From: a virus
Taxonomy: Duplodnaviria; Caudoviricetes
Virus record (IMG/VR): IMGVR_UViG_2563367173_000002
Span: 32,001-96,000 of that record
DNA length: 64,000 nt
Direction: 5' to 3' (one strand)
Part shown: positions 1-64,000 of the stretch, piece after piece
Numbering within the stretch: the stretch's first letter is position 1
How the letters are laid out: every line of letters starts with the position of its first letter
Made by a program: the position numbers and the translations under genes
The notes under the pieces: generated by a model
Database searches by the model: none
What the model was told of the DNA's origin: nothing
What the model saw: the letters and a program-made list of their open reading frames with translations, nothing else

Positions 1-633
1 AACACCCGTATCCTTATCTGCCTTACCTACGCTGTCTTTTGTAAGTAACATTGTTTGAGTAAATCTAGCACAATATTTACTACTATCATCGACCTTAGAG
101 AGTACGACACTATTGATTTCTTTTTTTACCTGTGTCACATCATTGTATGTAGAGTATTTCAAATTGCCTTTGACATTTACAACCATACCTTCTTCCAAGT
201 TGTCCTTGATATAAGCAATCATGTCATAAGGCGAAAGGAATTTCTTATAAAATACTTTTCCACCCTTATCACGTTCCAAGCCAACTGTCAGGAAGCAAAG
301 ATCTCCAACGGATTCAAGAATGGTTTCATCAAATCTGTCATCCCAATCAATAGTAAATTTGTTGTCAAAATCATCTTTTCCATCTTCGCCTTTACCATGA
401 ACATATACTACATTGTCTCTTTCTGCGCCATATCCACCCATCAACTCTGCATATACTGTTCCGCAAGTTTCTCCACAATATACGCCCAAATTGAGACTGT
501 TATAAATCCAATCTGACTTCTCTGACTTCTCATCTGTCTTATAGGTATACTCATTAATCTTTGCCTCACCGATAAGCATGAATGAATTTGACCAGTTCTT
601 CTTTTCTAACACTTTCTTTTCCTTTTTTGCCAT
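1..633 (-). CDS. phage protein, possibly ssDNA-binding (runs off the window start)
   Basis: Missing from the ORF track. SD AGGAGG then ATG at 633, open to base 1 (MAKKEKKVLEKKNWSNSFMLIGEAK...). SSB role is inference. Confidence 0.7.
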   Translation of the reverse strand, partial: MAKKEKKVLEKKNWSNSFMLIGEAKINEYTYKTDEKSEKSDWIYNSLNLGVYCGETCGTVYAELMGGYGAERDNVVYVHGKGEDGKDDFDNKFTIDWDDRFDETILESVGDLCFLTVGLERDKGGKVFYKKFLSPYDMIAYIKDNLEEGMVVNVKGNLKYSTYNDVTQVKKEINSVVLSKVDDSSKYCARFTQTMLLTKDSVGKADKDTGV

Positions 634-938
634 TAAGCAGCATTCCTCCTGTAAAATAAAATTATTAAAATATTTTCAAATTATATATAACATCAACAGC
701 CTTTTCAGACTGGAACATAGAGATTAAATCTATATAAAATCTATGCTAATCAGTGGTTTATGGCTAAATTTTGCGTAATTTAAGCCACGGGTATGCTGTT
801 TACCACCCAAAAACGAATATAACTGTTCAGTTGTAATTATTGGAATTGTCTACGGATAACCGTGCGAATTGTTTACTTGTTACTGCAAGTATTTATAATT
901 TATTATTCTCTATTTTATCAAACCACATATTGATAAAA

Positions 939-1604
939 TTATCTCAACTGACATTTATACGCCAATTTCTTTTCTACCCATCCATCTTTATACTTTATAT
1001 CACAGGATAAATGAAATTCATCATACTGTAGACTAGAAATCTGTGCGTCTTTTTGAATTGAATTACCAAGCATATTAGTTATTGCATGAAAACCTCCTAC
1101 TGCCAATCCATCGTATTCTACATATGCTTGTATGTAATCCTCCCAGCTATCTACAGAAACCATTCGTGATTGATGATCAAAGATTTCGCCTTCCTTTATA
1201 CTCAAATTTGTTTCTATAACCTTTGTTTCTATGTTATTTCTATCTGGATACAAGCCTCTATAGTATGGTCTGATAACCCTTAAAACTAAATCATACAACT
1301 GATTGGTACACATAAAAAATTGAAACCTTCTGCAATCTGTATCTCTTAATAATGCACCAACAATTTCTTGAATCAACCAATCTTTCATTGCTCCCCTATC
1401 AAAGAACGAATTACTTTCCAAATATATATCAACCAAATTAGGAAAATCTTTCTCTCTTTCTGCAAGTTCATACTTATATACTTCTTTATAGGGAACTCCG
1501 TATTCATCAACAGAAGAATCGGTTAAAAGTTTAAATACATTATCCCAACTATTATGTAATATTCGAGACAATTTATCTTTATCATCTTGATTAAGTTTCT
1601 CCAA
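939..1604 (-). CDS. hypothetical phage protein
   Basis: 221-aa ORF, SD GGAGGTG before TTG. Confidence 0.7.
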   Translation of the reverse strand: MEKLNQDDKDKLSRILHNSWDNVFKLLTDSSVDEYGVPYKEVYKYELAEREKDFPNLVDIYLESNSFFDRGAMKDWLIQEIVGALLRDTDCRRFQFFMCTNQLYDLVLRVIRPYYRGLYPDRNNIETKVIETNLSIKEGEIFDHQSRMVSVDSWEDYIQAYVEYDGLAVGGFHAITNMLGNSIQKDAQISSLQYDEFHLSCDIKYKDGWVEKKLAYKCQLR

Positions 1605-1620
1605 TATTTCACCTCCCTCA

Positions 1621-2391
1621 TTACAGAATCCTTATAATTTGCTCATATAAATAGCTACTTCTCTCCCAATGGAAAGTTTTGTTTTGATGAAAATGTCCAA
1701 ACATCCAATGCTTATAATCAACATTCTGCTTAATCTCTTGTAAATAATCAGTCAGTCTATGTCTCTGATATAATCCTGAGCCACCATCCATCTGTCTAAG
1801 CAATGAAGTATATGGACTATGAGTAATGATATAATCTACTTGATTATTCTGCTTTTTAAGATTAGCTAATCCCTCATTCATTTCTTCTTCATTTGGAAGT
1901 TCTCTTTCCCACCAACTTACATGATTAATTCTGTATAAAGCATATGGATTCTTGTCTAACTTTTTCTTCTTCTCTTTGAAGTCCGGATCATCAGGTTCCA
2001 AAATACCTGCAGATATATCATGGCTGCTTGCGCCTCCAAAAGCAAAGAATGACTTATCTTCTATGTCAAATATCTGTCCTCTCATTAGATGAATAACTGA
2101 TGGACGAATGAAATGCACATTTCCTCCGTGCCATTTTTCTATTGGGTAATCATCAAGTCTATCAAAATTATCATGATTGCCATCAACAAATAATGTGGTA
2201 AATGGTTTATTTTCAAGCCAATCTAACCAATACTTCTCAGTTTTATTTTCTCCGCTATAATCCCACACAAGACCAAAATCACCAAGAATAATTACCACAT
2301 CATCTTTTGTCATTTCCTTCTGCTCTGGAAAAATATCTGTTGAAAATCTTTGTGGATTTCCGTGTATATCACCTGTGATCCAAACCGCCAT
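1621..2391 (-). CDS. calcineurin-like metallophosphoesterase
   Basis: GDIHG, GDFG, GNHD, THS and GHFH motifs. Confidence 0.9.
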   Translation of the reverse strand: MAVWITGDIHGNPQRFSTDIFPEQKEMTKDDVVIILGDFGLVWDYSGENKTEKYWLDWLENKPFTTLFVDGNHDNFDRLDDYPIEKWHGGNVHFIRPSVIHLMRGQIFDIEDKSFFAFGGASSHDISAGILEPDDPDFKEKKKKLDKNPYALYRINHVSWWERELPNEEEMNEGLANLKKQNNQVDYIITHSPYTSLLRQMDGGSGLYQRHRLTDYLQEIKQNVDYKHWMFGHFHQNKTFHWERSSYLYEQIIRIL

Positions 2392-2499
2392 AACTACCTC
2401 CTATCTGCTTTCTTTTGCTTTTTCTCTTTCTGTAACTTTGCTTCCTCAGCTAACTTATTCTCTAACTTTCTTGTGATACTTCTCATCTTGCCTACCAGC

Positions 2500-3102
2500 T
2501 TACATGTAATCCCCATATGTATATTTTCTCTTTTTTCTACACTCTTTCGTGTGATAAAAAATGAATATGTAAAATAAATTGTCAATCATATTACCAAATG
2601 TGGCAACACATAACATAATCTCAAAGTTCAAATTTAAGAACATTGCTATTACTGATCCTAAAATAGTTGCAAGTGAAGAAACCGAATTATTGTTGTTATC
2701 AAAATGTTCTCTCTTTTCTTCTGAATTATATCTGATAGCACGTAATTTAACTCCACCACAGCATATATTTCTTGTTATAACAGCAAATACAATAGTATCT
2801 AATAGATAATAAGCAACGATATTTCTTGTTGTAATTGCATATATTGTTGTTAATATTCCAAACACAGTTTCTAACACGCAATATACAGGATAAAAATTAA
2901 ATAGTTTTTCTGACTTATTATTCCATATCCATCCATATACAATAATACTAATACAATTTATAATTTGATTTAGTGCAATTAATGAGTCAGAAGCCACCAT
3001 TATAACCTCTTTGTGTATATACGGATATGTTGATGAATGAAAAATAGTTGTCAAAAATGTTGCCATTAGCATTCCATCAATCGTATACTTCTTTTTATTT
3101 AT
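2500..3102 (-). CDS. hypothetical membrane protein (probable ATA start at 3102; first ATG at 3072)
   Basis: Several hydrophobic segments; strong SD GGAGGAGGTGAGG precedes an in-frame ATA. Confidence 0.6.
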   Translation of the reverse strand: MNKKKYTIDGMLMATFLTTIFHSSTYPYIHKEVIMVASDSLIALNQIINCISIIVYGWIWNNKSEKLFNFYPVYCVLETVFGILTTIYAITTRNIVAYYLLDTIVFAVITRNICCGGVKLRAIRYNSEEKREHFDNNNNSVSSLATILGSVIAMFLNLNFEIMLCVATFGNMIDNLFYIFIFYHTKECRKKRKYTYGDYM

Positions 3103-3210
3103 TCAAACCTCACCTCCTCCAAGTCCACACCATGAAATAAGAATTTCAACTGCCTATCACATCAGTATATAATGTTTATTGTCTTTGCATTATACAATAT
3201 GTTGTATATT

Positions 3211-3606
3211 TTATCTGCTTATCACAACATATATTGTCCATGTAACAAAAATCTGTGCTATGTGTATCCACTGATCCTGAATTAGGTTAATTTTCATCAA
3301 ATTTGCTTTTGCATTATCCGTAATTGTGTGTATCAGCCAATTCATTGTAAATATTACAATAAATAATAGGATATTTAGCTGCAATCCACAAACCACAGAA
3401 TAAATAATGATTGGAATATGGATCATAAAAGTCCAACTAAATGCGTGTTCCACCAACGCCATTATGTAATCATTCTTATACAACGGACTCGGAGCATTTT
3501 GTTCCCACCACTTCTTTTGTTTTGCTGATGCAAGCCAGCCTTGTAAGTAATAGTCATCTACAATGTGACAAAATAGCATACATAAAATTAGAATTGTTTC
3601 TCTCAA
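3211..3606 (-). CDS. DUF3307-like membrane protein
   Basis: HIVDDYYLQ...H...IHTITD...DQWIH pattern, hydrophobic. Confidence 0.7.
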   Translation of the reverse strand: MRETILILCMLFCHIVDDYYLQGWLASAKQKKWWEQNAPSPLYKNDYIMALVEHAFSWTFMIHIPIIIYSVVCGLQLNILLFIVIFTMNWLIHTITDNAKANLMKINLIQDQWIHIAQIFVTWTIYVVISR

Positions 3607-3658
3607 TAATATCTTCTCCTTTTTTATATTTTTGTTCTTGAAAGAACGCTTTCAAGTA

Positions 3659-4450
3659 CTATTTATCAAACCAATAAACATTAGAATTTTCTTTTTTTTC
3701 CTTATGATAGTCGCCAATCCAATGGAACTGTCCATGATCTCTACACCAATCATGACATGCTGACAAAACGTTTGAAAAATTTATCAGATTGGGATTCGAT
3801 ATCAATAACTCCAAATCCATATTTCTAATGGAATCTATTAAGTCTCTCTTGTATACTTCTTCATATGGGATTTTATCGATTATCAAAGTCAAATTATCTT
3901 TATCAAAACTTACTTCTCCGCATGCGAAATAATGCTTTTCTTCATTTACTCCGTCATGGTAACAAGAATATGTCCTATTTTTTAGTTTTTTAATTCTTCC
4001 CACACACATTTTTTCTATAAAATCTACTGCTGGATCAAAAAACTTGCTTTTATCTAATGTATATTTAACTGTATATAATCCGTCTTCTCTTATTTCAAGA
4101 TACTTTGTTCCAGAATACATTTGAATAGGTATTGGATTCTCTTTTACAAGTCCTATCTTCTTTGCATAGGATAGAAGATTTTCATCTTCATCGTGTACTC
4201 CAAATGGAATTCCACAAATAATAGAAAAGGCAGTTCTCGCATCAAGCCAATTACTTTTCATATATAAACTTCCATCTTCTCTAACTCCTACATTATCAGC
4301 TTCACCTTTCTCATAGATTTCTTTCACCTCATCAAGATTAAAATAAAAATCAGATTTACAATCATACCATCCAATTTCAATCCACTGATCTGTCCATCCA
4401 CCCATATAATCAGTCATTACATGTGTATTATCTATAAAATATTTTTTCAT
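3659..4450 (-). CDS. hypothetical phage protein
   Basis: 263-aa ORF with SD AAGGAG. Confidence 0.7.
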   Translation of the reverse strand: MKKYFIDNTHVMTDYMGGWTDQWIEIGWYDCKSDFYFNLDEVKEIYEKGEADNVGVREDGSLYMKSNWLDARTAFSIICGIPFGVHDEDENLLSYAKKIGLVKENPIPIQMYSGTKYLEIREDGLYTVKYTLDKSKFFDPAVDFIEKMCVGRIKKLKNRTYSCYHDGVNEEKHYFACGEVSFDKDNLTLIIDKIPYEEVYKRDLIDSIRNMDLELLISNPNLINFSNVLSACHDWCRDHGQFHWIGDYHKEKKENSNVYWFDK

Positions 4451-4489
4451 TTATCTCCTTTATGCCAAATGAAATTTCGGATTCATCGG

Positions 4490-4804
4490 TTATTCATATA
4501 TTGTGACTGTTTTTGCTACTTTTTGTCGTATCATACGACATTCAACAGTTTCAATAAAAAATGGTGCAACATCAACTTTTTCAATAATAGGAAATTCAGT
4601 CCCACGAATAGTAGCCCATCTTCCATGCCGTTCTAAATCTGATATTGTAACAATACCATGATTATCTTGAAGATATTTTAAATCACAAAGTAAATATTTC
4701 CTGTCATACGAACAATCACCACTATTTTCAAAATTCTTTAAATCCACTACTACAACTGGATAACCATTATCCTTTACTACATCACCTATTTGTGGTATAT
4801 ACAT
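4490..4804 (-). CDS. hypothetical phage protein
   Basis: 104-aa ORF with SD. Confidence 0.65.
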   Translation of the reverse strand: MYIPQIGDVVKDNGYPVVVVDLKNFENSGDCSYDRKYLLCDLKYLQDNHGIVTISDLERHGRWATIRGTEFPIIEKVDVAPFFIETVECRMIRQKVAKTVTIYE

Positions 4805-4819
4805 AATATTTCTCCCTTC

Positions 4820-5299
4820 TTAATCATTGATAATCTCATAAATAATATCATCGTGATATTTTCCATATTTATCTTTAACAGCATCTCTCAGAACGTACTT
4901 AGTGCCACCAAATTTATCACAAAACTTATCGTAATGTTTTTCTATTGGATTACCACCTATCATTCGCCATTCAATTCTATGTAAGTTATACTCATAAATA
5001 AGTTTCTTCAATTCACTATATAAATCTATTCCTACAATTGGATTGCCTCTATCAAAAGAAATTAATCCAAATCTGGAAGCACAAGAATTATACCAATCAA
5101 TATGATAATCAAGATATCCAACTAATTTTTCTTCTGAATTTACAATAGCAAATTGAAATCTTCCTGTTTCGGTTTCTTCTTGAATATTTGGCAACCAATT
5201 ATTTAAACCTCCAGTTTCGTACATCATATCATCCGAATAGTAATATCTTTTAAATGCTTCTTGTATTTCATTTTTCTTTATAATTGCAGGTATTAACAA
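4820..5299 (-). CDS. GNAT-like protein
   Basis: FAIVNSEEKLVGY...LHRIEW...GNP...YDKF pattern resembles RimJ/RimL-type acetyltransferases. Confidence 0.5.
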   Translation of the reverse strand: MLIPAIIKKNEIQEAFKRYYYSDDMMYETGGLNNWLPNIQEETETGRFQFAIVNSEEKLVGYLDYHIDWYNSCASRFGLISFDRGNPIVGIDLYSELKKLIYEYNLHRIEWRMIGGNPIEKHYDKFCDKFGGTKYVLRDAVKDKYGKYHDDIIYEIIND

Positions 5300-5337
5300 T
5301 CAAAAATCACCTCCCATCAAGTCTTGAAACCAAGATT

Positions 5338-5979
5338 CTATCCGATTATGTGTCGAAATTCTTCCATCCTTTTATCTTTAAATAAATAGTTCCCCTCAAT
5401 AATACTAATAATAGATATACATACATTGTTTTGTTCCCAACTTTTATCCCATGAAATATTATCATTAACTCTATAACTCCAATACAACGATATATTCTTT
5501 GGTAAAATTTTTTCAAAAATCATTCCATCCATATCCATATCATCTAAGAAATATTCTTTATAAGGTTTAATTTCTTTGATGAAAAAATCAAAGTACACTT
5601 CAGGCGTAATATTTTTTCCATTATATTGTTTATTAAGTTTTAATAAGAGTGATTTAATTGTTTCTAATTCCCATTTATATAATGTTTCAATTTCTTTATC
5701 ATAGACATCGGCATTTATACAAATTGGATATGATCTTAACAAAGGAAGTTTTTGTATTATTCTATTTTTTTCCAGGTTATTACTGTAAATTTTTAATAAA
5801 TGTGTAACAAAACAACTTTCTATATCTACTCCTTTTTTCTCTAATCTCTTCAGTATACTCTCCTTTGATACTATTTTGTTATTGGTCAAAAATGTCAAAC
5901 AAATATTTTCCAACCATTCAATATAACCATCTTTTTTATCTGTATCTATTTTTACATTTTTCATATTAAATTTCTCCAA
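5338..5979 (-). CDS. hypothetical protein
   Basis: 213-aa ORF bracketed by two junction motifs. Confidence 0.65.
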   Translation of the reverse strand: MEKFNMKNVKIDTDKKDGYIEWLENICLTFLTNNKIVSKESILKRLEKKGVDIESCFVTHLLKIYSNNLEKNRIIQKLPLLRSYPICINADVYDKEIETLYKWELETIKSLLLKLNKQYNGKNITPEVYFDFFIKEIKPYKEYFLDDMDMDGMIFEKILPKNISLYWSYRVNDNISWDKSWEQNNVCISIISIIEGNYLFKDKRMEEFRHIIG

Positions 5980-6002
5980 TTGAAATTAACCTTTTCAATG
6001 GC

Positions 6003-6893
6003 TTATTCATCTTTAAATTCTGTATCCTCAGTAACCATTGCACTATCTATAATCTGAACATAAGTGTTTTCATCAGGAGTAATGACAACGGGTTCCTTAG
6101 TTAATCCCCAAAATGTAAGTTGATTTCCCTCTGCTTTTATTACACTTCCGTCCCATTCCAGTATCTTTGTACTAAGTTTTACCTTTCCAGGAAGTAACGT
6201 AACCACCTTTGCCTCTTTGTCTTTATAATCTATATCCTTAATTCTATCTTCTATTTCTGGATATATCATTTTTACTTTATCAAATATATCTGGCATATAT
6301 CGTTTTAGCTGAGAACAAAATTTAGGAATTTCTTCTCTTTGATAAGATGTAATCTCACCGCCCATCATTGCTCTTGGTCTATATTTTATAAGTTCTACAA
6401 TGAATTCTGGTGTAAAATTTTCTTTCCTGATAATATCTCCATCACCCTTAAAGAAATTTTTTTCTCTAATGGAATTTGAGTAATTGATCAAATGTGGTAA
6501 CGGAAGAAACACATAATCACCAATATAACATAAAAATTTTAAATCTCCTTTGGAATATGCAACATCTCCATACTCATCTTTTCTCTTTCGTATTAAGTCA
6601 CCACATCTTCTTGCAGCTTTTGTATATCCTTCTTCTCTTTTTATTTGTCCATAAGAACAAGAGTGAGCATATAATCCGTTTAACATTGCACACTTATTTC
6701 TTTTGCAAGCATCACAATTTTCTGAATTATTGCAAGTGTAAACCGTGACCCTCTCTCTATCTCTTCTACCAGCTTTAAATAAACTGTTTCGTGGATCATA
6801 ATATGTAAAATTTATTGGAATGTAATTACTAATATCTTTCACCTCTTCTATAATAGAATTTTGCTTAATTTTTATTTTTATATCATTGACCAA
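6003..6893 (-). CDS. hypothetical phage protein, Cys-rich N-terminal part
   Basis: 296-aa ORF; true start uncertain. Confidence 0.65.
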   Translation of the reverse strand: MVNDIKIKIKQNSIIEEVKDISNYIPINFTYYDPRNSLFKAGRRDRERVTVYTCNNSENCDACKRNKCAMLNGLYAHSCSYGQIKREEGYTKAARRCGDLIRKRKDEYGDVAYSKGDLKFLCYIGDYVFLPLPHLINYSNSIREKNFFKGDGDIIRKENFTPEFIVELIKYRPRAMMGGEITSYQREEIPKFCSQLKRYMPDIFDKVKMIYPEIEDRIKDIDYKDKEAKVVTLLPGKVKLSTKILEWDGSVIKAEGNQLTFWGLTKEPVVITPDENTYVQIIDSAMVTEDTEFKDE

Positions 6894-6914
6894 TACACAT
6901 ATGCGTGCTATAAT
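6886..6914 (+). promoter_or_regulatory. sigma-A promoter
   Basis: TTGACC-17 bp-TATAAT with TG extension. Confidence 0.8.
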
Positions 6915-6950
6915 GTATAATTAATATTTCAATTCAAGGAGGTATATTGA

Positions 6951-7127
6951 ATGAAAAACGAATTAAGTTCCGTATTAAATAATGGTATCTTATCAAATCC
7001 TGGAGATGAACTCTACGCACGTATTACCCCCACTGGTCGCAAAGTAATAAAGGTTAAAAAGAATGGGAAAAAAGCTAGTGCGACACAATACAAAAGTGGG
7101 AAAACCGTATATACATTTAGTTCGTAA
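6951..7127 (+). CDS. small basic protein (58 aa), moron
   Basis: Not in the ORF track. Own promoter, SD AAGGAGGT, MKNELSSVLNNGILSNPGDELYARITPTGRKVIKVKK..., own terminator. Confidence 0.75.
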   Translation: MKNELSSVLNNGILSNPGDELYARITPTGRKVIKVKKNGKKASATQYKSGKTVYTFSS

Positions 7128-7147
7128 TTAACAGAATATCTTTATTG

Positions 7148-7182
7148 TTCCTCTAAGCAGTTACGGCTTAGAGGAATTTTTT
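7148..7182 (+). terminator. intrinsic terminator
   Basis: TTCCTCTAAGC-loop-GCTTAGAGGAA followed by a T tract. Confidence 0.8.
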
Positions 7183-7210
7183 ATCCTTTGAAACTCTGGA
7201 TTTATTGTCC

Positions 7211-7690
7211 TTACATATAATCCTTGATCCTATTTTCATTTGAATCAATTAAATATAAATCTTCCAATTTACCATCTTTAGGTAGTGTCCAACTATATCT
7301 GCATGGACGCTCATCAAAAAACTTTTTGATTCTTCTAATAACAATTTCTTCCCAGTACTCATTTAAGGGTTTTACCAACTGAATTGCTAATGAATTACAC
7401 TCATCTGTCATATGATAAAATGTCATCTGTTCCCAATCATCAACATCTTGATATGTTTCCATTAAATATTCGTCTTTTAACTCATAATCATCATAGTAAT
7501 CTTTTCTTTTAGAACTGAATTCCTCTTCCCAAAACAAATCCATTTCATAATCGCCATGAAAATTACCCATTTCCATCTGGACATTATCAAGCGTTCCCAA
7601 GGCATAACTTATTAGTTCTCTTTCAAAATTTCCCGTATAACTGTTTGTCTTTATAATTAATTCATAATTCGGAATCTGTTGCACTCTCAT
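7211..7690 (-). CDS. hypothetical phage protein
   Basis: 159-aa acidic ORF with SD GGAGG. Confidence 0.65.
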   Translation of the reverse strand: MRVQQIPNYELIIKTNSYTGNFERELISYALGTLDNVQMEMGNFHGDYEMDLFWEEEFSSKRKDYYDDYELKDEYLMETYQDVDDWEQMTFYHMTDECNSLAIQLVKPLNEYWEEIVIRRIKKFFDERPCRYSWTLPKDGKLEDLYLIDSNENRIKDYM

Positions 7691-7711
7691 AATTTTTCCT
7701 CCAATATCTGA

Positions 7712-8950
7712 TCATTCAAAATCCATAAATTTCATATCAAAATATTTCTTTGCCAACTCAGGAATATCTTTTTCAACTTGTTTCAAATATCTCATTTCGG
7801 AACATTCTTTTTGGTGCCTTGACTGTTGATATTTAACAAATTCTTTATATGACTTCTTCTTAAATGCAGATGGTTGATTACACCATGCAGCTAGATTTAT
7901 ATATGTACCTCTATATGGAGATTCTTCATATCGGTTAAATCGCATTATATATGGCAAGCACTGATATCTCATCAACAATTCGATCCGTTTCCATAGATCC
8001 CACAAATCTTGCTTCCAAAATTCGTCATCCCATTTATCTTCTCTATCAAACCCACAAAATGTATAAAACTTTGGAATCTTATCTGTGTACTTTCTTAATA
8101 ACTGCAACTTCTTCTCTATCAGGTCATAATCTGCCACATTATCAAACGCAAATATATAATCCCCATCATACTTACTTTTAAAAAGAACCTCACATTTTTC
8201 ATCCGTAAGAAGTCTCTCATCCATGCCTTGCTTATACTGAAATGGTTTTCCAGTAGATTGTAACTCTTCAAAAATCTCTCGCCAATGTGGACTTCCTAGA
8301 ATATTATCATCCAGTAAGCATATTTTCTTTCTTGACGGATCAAGAAATTCACTTAATGGACTATGACAATCTACTTTTTTATAATTACGGTTTACACAAA
8401 ACTCACACTGTCTGAAGCAGCCTCTTGTGGTATAGCCCAAGCTATAGTCAAGATAATACTTAAAATCATTTCTCTTTTTACCACTCTCAATCTGCTCATT
8501 TACCCAATCATCATACAAATGGTAATCTGGCATATGGTGTTCTACTTCTTCAGGAAGTTTAGGAGCCTTGTCATAAAAGAATCCTGTACCTCCATATTCT
8601 ACATTAGATAGAGTCAATAGGTCTTCATCTATTGGCGTATCAGTAAACACTTTAGAAATAAAAACCTTATCAAGCTTTATATTTTCTTCTCTGAAACATG
8701 GTGACATTTTTTCACATAAAATTTTTGAATTTAATTCATCGTGCTTCTTAAACCTCTTTTCATATTCTTCAAGTGCTGATTGATAATCAATCCAAATTGA
8801 TTCATCATAATATAAATCCTTATAATCTGTTATTAGTTTTACATCATGTCCAAACTCTTTGTAATAGCCTGATAACTTCATACAAACTAAATTAGGAAAC
8901 CTATGCTTGTCTCTGCCTATCAGATCTGCATCTATAATTGCTATTTTCAA
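7712..8950 (-). CDS. radical SAM protein (phage type)
   Basis: TTRGCFRQCEFC CxxxCxxC motif, FPNLVCMKLS N-terminus, LLDDN. Confidence 0.8.
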   Translation of the reverse strand: MKIAIIDADLIGRDKHRFPNLVCMKLSGYYKEFGHDVKLITDYKDLYYDESIWIDYQSALEEYEKRFKKHDELNSKILCEKMSPCFREENIKLDKVFISKVFTDTPIDEDLLTLSNVEYGGTGFFYDKAPKLPEEVEHHMPDYHLYDDWVNEQIESGKKRNDFKYYLDYSLGYTTRGCFRQCEFCVNRNYKKVDCHSPLSEFLDPSRKKICLLDDNILGSPHWREIFEELQSTGKPFQYKQGMDERLLTDEKCEVLFKSKYDGDYIFAFDNVADYDLIEKKLQLLRKYTDKIPKFYTFCGFDREDKWDDEFWKQDLWDLWKRIELLMRYQCLPYIMRFNRYEESPYRGTYINLAAWCNQPSAFKKKSYKEFVKYQQSRHQKECSEMRYLKQVEKDIPELAKKYFDMKFMDFE

Positions 8951-9009
8951 TATTATTTAGGAGTAAAGTATACTTTTCTGTCATGACAAACCTCTTTACC
9001 TCCTATGTT

Positions 9010-9726
9010 TTATTTTTTTCTCCACCCTGTAGCCGCCAGTACGCTTCTATACGGTGATTTGCCAAATGTACTTCCCCATTCAGTCATATTTCCTTTAATT
9101 CCTGTATTATACGGATGAACAATCTTATAATTCAAATACGATTCTTCATCTAACATTCCAAGCATTATTAACCCTTCTCTACAGGCAAGTATATCATGCT
9201 GTCTTTTCCCAGGCTTAGAATGATATTTCTCTAATAGTCTTTTCTCATCAGACCAAACACCCAGAAGGGTATTTTTCTCACTATGACATACATTTTTACC
9301 AATTAATATTACATTCTCTATATTCTTACTTTTCAGAACTGAATCTGCTGCAACTACATCACAATTAAAATTGAATGTTCTAATTACCTGCTTATCTTTA
9401 AACTTGTCCAATGGATTTTTTACAATATTGCTACCAACAAAACCACCATTCATGACCAAACAATCTATTTTATGGTTTATCAAATATCTTGCCAACTCAG
9501 TTAATGCTCCACCTACAAATACATATTTTGCAATAGGTGGCATTTTATTAGACACTTTAATTCCCAACTTTTCAAGCTGTTCTTTTCTATTTTTTCCTTC
9601 TGAAGTCTTTGGAAGCGGATCACAAACCACCTCTTGTAAGACACCTTTATCATATAAATATTCCGCAGCAATCACATCATCAACATCTGCATCTAATTCC
9701 GCTATGTATACTACTTCTCTTACTAT
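9010..9726 (-). CDS. nucleoside hydrolase-like protein (probable ATA start at 9726)
   Basis: In-frame extension of track ORF 9010..9675 restores ELDADVDD; also MNGG, FNFNCD..AA and HD motifs. Confidence 0.65.
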   Translation of the reverse strand: MVREVVYIAELDADVDDVIAAEYLYDKGVLQEVVCDPLPKTSEGKNRKEQLEKLGIKVSNKMPPIAKYVFVGGALTELARYLINHKIDCLVMNGGFVGSNIVKNPLDKFKDKQVIRTFNFNCDVVAADSVLKSKNIENVILIGKNVCHSEKNTLLGVWSDEKRLLEKYHSKPGKRQHDILACREGLIMLGMLDEESYLNYKIVHPYNTGIKGNMTEWGSTFGKSPYRSVLAATGWRKK

Positions 9727-9745
9727 AATTAAATCACCATTCTTT

Positions 9746-10003
9746 CTATACTCTTATCACTTCTCCAGTGTCTTTGTCACAAATCATTGCATTCTCACAA
9801 ACTTCTTTCATTACAAATGGATAATTGTTCTGCTTTAATATCTCATTTGCTTCCTTAATAAATTGTCCTCTACTTAATTCTATTTCATTATGAGAATATT
9901 CATCTTCATATTCCCACGTATCAAGATACTGTATATCAAGAAAATTATGTTCTTGTAAATCACTTTTAAACCTTTCTAATTCTTCCATACAAAGTAATGT
10001 CAC
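9746..10003 (-). CDS. hypothetical phage protein (EYEDEYSH motif)
   Basis: 85-aa ORF, SD AAGGAG. Confidence 0.6.
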   Translation of the reverse strand: MTLLCMEELERFKSDLQEHNFLDIQYLDTWEYEDEYSHNEIELSRGQFIKEANEILKQNNYPFVMKEVCENAMICDKDTGEVIRV

Positions 10004-10055
10004 ATTTATTCTCCTTTTTCACCCGATGAAAGCAAAATTTTAAGACTAATATTTT

Positions 10056-10472
10056 CTACAAAAACATTTCTTTTCTTAATATATTCCTGAATGCTAGTGG
10101 ACTATCAATTACATGCTTTGAATATTGAAATCTCTTTAAGAAATCCATAACTTGTTGTGCATCTCCTCGATTAAGTGAAATAAACTTTACATACTCTGGA
10201 TTACCAGCAACACAAACTACCGCCCAACTATGTTCTTCTCCTCTAAAACCTACATCTACACCGACATCACAAATCTGAGTAATTAATTTTCTACATTCCT
10301 CAAGTTCCCTTTGCGAACATTCACAATTCTTTTTTGCCTCAGCAGAAAGAGAATACATTCTACCTGATATTTTAATCCAATTATCAAATTCATTATATTT
10401 TTCTTCCAAAGAAGTAATCCGATTCATTTCATCTGAAAACAGCCATTTCCTAATCTTATCTTTTAACTTCAA
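10056..10472 (-). CDS. hypothetical phage protein
   Basis: 138-aa ORF, SD GAGGTG. Confidence 0.6.
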   Translation of the reverse strand: MKLKDKIRKWLFSDEMNRITSLEEKYNEFDNWIKISGRMYSLSAEAKKNCECSQRELEECRKLITQICDVGVDVGFRGEEHSWAVVCVAGNPEYVKFISLNRGDAQQVMDFLKRFQYSKHVIDSPLAFRNILRKEMFL

Positions 10473-10481
10473 TGATTCACC

Positions 10482-10886
10482 TCAATTCAGCAATGCAGCA
10501 ATTTCATCTAACTCCAGCTCAGTCTTCTTTTCATCAGATAACATCTTGTCCAATTTAGCTTCTAAAGCCTTCAGCTCTGCTTCTTTCCTCTTATACTCAA
10601 AAATTTCAATTTTACATTTGATATCCGTGATCCATTCCGCAATGTTATATCCTGAAATTTCTAAACTGGTTCCTAAATCTTTAGCTGACATTAAGTACAT
10701 ATTCAGCCTAACAAGTAATAACTGCAAATCATTAGACTGAAGGACATTTAAATTGAACTTTTGTCCTTCTAAATCTAAGACACAATTTGTAAGTGGCGTA
10801 AACTTCTTTGAACCATTTAACGCTGACTTCTTCTTATCGATAACCTGTTTTAGCTGTAAAACTCTTTCATCATTCTTTGTTGCCAT
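10482..10886 (-). CDS. hypothetical coiled-coil phage protein
   Basis: Start probably at MATKND, coupled to the upstream gene. Confidence 0.6.
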   Translation of the reverse strand: MATKNDERVLQLKQVIDKKKSALNGSKKFTPLTNCVLDLEGQKFNLNVLQSNDLQLLLVRLNMYLMSAKDLGTSLEISGYNIAEWITDIKCKIEIFEYKRKEAELKALEAKLDKMLSDEKKTELELDEIAALLN

Positions 10887-12045
10887 AATAGTTTTTCCTT
10901 CCTTTCTCATTTCCATTTTTTAAATATTCAATCTTGTAGCTTGGTTGCAATTTTTCATATAGCTGCTCTATCGTTAAAGGAATAAAATTATATTCATATT
11001 CTTGTGTTGACCAACTATATCTCTTAGGTTTTTCTATTACATTAAACTCAAACCGTTTTCTATAATCTGCTTTATTTTCACTTTCTCTCCTATTCCAGTG
11101 CCAAGAAATTTTACAACCATATAATCCATCTTTTTCTTTATATACATCATACTCAAAAGCATCATTGTTTATATTTGGATAATTATAATATTCTGTTTCG
11201 TCCTTGTTTAAGAAATCAATAAACTCATCTAATGTATATCGAATATACTTATCTTTAGATTCATCGTATGGAGAATAGTGTTCATCATGTTCTAATCTTT
11301 CAAAGAGATTTGCGTATTCAGGAGTACAGTTTTCTTCTATACACTTGATAAACTTATTACCAGATAAATTTTTATGTGCTACAAATCGCCACTCAAATTC
11401 ATTTCTATATATCTTTTCTCCACTCACATAATCATAATCGTGATATTTGTATGCAAACCAAAACATTTTACCATCTGCTATACCACCATAATCATAATGC
11501 TCAAATTTACCCATATAAATTTCTTCTTCATTACTTTTTGATAAATATGTAGCACCAACAGTTAAATTTCTTGCTTTTATACTTTCTTTGTTATGCACCA
11601 CTTTATTGTATTCTGAAATCTGTTTATAATCAGGAGACTCTACTGGCATAAAAACTAAATCTTTACCATCCCACCCATAAACAAATTCACCTTCAAGCCC
11701 TTTACCCTTGGTGGAATTTACATTTTCAAGAATGTACAACAAATTTTCAATAGTTATCTCAAATTCAAAATTACGTGGATCATATACTCTGCAATATGCT
11801 TGGCGGTGATCCCAACCTAAAGAATAATCTCCAACCTTTTTATTTAGCACAAAACCAGTTGTTGGTACATTATCAAATTCTTCATTTGGAATATCTTCAT
11901 TACGCCAACTATTCCAGGAAGTCTCTTTTCGTAGTTTGCCTTTTTCATCATAATAAATTATATAAGCTAACTTGCCTGTGTAAGTACCAGAACGATGTTG
12001 ATATCCTACATTGATTACTTTCGGGATAAATATATTACTTTTCAA
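10870..12045 (-). CDS. hypothetical phage protein
   Basis: 391-aa ORF, SD GAGGAG. Confidence 0.7.
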   Translation of the reverse strand: MKSNIFIPKVINVGYQHRSGTYTGKLAYIIYYDEKGKLRKETSWNSWRNEDIPNEEFDNVPTTGFVLNKKVGDYSLGWDHRQAYCRVYDPRNFEFEITIENLLYILENVNSTKGKGLEGEFVYGWDGKDLVFMPVESPDYKQISEYNKVVHNKESIKARNLTVGATYLSKSNEEEIYMGKFEHYDYGGIADGKMFWFAYKYHDYDYVSGEKIYRNEFEWRFVAHKNLSGNKFIKCIEENCTPEYANLFERLEHDEHYSPYDESKDKYIRYTLDEFIDFLNKDETEYYNYPNINNDAFEYDVYKEKDGLYGCKISWHWNRRESENKADYRKRFEFNVIEKPKRYSWSTQEYEYNFIPLTIEQLYEKLQPSYKIEYLKNGNEKGRKNYYGNKE

Positions 12046-12379
12046 ACGATTTCTCCTCTTTTCTTTGCATATCTATATTACATATCACTTTTCCCCATTC
12101 TTCTGCTAAACTACATAATGAAGATACACTATCTGTTTTACATTTTCTCAAGCTACAAAAATTTTCTTTAATTATTGTATATAACATAACTTTTTCATAT
12201 TTTGATAATAATTTCCCATTGAAAGTTTTATTGGTTCTGTTAGCCAAAACAATATTATCTTTTCCAATATGTATAATCAAATATTTATTCCAAAAATTAA
12301 ATATACCTTCATTTTCAAAATAGAAATCTTTACTTTCTTTATTCTTTTCTAAAACATAATAATTTAAAATATTATCCAT
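12035..12379 (-). CDS. hypothetical protein
   Basis: 114-aa ORF overlapping its neighbours. Confidence 0.55.
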   Translation of the reverse strand: MDNILNYYVLEKNKESKDFYFENEGIFNFWNKYLIIHIGKDNIVLANRTNKTFNGKLLSKYEKVMLYTIIKENFCSLRKCKTDSVSSLCSLAEEWGKVICNIDMQRKEEKSFEK

Positions 12380-12555
12380 CTCCTGTAATATACTAACCTA
12401 CAATATTTTTGATAATCTTCCCTTGTATATTCATATTTATTTGCCATATCCATACACACTTCATTTTCCCATGGATTACAGTCCTCATCTTCTAATGCTG
12501 AAAACCAGCTTCCTATTAAAAATTCAATATCATGCAAAATTTTTTGTTCAGTCAT
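12364..12555 (-). CDS. hypothetical protein
   Basis: Likely start MTEQ, downstream of a junction motif. Confidence 0.5.
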   Translation of the reverse strand: MTEQKILHDIEFLIGSWFSALEDEDCNPWENEVCMDMANKYEYTREDYQKYCRLVYYRRWIIF

Positions 12556-12599
12556 TCTATTACCTTTGATTTTTCTCATGAAAGAGTTGTTTTCTGGCA

Positions 12600-12848
12600 T
12601 CAATCTAATACTGGTTTACATGGATCTGACCATCTTTTATCTTTATGTTTTTCTATGAATTTTTCACACTCATCCCAATCTTTTATGTAACGAAAAAAGT
12701 ATTTTCCACAATCTTTACATTTTAATTCTATTTCTAAAAAACGGATATCATTATCGTTATATCCGTGAGTCCAATGCCAGCAAACCACCTCACTATTTTT
12801 ATGTCTGCAAAACAAATCCATAATCCTTTTAATCATTTTCTTCTCCAT
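12600..12848 (-). CDS. small zinc-finger-like phage protein
   Basis: FCRH...CKDCGK. Confidence 0.55.
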   Translation of the reverse strand: MEKKMIKRIMDLFCRHKNSEVVCWHWTHGYNDNDIRFLEIELKCKDCGKYFFRYIKDWDECEKFIEKHKDKRWSDPCKPVLD

Positions 12849-13210
12849 TCCTCACACTGAAATCCGTTCTGATTTAACCACTCAGCTACCAAATATCTGT
12901 GACAAAAATCTGATGGTTTCTCATAACAAATCAGCGCAATGTCTTTGCCATTTACATTCGGAACTAAATAATTTAATTCCTTAATTACAGTGGTAGCATC
13001 TAAAACATCCAGAACCTCAACTTTAAAACGCTCTATATAATAGTCATTATCATGATTCTTTTTCCATTCCATGAAGAATCCATACTTTGGAGCCAACTTT
13101 TTATACTGTAACCCCTTATACCAATCAGGTGTTTTACCACATATTGAGATTGGTATAATGTTATGCTTTTCTAATTCTTTTAGTTTTGCGAAATAACTTG
13201 TGTATATCAT
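12833..13210 (-). CDS. DUF488 family protein
   Basis: IYTSYF...LAP...LICYEKPSDFCHR. Confidence 0.75.
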   Translation of the reverse strand: MIYTSYFAKLKELEKHNIIPISICGKTPDWYKGLQYKKLAPKYGFFMEWKKNHDNDYYIERFKVEVLDVLDATTVIKELNYLVPNVNGKDIALICYEKPSDFCHRYLVAEWLNQNGFQCEEWRRK

Positions 13211-13431
13211 TCATCTACCTCGCTCATATATTTCTCTATTTTTTCTTTACACTTTCTACAATAATGACGTTCTTTACCAAAAATTTTACTCATATTTTCA
13301 TGAACATTTTGAACCGCTGTATCAGCATATACCCGTCCATCATTAGTTGGATTTATATCGTGAGCAAAAATATTTATTGTATAAATAATAAGAAGCACCA
13401 CAAGAATTTGCTTTTTCTCCACATCTATCAC
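13207..13431 (-). CDS. hypothetical protein
   Basis: Short ORF; 5' end looks disrupted. Confidence 0.4.
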   Translation of the reverse strand: MIDVEKKQILVVLLIIYTINIFAHDINPTNDGRVYADTAVQNVHENMSKIFGKERHYCRKCKEKIEKYMSEVDE

Positions 13432-13485
13432 AAATAACTATATTTTGAATCATATTTTTTTACTCCTTTGAAATGAAAATTCTAT

Positions 13486-14253
13486 TTACAAAATAATGCT
13501 ATTCCATTTCTTGTTCTTTTCATATTTCCACTGAATGTTTCCTAAACTAATTCTCACTTCAATATCTTCTACATTTTTCATAGAAAGTAACCATTCACGA
13601 TACGCATTAACCTCTTCATCTGTGGCATCCTGAAACGCTTTCCAGTGATCAAGAGTTTTATCAATCTCCTCTACTGCCCATTCATAATCAGATAATGCAG
13701 CTTGTCTCCTAAATTCTGTAAGATACTCTTCTACTTCAGCTTTTGCCTCTTGATATGTAAAATAAACTTTATCTGGTCTGATACTCACATGAGTTATATG
13801 ATGTTGCCACATAGGATATTTCTTGATAATACGAAACCCTTCTTTAGTAATATCTGTTTCAATATGTCCATGAAAAATCTTATCTGATTTAACAAGCAAT
13901 CCCGCTTCATATGCTTTCTTGATCGACTCAGAATCGTCTATCTGTACACATAATTCATTAAATAATTTTTCATCTTCAGGATCGGTTCTCCATTCCAAAT
14001 CAAATAATTTTGTATTATATGTCCAGCCTTTAGGAAGTTTTCTATATTTTTGATTATCCTTAAATTCATCAATTGGAACTCCATCTATATATCTTGTTTC
14101 TTTTGGTTCCAATAAATCTATACATACAGCGTCAGAAAATTGTTCGTCTACTCTGCCATATTTCACACTATATTCATTTCCGCTTTTGTTACACCAATAA
14201 ACAATATCTCCATACTTAAATCTTTTTTCAAAACCTTTTTGAATGCTTATCAC
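13486..14253 (-). CDS. hypothetical phage protein
   Basis: 255-aa ORF bracketed by junction motifs. Confidence 0.7.
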   Translation of the reverse strand: MISIQKGFEKRFKYGDIVYWCNKSGNEYSVKYGRVDEQFSDAVCIDLLEPKETRYIDGVPIDEFKDNQKYRKLPKGWTYNTKLFDLEWRTDPEDEKLFNELCVQIDDSESIKKAYEAGLLVKSDKIFHGHIETDITKEGFRIIKKYPMWQHHITHVSIRPDKVYFTYQEAKAEVEEYLTEFRRQAALSDYEWAVEEIDKTLDHWKAFQDATDEEVNAYREWLLSMKNVEDIEVRISLGNIQWKYEKNKKWNSIIL

Positions 14254-14275
14254 CTCCTGCCATGAAACCGATGAT

Positions 14276-15763
14276 TCAAGTCTTATTTTTCAATCCCATT
14301 TCAAGATATAATTCATCAACCGCATTACCCTTTCGCTTTAAACAGTTATAAATCTTTTCATCAATGGTGTTTTTGCCTTGTAAAATAATATAAGTACATT
14401 TATTATCCTGACCTATTCTATGTATTCTATCTTGACTCTGGCGATATTCCTCATAACTAAAATTCAAAGAATAATAAATGTTATAGGTACAATTTACAAA
14501 TGTTAAACCTTTTCCAAGCAACTTAGGGTGTGTAAATAACAATTTAATCTCATTATTTTTAAACTGACGAATTATCGAATCTCTATCTTTCGTCTGTGAT
14601 GTAAGTGCTACACCATTATATTTCTCTGCAAGTCTATTGATTTCATGCTGAAACTGACACCATATTATTATAGGTTTATCTCCTATTTCTTCAAATGCAG
14701 CATCTAATAGTTTATCTTTATTTGTATCAAAATCTATAATAGAACCATCTTTATTGATAACAAATCCACTTACTATTTCCCTTAATTTCATCAGCTTTGC
14801 AGTAAATTCAAACTTAGACCACTCATTTATGTTGTCCTGTATATCACGAATCATATCATCATAATATTTCTTCTGTTCTTTACCTAGTTCAAATCGCTTT
14901 ACTTCAAATACTTTTGGAGGAAGGTCAACACAATCCTCTTTCTTTAAAAACACAGATTTTTCTCTAAGTCTGTTAAAATACGCTTCTTTATCTTCTTCTG
15001 TTTGATACCATCTATGTGGATTTGCCATATCTTGATGAAAATATCTTGCTTGAAAACCGTAAAAATTATTACCAAACACTTCTGGATCAACAAATTTCAT
15101 CTGTGGGAAAATTTCTGAATTATGATTGGGTGTTGGTGTGCCTGATAATGCAAACCTATGAGGAATAATATCTATCATTTGTAGTAATTCATTTGTAATT
15201 TGACTCGTCATATTCTTCATTACTTGACTTTCATCAATTATCATACAATCAAAATTCATTTTCAAAATATCATTTTTGAGAATCTTAAAACTCTCATAAT
15301 TCATAACATAAATATCAGAATTACTATTTAAAAATGTCATTCGTTCTTTCTTACTACTTCCCCAACAATTCACAATGTTTAATTTAGGGTAAAATTCATT
15401 ACAATCGTCAATCCATGCTGTTTCGATTACAGATAAAGGACACAAAATTAAAGTCTTTTCATAATGCTTTGCAAGTTCCAAACCCATAATTGTCTTTCCT
15501 GTGCCTGTATCGGCAAAAATGCCATAACAGCCTTCATTTAAAGCAATGTTTACGATTTTCTTTTGATATTCTCTAAGATGAGGAGAAAGTTCAAATTGAA
15601 CAATCTCCTTTTCTTTTACTTCAATTTCTGAATCTATAAGACCATACTCTTGTAACTTCTTAACTGCTGAGTCTGGAAATTCCCATTTACCATTTTTAAA
15701 CTTTCTTCCCTCAATGGTTCTTATGTATGGTATCTTCTCTACTGGAATCTCTAAAGACACCAT
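14276..15763 (-). CDS. SNF2-family DEAD/H helicase
   Basis: DTGTGKT, DESQ, SGTP, QSQDRIHRIGQ. Confidence 0.92.
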   Translation of the reverse strand: MVSLEIPVEKIPYIRTIEGRKFKNGKWEFPDSAVKKLQEYGLIDSEIEVKEKEIVQFELSPHLREYQKKIVNIALNEGCYGIFADTGTGKTIMGLELAKHYEKTLILCPLSVIETAWIDDCNEFYPKLNIVNCWGSSKKERMTFLNSNSDIYVMNYESFKILKNDILKMNFDCMIIDESQVMKNMTSQITNELLQMIDIIPHRFALSGTPTPNHNSEIFPQMKFVDPEVFGNNFYGFQARYFHQDMANPHRWYQTEEDKEAYFNRLREKSVFLKKEDCVDLPPKVFEVKRFELGKEQKKYYDDMIRDIQDNINEWSKFEFTAKLMKLREIVSGFVINKDGSIIDFDTNKDKLLDAAFEEIGDKPIIIWCQFQHEINRLAEKYNGVALTSQTKDRDSIIRQFKNNEIKLLFTHPKLLGKGLTFVNCTYNIYYSLNFSYEEYRQSQDRIHRIGQDNKCTYIILQGKNTIDEKIYNCLKRKGNAVDELYLEMGLKNKT

Positions 15764-15766
15764 TTA

Positions 15767-16786
15767 TTATTTTTCTCCTCCTGTAGACTTTTCTTTAATT
15801 TCCTTAATTTCTTTTACTTTTAATCCCAATGCTTTAAGTTGATTTTCCAATTCTTTAATCTCGGCACGAATATCCTTTTTCTTTTGAGTCAATTCTTTCT
15901 GTTCTGCCTTTTCTGCTTTAGCATTAGCACTCTGCTCTTTACCAGCAAGCAATTCTGCTTCAAATCGTTCCTTCATTTTCTCTACAGAATCATCAGATTC
16001 AAATATGGAATTATCCCAGAGGTTAAATCTCTTTTCATTCCCTAAATCATAAAACTCTTTATTGAGTTCAATTCCTACTGCATTTCTACCACATTCAATA
16101 GCAACCTTATTAACTGTTCCTGCTCCCCCAAAAGGATCACACACTGTATCACCTGGACAAGACCATAATTTTACGCACCGTTTCACCAATTCTTCAGCAA
16201 ATGGAGTAGTATGTCCTATGCCAGAATTACTAATATTCCATACACCATCTGCCCAATCAGCCCACTCTTCTAATGTAATATCTGATGCCTTAATCAATTC
16301 ACAATTGCCAGACTTCTTATATACATACACAAATCCTACATTGGCAGCTAAAATCGTGTCTCTTGCCTTCATATTACGATAATATAAATTACCCTGCGCA
16401 AGCATGGCTCTCTGTGCTGAATACTTACGCCAAAATGCTTTTGTCCATAGTGAAAAATTGTTATCAAGGAAAATCTTGTTAATATCTCCTGTCAAACTTT
16501 CCTGTCCCATTTTGTTATCTCTACCAACAGTGTAATTGTAATCTTCAAACTGCATAACAAACTTTCCACCTGGCTTCAGAACCCGCTCACATTCTGTGAT
16601 TACAAGTCCCAACAAATAATAGTATTCTTCATAACTTTCACAGTTGGATAGATCAGACGGGTCATTGCTATAAACCCTAAGATTGTGATATGGGGGTGAG
16701 GTTATAATAAGATCAATGCTTTCAGCATCCATTTTCTTCAGTTCTTTAAGACAGTCTCCGTTAATCCATTCATTTTTTAATTTCAA
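15767..16786 (-). CDS. site-specific DNA methyltransferase, beta class (N4-C/N6-A)
   Basis: GDCL, TSPPY, DPFGGAGT, GIELN. Confidence 0.9.
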   Translation of the reverse strand: MKLKNEWINGDCLKELKKMDAESIDLIITSPPYHNLRVYSNDPSDLSNCESYEEYYYLLGLVITECERVLKPGGKFVMQFEDYNYTVGRDNKMGQESLTGDINKIFLDNNFSLWTKAFWRKYSAQRAMLAQGNLYYRNMKARDTILAANVGFVYVYKKSGNCELIKASDITLEEWADWADGVWNISNSGIGHTTPFAEELVKRCVKLWSCPGDTVCDPFGGAGTVNKVAIECGRNAVGIELNKEFYDLGNEKRFNLWDNSIFESDDSVEKMKERFEAELLAGKEQSANAKAEKAEQKELTQKKKDIRAEIKELENQLKALGLKVKEIKEIKEKSTGGEK

Positions 16787-16810
16787 TATGTATATCTCCT
16801 TTACTTTTTA

Positions 16811-16925
16811 TTGAGATTAACTTCGACTTGTGATATAATCAGATAGTCAAAGTTAATCATTTGACAGTTTTTAATCTCATGCTACTGGTTGTCTCGCCAA
16901 AGTCAGACCAGTAGCATTTTTATAT
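16811..16925 (+). ncRNA. putative small RNA (about 75 nt) with promoter and CGCCAA-loop terminator hairpin
   Basis: TTGAGA-17-TATAAT with TG extension; ATGCTACTGGT...ACCAGTAGCAT plus T tract; no ORF. Confidence 0.55.
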
Positions 16926-16962
16926 AATCATCTTTCGACGTTACTAACTACTATTTCTACTT

Positions 16963-18090
16963 TTAATAATCCAATGAATCGAAATTTTCATTTCCATATT
17001 TACTTACTTCTATTTTCTTTTCGTTCATCTCTTTGCAAAATTCTTTGTATTTTTTTGTATACTCATAACTATCGCCAAAGATGTTATTCACGGCTATAAA
17101 TAATTTTGGTTCATATTCCTTTGTTATTTTCAATTCATACTCAAAATCTCTCCCATATGGGCAACAACAGCATCCAGTACGTTTTAATCCATATTCCGTG
17201 TAACATAAACTATGTGTAATCTCATAATGTTTATCATATTCTTCTTTATCAGAATTCTTATACCAGAATAAAGGTCTGTAATTGTCATAAGTATTCTTCT
17301 TGCTTTTACCATTTTCATCAAAGCAACTTTTATACGCCGAAGATCTGGCACCACCTTCTGATTTTCTAATCCCAACTATATTTAAATCATATTCAAAATC
17401 AGATAATAATTTATGGGCTACATCCTTTTTAGCATACTTACAACATGTATTAGAAATTTTAAATTCTGGAGGATTTTCTATAATAAATTCTTTCAACCAC
17501 TTATTATATGAAATGTTAAATTTACTACCTTTCTTATACTTATTGCACCACCACAATAAAGCTGAAACACATCCTCTGTAATATTTCCCTTTATATTCCT
17601 TTACACCGTTCTTAAATTTCCCATTCTTAAAAGCATTCTCATTTGATATTTCAATACAGTACTTTTTAATTAATAAGTCAAAATCTTCACTTTCCCATTT
17701 GAAATTATATTTTTGGAGTCTTTGCATGAATTCACTGACTTGTTTTGAAAGAAATGGTTGTCCATATTGTTTACATGTTAATGGAATAGATTTTATAGCT
17801 TTGTATGGCATAATATTAATACCATATTTTTCTTCTAAATATTTCAAATGATTTTTTGTTGCTTGATATTCTAAACCAGTATCAAACCACACATATTCAA
17901 TTTTATTATCTTTATCACATTTCGTACAAATATCTAACATCACATCACTATCAGATCCTCCAGATATTGAACATACTATTTTTTCATATTTACTATTATT
18001 AATCCTTGACCATGCTCTTATTAAGTTGTCTCCAATAGTTTGATTTTGAGGACAGTTCTCTAACAGTCCTGTTAAAGTTTTTTCACCCAA
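16963..18090 (-). CDS. PAPS reductase family (PP-loop) protein
   Basis: SISGGSDSD, DTGLE, CC, GIRKSEGGAR, RTGCCCCP. Confidence 0.85.
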   Translation of the reverse strand: MGEKTLTGLLENCPQNQTIGDNLIRAWSRINNSKYEKIVCSISGGSDSDVMLDICTKCDKDNKIEYVWFDTGLEYQATKNHLKYLEEKYGINIMPYKAIKSIPLTCKQYGQPFLSKQVSEFMQRLQKYNFKWESEDFDLLIKKYCIEISNENAFKNGKFKNGVKEYKGKYYRGCVSALLWWCNKYKKGSKFNISYNKWLKEFIIENPPEFKISNTCCKYAKKDVAHKLLSDFEYDLNIVGIRKSEGGARSSAYKSCFDENGKSKKNTYDNYRPLFWYKNSDKEEYDKHYEITHSLCYTEYGLKRTGCCCCPYGRDFEYELKITKEYEPKLFIAVNNIFGDSYEYTKKYKEFCKEMNEKKIEVSKYGNENFDSLDY

Positions 18091-18290
18091 TATGTATCTT
18101 TCCTCACGTAATTTAATCTACGTTTACGTGAGGTAAAGCCATACTTTATTCACGAATTATATTCGTATTCGTGGGTGTCTTTTTACATCACTACCACATA
18201 ACTTTTTCGATTATTTATTATCAACGTGCCACAATAAATAATCTTGTGACAACCTTTATCATCTAAAGGTTATAAATACTTTGGGTGATG
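18091..18290 (-). promoter_or_regulatory. structured 5' leader with four hairpins, the last covering the SD
   Basis: Stems such as CCTCACGTAA/TTACGTGAGG, CACGAAT/ATTCGTG, GATTATTTATT/AATAAATAATC, AACCTTTA/TAAAGGTT. Confidence 0.55.
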
Positions 18291-18292
18291 GT

Positions 18293-18649
18293 TTAACCAA
18301 TCTGTAGTACAGCATCTCCTACAAATTCTACATTAAGAACTTTTATATTTTGGATAGATTCTTCGTATTCTGATTCATAATCCCTGGCAAACATATCTGC
18401 CCACATATCATCATATTCTTGTTCACTAACATTGTTTAGGACCATGTATTTTTCAGATTCTTTGTAATTTCCATTTTTCGTCTCATATCCTACAAAAACT
18501 TTATAAACTGGCAATTCCAATTTTGATTTGATAAAGTTCCTTGGATGAATATTCATCAACTTTTTCTTTAAACTATCATCAAAAATCTCAAACACATCAA
18601 TTCCTGTCCTTATTACACACCATTCAAAAAATTTACTTGGATGTAGCAC
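18293..18649 (-). CDS. hypothetical phage protein
   Basis: 118-aa ORF, SD GGAGGTG. Confidence 0.6.
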   Translation of the reverse strand: MLHPSKFFEWCVIRTGIDVFEIFDDSLKKKLMNIHPRNFIKSKLELPVYKVFVGYETKNGNYKESEKYMVLNNVSEQEYDDMWADMFARDYESEYEESIQNIKVLNVEFVGDAVLQIG

Positions 18650-18676
18650 TACTTTTCACCTCCCCCTCTTCATATT

Positions 18677-19591
18677 TCATTTTGAAATTGGCTTTTCCTT
18701 CTTAAATACTATTTCTTTTACACATTCCATGATTCTATTCTTGCCTATATTAAAAATCTCTTCATTATTCTCAATACAGATACATTTCCTACCTGTATTA
18801 ATAACAGCTACTCCAGTTGTCATACTGCCAGCAGTTGAATCAAGCACAGTATCACTCTCATTAGTATAAGTTTTAATAATTTCTTCTACTAACGCTACTG
18901 GCTTTTGAGTTGGAGTTAATGCACACTTTTGGGTATCCTTGGCGAATAGCCAAACTGATTTAGGAAATCTCTCTGTACTGTCATATGTATGATTTTTGAT
19001 TTCGTTGTAATTTGTTGACTGTTTACTATTTCTCTTATGTGATGCTGTACTAACTTTTCTGATATGCCCACTTGTCTTCTGCGGATTATATGTTGGCTGC
19101 TTCTTATAAAAAACGCACATATCCTCATGATTTCTCATTGGCATCCGATTAGCATTTTGAAATCCTGTAGGCTGAGTCTTCTCCCAAACGAGATTATACT
19201 TCCACATTTCTCGGTTACTTTCCATAAGATCAGCAGTAAACATACCGTTTGCAAATAAAATTATCGCTCCATTATCTTTGATAATTCTTTTATACTGAGT
19301 CCATAACCCTGTAGATTTATTTTCTTCAAAGTATATAAGTGCGCCGTTATAATCTGCTTCTCCTTGTTGATAACACCACAGAAGAAAATCATCTCTATAA
19401 AATATTCTTGGTTTTTTTCTAACTTCTATAGTTATGTAGTCATTAAATGGAATTACTATATCCCAAGAATTCCTGGCGGTCTGCCCGAAAGGGAGATCCG
19501 TAATAATTGCATCTATGGATTTATCAGGAATATTATTCATCAATTCCAGACAATCACCTTGCCATAATTCATAATTACTATTTTCAAATAT
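18677..19591 (-). CDS. site-specific DNA methyltransferase, beta class (likely N6-A); probable non-AUG start
   Basis: LWQGDCLELM lies upstream of the track start; TDLPFG, PTQKP, DSTAGSMTT. Confidence 0.85.
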   Translation of the reverse strand: MFENSNYELWQGDCLELMNNIPDKSIDAIITDLPFGQTARNSWDIVIPFNDYITIEVRKKPRIFYRDDFLLWCYQQGEADYNGALIYFEENKSTGLWTQYKRIIKDNGAIILFANGMFTADLMESNREMWKYNLVWEKTQPTGFQNANRMPMRNHEDMCVFYKKQPTYNPQKTSGHIRKVSTASHKRNSKQSTNYNEIKNHTYDSTERFPKSVWLFAKDTQKCALTPTQKPVALVEEIIKTYTNESDTVLDSTAGSMTTGVAVINTGRKCICIENNEEIFNIGKNRIMECVKEIVFKKEKPISK

Positions 19592-19658
19592 TTTTCTTTT
19601 CCCAGAAAGGCATGAACATCTTACGGCTGCAGCACCTTTGTCCTTTCTGTATTATTTT

Positions 19659-19829
19659 TTATTCAATTTGATATTTGAAAGATAATGGACATCCACTATC
19701 TATATCTCCACCAAGGCACTCACCTTCACATAAACCACATTCATACTCTGGATACCCAGTGTCATGTTCATAGTAACTCTGTTCACAATATTCGCATTCT
19801 TCCCAATTCTGCTCATAAATATCTTCCAT
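19659..19829 (-). CDS. small Cys-rich protein (56 aa)
   Basis: Not in track; MEDIYEQNWEECEYCEQSYYEHDTGYPEYECGLCEGECLGG... Confidence 0.6.
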   Translation of the reverse strand: MEDIYEQNWEECEYCEQSYYEHDTGYPEYECGLCEGECLGGDIDSGCPLSFKYQIE

Positions 19830-19832
19830 AAG

Positions 19833-20423
19833 CTACGCCCTTTTATCTGCAATACATTTAATCTGATTCTCAATCTGTCGATACGTATCATTTGCAGTTA
19901 AAATACTTAATACAGCACTGGAAAGCATATTCTTTGTTGAAGAATCAAAGGTGTCCTTCATAGTTTTATTAATATCTTTCCTAATACCATCCATAAATTT
20001 GTCCAAATCAGCTTTAATCAAATCATCTACATTAAATGATCTATTAATATATTCTTCAAAAGATACTTGCTCAAAATCATCAGAATATGAAGAAGTTCTG
20101 CCTTTTTTCTTTGCTTTCAAAGTTTTAGACTCCAGACGATCTTTTAATTCCTTTTTAATATACTGCTCTACTGTATATTCTTTTTGCTCCTCATCATCCC
20201 AATAGCTATTACCACCAACCTTGATTACAGTATTTTTAATATACTCATCTACAAATTTCTGAAAGTTTGATGATACTGCATTATTTATTTCTTTCTTTGC
20301 CAACTCTTCAATTGTCTTATTTACGCTCTTTTTTACTTGCTCTTTAATAATTGTTTCAATATTATTTTCTGTAGTCTCTTTTACCAAAGATTCTAAATTT
20401 TCTAAATCAATTGTTACTTTCAA
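19833..20423 (-). CDS. hypothetical phage protein
   Basis: 196-aa ORF, SD AAGGAGG. Confidence 0.7.
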   Translation of the reverse strand: MKVTIDLENLESLVKETTENNIETIIKEQVKKSVNKTIEELAKKEINNAVSSNFQKFVDEYIKNTVIKVGGNSYWDDEEQKEYTVEQYIKKELKDRLESKTLKAKKKGRTSSYSDDFEQVSFEEYINRSFNVDDLIKADLDKFMDGIRKDINKTMKDTFDSSTKNMLSSAVLSILTANDTYRQIENQIKCIADKRA

Positions 20424-20456
20424 AATATTCCTCCTTAAATTTTGCTTTGAAACAGA

Positions 20457-21179
20457 TTATTTATTGTCTAGCCAATCTTTATATTGTCGAATAAGTTCTG
20501 TATACAATTCTTCGTCATTCATGTTCTCCATATCTTTAACTGAAATGAATCCAGTATTATCACACTTTCTACCTGGCATGTTATCTAAAGAACGTAGATA
20601 AGTAAATGATTCATTTCCAATTCCAACAAATTGAACAAACATATTATATTCAGATAATTCTCTTATAATTTTATCTGTTTCACTCTGATCTGAATTCGCT
20701 CCATCTGTAATAAAAATTATAAATGCAGGTATATCATTTAAACTAGTTTTGTTATAATATTTGACTATATCTCTCAATACTGGCGCATATTCTGTTCCTC
20801 CCATACACATGCCAGATTTGACCATAATATTTTTAACATAATCTTCATAATTATTAGTAGTTACTGATTTTAGTTTCTTTTTTTCGTTAGAAAACAACCA
20901 TGATTCTAATTCACCATTATCATCAAACCGTAAAGCAATTGGAAGCAGTCTTGTAATAGTTCTTTGTATAGCCCCACTACAAAATAGTTTATCCATACTT
21001 CCAGAATAATCCATAGCAAGTGCTACTTTCGCGATATGCTTGGATAAATTTACTTTACCTTCTTTTGATAAATTCACCAAAACCTTATCTAAATTATCTT
21101 TTGATTTTGACAAATTGATTATTACACTCTTTTGAGCATTGTCAACTTCCTTGTTGAAAAACTTTCCTAATAATCCCAT
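20457..21179 (-). CDS. vWA domain protein (TerF-associated type)
   Basis: MIDAS DYSGSM, GGTEYA, FITDG, FVQFVGIG, LDNM; start probably MGLLGKFF. Confidence 0.8.
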   Translation of the reverse strand: MGLLGKFFNKEVDNAQKSVIINLSKSKDNLDKVLVNLSKEGKVNLSKHIAKVALAMDYSGSMDKLFCSGAIQRTITRLLPIALRFDDNGELESWLFSNEKKKLKSVTTNNYEDYVKNIMVKSGMCMGGTEYAPVLRDIVKYYNKTSLNDIPAFIIFITDGANSDQSETDKIIRELSEYNMFVQFVGIGNESFTYLRSLDNMPGRKCDNTGFISVKDMENMNDEELYTELIRQYKDWLDNK

Positions 21180-21297
21180 AATAAGAATCCTTTCTGATGT
21201 ATTTATTTTATAATATCTATAATAATAAAGTGCCAAATTTAATAAGGTCTGACACAATGACCTCTAAAAATAGCTTTAAAATCTCGATTTCATGTCT

Positions 21298-21345
21298 ATA
21301 CCATATATAGCAATCGCTTGTATAGTCAAGCACCATATATGGTAT
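21298..21345. promoter_or_regulatory. tandem NrdR-box-like operators overlapping a minus-strand promoter
   Basis: ATACCATATATAGCAA and GCACCATATATGGTAT, starts 32 bp apart; TTGACT on the minus strand at 21324-21329. Confidence 0.6.
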
Positions 21346-21349
21346 ATTT

Positions 21350-22252
21350 TTATTGTTCAGACACTATCTTTTTGAACATTTCATCTACAGAATCCAATAA
21401 ATCATATCTCCTATTAAAATCAGCAGTAGAACTTCTTGCAAATTTCTGTTCAACCATATCAATGTAATAAGTCATTGAACCGTCATCCCCCATATAGAAT
21501 TCATCCCACTCTTCCTGACTCATTAATCGCTGAACTTCAAGCTGTTCAATAGCAAGATTATCAAAACTCACTACTTTGAAACGCTCAATGATTCCACCAA
21601 GATTTTCTTTCAGCCACATTTGCTTAATAATGATATTTTCGTGATCCTCACTATACCATTCACCACCACGCCTTAACTGCTTATATCCAAGGATAAGCAT
21701 CTTCAAATTCTTATCAGATAACATTTCTACGTCTGAAGGCTTGAGAATACCGTTAATCACATGTATAACTGCATTTGGATATTGCTGAATTAGTGATATA
21801 AATTCATCTGTTGGATTTACAAGTGACACACCAAGACCATATATCAATTTTTCATCAACCAACTTCTTAATCAATTCCTGTTTCTGCTCAAAGTGTTGCT
21901 GGTTTACGGTCATATTCACAATGACTTTTCTATCCTTTAGCTTATGTAAAAACGGAATCAAATCTGGATGACTTGTTGCATCACCACCACCAAGCGCAAC
22001 CTCCTGATATGGATGCAAAGTCTCGATAAACTTTTGATTCAGAATATCACCATGCTTACCATTTTTTGTGCTACCTTCATGGCAGAATTTGCAGCCCATA
22101 TCACAATAATTACTTATCTTGATATCCATATTCTCTGCAAACTCAGGAATAAATTCATCATCTTCTGTCTCTCTTATTTTGGTTCCGTCTGAAAATATGC
22201 GTGTACGCATATTCCCATTCTTATAAATTCCCAACAGATTCATTTTTATCAT
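21350..22252 (-). CDS. radical SAM protein
   Basis: NYCDMGCKFCHE, ALGGGD, NMTVN. Confidence 0.88.
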   Translation of the reverse strand: MIKMNLLGIYKNGNMRTRIFSDGTKIRETEDDEFIPEFAENMDIKISNYCDMGCKFCHEGSTKNGKHGDILNQKFIETLHPYQEVALGGGDATSHPDLIPFLHKLKDRKVIVNMTVNQQHFEQKQELIKKLVDEKLIYGLGVSLVNPTDEFISLIQQYPNAVIHVINGILKPSDVEMLSDKNLKMLILGYKQLRRGGEWYSEDHENIIIKQMWLKENLGGIIERFKVVSFDNLAIEQLEVQRLMSQEEWDEFYMGDDGSMTYYIDMVEQKFARSSTADFNRRYDLLDSVDEMFKKIVSEQ

Positions 22253-22262
22253 CCTTTCTTAA

Positions 22263-22676
22263 TTAGCAATAACCATATTCACCAAATGCAACAATTTTAT
22301 CACCATTTTTGGAAGTGTATCTCTGTACAAATGTTTCTAAATCGCCATCATGCATATATTGGTCATACGTCTTTGCGTCTTCATCAATAATGTCATTCTC
22401 TTTTGCATATTTAGTATAATATTTCTGTTTTGTATCCTCAGACAAATCATTCCAATCTTTCTGAAAATCGTCTTTATTTTCTTCATAATCTTCTTGTGCC
22501 ATTTTTTTATCATGTTCACTTAATTTTGTTGCAGATATAAAATTTTCTTCTCCATATTCATGAAATAATACTTCTCCTCTTTTCCAAGCCTCAAATTCCT
22601 CTTCACTGCACATAGTAAGTGAATGTGTGCTGCTACTATTTGTTTCAAATACTCCACGCCTTATTTGTCTCTTCAT
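22263..22676 (-). CDS. FETNSSS-motif protein 3
   Basis: MKRQIRRGVFETNSSSTHSL after SD AAGGAGG. Confidence 0.75.
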   Translation of the reverse strand: MKRQIRRGVFETNSSSTHSLTMCSEEEFEAWKRGEVLFHEYGEENFISATKLSEHDKKMAQEDYEENKDDFQKDWNDLSEDTKQKYYTKYAKENDIIDEDAKTYDQYMHDGDLETFVQRYTSKNGDKIVAFGEYGYC

Positions 22677-22692
22677 AAAATAAATTTCCTCC

Positions 22693-23139
22693 TTAATCAC
22701 AATCTGTTTTTAATGACACATACTTATTGAATACAAAATTGATAACCGCATCCTCATCATAAACATTGACAATTTCAATATTGCCACAGGGCCGCGACTG
22801 ATGATCAATCTCTGGTTCCTGTTCTCCTAAAATCTTAATTCCTGTCGCACCTGTATATTTACAAATAGCATCCTGAATTTCTCTAAATTCCCACTTGTCA
22901 TAAATATCAGATATATCATATCCTGACAGATAATATAAACAAGTAATCAGATAGGAAAGTTTGTCATATTGTGATGTATAAATACGTTTGTCTTTTCCAA
23001 ACTGTCCAAAATCAATTTCTATTTCTCCATCCTTATTCAGTTTGAATTCACTCGGTTCCTTGCCCTCATTAGAAATAACCAAACTGTGAACCGAAGACGA
23101 ATTTGTTTCAAATACACCTTTTCTAATCTTCCTTTTCAT
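22693..23139 (-). CDS. FETNSSS-motif protein 2
   Basis: MKRKIRKGVFETNSSSVHSL after SD GGAGG. Confidence 0.75.
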   Translation of the reverse strand: MKRKIRKGVFETNSSSVHSLVISNEGKEPSEFKLNKDGEIEIDFGQFGKDKRIYTSQYDKLSYLITCLYYLSGYDISDIYDKWEFREIQDAICKYTGATGIKILGEQEPEIDHQSRPCGNIEIVNVYDEDAVINFVFNKYVSLKTDCD

Positions 23140-23149
23140 TGATCCTCCC

Positions 23150-23863
23150 TTAATCCTCTCTTGGATATTCATGAACAATCATATCCATATTTACTAGCCC
23201 TGTTTGCTTCATATTGTCCCAATAGCAATATTCATCACCGTCTTGAATGACGACATATTTCTTATTTATAAGATATTCTTCAAGAGAAATACCTTCATGC
23301 TCTAAAAATCCACTTAGAATATCTTCATCAACATATCCTGTGCATGGTATGTCATAATGCCACCAGCCATTTGAAGATTTCCAATACTCAATTTCAAAAC
23401 CCCAATCCTTTTCTTTCTGTGATAAATATTCTTTTAGTTCATCTTCTGTCTTACCATACTTCTGATAATAGTCATCGTTTTTATGTTCTTCATCATTTTT
23501 ATCTACAATACTATCACTGTCCATTGGCAGTTTGATCTTTTTAAGACCTGGTATATATTTCAATGCAAGTGCAACGAGTTCTTTATAAACATCATCATTA
23601 TAGTCATGAACCAACGAAGCACACGCATACAACCATTTATCTGTAAATGTTCCCAAAGCCCTAAATGGACTCCTACCAAATTCCAAATCGTGATCCCAAG
23701 GCTCCCAAACACAAGATTCCTCGCCTGTATCTTCATCTTTACATAAATATATTCCGTCTAAAATTTCTTCTGGAGTATATTTATCATCTCTCTTCATAAC
23801 TGTTAAACTATGCATAGAACTCGAATTTGTTTCAAAAACATTTCTTCTAATCTGTCTCTTCAT
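23150..23863 (-). CDS. FETNSSS-motif protein 1
   Basis: MKRQIRRNVFETNSSSMHSL after SD AAGGAG. Confidence 0.75.
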   Translation of the reverse strand: MKRQIRRNVFETNSSSMHSLTVMKRDDKYTPEEILDGIYLCKDEDTGEESCVWEPWDHDLEFGRSPFRALGTFTDKWLYACASLVHDYNDDVYKELVALALKYIPGLKKIKLPMDSDSIVDKNDEEHKNDDYYQKYGKTEDELKEYLSQKEKDWGFEIEYWKSSNGWWHYDIPCTGYVDEDILSGFLEHEGISLEEYLINKKYVVIQDGDEYCYWDNMKQTGLVNMDMIVHEYPRED

Positions 23864-24752
23864 ACTTCTCCTTTTTCTCAAAAATCAGCTTATCCATATT
23901 AAATCCAGCAGCTCCCTTATGACCTCCACCACCATATTTCTTTGCAATGTTAGAAACATCCACAGTTTTTGAATACATACTATATGTCCATGTACCATTC
24001 CTTCCATTGAATGAAAATGGCATTAAAATATCATATGAATTGTCATCCACAGATTTAAACCAATCACTACCAGCAAGTCCAACATTCATTGCATACACTT
24101 TATATCCCTCAAATTCTGTTTCAAAACCTTTGGACTCGCAGTATTCTTTTGCAAAACTATCACGATACTTGATGATTACTTTTCTTTCTTCAATATATTT
24201 ATTCTCTGCATCATCATCTAAAAGGTTATACCAAATCTCGTTATCTGGGCTTTTATCGTATGCATCAAATCCCATATGAAAATATCTTGTATCATCACCA
24301 TATTCAAAAGCCCATACATCATAATCAGCGATATATTTTGTAAACATAGGTGCATCTTTTGTCATAGAAATATTAAATTTTTTCGGATTGCCACCTCCTC
24401 TTTCAGTCATATGATGTAACCAACAATATGTAAGCATACAACCGGCTATCCCGTCATATCTAATTCCACGAATAGGAATTTCAAAATCCGTATATCTTTC
24501 TATTGCTGATTTATGATGATCAATCCAGGTTACATCTTTTGTTATTTCTAACAGTTTTCTCATTTCGTCTGGCATAATTGAATAGTCAACAATATATACC
24601 TGCTCATTAGGATTTATCTTGTCAAAAGAAAATTCCATTCCATAATTGATAGGAATAAATTCTGACTCATATCCATCATATACTCCTGCACTTAAATACA
24701 CCCAAGATGCAGCACATTTCCCATCATCATCTACATGATAAAAACATTTCAA
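23847..24752 (-). CDS. DHH/DHHA1 phosphoesterase (NrnB-like)
   Basis: YHVDDDG, IVDYS, WIDHH, DYDVW, GGGGHKGAAGF. Confidence 0.88.
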   Translation of the reverse strand: MKCFYHVDDDGKCAASWVYLSAGVYDGYESEFIPINYGMEFSFDKINPNEQVYIVDYSIMPDEMRKLLEITKDVTWIDHHKSAIERYTDFEIPIRGIRYDGIAGCMLTYCWLHHMTERGGGNPKKFNISMTKDAPMFTKYIADYDVWAFEYGDDTRYFHMGFDAYDKSPDNEIWYNLLDDDAENKYIEERKVIIKYRDSFAKEYCESKGFETEFEGYKVYAMNVGLAGSDWFKSVDDNSYDILMPFSFNGRNGTWTYSMYSKTVDVSNIAKKYGGGGHKGAAGFNMDKLIFEKKEKYEETD

Positions 24753-24767
24753 ATTATCAAACCCTCC

Positions 24768-26135
24768 TTAAAATTTTATCCAACCATCTCTAACACCTGT
24801 CATCCAATAAACCAAATCATCTTTATTATTTTCTAATTCTCCATCTATAACACGTTTCAGTATCTCATTTAACCAATACCCAATATCTTTACCTTCTTTG
24901 AGTTTCATCACCTCTTTTACATCGTTACCATTAACCGCTAAATCCTTTAATGAGAAACAAGATTTCTCAGATAATATTTCTTCAAGAATATTTTCTATAT
25001 TATTTATTTTCTCTATCCGAGATTCTTCATAATCCGGTTTTTGTCCTTTAATATCCGCTTTCCTGACTTCTAACAACCACCTAAACTGCTTTTCACCGAT
25101 TTTATTAAGCCATCTCTTAACGTACTTATTTCCTACCTCAAAAGTCGCATCATGATAATAAACAAGTTCTACTACATTATTTCTCGTTTCATTATCAAAC
25201 CTAAGACGTTTCATAATAGAGTCTGTAATTTCAGCACTTACCTTTCCGTGACCTTTAAAATGTCTAATACCATCTTCTCCATCTTGGTAGGAATATGGTT
25301 TGCCGAAATCATGAAAGAAAACAGCAAGTCTAACCACTAAATCATCAGACTCACATTTCTCTATTGCATGGACTGTATGATCAAATACATCATATGCATG
25401 ATATGGATTATTTTGTTGGAAACCTATCAAGTCTTTTAATTCTGGGATAAATAAGGAAAATACGTTTGGATATAAAACTAATTCAACACAGAATTGTTCA
25501 GAAGCAACTATTTTACAAAATTCACTATTAATTCTCTCAATTGAGATGTTCTTTAGTCTGTCATATTGTCGTTCTATTTCAAACATTGTTTCTGGGAGTC
25601 CTGCAAAACCTAGTTGTGCTTCAAATCTTATTGCTCTCAATATCCTCAAAGCGTCTTCGTTGAACCTGTCTTCTGCGGAGCCAACGCATCGAATCTTTTT
25701 ATATTTGATATCCTCCATGCCATTAAACGGATCAATTAAACCAGTTTTAGGATTGTATGCCATAGCATTAATCGTAAAATCTCTTCTCCGTAAATCTTCA
25801 ACCAGATTCTTTGTAAATGTTACATTGTCAGGTCTACGATTATCAGAATAATCTCCATCAATCCGATAAGTTGTAACTTCAAATGGTTCTTTATTTATCA
25901 GAATCGTTACTGTACCGTGTTGCAAACCAGTAGGAATAATTTCTTCATCAGGAAACGCTTTTAATATCTCATCTGGTGTGGCAGATGTGCAAATATCATA
26001 GTCGTGAGGTTTTCTTCCCAATACGCTATCTCTTACACATCCACCCACCATATATACTTCATGTCCGCATTTCTCTAATTCCTGTATGATGTAATTTACT
26101 GGTGCCGGAACTTCTACATTAATTCTTTTCATCAA
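24768..26135 (-). CDS. cca: CCA tRNA nucleotidyltransferase with HD domain
   Basis: VGGCVRD, DYD, EVTTYR, EDLRRRDFTINAMAY, RFNEDALRILRAIRF, HDFGK. Confidence 0.9.
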   Translation of the reverse strand: MMKRINVEVPAPVNYIIQELEKCGHEVYMVGGCVRDSVLGRKPHDYDICTSATPDEILKAFPDEEIIPTGLQHGTVTILINKEPFEVTTYRIDGDYSDNRRPDNVTFTKNLVEDLRRRDFTINAMAYNPKTGLIDPFNGMEDIKYKKIRCVGSAEDRFNEDALRILRAIRFEAQLGFAGLPETMFEIERQYDRLKNISIERINSEFCKIVASEQFCVELVLYPNVFSLFIPELKDLIGFQQNNPYHAYDVFDHTVHAIEKCESDDLVVRLAVFFHDFGKPYSYQDGEDGIRHFKGHGKVSAEITDSIMKRLRFDNETRNNVVELVYYHDATFEVGNKYVKRWLNKIGEKQFRWLLEVRKADIKGQKPDYEESRIEKINNIENILEEILSEKSCFSLKDLAVNGNDVKEVMKLKEGKDIGYWLNEILKRVIDGELENNKDDLVYWMTGVRDGWIKF

Positions 26136-27075
26136 TATTTACCTCAATTTGTGGAGTTTCAATAAACTTAGCCAATAATCCTTCGTGGTAAAAAATTTTG
26201 TCATTTTCAGTAACATCTTCTCCAAGAAACTTTCTTAAAACAAATGGTAACGCATAATTATCTAAACATTTAAACTCTATCTCTGTATTATCATTCTCAT
26301 CAATAATTTCTTTATAATATCCATCTGTCTTAACAATTTTATGAAGTATAAACAATTCTGTTTTTAACGGAACAGGCATATCTTTCATACCATTGCGAAT
26401 TGCAAACACGATTCTTTCTTGCTTATTTTTGTCCATATCAGACACATCAACCACAATTTCATCATTGGAAAAGAATACAACACGATCCATTGAAATAAAC
26501 ACTTCTGTTAAATATGTCAATGCACCATCCATAAGGTATTTTTCGTATGTGATATGTCTCTTAGGATTACAATTACCCAAAATAACCTGACGAATATATT
26601 TACTATTGATTATGTGCTGATTACCTGTATATCTCCCAATAAACTCTTCCCAAGATTCTGCTCCACCAAAAATATCTGAATTGTAATGATGTAAAGAAGA
26701 AAAATTAGCTTTTCTCATATCAATGCTGATAAAACATTTACCATCATTTGAAGACTTAAATATATCTTTATTTGGAAGATTTTTATGTGTAACAGCATAC
26801 TTGTTCATATCCTCTTCATTAAACTTATGATATGCTTCTGTATTTTTAATATCCAAAATAGCAGCATCTTTTACACGATTATATTCTTCAAAATAATCCT
26901 GTTCACAATTATATTTGGATAGTTCGCTTAAAAAGATATCCCACTTTTCAAGTGTCCCATAAAACTTATCATATAGTGCCAATATATCAGTAAAATATGG
27001 TTCCTGGAATATCCTGATTGGAATATTACAATCTTTACAGAACCTCTCTTTTGCTCTTGTAGATACTTCCATCAT
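26119..27075 (-). CDS. hypothetical protein with polymerase-palm-like motifs
   Basis: SIDMRKANF and FSNDEIV; function is inference. Confidence 0.6.
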   Translation of the reverse strand: MMEVSTRAKERFCKDCNIPIRIFQEPYFTDILALYDKFYGTLEKWDIFLSELSKYNCEQDYFEEYNRVKDAAILDIKNTEAYHKFNEEDMNKYAVTHKNLPNKDIFKSSNDGKCFISIDMRKANFSSLHHYNSDIFGGAESWEEFIGRYTGNQHIINSKYIRQVILGNCNPKRHITYEKYLMDGALTYLTEVFISMDRVVFFSNDEIVVDVSDMDKNKQERIVFAIRNGMKDMPVPLKTELFILHKIVKTDGYYKEIIDENDNTEIEFKCLDNYALPFVLRKFLGEDVTENDKIFYHEGLLAKFIETPQIEVNIDEKN

Positions 27076-28100
27076 ACCTCTCCCTTCACAATTCTCTCAT
27101 TCACATACATCTTAAATTCATTAATTCTTTTATGATCTGGCACATTAGGAAGAGATGTATTGTTTTTAGCATAATCAAATCTCTTCTCATATTCATTCAA
27201 CAAATCATAAAATTCAGTAATCGGTTGTTTATTTTCATCTAAAAACTCACCGTTGCGAATACTCATAAGTAAGTCATGTTCATCCGTCCTATATGTGATG
27301 ATTTCTTCTTTTTCAAGAATATCAATACACATCATATAAAGACGAATCAAGTGAGCCATATGCTTCCCCAACTTGTCATGACTGATCGCTTTCTCGTTTC
27401 GTTTGTCAATTTTGTTATAACTGCTTACAATCGCCTTCATTTCATTCCACATACCAGTCCAATCTCTCAAAGGATAATGTTTCAAACATACGTCCATAAA
27501 AATCTCGCTATCATATCCTTCTTGGACTGCTGTATCAATATATAACTTTACATCACTCTCATCATGTGGATAATATCTGTTTTTGAAATCATATTTTGCG
27601 TTATTGATACTTTTTAAAATATACGCTTCGTTCTGTGCCTGACCAACTAATCTTGCGGCTTTATTTTCCATCCTACGGAGTTGGCTACCGGCATATCCAC
27701 CAAATGTATGAATACAGATTTTAGATAGAAACATTTTTCTATTTTCCAAAAGTTCTCTTCCAACACTTGATAAATGTAGATAATGTTCTGGCTTGCAGCC
27801 CAAAATTTCCACTGTGTTAGGATTGTTGGATGTAAGTAATTGAATCATTTTATTAAATGAATATATCGTAGTGTCAGTATCTGCATTCACGACCTGCTCA
27901 AAATCTGTTCCTAACAGAATGTCTTTCTTAGAATTTAAGGCGATACCTCGCACATCTAAGTCAGATCCTTCTTTATCCATTCCATAAGCGTGACTTCCTC
28001 CAAGAGTTAAGAGAATGATGTTATCACCTAAATTCTTATCTTTTCTCAGGAAGTCATATTCACTTGTTTTCAATTTCTCTTTAATCTGTTCAATATTCAT
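27072..28100 (-). CDS. Pol-beta superfamily nucleotidyltransferase
   Basis: GGSHAYG...SDLDVRG, NNPNTVE, KHMAHLIRL. Confidence 0.85.
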   Translation of the reverse strand: MNIEQIKEKLKTSEYDFLRKDKNLGDNIILLTLGGSHAYGMDKEGSDLDVRGIALNSKKDILLGTDFEQVVNADTDTTIYSFNKMIQLLTSNNPNTVEILGCKPEHYLHLSSVGRELLENRKMFLSKICIHTFGGYAGSQLRRMENKAARLVGQAQNEAYILKSINNAKYDFKNRYYPHDESDVKLYIDTAVQEGYDSEIFMDVCLKHYPLRDWTGMWNEMKAIVSSYNKIDKRNEKAISHDKLGKHMAHLIRLYMMCIDILEKEEIITYRTDEHDLLMSIRNGEFLDENKQPITEFYDLLNEYEKRFDYAKNNTSLPNVPDHKRINEFKMYVNERIVKGEV

Positions 28101-28117
28101 TCTCTCAATCCTCTCTT

Positions 28118-28477
28118 CTATCTACATTCTTCAAATACAATAATCTTAAACACAGGTTTAAAATGTGGATTTTTTGTAATCACTCCCAGTTCTTGAAGTT
28201 TTACCAATTCTGCTTTCACCTTACCAAAACATTTTTCAATATCAGACACATCAAACATTTCTGTATCAAAACTATACTCATTACCAGAAGCCAAAACATA
28301 TCCAAAATATAAATGTGAACCACTCATCTGATCATCGAAAAATTGAATCTCGCCTTTGCACTGGTTGCAAATATAATCTTCTCCTTCATCTGACCACTTC
28401 CAATCTTTAAATTTATCTGTTTCGTTGCCAGTCAAATCATAACCAGCTATTACATAATAATTACTTTCCATGCTCAT
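28118..28477 (-). CDS. hypothetical phage protein
   Basis: Start probably MSME; the track ORF extends into a junction motif. Confidence 0.6.
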   Translation of the reverse strand: MSMESNYYVIAGYDLTGNETDKFKDWKWSDEGEDYICNQCKGEIQFFDDQMSGSHLYFGYVLASGNEYSFDTEMFDVSDIEKCFGKVKAELVKLQELGVITKNPHFKPVFKIIVFEECR

Positions 28478-28517
28478 AACTTCTTTTTCTCCTCCTATGA
28501 AATGCAAGTTTTAAGAC

Positions 28518-28856
28518 TCAATATGCTCTATCATCAATAGATTCTATAGATTTAATTTCATCAAGTATAGAACTTCCTATAATGTATAGTTTTTTAGAAA
28601 CTATCTTGCTAATTCTACTTATAAAATCCTCCCAACGCTCATACTTTTCTAACCATACTGTCATACTTACATTTCCATTTATATGTTGACATGCATATGT
28701 TCCTTTTGTATATTCTTCTCCATAATAGTAGAAATATAGTTCATATTTATGTAAATGCTTACTAATAAACCAAGGAACAAGCGAAGCGATTGTCACATAT
28801 TTATTCCCAATTTTAATTTGGAAATCAGTGTTACTTCCATTTTTTACAGTTTTCAA
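28518..28856 (-). CDS. hypothetical protein
   Basis: 112-aa ORF, SD GAGG. Confidence 0.55.
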   Translation of the reverse strand: MKTVKNGSNTDFQIKIGNKYVTIASLVPWFISKHLHKYELYFYYYGEEYTKGTYACQHINGNVSMTVWLEKYERWEDFISRISKIVSKKLYIIGSSILDEIKSIESIDDRAY

Positions 28857-28876
28857 TCGTCTATATCCTCTACAAT

Positions 28877-29362
28877 TTATGGCACAATCCTAATAATCTC
28901 TTTTCCACATTTCCCAGCATATCTTACACAATTACCAGTACCACCCTTAGAACCGTCCCACACAGCAATCACTTTATCAGCCAAATCAACCATATATTCA
29001 TTTCTCTTTTGCATCAGCCAGGGTTTATATTCTTCATCTGACACAAGTTTTACTGTGTCTGCTTTTGATAAAATATCATTATATAAATCAACACTTTCCT
29101 TAATCCATTTACATGAATGATTTTTACATGGGATTGCACAGTGAAGTTTTATATCATACCACTCTTCTTTTAATTCCAGAACTGCCAACGCAAATACTGT
29201 ATCCACTCCTAATGCCATACCTGTAATTGCTTCATCACAGATATTTTCTACAAGTAATTCTTTGAATTTATTTTTTAATTCCGACCATTGCCTATTATAA
29301 ATATCATAACCATACATTTTATTTGGTCTATGACCAGTAACACATATTTTCATAGATCGCAC
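28877..29362 (-). CDS. SLOG superfamily protein (YspA/DUF1273-like)
   Basis: VTGHRP, GMALGVD, KRNEYMVD, WDGSKGGT. Confidence 0.85.
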   Translation of the reverse strand: MRSMKICVTGHRPNKMYGYDIYNRQWSELKNKFKELLVENICDEAITGMALGVDTVFALAVLELKEEWYDIKLHCAIPCKNHSCKWIKESVDLYNDILSKADTVKLVSDEEYKPWLMQKRNEYMVDLADKVIAVWDGSKGGTGNCVRYAGKCGKEIIRIVP

Positions 29363-29384
29363 CCCCTTTCTTGAAACGTGGGTT

Positions 29385-31184
29385 TTAAGACTTTTTCACT
29401 ACAACCAACGAATCCTTCTGAACTGTTGTAATTGCATTTGATAATTCATCATTTCTTACTTCTATCTGTTGCTCGGTTTTACCCTCTGAATTATATCTAC
29501 CACGCATAGCAGCACCAACAGCATATAAATAACTAAAACCACCTGCATTACCTACTGGCTGTGACAACAGAGCCATTGCAATCGCATCTGCATCATACAC
29601 CCTATTTCCTTGTCTAAATTGCTTACCAAAATTTATTTCTCCAATCCCACCAACTAATATCGGTTTATGATTACCACAAACAGAATCTAGTCCGCTTGTG
29701 GGATTGATAAAATTTATCATTTTCTCATCTATGCAAATATATGTATCATCATACTGAGCCTTATACAAATGCTCAATTAATAGTGAAATTGCTGTTGTTA
29801 CAATTGAATTTCCTGATTGTTTATACCCTTGGGTATCAGACATTCCAACTGCTTTACATCTCTCAAAATCTTCATCATCAAATCCCATAAGTCTATGAGC
29901 TTCTTTAGGTGTAAGCTTTCTTACAATTCTAAGATTATCTCTTTCAACTTTTGGCTCAGTATTACCACCACCACAAGTATGCATCGCAGGAGCAATACCA
30001 TCTTCACTATATATTCCCCGTGACTGTTCATGCATCCTTTGGAATTTCTCACTGCACAAATCAGCAATATGTATCGGCTCATTTGTTGTGTCCAATATCT
30101 GTTTAGGTTGCTTATAATCAGTAGCAAGTAATGCGTCCATAATTGAATCTTTTTGATATACTAAATCTCTTTGCCCGATAGTCCTAAATTCTGGTTTTGT
30201 TGTATCAACAATATTTTTTTCAAATTTCGGATCGGTAATTTGTAGTCTTCTTTGCACTTCATCCGACAAAAAATATTTATCTAAAACTTCGTCATCCGTT
30301 TCTAATAAATCTTTTAATCGAATTCCATTATCAAATGGTTGAGGGAATTTAAACTGTTCTGTATCAATTTCTTTAAGAATGGAAACGCAGAAAATTCTAT
30401 TTCGGTTCTGTGGTATGCCTGTGTTTTTTGCATTGATTGTTTGAAAATATGAGTTATATCCCAAGTTGTCCAATCTATCAATCCAATCATTAAAACTATC
30501 AATATATTTTTTAGACACAAGAGCATCTACATTTTCCATAAGTAAATATTTTGGCAAATTATTGTTTTCATTTGCCTTTACAAGCAGTCTTTCTACTTCA
30601 TACAACAACCCTGAACGAGTTGACTTAATATTATTACTTCCGCAACAAGGACATTTATATCTTGTATCAACATTTAATTTTGATGGGTCATATTCCATAC
30701 CACAATCTTGACAAGTCCACTTTAACCCTTCCTGTTTTCCTGCAATCGATAAATCAGTACACGGCGTTGAATATGTAAGCATATCACAATCCGACAGTTC
30801 TTTAATCTGCATTATATCTCCCAAATTATGTGAAATATGATCAGCCAACCAGTATTTTTCTATGCCTTTCGTTTTGTCTTTCTTTTTTGATAACTTTTCC
30901 CAATCATATGGTTCATCTTTTTTAAAATCAAATCCTAATCTTTTCTTAGATAACTCATTCACCATTTCATCCTTGGAAGGATAATTACCATATTCATTAA
31001 TCATTTCATTAGTTAATCCACAATGAATAGCAGCATAACTAACAATAACCTCTTTATCTAAATCTGCTGTTGCGACAACCTCTGCGTCAAACAGATTTGT
31101 ATTATTAATTCCTTTTATCTGTGCACCAATTCCACTACACAACTCAATAACTTTTAAACTAAATCTTTTATTATTACTTTCCAA
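29385..31184 (-). CDS. DNA cytosine-5 methyltransferase with zinc-finger insert
   Basis: ELCSGIG, STPCTDLS, MENV, PQNRNRIF, RKLTPKE, QSGNSI. Confidence 0.92.
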   Translation of the reverse strand: MESNNKRFSLKVIELCSGIGAQIKGINNTNLFDAEVVATADLDKEVIVSYAAIHCGLTNEMINEYGNYPSKDEMVNELSKKRLGFDFKKDEPYDWEKLSKKKDKTKGIEKYWLADHISHNLGDIMQIKELSDCDMLTYSTPCTDLSIAGKQEGLKWTCQDCGMEYDPSKLNVDTRYKCPCCGSNNIKSTRSGLLYEVERLLVKANENNNLPKYLLMENVDALVSKKYIDSFNDWIDRLDNLGYNSYFQTINAKNTGIPQNRNRIFCVSILKEIDTEQFKFPQPFDNGIRLKDLLETDDEVLDKYFLSDEVQRRLQITDPKFEKNIVDTTKPEFRTIGQRDLVYQKDSIMDALLATDYKQPKQILDTTNEPIHIADLCSEKFQRMHEQSRGIYSEDGIAPAMHTCGGGNTEPKVERDNLRIVRKLTPKEAHRLMGFDDEDFERCKAVGMSDTQGYKQSGNSIVTTAISLLIEHLYKAQYDDTYICIDEKMINFINPTSGLDSVCGNHKPILVGGIGEINFGKQFRQGNRVYDADAIAMALLSQPVGNAGGFSYLYAVGAAMRGRYNSEGKTEQQIEVRNDELSNAITTVQKDSLVVVKKS

Positions 31185-31340
31185 ATGCCTTATCTACAAG
31201 GCGTTGCAACGCTAATTTATCCGGAATTACTTGTTATATCCTTTCTCTAATTTGTTATTTGTGAATCTTTCGTGGGTTCATGACTCCCTATGAAAGATTT
31301 AATTCATCGGATAAAATATCCGTTTATATATCAAAAATTC

Positions 31341-31526
31341 TGATATAATGGCTGAAAACCACAATCACTATCCTATTGTTCTACACTTTAGGAATACTTT
31401 TCTTGGAATTACCGACTTGATTAAGTCATTAAGAATTGATATACTTAGATTTGTCAAGACGGTTATCCGTTTTGTGTTGGATAAGAACTCTGCTCACTCG
31501 CCAAAGTTACCAGAGTTCTTATTTTA
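31341..31526 (+). ncRNA. putative small RNA (about 170 nt) with CGCCAA-loop terminator hairpin
   Basis: Extended -10 TGATATAAT; ATAAGAACTCTG...CTCGCCAAAGT...CAGAGTTCTTAT plus T tract; no SD-led ORF. Confidence 0.5.
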
Positions 31527-31886
31527 TTCTTCTACATAATCAAAATCATGTCCATATAAAATATTCTGAATCGCATTTTTATCACGTTCCATAATTGCAC
31601 AACAAACATTTTTTCTGATTGCATCATCCTTTGAATTTGGTAAATTATCATATTCAGAATCAATTTTCTTTTCAAGAAATTCGACAAATTCTTTTAGTCT
31701 AGCAGTCATATCTTTATTAGATGACTTATTGTACTCTTTCTGACCATGTTCAAATGTCCTAAGTTCATCTTTTCCTATCCACTTCACCTAGGCTCCGCAA
31801 TCGTCACAATACAGACCCGTATTATTGCCTTTTATCTCTGTATGTAATGATATACTTCCACATTTTTTACAACAATTTTGATACAC
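31524..31886 (-). pseudogene. zinc-finger phage protein with in-frame TAG at 31788-31790
   Basis: MYQNCCKKCGS...YCDDCGA*VKWIGK; TGG to TAG change inferred. Confidence 0.65.
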
Positions 31887-31926
31887 AAATTCACACTCCT
31901 TCCAATTACAATGTTTTATTCATTGG

Positions 31927-32250
31927 CTAAATATTGTCTTTAATATACTTCACAATATCATCAATGATTTCTTCATCAAATTCTTCAAAATCATCAAGAG
32001 ACATGGTTCCTTCGGAAAAAGCAGTTTTATGTCTTGTTAAATTATACGCATATGTGTCAGATGGGACATCAAAGTAATTCATCAACACATCTTTAAGCCT
32101 CTCTGTAAAGAAATTCTCATATTCATATAACTGATTTGCCAATCTAGCAACTATACCATTTTCATTCTTGGCAACTGTATATTCCGTAAATCCATATCTA
32201 TCCATGATATCTATCGATCCGTCATTATTTTTACTTAAAATATTTTTCAA
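31927..32250 (-). CDS. hypothetical phage protein
   Basis: 107-aa ORF, SD GAGGTG. Confidence 0.6.
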   Translation of the reverse strand: MKNILSKNNDGSIDIMDRYGFTEYTVAKNENGIVARLANQLYEYENFFTERLKDVLMNYFDVPSDTYAYNLTRHKTAFSEGTMSLDDFEEFDEEIIDDIVKYIKDNI

Positions 32251-32288
32251 TTTACCACCTCATCTTCACTTGAAACCTTCGTTTTATT

Positions 32289-32564
32289 TCAATTCAATAG
32301 TTCAAAAATTTCATTCCAATCTTGATATTCACTTAATTTTTCCTGTGGGATCAAAAGCTTATATTCCTTTTCTATTTCTTCTTGTGAGCCATATCCGTTG
32401 TTACTAGAACAGCTGCCAATTTCATATTGATTATGTCTTTCAATTTGCTTAAAAACAATGGTAAAACTACTATTGTCCACAGACTGTCCCATCGGTGTTG
32501 CAAAACTATCTATTTGAATAATAGAATTTTTATTCTTGTGTCTGTAAATATCACCTAATTTCAT
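32289..32564 (-). CDS. hypothetical phage protein
   Basis: 91-aa ORF, SD GGAGG. Confidence 0.6.
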   Translation of the reverse strand: MKLGDIYRHKNKNSIIQIDSFATPMGQSVDNSSFTIVFKQIERHNQYEIGSCSSNNGYGSQEEIEKEYKLLIPQEKLSEYQDWNEIFELLN

Positions 32565-32580
32565 ATAAATTTCCTCCAGC

Positions 32581-33039
32581 TCATTTAAGCTTACATACCA
32601 AAATTTCTATATCTATATCATCAAATATCATATGAATCTGATCCAACACAACACCCCAGACAAATCTATCTAGTCCGGCTCCGATAGTCGGCATAGCAAC
32701 TTTAGTAATGTTATTCTCTATACATATATCCTTCATTTTTTGTAACGCAATTCTCATAGTAATAATCGTTGGCTTCTGAAAATATCTTTCTTTTGTAATT
32801 AAATTTAATACTCGACCTTCCAAGATACAATCTCCACCAATTCTATGACGGTTATATGCATCTAAGTAATCAGGATATTTAAGCCGCAACTTATTTTTCA
32901 TATCAAATCTTTCATTAAATTCAACAACGATTCCCTTGCCCATTCCAAAATCAGCACTAATACAATGTGCTAAATAATAATCTTCTGAAACAGAAAATAA
33001 ATCTTTAATTTCTTCTCTATAAATCATACATTCCTCCAA
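32581..33039 (-). CDS. macro domain protein (ADP-ribose processing, Poa1p/TARG1-like)
   Basis: AHCISADFGMGKGI, NLITK, AMPTIGAGLDRFVW. Confidence 0.85.
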   Translation of the reverse strand: MEECMIYREEIKDLFSVSEDYYLAHCISADFGMGKGIVVEFNERFDMKNKLRLKYPDYLDAYNRHRIGGDCILEGRVLNLITKERYFQKPTIITMRIALQKMKDICIENNITKVAMPTIGAGLDRFVWGVVLDQIHMIFDDIDIEILVCKLK

Positions 33040-33052
33040 TTTAAACAGAATC

Positions 33053-33376
33053 TCATCGTTCTATTTCTAATCCGAATTCATCATCTATATTAGCAATATC
33101 ATGTGCTTTTACCTTATATTTCAGTTTATATTTCCCATTGAAATAATCACAAATCTCTTCTTTGGGAATAATATACTTCACATTTAGAAATCCATTGATA
33201 TCTTCTCCAAATTTTTGTATATCCTTTCCATAAACACCAACTTTAGATCCACAGGATAAACATATCAATCCAAACCCTTCATCCATTCCTAAGTTGACAA
33301 CTAAATATGCATTTGTTTGGCTTAAAGGTTTATTTTCTGCTAATAAAATATCTCCTACTCGTATTTTGTAAAGCAT
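33053..33376 (-). CDS. hypothetical protein, paralog of 36705..37034
   Basis: YKIRVGDILLAENK...FGLICLSCGSKVG. Confidence 0.7.
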   Translation of the reverse strand: MLYKIRVGDILLAENKPLSQTNAYLVVNLGMDEGFGLICLSCGSKVGVYGKDIQKFGEDINGFLNVKYIIPKEEICDYFNGKYKLKYKVKAHDIANIDDEFGLEIER

Positions 33377-33402
33377 CTGTCCATCTCCTTGAAACGGAAA
33401 TT

Positions 33403-33792
33403 TTAATGTGTAGTTATTTCATATAATAATCCATTATACGGTTTTATCTCCCACCCTTGACTCCACGCATCAAATATCATTTTATCAACAGGAACACGAA
33501 TACCAGTTTTCAACTCTGCATAATAGGAGTTATCATCTAAAAATCCATGTTCATTACCAACATACCAACCATCAAGCAATAATTCCTGTAAATGTGGTGA
33601 ACAACATACGCAACACGCCTCTTTAATATTTCTTTGATCACATCCGCTTTTACAATCTCTTTCTGCACATTCAGGAATAAAAATTTTAGACAAATTATAC
33701 GGTGTAATCTTTTCAATTTTATCAATGTCATAAGCAAAAAATGTTATCTCATGATGAGTTTGCTTTATATGAAATTCCTGATTGATATTCAT
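33403..33792 (-). CDS. hypothetical Cys-rich protein
   Basis: 129-aa ORF bracketed by junction motifs. Confidence 0.6.
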   Translation of the reverse strand: MNINQEFHIKQTHHEITFFAYDIDKIEKITPYNLSKIFIPECAERDCKSGCDQRNIKEACCVCCSPHLQELLLDGWYVGNEHGFLDDNSYYAELKTGIRVPVDKMIFDAWSQGWEIKPYNGLLYEITTH

Positions 33793-33825
33793 ATACTTTC
33801 TCCTTCCTTAAAACTCGTGTTTCAA

Positions 33826-34111
33826 CTACTTAACAATATAGTTTTTGTAATTGTTAATATTTTTCTTTTCTGCCATTTCTACTGACATAACACGAACACA
33901 CCAATCTACAAATACACAATACTGATTGGGTAATTTATCATGTAGATATTTTCTAATTCTTTCAGATAATAATGCATGTCCTCTATCAATCACACTGTGA
34001 GAATATTCATCTTCGTACTCGTCTTTCTCTTAAATATAATTCGTGAGAAAGTAAACCTGTTTCTACATCTTTGATAAAAACGTTATACTGATCTTCTACC
34101 TCGTAATTCAT
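33826..34111 (-). pseudogene. frameshifted small phage gene (EYEDEYSH motif)
   Basis: MNYEVEDQ...HELYL continues in another frame as DEYEDEYSHSVID...YIVK*. Confidence 0.55.
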
Positions 34112-34125
34112 AATAAACCTCTCTT

Positions 34126-35163
34126 TTATTTTCCAAATAGCTCTTCTACATATCTATCCATCTCATATCCCAATTTCACACAATTGCCATGTGATATATG
34201 ATTTTTCCAAGCATTGTAACTCTCATAAAATTTCTCTTTGCTAAGTTTTCCACACCTCACTAATCCAACCATTTTCTTAAATTTCTTTTTAGCGGCATGT
34301 TTATTTTCGTTCTTCAGCTTTCGGATTACTTTACCACCTGAAGTCACATATGTATGAAAACCACAAAATTTGATTCCATTTTTAAAAGGAATGACCTGAG
34401 TCTTACTGTTTAATTCAAGACCTAATGAATACACAAACTCATAAATAGCTGCTAAACACCATTTCGCATATTCTTTATTTTGTACTATCAAATAAAAATC
34501 ATCCATATATCTACCATAATATTTAACTCCAAGTTCTCCTGTGATAAAGTGATCTAACACTGATAAATATAAAAGTGCAAATACTTGACTAACCTGATTA
34601 CCTAATGGAAGTCCTACTCCCTCAGTACTATCAATAAACTTCTCACACAGCCAATACACTTCTTTATTTTCTATAAAATATTTCAAAATATCCTTCAAAA
34701 TATCGTGATTGATATTGTAAAAGAACTTGCTAACATCAGCTTTTATAATCCAACAATCATATCCATACTTCTGATATGCAAGATACATCTGAGCTTTTAA
34801 GCAATCCAATCCATACAATGTACCTTTGCCAATCTGTCCAGCATAATTTGTTTGAATAAACTCTTTATTCAATCTTGGAATCAGTACATTATCACACAAA
34901 CTATGCTGTACAATTTTATCTACAAACGAACATGCTTTAATGACTCTCTCTTTCGGTTCATATATTATAAATTCATTGTATTTTGATACTTGATATGTTT
35001 TAGTTTCTAATTTTCTCTTTATTTGATGAATTCCATCAAGAGCTAATACTTGGAATTTTTGACTGCTTTTTGAAAAACCTTTACCTGATTTAGATTTTAA
35101 ATATGCTTGATACAAATTACCGAAATCTACTACTTTTTCAAAATCTGTTTTATCTTCTATCAT
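34126..35163 (-). CDS. DGR reverse transcriptase
   Basis: PKER, DVSKFF, GLPLGNQVSQ (DGR-type SQ), RYMDDF. Confidence 0.95.
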   Translation of the reverse strand: MIEDKTDFEKVVDFGNLYQAYLKSKSGKGFSKSSQKFQVLALDGIHQIKRKLETKTYQVSKYNEFIIYEPKERVIKACSFVDKIVQHSLCDNVLIPRLNKEFIQTNYAGQIGKGTLYGLDCLKAQMYLAYQKYGYDCWIIKADVSKFFYNINHDILKDILKYFIENKEVYWLCEKFIDSTEGVGLPLGNQVSQVFALLYLSVLDHFITGELGVKYYGRYMDDFYLIVQNKEYAKWCLAAIYEFVYSLGLELNSKTQVIPFKNGIKFCGFHTYVTSGGKVIRKLKNENKHAAKKKFKKMVGLVRCGKLSKEKFYESYNAWKNHISHGNCVKLGYEMDRYVEELFGK

Positions 35164-35282
35164 AGTATTTTGTTCCTTTGTATTTATCCTGACATTTTTG
35201 AATCAGGAAAGGTTGTTTATTCTTTTGATATCGGGACTCTAATTTCAGTGTTTCTCTTACTTTCATTCGTCTTCCGATCCAG

Positions 35283-35364
35283 AACGGACGCACGCCTTTG
35301 TCATTCCAGTTGCAATCGTTGTAGTTCACATTGCCATTGGAGTTAACGTACTGAACATAGTGGG
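35283..35364 (-). repeat. DGR template repeat (TR)
   Basis: 82 nt, AAC/AAT-rich, lies between avd and RT; 67 of 82 identical to VR. Confidence 0.95.
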
Positions 35365-35386
35365 TCATACAACAAACAACCTAAAA

Positions 35387-35755
35387 TTATCTCTCTTTAT
35401 CTTTTGAACGCCATGCAATACTCATATATTTCACATCATTTATTTGTTTCTGCCAATATCCTACTGTATCACTTCCAATTAATTTCAATTTCATAGAAAG
35501 TTCCACATAACAAGACAACTTATCACAACATGAAATTGCTTTTGTTTGTAATTCTTGGCGTTCCGATTTTGAAGTATCCAATTTCAGCCTATTTGCATCA
35601 AGCAAATATTCATATATATCCATACAGCGATTTTGGATGCGTTTTACCAATGTTAAATGCTTAACTGGATACCTCTTTCGGTTTGATGTAATTGTCATAG
35701 TATATTCCATAAGATTTATTGCTTTTACAATAACATCCAGTTTCGCTTCGCTCAC
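35387..35755 (-). CDS. avd: DGR accessory variability determinant (Avd, four-helix bundle)
   Basis: 122-aa basic helical protein (YP...RIQN...AN...W) immediately upstream of TR. Confidence 0.85.
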   Translation of the reverse strand: MSEAKLDVIVKAINLMEYTMTITSNRKRYPVKHLTLVKRIQNRCMDIYEYLLDANRLKLDTSKSERQELQTKAISCCDKLSCYVELSMKLKLIGSDTVGYWQKQINDVKYMSIAWRSKDKER

Positions 35756-35796
35756 TGGTTTTTCCCGCTCCTTTCAGTCGCTCATCGGCTACCTAC

Positions 35797-35814
35797 GGAA
35801 TGCTGACGCATTCC
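35797..35814. promoter_or_regulatory. hairpin/cruciform downstream of VR (DGR homing element candidate)
   Basis: GGAATGC-TGAC-GCATTCC, within a larger imperfect stem CATCGG...CCGATG. Confidence 0.6.
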
Positions 35815-35856
35815 TGATTACTGGCTACCCGATGGTTTTTTGCAAGATTCAAAGAT

Positions 35857-36627
35857 TTAAGATTGAAGGATGAAAAACGGACGCACGCCCCCGCCATACC
35901 AGCGGCAACCGCCGTAGTCCACACTGCCATCGGAGTCAACGTACTGAACACAGTGGGCATCGTTTCTCTTCGGTGTCTGATTAGGATTAGCAAGCCAATA
36001 CCAATTATCAATCAATGGAATACTTTCACCAAACTTCATAAGCAACTGAATATTTGGGATTGCTAAAATATCACCTTCAACACTTCCATAATCTTTAAAT
36101 CCATCCATAGAAGTCAAATCAAGAGAAATCGGAACAAGTTTATCTCCAAATTCTTTCTTTAAATCCTCTGCCAACTCACTATTAATAAGATCTCTCCGCA
36201 CATAAGATTCTGCATAATTATTTGTTTTACCAAAGTCTGACTTTTTAAGAATCCCATTCATAAAATAATATGTACGTTTCCCATCCTGAACACTTGTCCA
36301 ATAATGCCCACAAATGAATTTTAACTGTTTTCTCCACTCATTCATATATTCTTCAACTGCATTTCTAAAATCTTGTTTGTATCTCTCTGGGTCTTTTTCG
36401 TACCAATCAGGCACAATATCCTGATCGACCTTATATCTCCAGTCTTTTACATTGGTCATTTTATCATTATTTTTAGGAATTAACTCTGCTCTTACAAATG
36501 TTTTAGATGCATTCATGTGAGTATCTTCAATTCCAAGACTTTCCAATAAATCCGAATGGCTTTCATTTCCTTCTGGTGCTAAAACCACCTTGTTCTTCAA
36601 AATAATTCCACTCTTAAAATTACACAT
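35857..36627 (-). CDS. DGR target protein with C-terminal CLec-like (DUF6273-like) variable domain
   Basis: WYWLANP...VQYVDSDGSVDYGGCRWYGGGVRPFF C-terminus encoded by VR. Confidence 0.9.
   Translation of the reverse strand: MCNFKSGIILKNKVVLAPEGNESHSDLLESLGIEDTHMNASKTFVRAELIPKNNDKMTNVKDWRYKVDQDIVPDWYEKDPERYKQDFRNAVEEYMNEWRKQLKFICGHYWTSVQDGKRTYYFMNGILKKSDFGKTNNYAESYVRRDLINSELAEDLKKEFGDKLVPISLDLTSMDGFKDYGSVEGDILAIPNIQLLMKFGESIPLIDNWYWLANPNQTPKRNDAHCVQYVDSDGSVDYGGCRWYGGGVRPFFILQS
35876..35957 (-). repeat. DGR variable repeat (VR)
   Basis: 15 differences from TR: 13 A>G, 1 A>T, 1 A>C on the coding strand. Confidence 0.95.
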
Positions 36628-36704
36628 AACTTATCATCTCTCCTTTTCATTTTTGTGATATATATTTCTCTTTTCTTACTTGAAAGTTTCAATTCATTAT
36701 AATA

Positions 36705-37034
36705 TTAGGTTTCTCTTTCAATTTCTATTCCTAACTCATATCTTTCATTAATAACATCATGTGCCATAATCTTATATCTTAGCTTATAATTCTTATTAAA
36801 AAATTCGCAAAATTTTTCTTTTGGAACAATATATTTCACATTTAAGAAACCATCTATATCTTTTTTAAATTCTTCTTTGTCATTGCCATAAAATCCAACT
36901 TTAGACCCACAAGACAAGCAAATAAGTCCAAATCCATCATCACCGTCTAAATTTACAACTAAATATATATTTGTTTGATTACAGATTTTATTCTCTGCAA
37001 GCAAAATATCTCCTACTCGTACTTTATAAATCAC
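36705..37034 (-). CDS. hypothetical protein, paralog of 33053..33376
   Basis: About 73 of 107 residues identical by manual alignment; GTG start inferred from the paralog. Confidence 0.7.
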   Translation of the reverse strand: MIYKVRVGDILLAENKICNQTNIYLVVNLDGDDGFGLICLSCGSKVGFYGNDKEEFKKDIDGFLNVKYIVPKEKFCEFFNKNYKLRYKIMAHDVINERYELGIEIERET

Positions 37035-37118
37035 CTTCTCTTTTCCCTCCCATGCCAGATACGCAAAATCCAATTATATTCATTTTTACCACTTAATTTA
37101 TCGTCCACCATTATCATT

Positions 37119-37325
37119 TTACATATAATATCTTGAAGCAAATTCCCAAGCTGTCATATTTTTATAATCAACAGTTTGTTTCGTCTCTCCATTTTCACAT
37201 CCGTTTTGTTCTACTTTTTCTGTAGAAATAATTTGATTATAATATGAAGAATTTTCATTACAACATATTTCTTCATCAGTTAATATGTTATTTGTTTTAG
37301 ACCAATAACAATCTCTGCAGTTCAT
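37119..37325 (-). CDS. small Cys-containing phage protein
   Basis: MNCRDCYW, SD AAGGAG. Confidence 0.55.
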   Translation of the reverse strand: MNCRDCYWSKTNNILTDEEICCNENSSYYNQIISTEKVEQNGCENGETKQTVDYKNMTAWEFASRYYM

Positions 37326-37360
37326 CTTAAAATCTCCTTAGATAAAATCAAATTTTTATC

Positions 37361-37389
37361 TTGACAAATTCTTATCCTCATATTATAAT
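37361..37389 (+). promoter_or_regulatory. consensus sigma-A promoter followed by TAGC(T/A)A repeats
   Basis: TTGACA-17 bp-TATAAT. Confidence 0.85.
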
Positions 37390-37439
37390 AGCTATAAGCT
37401 AATAGCAACTAGCTATAATTTTGTGAGGAGGACATTACT

Positions 37440-37694
37440 ATGATTATCACATCAGAAACTTCATTAAGCGATTTGTTTGAGATTGCAATCAAAGCCACTA
37501 AAGATCTTTCGCCTAATGAGGAATTCATCGTTAAAGATTTATTCCGTGGATTTGAATGGAATAGGATTCCAAAGGGCAATCGTACCAAATTAGGTTCACA
37601 GTTCTTTACTTATGTAAATTCAAACAAATGTGAAAACATAATCGCACTTGGCAAAACTGCTCAAAATCAGCAACGCTATAAAAGTACAATTTAA
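37440..37694 (+). CDS. DUF1413-like small DNA-binding protein, moron
   Basis: EEFIVKDLFRGFEWNRI...LGSQF...KTAQNQQRY. Confidence 0.75.
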   Translation: MIITSETSLSDLFEIAIKATKDLSPNEEFIVKDLFRGFEWNRIPKGNRTKLGSQFFTYVNSNKCENIIALGKTAQNQQRYKSTI

Positions 37695-37704
37695 TAATGT
37701 TTTT

Positions 37705-37733
37705 TATGGGATAGAATTCTCTATCCCATATTT
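37705..37733. terminator. intrinsic terminator
   Basis: TATGGGATAGA-ATTC-TCTATCCCATA. Confidence 0.75.
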
Positions 37734-37760
37734 CATGAAATGAATTTTTCAAAGACTTAT

Positions 37761-37958
37761 TCATTCTTCTATTGTTTTCATACCATCCTTAATACAATCA
37801 ACCACTATATATTCTGCTTTTTTTAAACTCACTCCCTTCTCTTTCGATATTCTTTTTGCCAAATATTTACTTGTTGCAACAAGCGGTGTCAACAAATCAA
37901 GATTTTTTCCTACCACTTTTACTTTCGCTTTTTCATCTTTTAAAGTTGCAAATCTCAT
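37761..37958 (-). CDS. hypothetical small protein
   Basis: SD AAGGAG upstream of LKMRFATLK; the longer track ORF start is doubtful. Confidence 0.5.
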   Translation of the reverse strand: MRFATLKDEKAKVKVVGKNLDLLTPLVATSKYLAKRISKEKGVSLKKAEYIVVDCIKDGMKTIEE

Positions 37959-38036
37959 TTTCAAAATATATTTCTCCTTTTGCTTTTCAATTTTCCGTAT
38001 GTGTAGTATAATACTGTCAAATATTATTGAAAGGTC

Positions 38037-38729
38037 GTGATTTTTATGTCTAGTTTTCAATGTCCATTTTGTTCCAATTTTATGTCTGTAGATTTTGGAA
38101 CCTTTGCGAAAAAATATGTATCTTTTGCTGAATATCCTTTTGAAAGCAATGGAGATCCCAGAAATCGTACTCCAAATGAGTCATGCGTTGAAATTGATTT
38201 TTATAAATGTCCAAATTGTGAAAAATACTCAATTGTGGCTAATGGTTTAGGTACTAATGTCAATAATATAAGTTCATCATTGCAGCCAAAATCATCAGCC
38301 AAACAATTTCCTGATTACATACCAGAAGCAATCCGACAAGATTATGAAGAAGCATGTGCTATCGTAAATCTTAGTCCAAAAGCATCTGCAACTCTTTCTC
38401 GCCGTTGCTTACAAGGTATAATTCGTGACTTTTGGGGAATTAGCAAAGCACGTCTTATTGATGAAATAAACGAACTTCAAAATAAAATTCCAGCACAACA
38501 ATGGAAGGTTATTGATGGAATTCGCCGGATTGGTAATATTGGCGCCCACATGGAAAAAGACATTAATCTTATTGTTGATATTGACCCAGATGAGGCACAA
38601 AAACTTATTAAACTTATAGAGCATTTATTGGATCAATGGTATATCAACCGCCATGAACAAGAACTTCTTTATACTGATATAATTGACATTGATAAAGCAA
38701 AACAATCTGAACGAAAGAAAACTGAGTAG
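38037..38729 (+). CDS. DUF4145 (HEPN-like) domain protein
   Basis: CPFC/CPNC, DYEEAC...SPKASATLSRRCLQ...IRRIGNIGAH. Confidence 0.85.
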   Translation: MIFMSSFQCPFCSNFMSVDFGTFAKKYVSFAEYPFESNGDPRNRTPNESCVEIDFYKCPNCEKYSIVANGLGTNVNNISSSLQPKSSAKQFPDYIPEAIRQDYEEACAIVNLSPKASATLSRRCLQGIIRDFWGISKARLIDEINELQNKIPAQQWKVIDGIRRIGNIGAHMEKDINLIVDIDPDEAQKLIKLIEHLLDQWYINRHEQELLYTDIIDIDKAKQSERKKTE

Positions 38730-38733
38730 AAAA

Positions 38734-38907
38734 CTACTCTTTTTCTTTTGCACATGGATCACACTCAGCTAATAATTTACCTTCAAAATCCCAATACTGT
38801 TTCACTTCTCTGCATTTATCTTTTTCTGTGCCTTCACCTCGTAAGGCTGTAGTTTCTATAACCTGTATTACTCTTGCATCATCTGTTCCTCTTGGTCTTG
38901 CCATCAT
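38734..38907 (-). CDS. small phage protein (57 aa)
   Basis: Not in track; MMARPRGTDDARVIQVIET...QYWDFEGKLLAE, SD AAAGGAG. Confidence 0.65.
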   Translation of the reverse strand: MMARPRGTDDARVIQVIETTALRGEGTEKDKCREVKQYWDFEGKLLAECDPCAKEKE

Positions 38908-38943
38908 ATCTCCTTTCTCAACTCAAAATGTTAGTTTTATTGT

Positions 38944-39360
38944 TTAATTCATTCCTATCATTTTACAAAAATACATCGCTGCTTTTCCATTTCTGCCCTC
39001 ATGTTTCCTTCCAATACATCCAACTAAAGCAGAATCTAACGAATAGTAACTTGTATTGGTGTCTTTATAATTGATATATCCATGATAATGAATTTTCTGA
39101 TCTTTTATTGCTTCAATAATCTGATATTCTCCAACACAATGAATTTTAACTACTTCTCCCCAATGATACTCTCGCTCTATCAAGTCAAGTTTTTCTTCAT
39201 GTGTCGCTTCTCTTATATCATCTTCTGCTATTGCTTTCAGTCTTGAAGTAGAATATGTTCCATAATTGCAAGGTAAAAATCTCATAACCTCTCTATTGTC
39301 ATAATCTGTAACAACAGTTCCAACTTCACTTTTGTATATAACAATATCTCCACTTTTCAT
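38944..39360 (-). CDS. hypothetical phage protein
   Basis: 138-aa ORF coupled to the thg1 stop. Confidence 0.65.
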   Translation of the reverse strand: MKSGDIVIYKSEVGTVVTDYDNREVMRFLPCNYGTYSTSRLKAIAEDDIREATHEEKLDLIEREYHWGEVVKIHCVGEYQIIEAIKDQKIHYHGYINYKDTNTSYYSLDSALVGCIGRKHEGRNGKAAMYFCKMIGMN

Positions 39361-40194
39361 TATTTTTCTCCCATATTCACAAACTGTTCAATATACTTCC
39401 TGCCATCGCCCTTGAAAATCGGAATGTCATAATCAATAATCCAATTATTCTCACCCTGTTTCGGATCGCGCAACATACACGTTTCTTTTACATCATCTGA
39501 TTCAAGAACAATTTTATTTCTAACTACGCAACTCCCACGCTTTTGATATGTAGGAAAGTCATTCCAGTTAATACCTTTTTGAGTCATGAGCATATCCTGA
39601 ATATCATTACAAGATTTAAACTGCAATTCCCTATGGCTGAAATTTGCTTGTCCTACCATCTGAATACTGTTTCTGGAAGCGTCTAATTGTCTCCAATAGA
39701 AGTAATTTGTCACTTCTTCTTTTGGAATATTGAAGACTCTGGCATCAAACATAGCACCTTTCTGTGCTGCCTTATATAAAATACAAGAATACTCTTCTTC
39801 TAACGTTCCTTTAATATGTAATTCTCCTACCATATCGCGAAAAATATTATTAAACGCCATAGTCGCCATACTTGCAGAAATACTACACATTTTCTGAATT
39901 TCATAATCAAACCAAGCTGAAGTTTCAAATCTCTGATAGTCAATCAATAGCAAAGAAATTTCGTCCGACTGTGTATATGCTAATGAGCAACCCTGGATAT
40001 TTTCACAAAGATATTTTGCTGTTTCTTGCATAGTCTTAATAAGGACATCATCAAATGGTCTTTTGAATCCTCTTGTGAATGTGTGGAATGCCTTGCCGTC
40101 AAAGACGAAGGATGACTGGCATACGATTCATCAATACACTTTTATGTACTGCTTCATATTTTTTCATTCGTTTTGCAATATTACTATTGTCCAT
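39360..40194 (-). pseudogene. thg1: tRNA(His) guanylyltransferase Thg1-like gene with a +1 frameshift at CTT-TGA-C (40098-40104)
   Basis: MDNSNIAKRMKKYE...PVILRL / DGKAFHTFTRG...YTQSDEISL...FDARVF...WRQLDA. Confidence 0.85.
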
Positions 40195-40215
40195 CCTGTA
40201 TAACTCCTTTCTTTT

Positions 40216-41292
40216 CTAAAATAAATTTACTTGTCTTAAATGATGTAATACGGTTTGAGAACAGCAATTATATTTTTTGGCTATATCATAGTATTTCATT
40301 CCAGAAATAAACATATCTTCCCATTCCTTATAAAATTGCTTGTATCCCTCAAATCTCTTATATATTCCAACTTTTCTTAAATATTTTAGAACTGTTGTAT
40401 TATCTGCTCCATATAATCTAGCAATATGCGTGTAACCCATTCCATTTAAATACAACTTTTTCCATTCTTCATAATAATCTTCATAAGATGGATAAAATTT
40501 CTCTTTATAATCCCATTTATATTTATAATCAGGAAATGGACATTCTCCAATAAATTCAAAGAACTGTTCCATTTTCTTTTTAGGAATGTAAATTGCATAT
40601 TGATATTTGTTAGTTGATTTATTTTTGCCAGCCTTACATAATCTTGCACCAAAATCAGATAATTGAGGAAGTAAAATTCTTTCTTGCTCGTTTTTATCAA
40701 AACAATTAGTGGCAATTTTTATACATTGACTATTATTTTTAAAAGAGTTGCATATGCTACCATCTCCTATATACCAAATTAAACATATTAAGGGATTTAA
40801 AATTAAATCTTCTGGAATATGCTTAATTCCATTTTTATACCACCTATAATATTCAGCAGTAAATCCTTGATCTGTAATCGTTCTAAACGTATACCGTAAA
40901 TACTGCTTCTTTGTTCTTTTATCAATGTATTCATATTTTTTTATTCCCTCTTTATATGAATATTCCATAAAGTCCTTACATACAAACTCAACATGTTGCT
41001 TTGATTTTGAAACATATGTAAACTGTGCATTTATACCGTTCTTACACTTTATCAGACTACCATCACCTAATAATGCACCACATAACTTATTTCTTTGATA
41101 TTCTGATAATTCCACTCTATTTGAAACACACCAAGCTCCTTGTTTATGAGCTTTTATCCCATAATCTTTTAAGTTTCTTACAACAGTGTCAATAGAACAA
41201 TTAAAGTATTTTGCAGTTTTAGCTTGTGATAATTTCTCCACTACATATTTTTGGTGCAGCTCATTTTTGTCCAAAATAATTCTTTTACTCAA
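40216..41292 (-). CDS. free-standing double-motif LAGLIDADG homing endonuclease with HTH repeats
   Basis: CGALLGDGSL and LIWYIGDGSI motifs; N- and C-terminal HTHs. Confidence 0.88.
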   Translation of the reverse strand: MSKRIILDKNELHQKYVVEKLSQAKTAKYFNCSIDTVVRNLKDYGIKAHKQGAWCVSNRVELSEYQRNKLCGALLGDGSLIKCKNGINAQFTYVSKSKQHVEFVCKDFMEYSYKEGIKKYEYIDKRTKKQYLRYTFRTITDQGFTAEYYRWYKNGIKHIPEDLILNPLICLIWYIGDGSICNSFKNNSQCIKIATNCFDKNEQERILLPQLSDFGARLCKAGKNKSTNKYQYAIYIPKKKMEQFFEFIGECPFPDYKYKWDYKEKFYPSYEDYYEEWKKLYLNGMGYTHIARLYGADNTTVLKYLRKVGIYKRFEGYKQFYKEWEDMFISGMKYYDIAKKYNCCSQTVLHHLRQVNLF

Positions 41293-41396
41293 TTCTTAAA
41301 ATATTCCTTCTCATTAATCTTGTATTAGGAATCTTCTCATAAAATGTTTTCATACGATTTCCCTAAATCATCTCTTTTTATCTTTTTATCACTCAT
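41286..41396 (-). pseudogene. displaced original 5' end of thg1
   Basis: MSDKKIKRDDLG then +1 frame NRMKTFYEKIPNTRLMRR; aligns with the N-terminus at 40194. Confidence 0.7.
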
Positions 41397-41397
41397 A

Positions 41398-41673
41398 CTA
41401 TTTCTCCGTTTCTACTTTATCCCATTGCGCACCACGAATACGACCTGCTTTATATAGTTCATCCATTTCTGCCTTCATCCACGTTTTGAAAGATTCATAA
41501 TCAAAATTATCATCAACATCTACTTCCCACTCCCACGCACCAAAACATTTATTATATGCTTCTATTGAATTAATCCCTAATTTCTCAAAAACTCTCTCAG
41601 CATATGTATTAGGTCTGATACCACCAGGAGCACAATCAATTCCAAAATATATCTTCATAAAATTTTCCTCCAA
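41398..41673 (-). CDS. hypothetical phage protein
   Basis: IDCAPGGIRP...FGAWEW; real start probably MKIYFG. Confidence 0.6.
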   Translation of the reverse strand: MEENFMKIYFGIDCAPGGIRPNTYAERVFEKLGINSIEAYNKCFGAWEWEVDVDDNFDYESFKTWMKAEMDELYKAGRIRGAQWDKVETEK

Positions 41674-41741
41674 TTTCCCAATGAAATGCGGCTTTCAATG
41701 CATGATTTATTTAATTTCCTGTTTTATTTGAAATATATAGA

Positions 41742-41770
41742 TTGACTGTATTATGTAAGTATGATATTCT
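41742..41770 (+). promoter_or_regulatory. sigma-A-like promoter
   Basis: TTGACT-17 bp-TATTCT with TG extension. Confidence 0.6.
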
Positions 41771-42020
41771 GAATTAGGCACTTAACGCAGAGTGCTTGAG
41801 AATGTAAAGAAGGAGGTATTGCTATTTTAACATTTATATGGAAAATATTATTTTGTAAAGCAAAAGCATTATTTATCCAAACAATGTAAGCTATCATTCC
41901 AACTCCTATTAAACATTCGAAAAATCTCATATGCTTCATTTCAACCATAATCTTTCGTTAGTGGACATCAGTTTCGGACTGTTGTAAGTCCTGTATCTAT
42001 ATAGAAACGGAGGATGTTTT

Positions 42021-42200
42021 ATGGAGCTAATTGGAATGATAGCGTCATGGGACTTTTGCCTGTTTCTTCTTGGCATCATCGGTGTTACTGTTTTTACATG
42101 GGTTCACAAGGTCATATCAAAGTGTAACCCAAAAATATTTGCTATCATTTGCGTGATAATAGCATATTTTGCAATTACATACATCCGGCAATGTTGTTAA
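42021..42200 (+). CDS. small two-TM membrane protein (59 aa), moron
   Basis: Not in track; SD GGAGG; MELIGMIASWDFCLFLLGIIGVTVFTW...IFAIICVIIAYFAITYIRQCC; terminator at about 42210-42250. Confidence 0.65.
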   Translation: MELIGMIASWDFCLFLLGIIGVTVFTWVHKVISKCNPKIFAIICVIIAYFAITYIRQCC

Positions 42201-42338
42201 GAAACTGGTCAGAGAAGATCGGATTAGCTACCCGGTCTTTTTCTGTTTTTACATCCTCCGTAATCCGCGATTTTTTAGTGAAATAATCTGCTATATTACT
42301 TCCATATTATGTACTGATATTTTTAATATTTGTAACAG

Positions 42339-42539
42339 TTAACATCTCATATCAAATCTATGTGTATCCTTATTAACAACCTGTGTTATATATTGTTCAA
42401 ATGAATTTTTAGCATCGTCAATATTATTTACTTCATAACGCATTCCATCACAACCTTGTTTTTCAATCCACATATTCTGTCTTCCTCCACAGGAAGTATA
42501 AAAACGTATATGTAAATTAAAATTCATATCAAAATTCAT
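42339..42539 (-). CDS. hypothetical protein
   Basis: 66-aa ORF, SD GAGGTG. Confidence 0.55.
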   Translation of the reverse strand: MNFDMNFNLHIRFYTSCGGRQNMWIEKQGCDGMRYEVNNIDDAKNSFEQYITQVVNKDTHRFDMRC

Positions 42540-42550
42540 TTTTATTCACC

Positions 42551-42967
42551 TCACAATAAACATGGTAATGCTTTTAAATATTTTTCTTTTAACTCATCTG
42601 TTAAAGTTTCTATCTGAGTAAGATGATCTTTAACATCTGCAAGTTTAACTAAGTATGCTTCTGGATAATTAATATAGTTTTCTTTGATTTTATTCAAATA
42701 CTGCTCATATGTATCTTCTTTATTTTTTGTAATTAAGTTTAAACATGTTTCTACTCTGTAGTTAAAGCATCCATTATAATCTTCTAAATTGAAATCTGTA
42801 TCTTCTAACAAATCATGCATTAGTGCTAAAACAATGCAATCGTCTAATTTATCTACAGGAATTAAATTGTTGTTTGCTACATTTACTGTTACACGGACAG
42901 CGTGATAAAAAGCGTCCTTATTATAGTATTTTTCTGCTATTTTTAAAGCATCAATAAAATCACTCAT
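42551..42967 (-). CDS. HD-domain hydrolase (Mesh1/SpoT-hydrolase-like)
   Basis: H...LMHDLLEDT...VKLAD. Confidence 0.75.
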   Translation of the reverse strand: MSDFIDALKIAEKYYNKDAFYHAVRVTVNVANNNLIPVDKLDDCIVLALMHDLLEDTDFNLEDYNGCFNYRVETCLNLITKNKEDTYEQYLNKIKENYINYPEAYLVKLADVKDHLTQIETLTDELKEKYLKALPCLL

Positions 42968-42982
42968 TTATCTATCCCTCCC

Positions 42983-43246
42983 TTATCTGTAAAACATGTT
43001 CATAATGTCATATAATGGTGTAAAATAAACTTTCTGATGAAAACCATATTTTTTATCATATTCTTGAACTTTTCCTTTTAAAGTACTATACAGATCCTGA
43101 ACTTCTTTTAATAGCTTCCTACGTTCGGTCTCAAATTGTTCTTTCTTAATTCTTTCTTCTTCAACCCTTTTCTTTTCTGAATTTTCATGATCTAAACATT
43201 CTTCCTCTGTATTAAATACTTTTCCATCATCACTAATATATCTCAT
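42983..43246 (-). CDS. hypothetical phage protein
   Basis: YISDDGKVFNTEEECLDHE. Confidence 0.65.
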   Translation of the reverse strand: MRYISDDGKVFNTEEECLDHENSEKKRVEEERIKKEQFETERRKLLKEVQDLYSTLKGKVQEYDKKYGFHQKVYFTPLYDIMNMFYR

Positions 43247-43267
43247 TATTTTTTATCCTTTCTATTA

Positions 43268-43798
43268 TTAATAATATTTTCCTACGACTTTTTTAACTGG
43301 TATATCGACAGGGCAATTATTGAGTTTTTCAATTCTTGTAATTTTGATTGGAGATAATCCATTTTGGTTATGTACCATAACCACATCTCCTATGTTAAAA
43401 TCAGCAATACGATCATCCTTCCAGTTACTTGGTATCCTCCATACTCGTTCTTTTTTGCTTCTTGAATAAAGAAGCGTACCAAAAACATATGTGGTATTAG
43501 ATTCTCTATAAGTTAATTTTTTTGGTTTAGATTGTTTAGGAAGCATTCTTTTACGGCTCCATTTCTTTCTCTTTTTATCTGATATTTTTACTTCTACAAT
43601 TTCTATGCCAACTTCTTTTAAAACAAGATACTGAATATATCCGTCTATAAGAACATTGTTATGATCGACTATAATATAACGATCCTGTTTTTTATGTATT
43701 TCCCAATATGCTTTGCATACAGCCACTTTTTCTTCTTTTGGAAGTGTAGTTGAAAAAGAATCTTTAATTTTTATGTTTTCAAGTCTCATGTATGTCAC
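43268..43798 (-). CDS. ParB-N-like domain protein
   Basis: IIVDHNNVLIDGYIQY. Confidence 0.5.
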   Translation of the reverse strand: MTYMRLENIKIKDSFSTTLPKEEKVAVCKAYWEIHKKQDRYIIVDHNNVLIDGYIQYLVLKEVGIEIVEVKISDKKRKKWSRKRMLPKQSKPKKLTYRESNTTYVFGTLLYSRSKKERVWRIPSNWKDDRIADFNIGDVVMVHNQNGLSPIKITRIEKLNNCPVDIPVKKVVGKYY

Positions 43799-43812
43799 TA
43801 TATTATCCCTCC

Positions 43813-45990
43813 CTATGCACTTTTCTTTTTTACAGTATTTTTAGCTGCATGAAACTGATTTAAGCTTTCTTTCATATATAAGTAATTGGTTTTTTGATCA
43901 ACTTCGTATGTATTATTATTTTTAGCATATTCAGTTAGCCATTCGTCTAAATCAATATCTGCATTATATGAATAAGCAACCAATGCTAATAAAGATAATT
44001 GATTTTCTTTATCTAATAGCTTTGAACCAATTTTAATAGTATTTTCTGTTAGATATTCTAACGACTCTTTGTAGAAATCTAAATTATTTGCTGCACTGTC
44101 TTTATCCACTCCAACATTCTCTGATATGAATAAAACTTCATTAATATTTTTATCTGATCGAATTTTAATATCCACTTCGTTAGTTTCTGTAATATGTAAA
44201 TATTCAAGCATAAGTTTTTCAAGTAAGTTTATTTTTTTCTCAACAACACTTTTATCTTTTGTTGACTTTGTTTTTATAAGAATATTATCAAAAGATTCAC
44301 CATCAATTTCTTTGCTATGTAAAGCATTATTAAATTCTTTCATAAAATCAATAAATTTATGATCATCGAAATTAAGCTTTATAAATCTTGAAAAAAGCCC
44401 AAACCATAAAAATGAATCTTTCACATTAAATAATTTTGCCACATCTTCATTGCTAACAGTAGTTAAACGTTCAACAAGAGAATAAAATTCAGTGAAATTA
44501 GAATCACTTGCTTCTTCAGTTAAAAATTCGCACATCTTTTCAAAATCACAATATTCATCTATAAAATCTGAAACCATAATACTTTCAACAATAATTCTTC
44601 TAAGTGCGCCTGATGTATTAGAATTACCAGTATATGAACTTCCATAATATTCTGGCTGAAAGAACTGCATTTTTGCAATTTTTTCAACTAATTCGGCAAA
44701 ATCTTCATCTAAACCTAACCATCCATTTTGGGCTTTGTTCATAGGTCTGCTACGATTGAACCGTGCAATATCGTCGGCAATATCTTTCTTTGTACAGTTC
44801 ATATTATATAAAACAGGGATTTGACGATCTTTAAATATATCTTGTAATTCTTCTGGAAGTTGCGAAAATTTTTTGCTACGAATATCAAAAACTTTCCATT
44901 CCATATCTGTAAATCCATCTCCATTTAATACTTCATAACCGTTTTCATCTATTTTAGGAGCTTGATATTTAATATTATAATTTTTAACATTTTTTGATAT
45001 AGCAAATCCGTCATTCAGATAGTCATCTAATGTTGTACACCGTTGCTTTCCGTCAATTAACCATTGCATTTTTAATCCATTTTTTATTTCTTCTGAAATA
45101 ATAATTTGTGTAAGTGATTTTCCCCTTAAAATATCAGAAATTAGCTCGCTTTTTGCGAATGGTTTCCATTGTCCACTATGACGTTGCAAAATATGATCAT
45201 CCCTGATACGTTTTTTCTTTAATTGTTTACTGATTGACTCAATAGAATAACTTGTATTCTTGTATGTTTCAGACACATCCTCTGTTACAACAGTTTCATT
45301 CATTTCGTATTCCTCCGAATCATATTTTTCATTAAAAAGAATTCTTTTATTATCATAGGAACATATAATATTCCATGCATCTCGATATTGTGCATCTGAT
45401 AAATTCAGCCATTTTTTGATATCTTTTGATGAATACCCCTTCATGATATGTTTTACAATATTCTTTTGTATATTAGATAGTCTTTGCAAAAAATTTTCTA
45501 TCTTATCGCTATATTCATTTGTTTCTTCACCAATAACATCATCAATATTAAAATCAGATTGTAATGTATCTCCAATAGTTAAACCATCTTCATCTCCAAT
45601 TGGTGTATCTATAGAAATATTAGATATATATTCTTTTTTCTTTACAGTTTTACCATTTTCATCTGTTTCTTCTTTTTTAACAACTACCTGTCTTTTTTCT
45701 CTATTTCTATATGTCATTTCTTTACGAACAGAAAATTTAATTACACCAATAGCATAATCCATAAATGATTTTCCTTTAGAAGGATCATATGTTTCTCTTG
45801 CAATACTAAGTTCATATCCAGCTCTTGAATAGAAACAATCATAATCCATTTGTGACAAACCACCGAATTTTAACATTTCCTTGTTGCAAATTTTCTTCAA
45901 TTTACTTTGGTTATTTGTATAAAAATCTTCAATTGTTGATTCTATTTCTTTTTTTACTAATTCTGTATGCTCCATTTTAGACACATCCAA
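43813..45990 (-). CDS. sigma-70-like N-terminal domain fused to a DUF262 (ParB/Srx-like) domain
   Basis: YDPSKGKSFMDYA...ISIDTPIG...LS...GYSSKDIKKWLNLS, then LQRHSGQW, IDGKQR, FNRSRPM. Confidence 0.75.
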   Translation of the reverse strand: MDVSKMEHTELVKKEIESTIEDFYTNNQSKLKKICNKEMLKFGGLSQMDYDCFYSRAGYELSIARETYDPSKGKSFMDYAIGVIKFSVRKEMTYRNREKRQVVVKKEETDENGKTVKKKEYISNISIDTPIGDEDGLTIGDTLQSDFNIDDVIGEETNEYSDKIENFLQRLSNIQKNIVKHIMKGYSSKDIKKWLNLSDAQYRDAWNIICSYDNKRILFNEKYDSEEYEMNETVVTEDVSETYKNTSYSIESISKQLKKKRIRDDHILQRHSGQWKPFAKSELISDILRGKSLTQIIISEEIKNGLKMQWLIDGKQRCTTLDDYLNDGFAISKNVKNYNIKYQAPKIDENGYEVLNGDGFTDMEWKVFDIRSKKFSQLPEELQDIFKDRQIPVLYNMNCTKKDIADDIARFNRSRPMNKAQNGWLGLDEDFAELVEKIAKMQFFQPEYYGSSYTGNSNTSGALRRIIVESIMVSDFIDEYCDFEKMCEFLTEEASDSNFTEFYSLVERLTTVSNEDVAKLFNVKDSFLWFGLFSRFIKLNFDDHKFIDFMKEFNNALHSKEIDGESFDNILIKTKSTKDKSVVEKKINLLEKLMLEYLHITETNEVDIKIRSDKNINEVLFISENVGVDKDSAANNLDFYKESLEYLTENTIKIGSKLLDKENQLSLLALVAYSYNADIDLDEWLTEYAKNNNTYEVDQKTNYLYMKESLNQFHAAKNTVKKKSA

Positions 45991-46172
45991 TCTGATTTAT
46001 ATATTATATATTTCTACACTATGAAAGTATATAGCAGTGCTTATAGCAACATTATTTGTACAAATAATTGACATAAGCAATACTGTGTAGTGCAAAAAGC
46101 AATATGTCAAGTAATATTTCAAAATAATTCGTTGACATAGGCAACATTGTTTGTTATTTTTATATTAACGAG

Positions 46173-46496
46173 GTGGCTACAATGATTTACGATAGACTAA
46201 AAATACTTTTGAATGAACTTAATATCTCTCAGCGTCAATTTGCAACAAAGATAAATCTTGATCCTGGATATTTTTCAAAAATCATGCGTGGTAAGGTTAA
46301 TCCACCAGATCGAATTTTATTACTTATTGAAAATGTCTTTAATGTAAACAAAGACTGGTTAGAAAATGGGGTAGGAGAGATATTTCCCAATCAAGGAGTC
46401 TCGTTAGCTAAAAAACAGGTTTTAGATTCAATTGATACTTTAACTGATGAACAAATAGATGCTGTATCTGCTTTTATCAAATATTTAACTGAATAA
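46173..46496 (+). CDS. Xre-family HTH regulator
   Basis: RLKILLNELNISQRQFA...FNVNKDWLENG; upstream TTGACATA(A/G)GCAA repeats. Confidence 0.85.
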   Translation: MATMIYDRLKILLNELNISQRQFATKINLDPGYFSKIMRGKVNPPDRILLLIENVFNVNKDWLENGVGEIFPNQGVSLAKKQVLDSIDTLTDEQIDAVSAFIKYLTE

Positions 46497-46723
46497 TATT
46501 TTTATGATTATTGTTTCCTTTCTTTTATGAGGTGATATATATGACTACTAATAATCAAGATATACCATATCTGTAGATGATGATATGTTCCCCCAAATTG
46601 AAGTTTTTCGTTTTAAGCATCGTTATCAAATACATTCAGAAGCTACTGTTTAACTAATACGCTTAGGACTTGATCTTTTTGGAAAAGAAACAGGATGAGG
46701 AATAATACTATTATCCCTTTTTC

Positions 46724-46909
46724 TTATGTATTTGTAAATCTTTTGATAATTTCCTGAAAGTTTGTAAATTTAGTATATTTTCTATACTTACAATTTCCAC
46801 ATTCACAATATGGTTTATGTAAAAATTGTTTGCTTCCATCTTTATTTTTCTTTTGCTCATATCTTGTCCCAGTAATACTCATTACTTTATTGCATGTTTT
46901 GCATATCAT
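46724..46909 (-). CDS. small zinc-ribbon protein
   Basis: CKTC...CGNC. Confidence 0.5.
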   Translation of the reverse strand: MICKTCNKVMSITGTRYEQKKNKDGSKQFLHKPYCECGNCKYRKYTKFTNFQEIIKRFTNT

Positions 46910-47501
46910 CTGATTCCTCCTCTATAATTCTGAATCTGTACTTTCTACCAATTAACCCCTTAATAGCTTTTTTAACTTTTTCACGTTGTAAACATGTAGG
47001 ATTTATTTCTTTTAAAACATTTTCTACAATCAAGATCTCATCTTTATATTCCCTTCTTTTCTTTCGATTTTCACGAATCCTTTTGTATATTAACCATCCG
47101 CCATATAAATCTAACGGCTTTTCCATTTCGATAATATGTAAAATATCAAGAAGTTCTTTATCTGATTTTGTTAAATCTCCAATCAAATCCTTTTCTCTAT
47201 TTTTTGCTTCATTTATAATATCAGCGCAAGTTCCAAATTTTTCAATCCATCTTGTTACGTTCTTTGGAACTTCATATTCCTTATTTTCTAATTTTCTTTT
47301 GTTTTCTGATTTTGGTTTTATTTCTGGAACAGCTTCTACTTCAAATTTTAATCTTTGAAGATTCTTTGGAAGATGTTCCAGAATATTTTTTGCTTTAGTA
47401 AATTCAAAAATATCCTTTTCAGTTTCTGAGCAGGTTTCAGCTTTCCCATTTTTGCTTAATTTTATATACAGTTTTTCGTAATTTCTTATTACATATTTAA
47501 T
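46887..47501 (-). CDS. hypothetical phage protein (204 aa, probable ATT start)
   Basis: Frame open 105 codons upstream of the track start, to an ATT 3' of SD-like GAGGCG. Confidence 0.65.
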   Translation of the reverse strand: MKYVIRNYEKLYIKLSKNGKAETCSETEKDIFEFTKAKNILEHLPKNLQRLKFEVEAVPEIKPKSENKRKLENKEYEVPKNVTRWIEKFGTCADIINEAKNREKDLIGDLTKSDKELLDILHIIEMEKPLDLYGGWLIYKRIRENRKKRREYKDEILIVENVLKEINPTCLQREKVKKAIKGLIGRKYRFRIIEEESDDMQNMQ

Positions 47502-48535
47502 TGTTTATCGCCTCTTTTCTCATTGAAATATTTGTCAAAACTTTTCTTTATCTCATTTAATCGTGTTTTAACTGCAGAGTTTTTCCCTGTTCCCCTTCCA
47601 GCAGCTTCATTGTATGCTTTTGATATAGTTGGTGATTTTTTACCAGAGAAAAAATTTACAAACCATTCCATCATTTCTTCATCCGATATTCCAGTTTCAA
47701 TAGATTCTGCAATTACAGGCACAATACTAATTATATGTGTTCTTGCATATATTCTTTTTGCAATTTTCTTGTCTTCAATAAGTGAATGAATGTTATAAAT
47801 ACGATCAAATACATTTCCAAGTAAGATTTCATCATTCTGTGTAATATCAACTTCTTTCATATATGGTCTAATCCACTTTGTATCAGTAGAAACATTTTCA
47901 TCATTTAGAACGGCGTGTGCTTTTACTATCAAATCTTCATTAACATGTCCATCTAAAGCAGTTTCACTTAATGCATCTGTAAACACCTTGTGCTTTCCAA
48001 GTTTTATAATTTGATCTTTAGACTTCGCTTTTACACGATTCATCGTTGCAGCATTTAAAGTTTGTCCGTTATTCAAGTTATAAAACGTATCAGCAACTTC
48101 TTCCTGTTCTGCATTATCTGTATAGCAAATTGTAAAATTGTAATCTTTGACAGATTCCTGAAAGCATGTTGGAAGTTCACTGTATTTTAATCCATTAAGA
48201 TCAATTTCTTCTAATTCTCCATCATCATTTATAACCATAAATGTGTCTAAATCACTTAATGCAAATTCATCGTTAAGAAATTTCACCACAGTAAGTGCTC
48301 TCTGCTTTCCATCTTCTCCTTCAAATACATCATCTACCTTATTGAAATATAACGGAGGAACTGCTCTTTCTAGAATTAAAGAGCGAATAAATGAAGATTT
48401 CTTTTCATTTTTCTTCCATACATATCCTCTCTGGATGTCAATATTAAAATTTACAGTACCATCAGCTATTAATTCTGCAAGTTTTCTTGCTGTCCAATGT
48501 ATTTCTGAATTTTGCGCTCCTTTGATAATCTTCAT
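47489..48535 (-). CDS. DUF262 domain protein
   Basis: IQRGYVW, FIRSLI..VPP, DGKQR, FYNLNNG. Confidence 0.82.
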   Translation of the reverse strand: MKIIKGAQNSEIHWTARKLAELIADGTVNFNIDIQRGYVWKKNEKKSSFIRSLILERAVPPLYFNKVDDVFEGEDGKQRALTVVKFLNDEFALSDLDTFMVINDDGELEEIDLNGLKYSELPTCFQESVKDYNFTICYTDNAEQEEVADTFYNLNNGQTLNAATMNRVKAKSKDQIIKLGKHKVFTDALSETALDGHVNEDLIVKAHAVLNDENVSTDTKWIRPYMKEVDITQNDEILLGNVFDRIYNIHSLIEDKKIAKRIYARTHIISIVPVIAESIETGISDEEMMEWFVNFFSGKKSPTISKAYNEAAGRGTGKNSAVKTRLNEIKKSFDKYFNEKRGDKQLNM

Positions 48536-48558
48536 GATAAATTCCTCCGTTTTTTGCT

Positions 48559-49485
48559 TTATTTGCAAATTGTAACTTTCTTTTCATTTTCTATATATAT
48601 TTTCTTTTCTATTCCAAGTTTGTCACATAACATGTCTTCAACATACAACACGCAAGATACTCTATGATCTCTTTTTGGATATTTTGTTTTAGAATTTGCA
48701 CTAAACAAAGCTGGATCGATCTTACGTAATTCTTTTGATAAAAATGTATGTATTTTCTTTCTGTTCTTTGGATGAGCGATCCATATCTCCCGTAAAGCTC
48801 TCATAACAAAAGTAGCATAACCGTTTGGCTCTTTATTCCAGCCTGCATTTTCAATAATTGAAAAAATAAAATCTAAGCATTTTTCACCATGCACTTTTGC
48901 AATCGAATATGTATCTGTATAACTTCCAAGTACGGATTCTTCTCTATTTCCCTTTGTACTAACAAATTTGATACCGTATTTATTCAGAAGCTTATCTAAA
49001 ATTGTTGCGGCTTCATCGCCAATAATTACTCTTGAAAGATGTTTCTCAAGTGGCTTTACATTTTCTACTTCTGAATCTTGTCCAATAAAATATTCTGCCT
49101 CAAATTTTAAACGCTCATTCAGATCTTCAGGTGCATCCATAAGAATAATTGCATTGAGACGATCCATTCCCTTCTCAGGAGCAACTAAGCATCTTCCCTG
49201 ACCATCTACAACCGCAAATCTGTATTCTTCTGGATGTGGAACCAAGATAATAGGAGTCAACTTCCGTTCATCCCATTTATTCTTAAGTCTGTTCAAATGT
49301 TTATGTGTTCTCATTCCTTGATAACGCCAATCAACAAAGCAACAAGATAACGGAACTACGGCACTACCTGTAAGTGTTCTCTGTGCTTTTCCTTTTCCTA
49401 CTGTCATAAGTGGTTTGATATTTGCTACAATATCATTAAACTGCATTCTTTTTGTTTCCTCATTCATTGTTGCAACTGTGTTCAT
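48559..49485 (-). CDS. ParB/Srx-like protein (DUF6551-like)
   Basis: VDWRYQ, PIILV, VVDGQGR. Confidence 0.65.
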   Translation of the reverse strand: MNTVATMNEETKRMQFNDIVANIKPLMTVGKGKAQRTLTGSAVVPLSCCFVDWRYQGMRTHKHLNRLKNKWDERKLTPIILVPHPEEYRFAVVDGQGRCLVAPEKGMDRLNAIILMDAPEDLNERLKFEAEYFIGQDSEVENVKPLEKHLSRVIIGDEAATILDKLLNKYGIKFVSTKGNREESVLGSYTDTYSIAKVHGEKCLDFIFSIIENAGWNKEPNGYATFVMRALREIWIAHPKNRKKIHTFLSKELRKIDPALFSANSKTKYPKRDHRVSCVLYVEDMLCDKLGIEKKIYIENEKKVTICK

Positions 49486-49744
49486 ACTTGAATCCTCCTT
49501 AATATGTATTTTATTATTGTTTGTATTTTCTACTTATGTCTTTGGATATATAGTGAATTTTCATCATCTTTTTTTAAATAATGTGTTCTTTGTAAAAGTA
49601 ACTTTAGATCTTTTCATATTATTTCATTCCACATTTAGTGATAAAATAATTTGTGATAATATCAACTCGTACGAACCGATTTAACTAGAATCTATTATGA
49701 CAAATCTTACTGCGTCTGTCACTATGTTTTTTGGGGTGGGGAAT

Positions 49745-49979
49745 ATGCAATTTAATGAAAATTTAAATGAATTACGTAAATAATTAAATTTATTACAAAA
49801 AAATGTTGCGGATTTTTTAGGTGTATCTGTTATAACAATTCGTCAATATGAGCAAGGAACTCGTGAACCAAACATTAAAAAATTATTAAAACTAGCCGCG
49901 TTTTTATGTATCTCTTGACGATTTATTGTGTTTTGATGATTTTAAAAAAGTTTTCTCAATTTTCTCTGATGAATACTAA
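49745..49979 (+). pseudogene. Xre HTH pseudogene
   Basis: MQFNENLNELRK*LNLLQKNVADFLGVS...YEQGTREP; stop at 49781 plus a frameshift. Confidence 0.75.
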
Positions 49980-50132
49980 ATAAATCTTCCAGCATATCCC
50001 ATGTGTTTATTGAACCAAGTCGCTTTCCAGATTCTATTTATCTATAACCTATTTCACTTATTCCTAAATATTCTGCAACTTGTTTCTGTGTCATGCCCGC
50101 TTTTCGGTGGCTTCTTTTAGATTGTTCCTCAT
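49942..50132 (-). pseudogene. Xre HTH pseudogene
   Basis: MRNNLKEA/KAGMTQKQVAEYLGISEIGYR*IESGKR; frameshift and stop. Confidence 0.7.
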
Positions 50133-50187
50133 TACATCACTTCCTTCCCCGTTTAAAGATATCCAGACTCGCATTTTCGTCACACTC

Positions 50188-50421
50188 TTAAACAATTCCA
50201 AAGATACAAGCCAACCTGTAAAGTAAATTTCTTTCACGCTTTATTTTTCTTTCTTCTTCCCTCTGTGCTTTTCTCTTCATACGATCTGAAATAGCAATCT
50301 GAATATTTATTTCCTGATACTCTATCATCTGAGTAGGAGTTAATGCGCTATATGGTGTTTTTAATGAACGATCTATAATCTCTGAACCATCTGCACATGT
50401 GATAATTCTAAATTCATACAT
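50188..50421 (-). CDS. hypothetical phage protein
   Basis: FRIITCADGSEIIDRSLKTPY, SD AAAGGA. Confidence 0.65.
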   Translation of the reverse strand: MYEFRIITCADGSEIIDRSLKTPYSALTPTQMIEYQEINIQIAISDRMKRKAQREEERKIKRERNLLYRLACIFGIV

Positions 50422-50692
50422 AATTTTTTCTTCCTTTCTTTTTCTAGTTTTTTGTGATATAATTTGATTGGTTTTTTTAATAGGATTTTATTTCTCTTTT
50501 ATTTGATAAAAGGCAAGGCGTGCTTGGTATACGGTTGCTTTATCTTGCAATGATCATATCACCAGAAACGTGATATTCAATTGACAATATCACTAATAAT
50601 CGAGATGATATTTTGTAAATTTTGTCACTAGTAATCGTGATGTTGTTATAGTATATTTTACTCATACATTTACTAACAGGAGGTTTCATAAT

Positions 50693-50919
50693 ATGCCAAT
50701 AAGCTACCGTAAATTGTTATTAATTTTTGAAGAAAAAGCATTACTTCTTATACTATTAAGAAGGAAAAGGTTATTGGTCAATCTGCATGGAAAAAGATTC
50801 ATGAAAACGGACATATTGACACACGAACCATTGAATCATTATGTAAATACCTTAATTGTCAACCTGGTGATATTTTTGAGTATATACCAGACGATGAGCC
50901 AAACTCACAATCTAAATAG
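50693..50919 (+). pseudogene. Cro/C1-type HTH gene with a 1-nt frameshift
   Basis: MPISYRKLLLIFEEK / ITSYTIKKEKVIG...TIESLCKYLNCQPGDIFEY. Confidence 0.75.
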
Positions 50920-50928
50920 CAATAACAA

Positions 50929-50985
50929 AATCAAAAAAGGTGTAAAGTCTTGATAATTTATTAAGACTTTACACCTTTTTTGATT
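50929..50985. terminator. 28-bp inverted repeat, bidirectional terminator
   Basis: AATCAAAAAAGGTGTAAAGTCTTGATAA and its reverse complement, 27 of 28 match. Confidence 0.75.
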
Positions 50986-50997
50986 AGTGGTTAATAT

Positions 50998-51174
50998 TTA
51001 GTTGACTGTTAATGATGGTTTTTGATACAACTTGCGATTAATTGCTTTTTTTTCAAATTCAATTTGTTTTAAAACATTTTCAGCATTATCTTTTTTTGCT
51101 TCAATTTCTAGCCTCTCTAAAAGCGTAAGTTGATCAAAAAGATAACAGTTTAACTCCTTTTCATTATTTGGCAT
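50998..51174 (-). CDS. small hypothetical protein (58 aa)
   Basis: Not in track; MPNNEKELNCYLFDQLTLLERLE... Confidence 0.55.
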   Translation of the reverse strand: MPNNEKELNCYLFDQLTLLERLEIEAKKDNAENVLKQIEFEKKAINRKLYQKPSLTVN

Positions 51175-51385
51175 ACAATCACCCGTCTCTCTTTAATAAT
51201 TTTCACTGTTTGTTACATTTTAATTATAACGGATTATGTAAAAAGTGTAAAGCCTTATTAAATTGTCAATGTACCAATTGCGTTTAAAACAAACCCATTA
51301 TTTTCTTCTTTTCATATTTGACTGATTGTGTTATAATTACTATCAACGTTAAATTAAAAATGACATTATATTACCTATAAAAAAT

Positions 51386-51536
51386 AGGAAAATGTTCAGT
51401 TTTTATTGACTTTTTACCGAAAATATTCTATTATAATATAAAAGAAAATATTCAATGCAAATAGATTATTTTCTACATGCAGATACTATACTAGAAAATT
51501 ATCCTTATGTCAATAATGAAATTAGATTTTTTTCTG
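51386..51536. promoter_or_regulatory. opposing promoters with about six TAGAAAATATTCTA-like operators (genetic switch)
   Basis: Plus strand TTGACT-17-TATTAT (51406-51434); minus strand TTGACA-17-TATAGT (51513-51485). Confidence 0.7.
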
Positions 51537-51558
51537 TAAATTAAAGGAGGTAAATATT

Positions 51559-51987
51559 ATGTCATTAAAAACCCGTGTGAAAAACCTTGCTAATGAACAT
51601 GGAATGAGCTTAACCGTACTTGAATCTAAACTCGGTTTTGGTAATGCCACTATTACAAAATGGGATAAAAATACGCCTAATGCCGATAAGTTAAATACAG
51701 TAGCTCAGTATTTTGGTGTAAGCATGGATTACTTATTAAACGGTATTGATCAAAATGGTCTTTCTGAAAAAGATAACCGTGATATCGCAAAAGATTTAAA
51801 CAGTCTCAAAAGAAAACTAACCAACCGTGAAGACGGCCCAGTAAACTTCGACGGAAATGATATACCGGATGATGATCTGGATATGTTTCTTGGACAAGTC
51901 GAAATCATGCTCAGACGTTTAAAACCAATTAACAAGGAAAAATATAATCCAAACAAACATAAAAAGCAGGTGGATACATTTGAATAA
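51559..51987 (+). CDS. Xre-family phage repressor (ImmR-like)
   Basis: HTH with PNADKLNTVAQYFGVSMDYLL; paired with an ImmA-like gene. Confidence 0.88.
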   Translation: MSLKTRVKNLANEHGMSLTVLESKLGFGNATITKWDKNTPNADKLNTVAQYFGVSMDYLLNGIDQNGLSEKDNRDIAKDLNSLKRKLTNREDGPVNFDGNDIPDDDLDMFLGQVEIMLRRLKPINKEKYNPNKHKKQVDTFE

Positions 51988-52462
51988 AAACATAAAACAT
52001 ATTGTTGATTATTATGTCAAAAAATGTGATAGCAGAAATCCATTTGATATTGCTGATTATTTAAACATTCAAATTCAAATAGGACAACTTGGTACGCCTT
52101 GTGGATGTTATATGTTTCTTAAAAACCATAGGTGTATATTTCTCAATGAAAATTTATCTGAAAATGAAATGAATCTTGTAATGTCGCATGAACTTGGACA
52201 TGCTATCATGCACAGAAAACTTAACTGCTATTTTATCCGCAATAAAACATTATTACTTGATTCTAAAATAGAAATAGAAGCTAATAGTTTTGCTGTAAAT
52301 TTGCTTATACCAGATGAAATTATAATGGAAAACATGAACTATACTACAGAACAACTTTCGATGTTACTTGGATATAACCAGAAATTGATTGAGTTACGCT
52401 TAAAATCATTTAAAAACGAATCGAAACAACTTGATTTTATTAATAAAATATGTAATAATTAA
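51980..52462 (+). CDS. ImmA/IrrE metallopeptidase
   Basis: NPFDIA, SHELGH, EIEANSFA. Confidence 0.92.
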   Translation: MNKNIKHIVDYYVKKCDSRNPFDIADYLNIQIQIGQLGTPCGCYMFLKNHRCIFLNENLSENEMNLVMSHELGHAIMHRKLNCYFIRNKTLLLDSKIEIEANSFAVNLLIPDEIIMENMNYTTEQLSMLLGYNQKLIELRLKSFKNESKQLDFINKICNN

Positions 52463-52465
52463 TAA

Positions 52466-52593
52466 TAGCATAACGTATCTGTTATGTTCAAATTCTGCCT
52501 ATCAGGTTATGAATTTGTGTGTATGTATAAAGACCTGTTCGAATCAGAGGTGCGCCAACACCGTTTGTATGATTTGATGGGTCTTTTTGTTTT
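52466..52593 (+). ncRNA. putative structured small RNA / 3' UTR with CGCCAA loop
   Basis: Three hairpins; GGTG-CGCCAA-CACC inside the AAAGACC...GGTCTTT terminator. Confidence 0.45.
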
Positions 52594-52605
52594 CCATTAT
52601 AAGTA

Positions 52606-53145
52606 TTAATATGAATCTATTATGCAGTTTCTGATATTTTTTAATTGTGATGCGTCATCTCCTTCTTTTACAAAATAGTATATATTATTATTTATTTCAT
52701 CTATTCCGCAATATCTATCAGACACTACTGATATGTTGTTTTCCACTTCTCTTGAATATAATGGTTTTCCTAAACTTTTTCCATATCGTTCAATTAATGC
52801 CTGCTTTACATCTTGGTTTTCTTCTGTTATTTCTTCTATTAACTTCATTTGTTTTATTTTATCTGTTTCATCCATTTCATCTATTACTGATTTGAAAAAA
52901 GGAATTTCTAATATATCTTTAGATGGAACAGATATTTCACAATGTGCCGACAGATAAGTTATATTTTCACCTTCACGTCTTCGCCAATTATATGCAAACC
53001 ATTGTAACTTGACTGCAATTTTAAAATTTAAGTCTAGTATGTTAAAACGGAATGATGATTGATTGATACTGGTAAAACACGAAAAAACCTTATCTCCAAA
53101 TAAACCTATATCAGGTAATATAAACCATCTATTAACCACATTCAA
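52606..53145 (-). CDS. hypothetical protein
   Basis: 179-aa ORF, SD AAGGAGG. Confidence 0.6.
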   Translation of the reverse strand: MNVVNRWFILPDIGLFGDKVFSCFTSINQSSFRFNILDLNFKIAVKLQWFAYNWRRREGENITYLSAHCEISVPSKDILEIPFFKSVIDEMDETDKIKQMKLIEEITEENQDVKQALIERYGKSLGKPLYSREVENNISVVSDRYCGIDEINNNIYYFVKEGDDASQLKNIRNCIIDSY

Positions 53146-53272
53146 ATGATCGCCTCCTTTATTATTAATTTAAATAGTTTAATGACTTATATATATAGTA
53201 TATAAGGCTTATTTGATGTTGTCAATATATTTTTTGGAGTTTTTATAATTTATTTTATCTTATCATAGTTTA

Positions 53273-53617
53273 CTAACAGTTAAATGAACATGAGAACGGA
53301 TGAAGCATGATTAACATATCATGTTTTATTCCAATAGGAAGTATATTAAATATATCTTTTTGCAATTCTGTGTACATAGATAATATTGAAACTCCATCCT
53401 CTTCGTCATCTTCATTTAAAATAAAAGTATTACAATTTTTTATTATTTGCAGTCCTTTTTCTTTATCAATTTCTTTTTTTGGAATCGGTATTCCTTTTTT
53501 TAAATCATAAGATAACAAGATAAATTTGTTGTATCCGAAATATTCATTTATTTCAAGTAAATTAGCTTCCATTAAGCGAATAGCCTGAAGCTTAGTGATA
53601 CTAACTAATTTTGACAT
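53273..53617 (-). CDS. hypothetical protein
   Basis: 114-aa ORF, SD AAGGAG. Confidence 0.6.
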   Translation of the reverse strand: MSKLVSITKLQAIRLMEANLLEINEYFGYNKFILLSYDLKKGIPIPKKEIDKEKGLQIIKNCNTFILNEDDEEDGVSILSMYTELQKDIFNILPIGIKHDMLIMLHPFSCSFNC

Positions 53618-53638
53618 TTTATTCTCCTTATTAATAAT

Positions 53639-54025
53639 TCAACTCATCTTCAATTCTTTAAGATCAGCATCACGCTCCCCATATGCTGCTGAATAAATAA
53701 AACATTTAAATATATCTTTTTGCAACATCCTGTCTTCTATATGACCAATCTTTTTTGCCTTTTCTTTATTAATTGTTGAGATTTGTTCTGCTAATAGTAT
53801 AGAATCTCTTTTCAAACCATTTTCTTTGCTATGTTTTATAAATAAATGAGTTGCTTGTTCTAAATTTTTTAATCTTGATGTTAAAGGCATCACAATAAGC
53901 GTTGGAGAATATTTATTTCCAATATTATTTTGAATAACAATACCTGGACGGTAACCAGATTGTATAGAGCCATCATTATCTGGAAATTCTCCAAATATAA
54001 CGTCATATTTATTAAAAGTAGTCAT
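53639..54025 (-). CDS. PemK/MazF family toxin
   Basis: GSIQSGYRPGIVIQNNIGNKYSPTLIVMPLTS, GLKRDSILLAEQI. Confidence 0.9.
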   Translation of the reverse strand: MTTFNKYDVIFGEFPDNDGSIQSGYRPGIVIQNNIGNKYSPTLIVMPLTSRLKNLEQATHLFIKHSKENGLKRDSILLAEQISTINKEKAKKIGHIEDRMLQKDIFKCFIYSAAYGERDADLKELKMS

Positions 54026-54152
54026 TGTAATGCCTCCTTCCACACATTCATTGCAGTTCATTTGTACTTGTCATTATGAAGTATATATATTATTTTTTAT
54101 ATTTAATTCCTTTTGTGTATAAGATACTACAACTCTAGTGAGGTGTATACGT

Positions 54153-54385
54153 ATGAAAATATCTATACAGAAGAAATTAAATAATATAGAAATAAGTAGA
54201 TATGAATTAGCTAAAAGGGTTGGTATAACTTATCCAACAGTTGACAATATCTATAAAGGAATTTTTTTTAAACATTAGAAGCTATATGCAAAGAACTTAA
54301 TTGTACTCCAAATGATATATTTATATCAGACGATCCACATATACAGCAATTACTTTCAAATCTGTCAATTGTCAATAAAGAATAA
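54153..54385 (+). pseudogene. Cro/C1-type HTH pseudogene
   Basis: ISRYELAKRVGITYPTVDNIYKG, then a break, then TLEAICKELNCTPNDIF. Confidence 0.7.
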
Positions 54386-54388
54386 ATA

Positions 54389-54422
54389 TTTAGGACGATA
54401 TTTAAAATAATATCGTCCTAAA
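54389..54422. terminator. terminator hairpin between convergent genes
   Basis: TTTAGGACGATATT / AATATCGTCCTAAA. Confidence 0.7.
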
Positions 54423-54429
54423 CTATTTT

Positions 54430-54987
54430 TTAGTCAACTTTTTCAAATATATCTTTTAATTCCATCTTTATATGTGGGAATGCTTTTAAACTGATAATAG
54501 TTTCTGCATTATAATGAGCATCATCAGGATCTTCTATTAAAATATAATTTTGTTCCATTGTATACTTTCCATCTTTTAAATAATATATTTCAACAGATTT
54601 CCCTTGTGGTGTAACGATCCAATATTCTTCTACTCCCGCAGTTTCGTAGATATCTTTTTTTTCAGTTTTATCTCTTTTAGCTGTTGATGGACTTAAGGTT
54701 TCCACGATAAATTTTGGAATACCACTATAAGTTCCGCCTTTTAATTTATTCCGATCACATACAATCATCACATCTGGGCAGATATAATCATCATTTTCTT
54801 CTGGATGAAATTTAAAATCAAGATTTTCCATTGATACAAGACATATGCTATCTCTTAATCCTTGCTTAATTATTGTATGAATATTACTATTTATAATTCC
54901 ATGTCGATATCCAGGGGCAGGAGACATATCATAAATAATTCCGTCAATTTTTTCATCTCTCCAATGTTCGTTTGTAGCTAATATCAT
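54430..54987 (-). CDS. Uma2 family (DUF820) endonuclease
   Basis: EKIDG..YDMSPAP..H, PDVMIVCD, VETLSPST, Y...GVEEYWIV. Confidence 0.9.
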   Translation of the reverse strand: MILATNEHWRDEKIDGIIYDMSPAPGYRHGIINSNIHTIIKQGLRDSICLVSMENLDFKFHPEENDDYICPDVMIVCDRNKLKGGTYSGIPKFIVETLSPSTAKRDKTEKKDIYETAGVEEYWIVTPQGKSVEIYYLKDGKYTMEQNYILIEDPDDAHYNAETIISLKAFPHIKMELKDIFEKVD

Positions 54988-55110
54988 ATTCTCACATCCT
55001 TACTTTAATATTTTTATGTCTATTTTATAATAATGCATATATTATGTCACTAGGGACAATAGTGTTAATAATGATAATAAAGTACACCTTGTATTTATTT
55101 ACAATTTTTA

Positions 55111-55208
55111 AAGTGAACTACCCATCATCTAAAGTCAATGGATCTCCTGCGTTATCGACCTCGCAACCTACTATCTCCATAGGCGTTAATTCGGGCTGCA
55201 CCATCTCT
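55111..55208. mobile_element. possible remnant of an IS200/IS605-family end
   Basis: GC-richer AAGTGAACTACCC...CTACTATCTCCATAGGCGTTAATTCGGG resembles clostridial IS605 ends as recalled; no tnp gene. Confidence 0.35.
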
Positions 55209-55220
55209 AACTAATATATA

Positions 55221-56261
55221 TTAGCGGCTTATTGTTTCTAATCCATCTAATAATTCGTTATATAATTTTATTAGTATAGTGGCGTCAGTTTCGTCTTTTA
55301 AGTCCAGAATCTTTCCAAATGCACAAAGCATATAATTTCTCAATTCTGAATTGTCATATACGCTGACAGGATTTTTCACTAAAAACGGAACTTCTTCACC
55401 ATCCATAACATACTTCTTATACTTCTGACCATAATCATCTAAATATTCCATTTCTAATTTAGCAGTTTCACCTAAATATTTGTTTGTCATTTTCTCCGAC
55501 GAATGATTATATAATTCCATTAGTACAGATTTTGCTACAGGATCGTTTGGATGCAGTTCCAATAGCATTTTTCCCATTCCCCGGCGCATGGAATGAGAAC
55601 GAATTTCATAATCAAGACATTCACCAGCTTTTATAAGTGCTTTCCTATATCCTTCTTCCGATATAACTTTACCTCTATGAGTACCATGTAACTGTTTAAA
55701 AATTGGTTCATCATAATCATATTTGAAATTAATACTCTTTTCATTCTCGAGAAAAATTCTAAATGCTTCTTGAACAGCGATATTAACAAAAAGTTCTTTT
55801 GATTTTCCAGTTTTTTGTTCGCCGGGGATTCTCTGATCGTCTTCATCAAGTTTCTTTATATTCCAAAACTTTTTCATACTTCCATTTTTATAGAAGAAAT
55901 CTGACCATAAAGCTTGTCGCAGATCAGATATACGCCTACCTGTATTGGCGTTCAATGTGAAAAGTAGATAGAAATTCCATTGATTGTGTTCAATAAAGTA
56001 ATTTTGAATTTTTTTCATATCTTCAAAATTTTCAATAGCTGTCTTGATAGATTTCGTACCACGCTGTTTGTTTATTACTTTACCATTTTTATCAAGGTAT
56101 TTTCGTTCGCCATCTACTTCAATAAAATATTTCCCTTTCATATTTGTTAAGATTGGATAATCATCTCCACAATATTCACATGTTTTTCTTTCTGTTTTAT
56201 GTGGTTCTTCTGTATATGTAACATTATTTAATGCTATAGCTTCCATAATCATTACCCCCAT
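55221..56261 (-). CDS. tyrosine recombinase / integrase
   Basis: TGRRISDL (R), EQKTGK (K), HSMRR (HxxR), YNHSS...TNKY (H, Y). Confidence 0.92.
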   Translation of the reverse strand: MGVMIMEAIALNNVTYTEEPHKTERKTCEYCGDDYPILTNMKGKYFIEVDGERKYLDKNGKVINKQRGTKSIKTAIENFEDMKKIQNYFIEHNQWNFYLLFTLNANTGRRISDLRQALWSDFFYKNGSMKKFWNIKKLDEDDQRIPGEQKTGKSKELFVNIAVQEAFRIFLENEKSINFKYDYDEPIFKQLHGTHRGKVISEEGYRKALIKAGECLDYEIRSHSMRRGMGKMLLELHPNDPVAKSVLMELYNHSSEKMTNKYLGETAKLEMEYLDDYGQKYKKYVMDGEEVPFLVKNPVSVYDNSELRNYMLCAFGKILDLKDETDATILIKLYNELLDGLETISR

Positions 56262-56647
56262 TTTATTGTGTTTTGATCTTACTGTTATTAATTCTCTTTA
56301 TTGTTTATCAAAGAAAATGATATTTTATCGTCTAATTTGATAAACAATAAATTAAAATACTGAACCTAGCAACTGATTTTACAGTTTGAATATTTTCCCG
56401 TCCGATTAGATGCAAGTAGCTGGGAAGCTAGATTGGCAAGGTCGTAACTCATATACACGCCTGTATAAACACTATTCGGATTAAATAACCCTAGTTATAT
56501 AAGTTGCTAAAGGTTTATTTTTCTTTCCTTTAACTGTCTTTATTATAGCATTACGTTTTTCTAATGTCAACACATTTTCATAATATTTTATTATATTTCC
56601 GTGATGTATATAGACAAAAGTAAAGACATACCTCTTATAGCATGTCT

Positions 56648-56869
56648 TTATTCCACTCTGCAACCATTTGAAAATTCAAAACCAGAAAAATATTTTGCTC
56701 CTAGTTGCTCAGCAAATCGCTCTAATTCTTCCTGAGTAAATTTACCGCGTTTTAATCTCTGTGAAAAAGCAGATTGTGAATAACCGCATCTCCGACCTAA
56801 CTCAGTAACCGTTATCCCCGCCATTGCACAAGCTGATTCAATCTTTTGCTTAATAGTGATTTTCCTCAC
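56648..56869 (-). CDS. Xre-family HTH regulator
   Basis: GITVTELGRRCGYSQSAFSQRLKRGKFT. Confidence 0.8.
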   Translation of the reverse strand: MRKITIKQKIESACAMAGITVTELGRRCGYSQSAFSQRLKRGKFTQEELERFAEQLGAKYFSGFEFSNGCRVE

Positions 56870-56951
56870 CTCCCTATTTAGTCAAGCCTTTTTTCCTTGA
56901 AAATCAAGGATTTTTCGATATACTATCAATAAATATCTCAGAAGAAAGAGC

Positions 56952-58519
56952 CATTGGTATGGGCATTTCTCTGTATCTGGTACGAAAATAGCTGGTTCTG
57001 GGTACACGAAGTAAAACGTCTTGCTTTTCCGTTCTACATGGCCTTGTGTATACCCATCCATCTATGGCAGCGCACCTCCCGTGTCTACCAGGATCTCCTC
57101 CATTTCTGTAGGGTCCTAACTTCCTTCGTCCCGCCTGTCCATATCCAGGGTGTCAGCTTAGCTCCTTGTCAGGGTCATGCCCTATGGTGATCATTCCTGC
57201 CGACTACTGGCTCATTCTTTTTCTTAAGTCTTACTGACCTCTTCTGTATGTTCCACAAACCAGCACCTTGTGGTGGACGTTTTCCCGGCCCGTTTCTCAT
57301 ACATTTCAGCTTTCCTGACACAGCTGAATTCAGCTCTCAGATCTGTTTTCTAAAGGCTCAATTCAACTGTGACAGGGGTATTACATGTTTTCTCTCTGCT
57401 TCTTATGCTGCCTGCATCTGCGGCCTCTTGATGTCTCTCATCAGTTTCTCTGCATCATAATCTACACCTTTTGTAAGGATTACGTAGAATACCCTTATAA
57501 CCTTGCAGGCTACAGCAACCACTGACTGCATCTTTTTCAGCGGATTTTCCTTCCGGCCCCGATAATACTCATGTATTTCTCGGAACTGTTCATTCTTTCC
57601 AATCAGCGATATCGCTGCCTCATAAAGCACATATCTCAGTCGCTTCCGTCCACGGTAACTGATCCGGCTTTCTCCGTTATGCTTGCCGGACTCGTTCGCC
57701 ACGATTGCATATCCCGCCAGTTTCTGCAGTTGTTTGGGATTATCAAAACGTCCGATGTCCCCCACTTCTGCTATAAAACCGCTGACTGTAATCAGACCGA
57801 TCCCTTTGATCGCCATCAGTTTATCAATATATGGGATCTCCTTTAGTTTTTCTTCTATACTCCAAAGCAGTTCCTCTAGCCTTGACGCATATACCTCCAG
57901 GTCATTCAGCAGATTTTTTAATTCGATTCTTGCTGCTTCCGTCCCTTCCTTACTCCCAATGCTATGTTCTGCGGCTGATACCAGGGCCTTTGCCCTCTTC
58001 ATTCCAGCGCCTCTCAGCTTTGCATCTCTCCAGATCTGGTTCACCCCTTCTACCCCGAGCTTTACGATATCCTCCGGCAACGGAAATTCCTTCAGCACCA
58101 TTCTGCCGCTGTCCTGCAGGAATTTCCCTAACGCAAACCAGTAATGTCCAGTCGGCTCCATTCCGGGAATCACAGCAGTTTTGCCATACTTTTCTGAGAG
58201 ATCTTCCATCCATGCTTTCAATGTCAGGAATCCCGCTTCCGTATTACTGAATTCTAACGGTTTTTTGCTATACTCATAATTCCTCCAGTCGAAAGCTCTG
58301 GCATAATGAGTTTCACTTCCGACATCAATACCAACTATCAAAGTTTTTTCAGTAATGGATGCAATTTTTGCGTTCTGTGTGTTATAATTCATTTCAGATA
58401 CCTCTCTGTTCAATAAGATTTTTACTAACCTCCAAAGTCAGTAATCTTATTTTACTCTGAGGTATTTTTTTCTCAACCTTCTTTCTTGGAATTCCCTATA
58501 CTTGAATTATACAGGAAGC
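56952..58519 (-). mobile_element. IS110-family element (ends approximate)
   Basis: Sharp GC rise, transposase gene, about 450-nt non-coding region 3' of the gene. Confidence 0.8.
57403..58392 (-). pseudogene. IS110 transposase with in-frame internal deletion
   Basis: GIDVG and GMEPTGHYW are present, then QDSG joins RMVLKE with no VNP or KxDxxD motif; C-terminal IKGIG...ESG...GRKRLR intact. Confidence 0.8.
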
Positions 58520-58521
58520 TC

Positions 58522-58716
58522 CTATTCTTTTATTCTGTCAATCTCAGTTAAATTAACGCCTGCAACATTAAGAAAACTTTTAAGGTACAAATATTCTTCT
58601 TTCAAGCCTTCATATGTTTTAGTAGCATTTTCTTCTTTAGCTGTTAACATATGTCTTTGAATTTTTACGAAGTCTTCCATAGCTTTTTGTGTAATCTCTA
58701 AATTTGTATTTGGCAT
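58522..58716 (-). CDS. small hypothetical protein
   Basis: 64 aa, SD AAGGAG. Confidence 0.65.
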   Translation of the reverse strand: MPNTNLEITQKAMEDFVKIQRHMLTAKEENATKTYEGLKEEYLYLKSFLNVAGVNLTEIDRIKE

Positions 58717-58847
58717 ATGATTACGCTCCTTTTTCCTTTTCTATTATTATATCAGATTATTACCCATTTTCAAGACTCAAATCATACAATAAGATGATAC
58801 CATTTGAACGAATATCATCTGCAAAAAACTCTATCCGCTTAAACATC

Positions 58848-59213
58848 GTAAACGGTAAAACATGAGTACCTATAAAACGGGAGAAAACCTGTATTATAAT
58901 AGCAGGTTTGCTTTGATTCTTATTTCATTTCAAATTTATTGGACTTCCGGCAATACTCCGAGAAATTCGGTGACCATGGGAGCAGGTCATCGTTCTGCAA
59001 TTACTTCATGCTTTAAATATGACATAAGTATACACCCCACTTTCAAAACAGATTCGATTTTTCAAAGCCATGTATAGAAACTGTGAAAACTAATGTGCAG
59101 TTTTCATTGTAGCTATTGAAACTGGAAATGACTTTGAAAACTATAATCGATTCTCAAAGCCATTATACAGTAATCTTTTATTTTATGCACGGTATCCACT
59201 ATTTACCGTTTAC
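58848..59213 (-). mobile_element. non-autonomous mini-IS66 (366 bp)
   Basis: Terminal IRs GTAAACGGTAAA...TACC; tnpA start (MSYLKHEVIAER) fused to tnpC end (DDLLPWSP). Confidence 0.8.
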
Positions 59214-59343
59214 TTTATTAGTAAATGATTGTCTGCTAATTCCTAGAACATTAGCAAGTTCTACTTGTGTAATTTTTCTTTCTTCATCTTCACAATCCAT
59301 CAAAATTTTCTATATTATATTTGCAAATATTTCTATTGCTCCC

Positions 59344-59616
59344 CTATTCATCAAACAAATCTGAATGTGTACCTGTCCTGGAAAGCTCTAAATACTCGCC
59401 ATTATAACGGTAAATCAACAACCAATTCGGCGCAATATGGCATTCTTTAAATCCTTTATAATTCCCTTTTAATTCATGATCCTGATTCTTTATAGGTAAC
59501 ACTGACGGAAATGCTAATATAGCCACAACGGATTTTAACAAATTCATATTAAGTCCACGTTTGAGACATCTTTTATAGTCTTTCTTGAACTGCCCAGAAT
59601 CTTTTACTTTTAATAT
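59344..59616 (-). CDS. yafQ: YafQ (RelE family) toxin; apparent ATA start
   Basis: QFKKDYKR, DHELKGNYKGFKECHIAPNWLLIY, RTGTHSDLF. Confidence 0.88.
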   Translation of the reverse strand: MLKVKDSGQFKKDYKRCLKRGLNMNLLKSVVAILAFPSVLPIKNQDHELKGNYKGFKECHIAPNWLLIYRYNGEYLELSRTGTHSDLFDE

Positions 59617-59618
59617 TG

Positions 59619-59825
59619 CTATTCCTCCAGACTGTCCCATAATTCATCAAGTGTATCGAAACATTCGCCTCCACCGTCTTCTAATTCTTTCATGGCTGCT
59701 ATTGTTTCGGCATTTGGTTTTTCGTCTTCTCCTTCAGTCATGCCCTGTAGATAAGCCACAACATAACCTATTTTATAATCAGGTACAATGTCTAAAAGTT
59801 GATACACTTTTTCTCTATCGCTCAT
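59619..59825 (-). CDS. antitoxin with DinJ/RelB-like C-terminus
   Basis: PNAETIAAMKE...FDTLDELWDSL directly upstream of yafQ. Confidence 0.75.
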   Translation of the reverse strand: MSDREKVYQLLDIVPDYKIGYVVAYLQGMTEGEDEKPNAETIAAMKELEDGGGECFDTLDELWDSLEE

Positions 59826-59959
59826 ACAAATACCTTCTTTCCTAATTTATATTTCTATATTGGATTATCATAGCCTTTTAGGTTAATTGTAATACTATAA
59901 AACTTTTATGGAATATTCTTTCATATCAACAATCGTTCTATTATCTATCCTTATTTTAT

Positions 59960-60739
59960 CTATAAATATTTATTTATGAATTCAGATATATTAGTAAAGT
60001 CTCTATCATAGGCTTCATTTTTTATATAGCTTTCATTTTTCCAGCACTTTCCTATTTTCTTCTGTTCTTCATTATCCTTTATTATTAAAAACTTTATTAG
60101 CAATTCATCATAACTGGTACCCTTAGACATTCGGATAAAGAAAATAATCAAAAAAATAATTATTACTACTCCTATTATTATATGGATGTATACTTTAATG
60201 CCATCAATACTAATCATCAAAAAATTAATTGATGAATGCAATTTCATTTCTTTTATTGCATATTTATACAATTGAAGAAAATAAACAGTTATTGTCATAC
60301 TTGCACAAGTATAATATGGATAAAGTTGTGTTGGTATATTACTAAATGTGCTTTTACTAAAATTTTCTTTTTCTCTTATTCCTATCTTTTTTAACATATT
60401 ATTTCTGGATTCCCAATGAATGGGACAATCTTCATAGCTTTCATGAAATACAACAAGATACGAAGATATTTTTCTAATACATAACCAGTAATTAACAGCA
60501 CTTATATAAATAGGCAACACAAACAAAAGAGGTAACAGGACGCAAATAATTGGAAGTGTATCAGAAATTGTAAATAATAATATAGATCCGACTGCTATAT
60601 ACATCATATTTTTTACTTCATGAAGTTTGTTCATATAGTTGACAAGCTCCTCACGCATCATTTTGTATTCTTCAATCCATACCTGATTATATTGAATAGC
60701 GTTGCTATTATCATTTTTTATACTCTTCTTTTTAGACAT
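59960..60739 (-). CDS. multi-pass membrane protein, unknown function
   Basis: EEYKMMREE followed by about four hydrophobic segments; very AT-rich. Confidence 0.65.
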   Translation of the reverse strand: MSKKKSIKNDNSNAIQYNQVWIEEYKMMREELVNYMNKLHEVKNMMYIAVGSILLFTISDTLPIICVLLPLLFVLPIYISAVNYWLCIRKISSYLVVFHESYEDCPIHWESRNNMLKKIGIREKENFSKSTFSNIPTQLYPYYTCASMTITVYFLQLYKYAIKEMKLHSSINFLMISIDGIKVYIHIIIGVVIIIFLIIFFIRMSKGTSYDELLIKFLIIKDNEEQKKIGKCWKNESYIKNEAYDRDFTNISEFINKYL

Positions 60740-61042
60740 TTTTCTTCCCTTTGAAACCAGAATTATTTCTTACACTGTTTAATTATGCTATTATTATATA
60801 TTATTTTCTTTTGATTGAAAAGTGTAAATATTATAGTAAAAGAAAATAATATATAATCAGTTGATATTATTTGACCAGGATCGCCATATCAAGAGAGGAA
60901 TATGCTTTTCCTTCCGCATGATATTTGGTTTATATGATATCATTTTATATTATCACCTGCCTTTTATATGTAAACGGTAGATAGTGCGTACCTATACAAA
61001 ACTGGAGCAAACCTGTAAGATAGAAACAGATTTGCTCCAGTC

Positions 61043-62662
61043 TTATTTCAATTCATTCTTACCAGGCTTCCGGCAGTTCTCCGGCAGGCTTGGTGACCAG
61101 GGGAGCAGGTCATCCAGAAAACTGCGGTCTGTATCATCCAGATGTTTGGGAATCTCAGTAAGCAGAAATTCAAAGTAATCATACGGCTTCAAGTTGTTTG
61201 CTTTTGCAGTTTCCGCAATGCTGTAGATAATGGCGCTGGACTTTGCGCCGGCAATGGTATCGATCATCACCCAGTTTTTCTTGCCGATGCAGAATCCGCG
61301 GATGGACTGTTCCGCAGCGTTATTGTCCATCGGCACTTCGCCATCGTCCAGGAACACTTTCAGGTATTTCTCCTGGTTCAGGGAATAATTGAAACCTTCC
61401 CACGTCTTGCTTTTTTGCGGCACTTTCGGAAGGTTTTCACGAACCCATGTGAAATAAGCCTCCACCAGGGGCTTTACGCTCAGCTGGCGGCGGTTTTTCC
61501 GTTCTTCCGCCGGGAGATCTTTTAACTGTTTTTCCTCCCGGTAGATCGCCTGTATCATGGTCAGCGCAAGATATGCGCGGCTGTCCTTCTGCTTTGCTTT
61601 CGGCAGCGCTTTTACTGCTTCATCAAACCTGCGCCTGGCATGGGACCAGCATCCGGCAATCCTCAGATCTTCGCGTTCACCTTCAATGGTGTGGTAGACC
61701 TGATATCCGTCCGTGACACATACGCCGTTGAAGTCTTTCAAAAACTCTCTGGGATGGCTGGCATTGCGCGTCTTCTGGTATTCATACAGGACAACCTGGC
61801 GTTCTGTGTACATCCGTCCGGTGCGGTATACCCACATGTAACTTTTGCTCCCGGCAGGACGGCCGTCCTTATTCACCAACACGGGCGTCTCGTCTGCCTG
61901 CAGGACGTGGTAGCCGTACAGCTTTTCTTGGAGGTAATCATAGAGGACCGCAAGGTAACGGTCTGCGCACTGGATCGTCCAGTTCGCCATGTTCTGTCTT
62001 GAAATGTGCAGGCCATAACGTTCAAACTCCTGCTCCTGGCGGTAAAGAGGGACGGCATTGACATACTTTGCGTTTATTACCGCTGCCTCCAGCGAAGGGG
62101 AAACAAGGCTCCCCCTTAATAAAGTCTGCGGATGCGGCGCTTTGATGACTTCTTCCGTTTCTTTCCCGGCATAAACCTTTACATGATGTTCTTCCACCTC
62201 GATTTTCGCCGGGGTAAAGCGGTACCTGCGGTACACTTCATCCGGGAGCTGTTTCCAGCCGTCCTTTCCAAATTTATCTTCCAGTTCCCCATCCGTCATG
62301 GAATGTTCCACCACAACTACCGGAATCCCGTCCAGGTCTTCTTCCCGTTTTCCCTGCTTTTTCTTCGGCCTTGTGCGGGAAACGTTCTCCGGCTCCTCTG
62401 TGCTTTCCTCCGCAGCGACAGCTTCAGGTTCGTTAAAGAATACGATCTTCCCATCCACTTCCATGAAGGAAACCTGGCCTTCGGTCTCATGTTTTTCTGA
62501 TGACCTGCCAAACCTGTGCCGTTTTAAATCCGCCATCTGCTCCAGAACAAGCTGGAGCGTATGGTCGATATTTTCAAGCTGCTCCTGCTGCGACAGGAAC
62601 AGCCTGGTAAGCGTTTCCCTGTCAAGACTGTTCAGTTGTTCTTCCGTATATTTTGAGGCCAT
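61043..62662 (-). CDS. tnpC: IS66 transposase TnpC
   Basis: FGRSSEK, QADETP, TDGYQVY, CWSHARRRF, DNNAAEQSIR, LLPW. Confidence 0.96.
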   Translation of the reverse strand: MASKYTEEQLNSLDRETLTRLFLSQQEQLENIDHTLQLVLEQMADLKRHRFGRSSEKHETEGQVSFMEVDGKIVFFNEPEAVAAEESTEEPENVSRTRPKKKQGKREEDLDGIPVVVVEHSMTDGELEDKFGKDGWKQLPDEVYRRYRFTPAKIEVEEHHVKVYAGKETEEVIKAPHPQTLLRGSLVSPSLEAAVINAKYVNAVPLYRQEQEFERYGLHISRQNMANWTIQCADRYLAVLYDYLQEKLYGYHVLQADETPVLVNKDGRPAGSKSYMWVYRTGRMYTERQVVLYEYQKTRNASHPREFLKDFNGVCVTDGYQVYHTIEGEREDLRIAGCWSHARRRFDEAVKALPKAKQKDSRAYLALTMIQAIYREEKQLKDLPAEERKNRRQLSVKPLVEAYFTWVRENLPKVPQKSKTWEGFNYSLNQEKYLKVFLDDGEVPMDNNAAEQSIRGFCIGKKNWVMIDTIAGAKSSAIIYSIAETAKANNLKPYDYFEFLLTEIPKHLDDTDRSFLDDLLPWSPSLPENCRKPGKNELK

Positions 62663-62937
62663 GTTGTTTTCTCCTGGTATCCTGATAGCCTTATTATACC
62701 ATGGATACGGGATTTTTGCGAACCCGGCGCTGCCGGATGCCCGTCATAATGCCTATGGTTTTAACAGCGGATGCTGCCTTTGTACGATGCTGTTTCCAGG
62801 ACCCTTTTCGGGAGGAAACAGCATGTCTGCGTCCATCCCGGGCCCTTTTATGGTGTGCAGCGTGGTTGTGCAGGAATAAGGCAGGACATTTTTTTCAGCA
62901 GGAAAACCGTCTGAAAATTTCTCCGTTTTGCACAAAA

Positions 62938-63300
62938 TCATCCCATGTATTCCGGCGGTTCCACCGGCCTGACCGATTTCTTCGGGGTGATCGTCAGCCC
63001 TTCCATCAGCCATCGGAACTGCTGCGGCGTTAATTCACGTACATCCTCTGGGGTGCGCGGCCACTGGAAGCGGCTTTCCGAAAGCCGCTTGTATAACAGG
63101 AGCCAGCCGTCCCCTTCCCATACAAGTCCCTTGATGCGGTCTGTGCGCCTCCCGCAGAAAAGATAGAGGGTATCCGGGACATATGGCCTGTTCCCGGTCT
63201 GAGCTTCCACGAGTGCCGCCAGCCGGTCCATCCCAGCGCGCAGGTCGGTGTAGCCGCAGACAATGTAGACGGCTTTAAAGCAGGTTGCGTCATTGAGCAT
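62938..63300 (-). CDS. tnpB: IS66 accessory protein TnpB
   Basis: CGYTDLRAGMDRLA, LFCGRR, LYKRL...FQWP. Confidence 0.93.
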   Translation of the reverse strand: MLNDATCFKAVYIVCGYTDLRAGMDRLAALVEAQTGNRPYVPDTLYLFCGRRTDRIKGLVWEGDGWLLLYKRLSESRFQWPRTPEDVRELTPQQFRWLMEGLTITPKKSVRPVEPPEYMG

Positions 63301-63664
63301 TCCGCACCACCTCCAGGACTGCCGCAAGCAGCGACATGGGTGTGGATTCCGTTACGTGGATGGAAAAACTGTTTACAGAGATGGAAAGCCCCTGCTGTAT
63401 ACCGCTGCCGCTTTGTGTTTCCTGCTGTAGCAGACAGGTGTTTACCGGGACAATCTGCTGCATCGGAGCCTCTGGAGCAAGGGATTCCAGACACGCTTCC
63501 CTTACGCGGCGCAGTCTGTAATAATAGTTTGCTTTCGTAATGCCGTGGCCGGCACACCAATCGACAACACTCATGCCTGCGGGACGGTTCTGGCACTCCC
63601 TGATCTGCTCCGCCCACTCTTTTAAACGGTATTGTACAGCCACTGCTGTTGTTGCTGAGTTCAT
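63290..63664 (-). CDS. tnpA: IS66 accessory protein TnpA
   Basis: W...I...GMSVVDWC...YYYRLRRVR. Confidence 0.9.
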   Translation of the reverse strand: MNSATTAVAVQYRLKEWAEQIRECQNRPAGMSVVDWCAGHGITKANYYYRLRRVREACLESLAPEAPMQQIVPVNTCLLQQETQSGSGIQQGLSISVNSFSIHVTESTPMSLLAAVLEVVRNAQ

Positions 63665-64000
63665 AGACTTACCTCCGTATAACGGTATCAAAAGTTAAGG
63701 CTTAACTTTTAATACTTATGATAGAAATATAGCCTATTGTCACACACTTTGCCCTCATAGTCGAGGTACGTACTATCTACCGTTTACTTTTATATTTTGA
63801 ATATTAAAATATTATTTTGATTATTTATTGGTTTACTACTTTTTTGAAAAACAAAATAAAAAGCACTAACAATGGTAGAATTGTTAATGCTTTTGCATAT
63901 ATGAAAGATTCTTATTAATATGGATATTCTTTTGGTGAAACTGCGGCTGATGGAATCATTTCCTTTAGATAAGTGCCACGTCCGTAATCTCTCCCAAATT

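Follow-up and report, generated by a model that had tools for sequence, protein, structure and literature searches.

T4-type phages carry promoter-early stem-loop (PeSL) cassettes, for which mini-circles have been shown (PMC2839356). As that source describes them, PeSLs resemble the motif reported here in being dozens of short conserved intergenic elements placed between a stop codon and a Shine-Dalgarno sequence, in clustering within hyperplastic, ORFan-rich regions, and in bounding insertions, deletions and replacements between close relatives. They are longer, however, combining a sigma-70-like promoter with a stable stem-loop terminator, whereas our motif has no promoter, terminator or stable hairpin and fixes only 10-12 bases around a variable core (PMC2839356). 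Cluster A mycobacteriophages such as L5, temperate like the phage studied here, have more than 20 short repressor sites, the stoperators, in short intergenic spaces spread genome-wide, as our motif is (PMC9283540). Stoperators, in contrast to our palindrome, are 13-mers that lack symmetry, bind a monomer and are oriented with transcription; also unlike the stoperator system described in that source, we found no motif copy at a candidate early promoter, and the repressor here is only putative (PMC9283540).

Bacillus phage SPbeta resembles ours in being large and temperate, in having a Firmicute host and in encoding a DnaE-type polymerase, and its SPBRE elements can be likened to our motif, by description and not by sequence, as short repeated intergenic elements (PMC10516654). 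Their binder, MrpR, has a tyrosine-recombinase fold, and a binder of that type would tie the recombinase singled out in a preliminary description of this DNA to an operator role (PMC10516654). MrpR lacks the catalytic residues, however, whereas the recombinase of our window (the whole stretch of 64,000 nucleotides analysed) retains R, K, HxxR, H and Y, and the source reports only 9 MrpR peaks against some 40 motif sites (PMC10516654). The 17-bp dyad repeats of cluster O mycobacteriophages, with more than 30 copies per genome, share with our motif inverted arms, a variable centre and a greater density towards one genome end (PMC4351075). They differ from it in sequence and geometry (7-bp arms, 3-bp centre) and in lying within genes in about a third of cases, whereas our motif is almost wholly intergenic; unlike our motif, they are not linked to gene exchange in the passages of PMC4351075 consulted, and the Corndog gene 14 insertion is flanked there by a separate 17-bp direct repeat.

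The motif DNA comes from a large prophage of a mouse-gut bacterium with a 6.7-Mb genome. Read on the coding (minus) strand, the element is a 16-base palindrome, W-TGAAA-N6-TTTCA-W, at junctions between accessory genes of the prophage, after the stop of the upstream gene and ahead of the Shine-Dalgarno sequence of the next. Exact matches to TGAAA-N6-TTTCA number 4 in the window versus 0.57 expected, and matches with at most one mismatch 27 versus 12.3 ± 3.3 in shuffled sequence (maximum 21, 100 shuffles); 16 of these 27 fall within the 8,715 intergenic bases. The enrichment at gene junctions that the preliminary description had proposed to test against shuffles proved strong. Using the relaxed coding-strand pattern T[AG]AA[AT]-N6-TTT[CT]A, we found a site in 13 of 53 same-strand gaps (3,965 nt) versus 0.25 ± 0.49 (maximum 3) in 1000 dinucleotide-preserving shuffles, and the strict form in 8 same-strand gaps versus 0.04. 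The coding strand of genes (55,002 nt) held 2 relaxed and no strict copies, which is the background level. An unguided 5-mer test ranked TTTCA first among words unrelated to the Shine-Dalgarno sequence (22 of 93 gaps, 6.8 expected). The palindrome at gene boundaries is thus confirmed, and all 13 examples quoted in the preliminary description were found in place; its count of more than 20 junctions was generous, there being 16 sites with at most one mismatch and about 20 when weaker copies are added.

Exact copies occupy 3133..3148 (TGAAATTCTTATTTCA on the coding strand; separating genes 3211-3606 and 2500-3072), 3639..3654 (7 nt past the stop of 3659-4450 and 32 nt ahead of the start of 3211-3606), 37736..37751 (12 nt past the stop of 37761-38060) and 41682..41697 (23 nt ahead of the start of 41398-41658). 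Single-mismatch copies lie at 4470..4485 (7 nt past the stop of 4490-4804, 19 nt ahead of the start of 3659-4450), 10027..10042 (between 10056-10472 and 9746-10003), 14263..14278 (left arm forming the TGA stop of the SNF2 helicase gene 14276-15763), 28498..28513 (between 28518-28856 and 28118-28477), 32271..32286 (between 32289-32564 and 31927-32250) and 33390..33405 (left arm forming the TAA stop of 33403-33792). The weaker copies are those at 5325..5340 (two mismatches, left arm forming the TAG stop of 5338-5979), 5981..5997 (7-nt spacer, between 6003-6893 and 5338-5979), 12579..12594 (two mismatches, right arm intact, between 12600-12848 and 12364-12555), 37343..37358 (relaxed, two mismatches, 17 nt ahead of the start of 37119-37325) and 20448..20463 (relaxed).

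Pairs of sites do bracket genes and blocks, as had been claimed. The vWA gene 20457-21257 has its stop overlapped by the copy at 20448..20463, and a single-mismatch copy (21277..21292) sits in the 170-nt gap upstream of it; the C5 methylase gene 29385-31184 takes its TAA stop from the left arm of a single-mismatch copy at 29372..29387, with another, 31291..31306, lying 106 nt upstream of its start; and the DGR block has single-mismatch copies on its downstream (33809..33824) and upstream (36681..36696) sides. The further claim of a bracketed DUF3307 gene found no backing, since none of the Pfam-scanned proteins matched DUF3307. The stretches noted as free of the motif are so: 21.35-28.45 kb lacks copies altogether, and 42-64 kb holds no convincing one. 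A supposed copy at 56312, upstream of the recombinase gene, has two mismatches, a background-level match, and is not counted as a family member.

The composition of the unique sites is informative about the nature of the element. Of 60 such sites, 16 use the left arm as a TAA or TGA stop codon, and in 33 of the remaining 44 that arm reads TGAAx; 54 of the 60 have TTTCA as their right arm, and 56 have A or T at both outer flanks. The left arm previously described as the better conserved is indeed so on the plus strand, where it corresponds to the Shine-Dalgarno-side arm of the coding strand; part of the looseness of the opposite arm comes from its second use as a stop codon. Cores vary, as reported, but not with complete freedom, their G+C content being 47% versus 33% in the flanks. 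Asymmetric variants of both kinds occur in coding orientation, and we found no sigma-70-type promoter or intrinsic terminator accompanying the sites. When a 5-bp stem is forced, its median energy is -0.2 kcal/mol, so that the motif is not an RNA hairpin; the symmetry of the arms (TGAAx/TTTCA, A/T flanks) instead points to duplex DNA.

The 238-kb prophage contig carries 12 sites and the other ~6.46 Mb of the host genome 26, and this roughly 12-fold higher density on the prophage contig marks the motif as phage-owned rather than part of a host regulon. A complete 177-kb relative (G001) has about 41 unique sites, 36 of them in one half, while a control pattern gave 5 hits. Strict copies number 3-8 per ~21 kb in the 9 loci of the motif clade; of the other 30 loci, 24 have none and the remaining 6 at most 2, and relatives with an ~80% identical helicase have no motif. 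Such restriction to one clade is consistent with co-evolution of the site and a binding protein encoded by the phage.

We tentatively favour, as quite possible though short of probable, the reading in which copies of the motif are scattered over module boundaries as binding sites for a dimeric DNA-binding protein of the phage and serve as recombination joints only incidentally. The motif itself, where it sits, its confinement to the phage and to a single clade, and the breakpoints at it are shown by the data; protein binding and a regulatory role are what we infer. The element would be an operator-like site in duplex DNA, W-TGAAA-N6-TTTCA-W, with two 5-6 bp half-sites one helical turn apart, and the putative dimeric binder would be encoded by the motif clade of large (~160-180 kb) temperate Lachnospiraceae phages. 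Some 40 copies per genome, each between the stop codon of an accessory gene or block and the next Shine-Dalgarno sequence, would probably control or block transcription running from module to module, perhaps in the manner of stoperators or SPBRE sites. Because the copies lie right on the borders between modules and have 10-12 identical bases in common, they also appear at joints of module exchange between related phages; we regard this as a by-product that arises when recombination over short homologies is followed by selection preserving gene boundaries.

Several observations count against such an operator. Pfam searches of 70 chosen window and contig proteins yielded no obvious candidate for a motif-binding protein in the motif-rich part. 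Known repressor systems have an additional site at the early promoter, and no copy with at most one mismatch lies near the ImmR/ImmA-like regulator pair (51.5-52.5 kb). Scarcity of the motif in one genome half is unlike a whole-prophage silencer, and the G+C-rich spacer is not accounted for.

Comparison of relatives shows homology breaking at the motif. Loci L020 and L023 show 100% identity across 14,980 bp, diverge directly after TTTCAT and regain homology at the next motif. Relatives of the window lose homology at sites 14263 (L058), 20448 (L057, L059), 28498 (L057, L061, inside the site) and 32271 (L059, L062, within 1 nt). Crossovers were observed at both left and right core edges, and the same 16-mer was found between unrelated flanks. 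Among 87 cross-locus pairs of sites with the same core, 25 differ upstream only, 10 downstream only and 35 on both sides, and identity stops within the arm or 0-4 nt outside it in 37 of 38 cases upstream and 22 of 23 downstream. The motif is therefore tied to neither neighbour consistently and acts like a joint in its own right, something not foreseen by a model in which it is an operator and nothing else. Equally at odds with an operator, 16-mer identity islands in the first locus set were commoner in motif gaps (10/48) than in other gaps (4/69; p 0.02). In gaps of 20-80 nt, however, a sharp breakpoint occurred in 22 of 34 with the motif versus 20 of 36 without (p 0.47). The earlier interpretation, breakpoints inside the motif with exchange of N6, is thus partly supported: many cases exist, but motif-free gaps of similar length break about as often. 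At matched length the effect is not motif-specific, as the by-product view would predict.

It is unlikely, on balance, that the motif is a dedicated recombination site, at which a phage recombinase would cut the 6-bp core edges and sites of the same core in co-infecting relatives would swap one side, the core serving as an address label. The loss of homology at either edge of the core or just outside the arms would suit this, as would the same-core pairs with unrelated flanks on both sides and identity ending near the arms; yet the gaps are so short that any crossover within them lands a few bases from the motif, breakpoints in 20-80 nt gaps are no commoner with it, and the island excess of set 1 is missing in set 2 (15/30 motif gaps versus 156/402 others). 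By inspection all 41 unique G001 sites differ in core, which would avoid self-deletion, but no repeat is expected among 41 random cores anyway. Each phage has 2-3 tyrosine recombinases with intact catalytic residues; these occur in the motif clade and the motif-free clade alike, so that clade B has the same recombinase kinds without the motif, and between the two we found no tracking of motif presence by recombinase presence. Typical tyrosine-recombinase sites have arms of 7-13 bp, longer than the 5-6 bp here, and a G+C-rich core is atypical for an overlap region.

An integron-like working, as first proposed, receives no support. Like attC, our motif is an imperfect inverted repeat at junctions of a one-directional gene array, and its sites bracket single genes or small blocks. 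However, attC sites span 57-141 bp, form hairpins when single-stranded and contain a conserved R box, whereas the motif measures 16-18 bp with no stable fold and, unlike an integron, most junctions lack a site (40 of 53 gaps). No IntI-type integrase, recognisable attI or Pc was found for the motif system, and the window's recombinase matches none of the integron-integrase models. Every integron feature tested fails.

Rather less likely again is a self-maintaining linker, a 16-mer with no regulatory role that is kept, like PeSL, as a short-homology patch for relaxed homologous recombination. The prophage contig does encode an AAA_24 (Sak4-like) protein, a PD-(D/E)XK nuclease and a RecD-like helicase, and the motif region is ORFan-rich and highly variable, with blocks swapped between relatives; identity islands and decayed copies missing one arm are also present, and PeSLs offer a precedent, albeit one whose promoter and terminator content the motif lacks (PMC2839356). 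But homology-driven exchange is served very poorly by 10-12 fixed bases around a variable core, and it needs neither strict palindromy nor a fixed 6-bp spacing.

We consider it improbable, slightly more so than the linker, that the motif is an RNA-level signal in a polycistronic transcript, an endoribonuclease or translational-regulator site just ahead of the Shine-Dalgarno sequence. The copies do lie in same-strand gene arrays, the start codon follows the motif end by 9-32 nt in 46 of 60 unique sites, and the phage encodes a CCA-adding or poly(A) polymerase-like protein and a Thg1-like protein. Reverse-complement symmetry would be meaningless in an unpaired single strand, however, and the hairpin is unstable; moreover, 21 of 60 sites have A at arm position 2, and in all but one of these it would face a C, in long gaps the motif sits nearer the upstream stop more often than the downstream start, and a single gap can hold tandem sites.

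It is very improbable that an unrecognised RNA polymerase or transcription factor of the phage uses the motif as a promoter or activator site, with transcripts starting just past TTTCAW. The motif is a compact 17-18 bp element right before the Shine-Dalgarno sequence of many gene blocks and is clade-specific, and a Sigma70_r2 protein, detected in clade B and below threshold in clade A, means that transcription factors differ between clades, but a palindrome is unusual for a promoter, several sites are followed immediately by the Shine-Dalgarno sequence with no space for a leader, and neither an Rpb1-type nor a T7-type polymerase was found in G001, G002, G006 and G007 in a search limited to these two types, the T7-type part of which is weak, its model having hit no control genome.

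Contig joints in run X14 fall at 28517, beside site 28498..28513, at 36698, next to the copy upstream of the DGR block, and at 37343, the first base of the relaxed copy there.

The palindrome W-TGAAA-N6-TTTCA-W is real, strongly non-random, phage-specific and clade-specific, and it marks the boundaries of accessory modules, where it is often the joint of module exchange. All of the copies quoted in the preliminary description are present in the window, but its figure of more than 20 marked junctions came down to about 16 window copies with at most one mismatch, or about 20 when weaker ones are included. The copy placed at 56312 near the tyrosine recombinase gene has two mismatches and is not credible, and no copy stands beside that gene. 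Anchoring on TTTCA, we examined 24 copies in gaps of the contig and derived the coding-strand consensus T-R-A-A-A, six variable bases, T-T-T-C-A and then A or T; over the bases 11 to 7 nt upstream of TTTCA, in that order, T was present in 21 of the 24, a purine in all, A in 23 and then in 20, and A or T in 22. The predicted concentration at gene junctions was borne out, the relaxed pattern occurring in 13 of 53 same-strand gaps against 0.25 ± 0.49 in 1000 shuffles, and twice in 55,002 coding bases. Unguided word counts led to the same element: TTTCA was the top word unrelated to Shine-Dalgarno sequences in the gaps of the contig (22 of 93), and it also came first in the motif-bearing relatives, here clade A (28 of 86 unique gaps, 4.3 expected).

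In a set of 60 unique sites, drawn from the contig and from nine related loci, the motif began 0-21 nt past the upstream stop in 53 and ended 9-32 nt ahead of the downstream start in 46, and in 16 the left arm itself served as the stop codon. The recurrent right-hand flank TTTTAAGAC, said to occur three times, does so: on the coding strand it appears as an extended left flank, GTCT before TAAAA, in the copies at 10027, 28498 and 29372. A second short intergenic element, roughly 40 nt long and containing a 12-bp palindrome, was seen in clade A relatives (near 3995 in locus L018, 3016 in L019 and 1521 in L013), where it forms an island of identity between unrelated flanks.

The virus record comprises 110,561 bp at 32% G+C, of which the window covers 32001-96000. 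The SNF2 helicase gene of the window is 100% identical to a stretch of a 238-kb contig of Eubacterium plexicaudatum ASF492, and the motif positions on that contig match those in the window; thus, the window lies within a prophage of this mouse-gut Lachnospiraceae strain. A site for a host-wide regulator was rejected, there being 12 perfect copies on the 238-kb contig and 26 in the other ~6.46 Mb. The prophage extends further than the virus record, as four of these 12 contig sites are not covered by it. Window DNA had no match in the phage collection searched; relatives in IMG/VR are contigs of 113-177 kb, some rated complete. These phages form a large, abundant and little-studied family of temperate phages of about 160-180 kb in gut Lachnospiraceae, and one of them, residing as a prophage in a strain of the Altered Schaedler Flora, is therefore open to culture and experiment.

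Clade A comprises nine loci of about 30% G+C with 3-8 strict copies per ~21 kb. Strict copies were absent from 24 of the other 30 loci and never exceeded two in the remainder, the 30 including loci of about 34% G+C with a helicase roughly 80% identical. A replacement motif was sought in the motif-free clade and none was found, the enriched words there coming from orthologous gaps only. Five clade A records gave 39-61 strand hits each as against 1-5 for a reversed control pattern, and a complete 177-kb genome has 36 of its ~41 unique sites in the stretch from 87 to 177 kb.

The upstream 32 kb of the record encodes NrdD, NrdG, an NAD-dependent ligase and a DnaE-type polymerase, as well as RecD-like and DnaB-like helicases, a PD-(D/E)XK nuclease, an AAA_24 protein and an IS605 OrfB. 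In the window, the genes of the 1-42 kb array, all on the minus strand, are ORFans and auxiliary enzymes, including the SNF2 helicase, two N6/N4 methylases, one C5 methylase, a PAPS-reductase-like protein, CCA-adding or poly(A)-polymerase-like, vWA/TerF-like, YpsA/SLOG and Thg1-like proteins, and a DGR with its reverse transcriptase. Antisense to this array, in the region 37343-37751 where the preliminary description placed a moron with its own promoter and terminator, lies a DUF1413 gene (37440-37694, plus strand); a perfect TTGACA-17-TATAAT promoter (37361-37389) precedes it and, as described, a hairpin comes after it. From 42 to 56 kb there follow two GmrSD-like genes, an XRE regulator, an ImmR/ImmA-like pair (51559-52462), MazF (53639-54061), Uma2 (54430-54987) and the tyrosine recombinase (55221-56261); this motif-free block (42000-56300) has a flavour of defence or immunity. 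That it might be an inserted element with att sites was rejected, a search for flanking direct repeats having found none longer than 15 nt. The last segment, 56-64 kb, is higher in G+C (39-49%) than the rest of the prophage and carries IS110-family (57403-58413) and IS66-family (61043-62662) transposases; past it, at contig 99-104.5 kb, phage-like genes and motif copies appear again.

Within clade A, gene order differs in that blocks between motifs are replaced by different blocks. For example, loci L020 and L023 are identical over 14,980 bp, diverge directly after the right arm of one copy and regain homology at the left arm of the next. Counting as sharp the ends of homology with 90% identity or more over 500 bp or more, we found 105 unique ends in the nine loci, 43 of them at the motif, 37 in other gaps and 25 in genes, while positions within 12 nt of a motif make up only 2% of the total. 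The closest relatives of the window, with a CCA enzyme 85-98% identical, lose homology at 14276, 20456, 20465, 28511, 28513, 29365, 32270 and 32287, all of these positions being at motif copies. Contigs from metagenome run X14 show joints at 28517, 36698, 37343 and 37734, among the joints listed, which may be replacements rather than deletions, all four runs consisting of assembled contigs.

The expectation that breakpoints between relatives would fall at the motif was borne out in part: many do, but they are in no excess over motif-free gaps of matched length. Per unique junction, a sharp breakpoint was found at 30 of 43 with the motif and 71 of 199 without it (odds ratio 4.2); among gaps of 20-80 nt, the figures were 22 of 34 and 20 of 36, not a significant difference, though one blurred by decayed motif copies in about 8 of the 36. 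Because the gaps are so short, a crossover anywhere within one ends up beside the motif. Many breakpoints are located, with no motif present, at a Shine-Dalgarno sequence or where a stop and a start codon overlap. Identity islands were found in 10 of 48 motif gaps and 4 of 69 others in one set (p 0.02), and in 15 of 30 and 156 of 402 in a second, where the difference was not significant and diverged coding flanks confound the comparison. A test of ever-broken adjacency was discarded as saturated and uninformative (32 of 36 versus 125 of 136).

What kind of signal the motif represents is suggested by its form. The arms are mutual reverse complements, the left reading TGAAx in 33 of the 44 sites free of stop-codon duty and the right TTTCA in 54 of 60. 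On either outer side the flanking base is A or T, each of the two asymmetric variants is found in the coding orientation, and a single gap can contain two sites in tandem. An RNA hairpin or terminator was rejected on the median energy of the forced stem (-0.2 kcal/mol); with 3-nt flanks, the mean MFE was -2.2 for the motif and -0.7 for shuffles. Rfam and tRNA scans of the window returned no match. Between 22.5 and 42.5 kb, neither sigma-70 promoters nor intrinsic terminators accompany the motif, promoter-like matches numbering 103 against 115.5 expected with none tied to coding-strand sites. Two genomes of clade A and two of the motif-free clade B yielded no Rpb1-type polymerase; nor did these four yield a T7-type polymerase, in a weak search whose model matched nowhere. 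A Sigma70_r2 factor of about 185 residues is present in the two clade B genomes (G006:C1:39999-40184 and G007:C1:120887-121072) and falls below threshold in the two of clade A.

The symmetry, the unstable hairpin and the absence of promoters and terminators together point to recognition of duplex DNA by a dimer. As judged from the spacing of the arms, the half-sites of this putative dimer would lie one helical turn apart, a geometry typical of helix-turn-helix operators. We favour, if tentatively and at somewhat less than even chances, a distributed operator for a putative phage protein, with recombination at the sites as a side effect. Such an operator would imply a global regulator of some 40 accessory-gene modules, among them the DGR, methylases and defence-like genes.

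A dedicated recombination role for the motif, which would provide a mechanism by which these phages become so finely mosaic, seems to us unlikely. We are similarly doubtful that the copies are addressable joints, at which co-infecting relatives would exchange modules through sites with the same 6-bp core by means of a phage-encoded recombinase or a nick-and-anneal system. If true, this would be a phage-borne cassette exchange of a construction unlike that of integrons, and a concrete form of the 'linker sequences' in the modular theory of phage evolution. Identity does break off inside an arm or 0-4 nt beyond it in 37 of 38 and 22 of 23 unique cases. Among 87 cross-locus pairs with the same core, the flanks were unrelated on both sides in 35, differed upstream only in 25 and downstream only in 10, and showed no difference in 17, and in individual examples the core had stayed with its upstream flank, its downstream flank or neither of them. 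Tyrosine recombinases with intact catalytic residues, two to three per genome, occur in both clades, with and without the motif. With inverted arms of 5-6 bp around a 6-bp core, the motif is compatible in geometry with a tyrosine-recombinase core site of the Cre, Xer or lambda type, whose overlap region is 6-8 bp, but its arms are shorter than the 7-13 bp of known sites. The 55221-56261 protein retains R (TGRR), K, HSMR, H and Y; by its sequence it is a divergent type, with no match among PDB sequences and 26% identity to a 347-residue recombinase in the accessory region of the clade A genome G002.

The integron-like system put forward in the preliminary description failed on every point that could be tested. 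An integron-type integrase was not found: no NCBIfam model matched the window recombinase, and recombinases of the relatives scored 15-30 bits on integron-integrase models with cut-offs of 265 and 435. attC sites are long, imperfect inverted repeats with a conserved R box that take up a single-stranded fold, whereas the motif spans 16-18 bp, with arms TGAAA/TTTCA and a median hairpin energy near zero. In an integron, every cassette is followed by its own site and attI and Pc head the array; here, only those 13 of the 53 same-strand gaps hold sites.

A handful of phage systems are known to have short repeats distributed over the genome, and a function is known for only some of these; full-text literature searches found no published description of this motif. 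As portrayed in abstracts and passages of PMC2839356, PeSL cassettes share with the motif their placement and a tie to module shuffling, both being found in variable regions of ORFans, at the borders of what has been inserted, deleted or replaced among relatives; a PeSL, however, combines a sigma-70-like promoter with a stable stem-loop, and the motif has neither. Stoperators, in the corresponding passages of PMC9283540, are likewise numerous and lie in the short gaps between the genes of a temperate phage. In contrast to the palindromic motif, with both its asymmetric variants in the coding orientation, they are asymmetric and oriented with transcription. They are bound by the immunity repressor and occur at the early lytic promoter too; around the ImmR/ImmA-like genes (42-57 kb), the motif has no copy with at most one mismatch. 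A similar distributed intergenic pattern is described in passages on SPBRE and MrpR (PMC10516654), SPBRE being compared without its sequence, and on the cluster O dyad repeats (PMC4351075). According to the former, MrpR has a tyrosine-recombinase fold that has lost its catalytic residues; the 55221-56261 protein and the recombinases of the relatives keep theirs.

Several features of the array deserve separate mention. The DGR looks complete (34126-36627): its reverse transcriptase spans 34126-35163, the template repeat 35276-35364 and the variable repeat, 80% identical, 35869-35957 at the 3' end of the gene 35857-36627. A 285-nt direct repeat, 73% identical between 33056-33340 and 36714-36998, indicates that the genes 33053-33376 and 36705-37073 are paralogous; the two flank the DGR block, with a motif copy beside each. 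A LAGLIDADG endonuclease gene (40216-41292) lies directly upstream of the Thg1-like gene (39360-40031), whose match begins at profile position 49, and the arrangement may represent a split or invaded gene; one X14 contig joins 39367 to 41667, spanning this whole block. Finally, contigs of three runs break at 30270-30325 and at 34486-34712, regions linked by no repeat of at least 30 nt, and runs X11 and X12 each contain one contig that joins 30325 to 34671.

Follow-up and report, generated by a model that had tools for sequence, protein, structure and literature searches.

A very large, unnamed protein superfamily, marked by a TNSSS motif at the N-terminus, and a dedicated single-cluster radical SAM (rSAM) enzyme probably make up one two-part system. 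We propose one system because the tagged family constantly accompanies the same rSAM and in some proteins is fused to it. Adjacency across deep divergence, combined with gene fusion, comes near the strongest genomic evidence possible for a functional partnership. The case described here lies in 64 kb of phage DNA (hereafter the window), where three consecutive genes, P1, P2 and P3, encode tagged proteins and are followed by the rSAM gene.

The four-gene block in the window

P1 (23150..23863, 237 aa from its ATG), P2 (22693..23139, 148 aa) and P3 (22263..22676, 137 aa) are consecutive minus-strand genes in both the ORF list and the DNA, and the rSAM gene comes next on the same strand (21350..22252, 300 aa). 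The intergenic gaps, P1-P2, P2-P3 and P3-rSAM, measure 10–16 nt, and P1–P3 have one Shine-Dalgarno-like sequence per gene (GGAG, GGGAGG or AGGAGG). No terminator-like site was found on the minus strand in 20300-28600. In this phage, P1, P2, P3 and rSAM are a single tight same-strand block. Contigs from four RNA libraries in three studies hold the stretch, and one spans all of it, although RNA and carried-over DNA are inseparable in such contigs.

Further minus-strand genes lie upstream (whole block 23847..28100): an NTase (28100-27072, phrog_388), an unknown protein of 318 aa (27075-26119, from its ORF), a CCA-adding enzyme (26135-24768, PRK13299 at 3.7e-89) and a DHH gene (24752-23847, phrog_4771), the last of which overlaps the P1 start. 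The earlier note had joined the tagged genes to the NTase, CCA and DHH genes as one transcription unit. The linkage proved to be local: of 80 related loci, 9 have the NTase, 3 the CCA-adding enzyme, 1 the 318-aa protein and none DHH, and these genes are local context outside the conserved module.

The N-termini of the three proteins read MKRQIRRNVFETNSSSMHSL in P1, MKRKIRKGVFETNSSSVHSL in P2 and MKRQIRRGVFETNSSSTHSL in P3, with the common pattern MKRxIRxxVFETNSSSxHSL. This tag (motif I) occupies codons 1-20 of each gene, located by motif scan and in the DNA at 23804..23863 (P1), 23080..23139 (P2) and 22617..22676 (P3), all on the minus strand. The ORFs, the DNA and the Pfam entry PF04055 confirm the original observation that three tandem genes of 237, 148 and 137 aa start with this pattern and that a CxxxCxxC rSAM gene is next. 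Scanned in six frames, the 64 kb window contains exactly 3 copies of the core motif, against 0 in 200 composition-preserving shuffles, and the whole 110.5 kb record holds the same three occurrences and no more. The Ser codons vary among the three copies (TCG AGT TCT, TCG TCT TCG and AGT AGC AGC); therefore, it is the peptide that is conserved and not a DNA repeat.

A superfamily behind the tag

Judged by family profiles, P1 and P2 are distant homologs of each other and of a domain of ~150 aa that lies N-terminal to rSAM in many natural fusion proteins of other phages and of microbes, and P3 is classed as a short variant in which the tag has been retained. The three proteins would then share their 20-residue start because all are members of one large protein family. 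What marks the superfamily is a loop at the N-terminus, R-x-x-[V/G]-[F/L]-[E/A]-T-N-S-S-S-x-H-S. A tag profile matches 7,332 clusters (50% identity) at E<=1e-3, so the family is large, and the tag sits at residue 1 in nearly all of the best 150 of these clusters. The spacing from Met to F10 is 9 residues in 265 of 369 motif occurrences, and Gly occupies position 8 in 171 of 264 tags.

The P1 family (family 0; 721 full-length relatives, alignment A3) and the P2 family (422 relatives, alignment A2) are both conserved over their full length. Compared directly, their profiles align over the first 27 columns and no more, and to this extent the description of the proteins as sharing only the motif holds. 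It fails once intermediate families are brought in, through which P1 and P2 remain connected with the tag removed. Tag-less P1 is linked to family 6 at 96.5%, to family 7 at 91% and to the fused N-domain at 90.2% (hhalign, 48 columns). The corresponding hhalign comparison of the fused N-domain with the P2 family gives 95.7% (E 1e-8, 97 columns), and that with the P3 family gives 0.4%. For P3, similarity past the tag is not significant, and this comparison reveals no homology to motifs II–V.

P2 displays all five motifs of the long-form (A-type) members to which it and P1 belong: FETNSSSVHS (I), DFGQFG (II), QYDKLSYL (III), IDHQS (IV) and LKTDCD (V). In P1, the motif IV His is no longer present (alignment A3). 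P3 is a short-form (B-type) protein and is assigned to family 3, one of the families of supercluster B, which are linked to each other at 98-99.6%. Its tag is followed by CSxEEFxxWxxGE, an acidic and Lys-rich stretch and the C-terminal ..IVAFGEYGYC. B-type proteins keep the tag, show no more than a weak hint of motif II and do not contain motifs III–V. By eye, the C-terminal FGEYGYC of P3 resembles A-type motif II, a match that is unproven at an hhalign probability of 1-8%.

Named families cover little of this. P1 has no match in Pfam, NCBIfam, PHROG or PADLOC, P2 and P3 are likewise unmatched in PADLOC, and the TNSSS-motif domain has no model in Pfam or NCBIfam. ESM Atlas searches returned nothing but unnamed viral clusters for P1 and no usable named match for the fused N-domain. 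Some members match phrog_28997, to which PHROGs gives no function. P2 (6.8e-8, profile positions 5-74 of 165) and P3 (1.3e-4, positions 5-41 of 165) match its N-terminal part. Proteins of the A-type that are 194 aa long match most of it (4.6e-23), and gp130 of the Microcystis phage Ma-LMM01 matches it end to end (5e-115).

The AlphaFold model of P2 has a pLDDT of 88.5 and no fold match in the PDB. Residues 1-20 score 43 and 62, and the model is confident from about residue 21. In the model of a fusion protein, residues 1-20 score 47 and 43 and the rest is confident; the tag forms a strand (residues 3-7), a loop and a second strand (17-22), and pLDDT drops below 50 exactly at the invariant loops (residues 11-17, 100-104 and 134-136).

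The earlier note had pictured a basic leader placed on otherwise unrelated proteins, but in P1 and P2 the motif is the first of a conserved domain of ~150 aa. This bears on the reading in which, as in RiPP biosynthesis, a basic N-terminal peptide would recruit the rSAM and then be cut off. The tag does sit at the extreme N-terminus, and SuiB and SkfB are structurally similar to the rSAM half of the fusion model. RiPP precursors are short, are made up of a leader and a core and lack any further conserved fold, whereas the proteins here are 137-237 aa long, conserved along their whole length and confidently modeled in the case of P2. The tag is part of a domain with further motifs, the most conserved residues lie at or after any plausible cut, and no recurrent protease or recognition element was detected nearby. 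We regard such leader removal as very improbable.

Linkage and fusion to the radical SAM enzyme

The rSAM of the window has a second ATG at 22243, which is the probable start and gives a protein of 297 aa that better fits its homologs. It scores 32.4 bits against PF04055 (Radical_SAM; gathering cut-off 29.5), with 32.7 bits in a scan of its own genome, and belongs, like Ma-LMM01 gp128, to phrog_16999 (2.4e-48), which PHROGs labels just 'Fe-S oxidoreductase'. The CxxxCxxC cluster-binding motif, C50-x3-C54-x2-C57 (22082..22105, minus strand; from the translation and the homolog alignment), contains the only three cysteines of the protein. They are invariant in 27/27 aligned homologs, with no other invariant Cys (alignment A4). 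With three Cys only, the enzyme therefore does not have the auxiliary clusters of sulfatase maturases and of most protein-modifying SPASM enzymes. A Pfam search at E<=1 gave no match to a PqqD-like RiPP recognition element. To this extent, the parallel with sulfatase and RiPP maturases is not supported.

Among known rSAM systems, SPASM/twitch maturases (SuiB, SkfB, CteB, anSME and PqqE) have a core fold similar to the rSAM half of the fusion model but carry a C-terminal Cys-rich domain for one or two auxiliary Fe-S clusters that the window enzyme does not, and the partners here are folded proteins of 137-237 aa rather than short peptides. All NCBIfam matches of the rSAM are far below their cut-offs: 12-28 bits versus 300-650 for these maturases, and 17.3 bits versus 180 for viperin_w_prok. 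Viperins and pVip match partially (profile positions 5-89 of 257) and do not have a tagged partner domain. Type I sulfatases, the clients of anaerobic sulfatase maturases, bear the motif (C/S)-x-(P/A)-x-R, which is absent from P1–P3. Glycyl-radical enzymes carry a conserved Gly in a C-terminal loop of the RVxG type. The pairs PflA/PFL and NrdG/NrdD, and GrcA, thus differ from the present proteins, whose Ser/Thr-rich motif is N-terminal, and scores for the activases are also far below family cut-offs. Searched against PDB sequences, the rSAM family profile gave generic matches in the cluster region only (best E 0.028).

Across genomes, the adjacency of tagged genes and the phrog_16999 rSAM clade persists over deep divergence. 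An rSAM homolog lies within +/-6 kb in 70 of the 80 viral loci found with the P2 family. The remaining 10 comprise 4 records with the rSAM elsewhere and 6 that are fragments, 7-76% complete, so motif proteins do not commonly occur without the enzyme. The 70 linked rSAMs fall into 37 clusters at 90% identity, 23 at 70% and 9 at 50%. Conversely, all 80 rSAM-seeded loci contain tagged ORFs, 1-3 each, although all 80 of these rSAMs are >=74% identical to that of the window. Among 106 pooled sequences, the tagged family is found in 86 loci, the rSAM family in 96 and the next family in 14, and their neighbors include no conserved third component. The system is present in gut phages, Lak megaphages, Ma-LMM01 (gp128 and gp130) and the Salmonella phage Arash (gp146c).

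In gp146c of Arash, the TNSSS-tagged domain is N-terminal and the rSAM is joined behind it. The 120 relatives of this fusion that are listed, out of 726, are all 435-570 aa and cover 92-100% of it. In 32 aligned fusions, T12, N13, S14, S15, S16, H18 and S19 are invariant, as are further polar motifs of the fused domain (FGW, K, DHxS and GGNDN). The Arash fusion protein had no match when searched against viral contigs; the fused form is found on microbial MAG contigs too, and in 14 microbial contigs the fused gene is alone, with no second tagged ORF. When 27 chosen flanking ORFs from 11 contigs with the fused gene or the split form were compared all-against-all, no shared family appeared, and the sole match was within one contig. 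Together, neighborhood linkage and natural fusions uphold the view that the motif proteins are functionally tied to this rSAM clade.

They also weigh against the reading of the tag as a virion or capsid targeting sequence that has nothing to do with the rSAM. T4 internal proteins have a short common N-terminal capsid-targeting sequence, and the likeness to them is that of tandem, diverged proteins with only a short N-terminal sequence in common, here with an MK start and a hydrophobic-x-E pattern. Unlike in T4, the common stretch is here part of a domain that is linked and fused to an rSAM, its conservation runs well beyond the Glu and the fused form lies on microbial MAG contigs. In addition, the main text of the Arash paper, as available, makes no mention of gp146. 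We find a sorting signal scarcely credible.

Gene content raises one more reading, in which P1–P3 would assemble through a shared N-terminal strand-loop-strand while the rSAM is merely co-regulated. A B-type gene and at least one A-type gene occur together in most of 83 classified loci (AB in 28, AAB in 16), and the strand-loop-strand of the fusion model could pair between subunits. Two database proteins, P0241 and P0242, are read as tandem A+B and A+A fusions; both may be read-through gene calls. A scaffold leaves the fusion of the domain to rSAM and the solitary fused genes unexplained, and 12 of the 83 loci have a single A-type gene. We therefore consider it improbable.

Proposed roles: client proteins or a partner subunit

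The reading toward which we lean, which may well be right but which we hold somewhat short of probable, makes the TNSSS loop of the tagged proteins the target of modification by the rSAM. The tagged proteins would be its clients. The exposed Thr/Asn/Ser-rich N-terminal loop would enter the rSAM active site, where the 5'-deoxyadenosyl radical would take a hydrogen from a loop residue and a modification would be installed. This modification would mature the client, for example by providing a reactive residue next to motifs IV and V with their conserved acidic and His residues. A single enzyme could serve several diverged clients because all of them retain the same loop, and in the fused proteins maturation would take place in cis.

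The linkage in 70/80 loci and the rSAM fusions are in favor of clients, as is the occurrence of one loop on many bodies, with B-type proteins keeping the tag without motifs III–V. The tag also appears mobile, given the low pLDDT of residues 1-20 in the P2 and fusion models. Set against this, it is unusual for an enzyme to be fused to a substrate that it converts only once, fusions being commoner between subunits or pathway steps, and position 11 of the tag is E in the split phage lineage versus A in 32/32 fusions. The missing auxiliary-cluster cysteines and the PqqD-like element that Pfam did not detect count against clients as well.

The invariant FGW, K, DHxS and GGNDN would fit a ligand-binding or catalytic partner equally well, which is the main rival. 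Here, the TNSSS domain would be the substrate-binding or catalytic partner of the rSAM, and the two would act jointly on a third substrate, for which a nucleotide, tRNA, DNA or a host protein would be candidates. A ligand or metal site would be built from motifs I, IV and V, additional paralogs would retarget or extend the chemistry and P3 would be a regulatory or scaffold variant. We consider this quite possible, if rather more apt to be wrong than right. It agrees with how common the fusion architecture is, with the solitary fused genes whose flanking ORFs share no family, and with five motifs containing invariant T, N, S, H, W, K, D and N. Invariant loops of low pLDDT are what would be expected of a site ordered by its ligand. 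Nucleic-acid enzymes also neighbor the system in several phages, a point against the client reading: CCA, NTase and DHH in the window, a primase and a resolvase in Ma-LMM01, and polymerase pieces and an RNA ligase in Arash.

A partner subunit is harder to reconcile with the B-type proteins, which are conserved and usually adjoin the rSAM yet have no motifs III–V, and with the loss of the motif IV His from P1. In none of the superfamily members did searches reveal a nucleic-acid-binding domain or a match to a known nucleotide-binding family. Moreover, the solved structures closest to the rSAM half of the fusion model are the peptide maturases SuiB and SkfB. The SuiB alignment begins at model residue 149, ahead of the rSAM core, and covers only part of the SuiB N-domain.

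The client reading can be carried further, to a hitherto unrecognized, widespread rSAM-dependent protein maturation, mostly in large phages, in which a minimal single-cluster rSAM would turn a loop residue into a reactive group, for which an aldehyde, a dehydro residue, a cross-link and a stable radical are candidates. This group and the conserved Asp, His and Asn motifs would jointly make up the catalytic site of a new enzyme fold. Phages would have diversified the fold into paralogs with one maturase for all. In this extended form we think the proposal unlikely.

Whether client or partner, the outcome would be a new entry for radical SAM biology and would supply an annotation for thousands of phage proteins now listed as 'hypothetical proteins'. 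Since members occur in the cultured phages Ma-LMM01 and Arash, the question is open to direct bench work. Full-text literature searches found no paper on the TNSSS-motif family; the strings ETNSSS and FETNSS were absent, and matches to TNSSS or ETNSS were clinical abbreviations. No mention of 'radical SAM' was found among the Lak-phage papers listed. The accessible part of the Ma-LMM01 transcriptome paper does not name gp128-gp130 and places gp134, four genes upstream of them, among the middle genes.

A compact block of tagged genes and a radical SAM gene

In an AT-rich window (~30% G+C) that holds nearly all of its long ORFs on the minus strand, four minus-strand genes are closely packed between positions 23863 and 21350. 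The first three, P1 (23863-23150, 237 aa), P2 (23139-22693, 148 aa) and P3 (22676-22263, 137 aa), encode proteins beginning MKRQIRRNVFETNSSSMHSL, MKRKIRKGVFETNSSSVHSL and MKRQIRRGVFETNSSSTHSL, respectively, and share an N-terminal tag, MKRxIRxxVFETNSSSxHSL (motif I). The fourth (22252-21350, 300 aa) encodes a radical SAM enzyme (rSAM). The order described in the earlier note, three tagged genes in tandem and then the rSAM gene, is borne out by both the ORFs and the DNA. The genes are separated by gaps of 10-16 nt, each tagged gene is preceded by a Shine-Dalgarno-like sequence, and the start of P1 is overlapped by the upstream DHH gene. Six-frame translation finds the core motif three times in the window; the rest of the 110.5 kb record has no further copy, and 200 shuffles gave none. 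The serine codons of the tag are not the same in the three copies, so it is the peptide that is under selection.

Since the NTase, 318-aa, CCA, DHH, P1, P2, P3 and rSAM genes each abut or overlap the next, and no terminator-like site was found on the minus strand between 28600 and 20300, a single transcript for this run is plausible. Mouse-gut DNA and RNA libraries contain the stretch as contigs, which cannot prove transcription. A few genes downstream of rSAM, the minus strand at 16963-19543 codes for a PP-loop protein resembling PAPS reductase (phrog_424, 6.3e-29) and for a DNA methyltransferase (phrog_67, 1.7e-57). Across 56001-64000, G+C climbs from ~0.30 to 0.39 and reaches 0.49 over the final 2 kb of the window.

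The window rSAM scores above the Pfam Radical_SAM cut-off and matches phrog_16999 at 2.4e-48, while no NCBIfam model comes near its own cut-off. Its cysteines are those of CxxxCxxC only. Unlike sulfatase maturases and typical RiPP maturases, it has no auxiliary clusters and no recognition element that Pfam detects. The same phage record has one more Radical_SAM match outside the window, weaker and, at 26.1 bits, under the cut-off; it lies on the minus strand (G000:C1, 4052-4288) within a 673-aa open frame.

P1-P3 gave nothing above threshold in Pfam or NCBIfam and no PADLOC match; the matches of P2 and P3 to phrog_28997, a family with no assigned function, are confined to its N-terminal part. 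At E<=1e-3, 422 relatives were found for P2 and 721 for P1, some on contigs of up to ~218 kb. Among the 120 matches listed for each, lengths are alike and the proteins are unnamed or called 'hypothetical protein' only. The P1 and P2 family alignments are conserved over their full length, tag and body alike. P1, P2 and P3 each represent a genuine conserved family.

Linkage and diversity of the tagged proteins

Viral contigs scanned with the P2 alignment gave 141 confirmed places, from which 80 loci were kept. All 80 carry one to six tagged ORFs, in tandem on a single strand, and in 70 an rSAM homologue (phmmer match to the window rSAM, E<=1e-3) lies within +/-6 kb, mostly directly adjacent. Clustered at 90, 70 and 50% identity, these 70 enzymes fall into 37, 23 and 9 groups. 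When the whole records of the other ten loci were searched, four had an rSAM elsewhere; the remaining six records are 7-76% complete (CheckV), and in three of them the tagged array abuts a contig end. The comparison of genome neighbourhoods suggested in the earlier note thus upholds the pairing of motif and rSAM clade. In the other direction, an rSAM alignment scan confirmed 527 places, and each of the best 80 has one to three tagged ORFs; as these 80 are all at least 74% identical to the window rSAM, this direction covers close relatives only. Three loci (L043, L060 and L062) have rSAM homologues without an intact CxxxCxxC, and at L038 the match is divided over two ORFs, one without the motif; frameshifts, decay or another genetic code are possible explanations.

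The other window neighbours are not conserved in the 80 P2-seeded loci: the NTase is found in 9, the CCA-adding enzyme in 3 and the DHH gene in none. One locus each has the vWA-TerF-like gene that directly follows rSAM (20457-21257, minus strand; PF10138, 4e-58) and the 318-aa protein encoded between the NTase and CCA genes (26119-27075, minus strand), which has no match in NCBIfam or PHROG. When ORFs were clustered across 106 sequences, drawn from viral, named-phage and microbial loci together with an 18 kb part of the window, just two families proved general, the tagged one in 86 loci and the rSAM one in 96; the next was present in 14.

The earlier note saw similarity in the tag only. This holds when the P1 and P2 family profiles are compared directly, with 27 columns aligned and no more, and fails when intermediate families are considered. 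With the first 22 residues of each locus protein cut off, hhalign links both to a common family 6 (P2 at 99.1%, P1 at 96.5%), and the tag-less proteins fall into two superclusters. Supercluster A, the long form, contains the P1, P2 and 194-aa families and two more (links of 91-99%); supercluster B, the short form, contains the P3 family and three others (98-99.6%). There was no hhalign link between A and B. Most of the 83 classified loci have A-type and B-type genes together, the commonest orders being AB (28 loci) and AAB (16, the window order); 12 have a single A.

Contigs of a related strain in RNA library X17 still match the window in the flanking genes and the tag-coding ends of P1 and P3, with the P3 body replaced by 321 other letters (22263-22609) and the P1 body skipped or replaced (23154-23819). 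The sequences suggest that bodies turn over cassette-like between conserved tags. Two tagged units share one frame in each of two database entries of A+B and A+A types, P0241 (288 aa) and P0242 (395 aa); these could be genuine tandem fusions or result from gene calls that read through a recoded phage stop.

Named phages and fusion proteins

Searching named phages with the window rSAM (tblastn) gave matches of ~50% identity in 15 Lak megaphages, 40% in the Ma-LMM01 group of Microcystis phages and 26.7% in Salmonella phage Arash (E 3e-14). Rhodothermus phage RM378 and phages of the Thermus phiYS40 type matched weakly (E 1e-7). In Lak-A2, rSAM is directly followed by five tagged ORFs. In Ma-LMM01, the A-type tagged protein gp130, a full-length model of phrog_28997, is encoded two genes from rSAM gp128. 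Arash gp146c (476 aa, annotated 'methyltransferase') is a single polypeptide comprising a tagged domain (..GFATNSSSSHS.. FGYGW.. GYIDHES.. ILGGNDN) and then rSAM. It has 726 matches; all 120 listed are 435-570 aa long and cover 92-100% of the query, and the few that carry names belong to Methylobacterium or to MAGs of Thermoanaerobaculia and Promethearchaeota.

Within the fusion, Pfam and NCBIfam models match the rSAM half and leave the tagged domain uncovered. The rSAM half matches phrog_16999 (1.2e-29), the clade of the window enzyme. With tags cut from both sides, hhalign matched the fused N-domain to the 194-aa family (97.9%, E 4.6e-13, 104 columns), the P2 family (95.7%, 97 columns) and the P1 family (90.2%, 48 columns), and gave no link to the B families (at most 1.3%). 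All 32 aligned fusions keep G9, A11, T12, N13, S14, S15, S16, H18 and S19 (motif I), G39 and W40 (II), K51 (III), D99, H100 and S102 (IV) and G130, G131, N132, D133 and N134 (V), after which come the three cluster cysteines. P2 also carries motifs I-V.

A microbial scan using one genome per species (185,579 species) returned 37 loci, spread over unrelated phyla where fused or tagged: 14 with a fused ORF and 5 with a tagged ORF without an in-frame rSAM motif, some of the latter cut by contig ends. No second tagged ORF was found on the 14 fused-gene contigs, and the flanking ORFs chosen for comparison included no family common to different contigs. On a Deinococcus lacus contig (L180, ~6956-8937) the order is seemingly opposite to that of the fusions, with rSAM first (7001-7813) and the tag motif, in the FATNSSS form typical of fusions, at 7925, followed by 169 residues to the next stop.

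At the level of gene and protein comparison, the TNSSS-motif protein and a dedicated minimal rSAM form a conserved two-part system, sometimes one polypeptide; P1 and P2 are the partner domain in the form of separate proteins, and P3 is a short form. In the literature searched, no paper named the motif or described its pairing with rSAM. Systems in which an rSAM has its own protein partner are known; the present partner domain and motif, the minimal form of the enzyme and the multiplication of paralogues are not known from the papers covered. One reading, to which we give a limited and somewhat doubtful chance, is that the TNSSS domain is a partner subunit of rSAM. As an account of the fusions and of the invariant polar motifs within the domain, it does no worse than a role as client, and the nucleic-acid enzymes nearby fit it.

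The tag as a candidate site of action

Among 1.84 billion representatives, a 44-position tag profile built from 52 diverse tags matched 7,332 clusters with E<=1e-3, of which 1,180 also passed E<=1e-10, and the tag begins at residue 1 in nearly all of the best 150 of the 7,332. The distance from Met to F10 is nine residues in 265 of 369 motif occurrences. Positions 10-18 of the tag logo are biased by the collecting pattern; R6, which is not, is conserved in 263 of 264. In the P1 and P2 family alignments, collected by full-length homology and thus free of regular-expression bias, R6, F10, E11, N13, S14, S15 and H18 are invariant.

The P2 model is confident (pLDDT 88.5) except for residues 1-20 (10-residue blocks of 43 and 62). 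In the model of the fusion protein P0391 (mean pLDDT 84.2, pTM 0.68), the same blocks score 47 and 43, and the tag is modelled as a strand (3-7), a loop and a second strand (17-22); beyond residues 1-20, scores fall below 50 in three segments, 144-148 and the two invariant loops at 100-104 and 134-136.

We tentatively favor, at a little short of even confidence, a mechanism in which rSAM would act on the mobile N-terminal loop of the tagged proteins as its clients, because this loop is the one element clearly common to all forms, including the B-type, because it lies at the free N-terminus and is the part that the models cannot fix, and because the nearest solved enzymes are peptide modifiers. 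In sulfatases, whose fold is unrelated to the TNSSS domain, a particular set of residues surrounds formylglycine; speculatively, motifs I-V, with their Ser, His, Arg, Lys, Asp and Asn residues, are reminiscent of that set.
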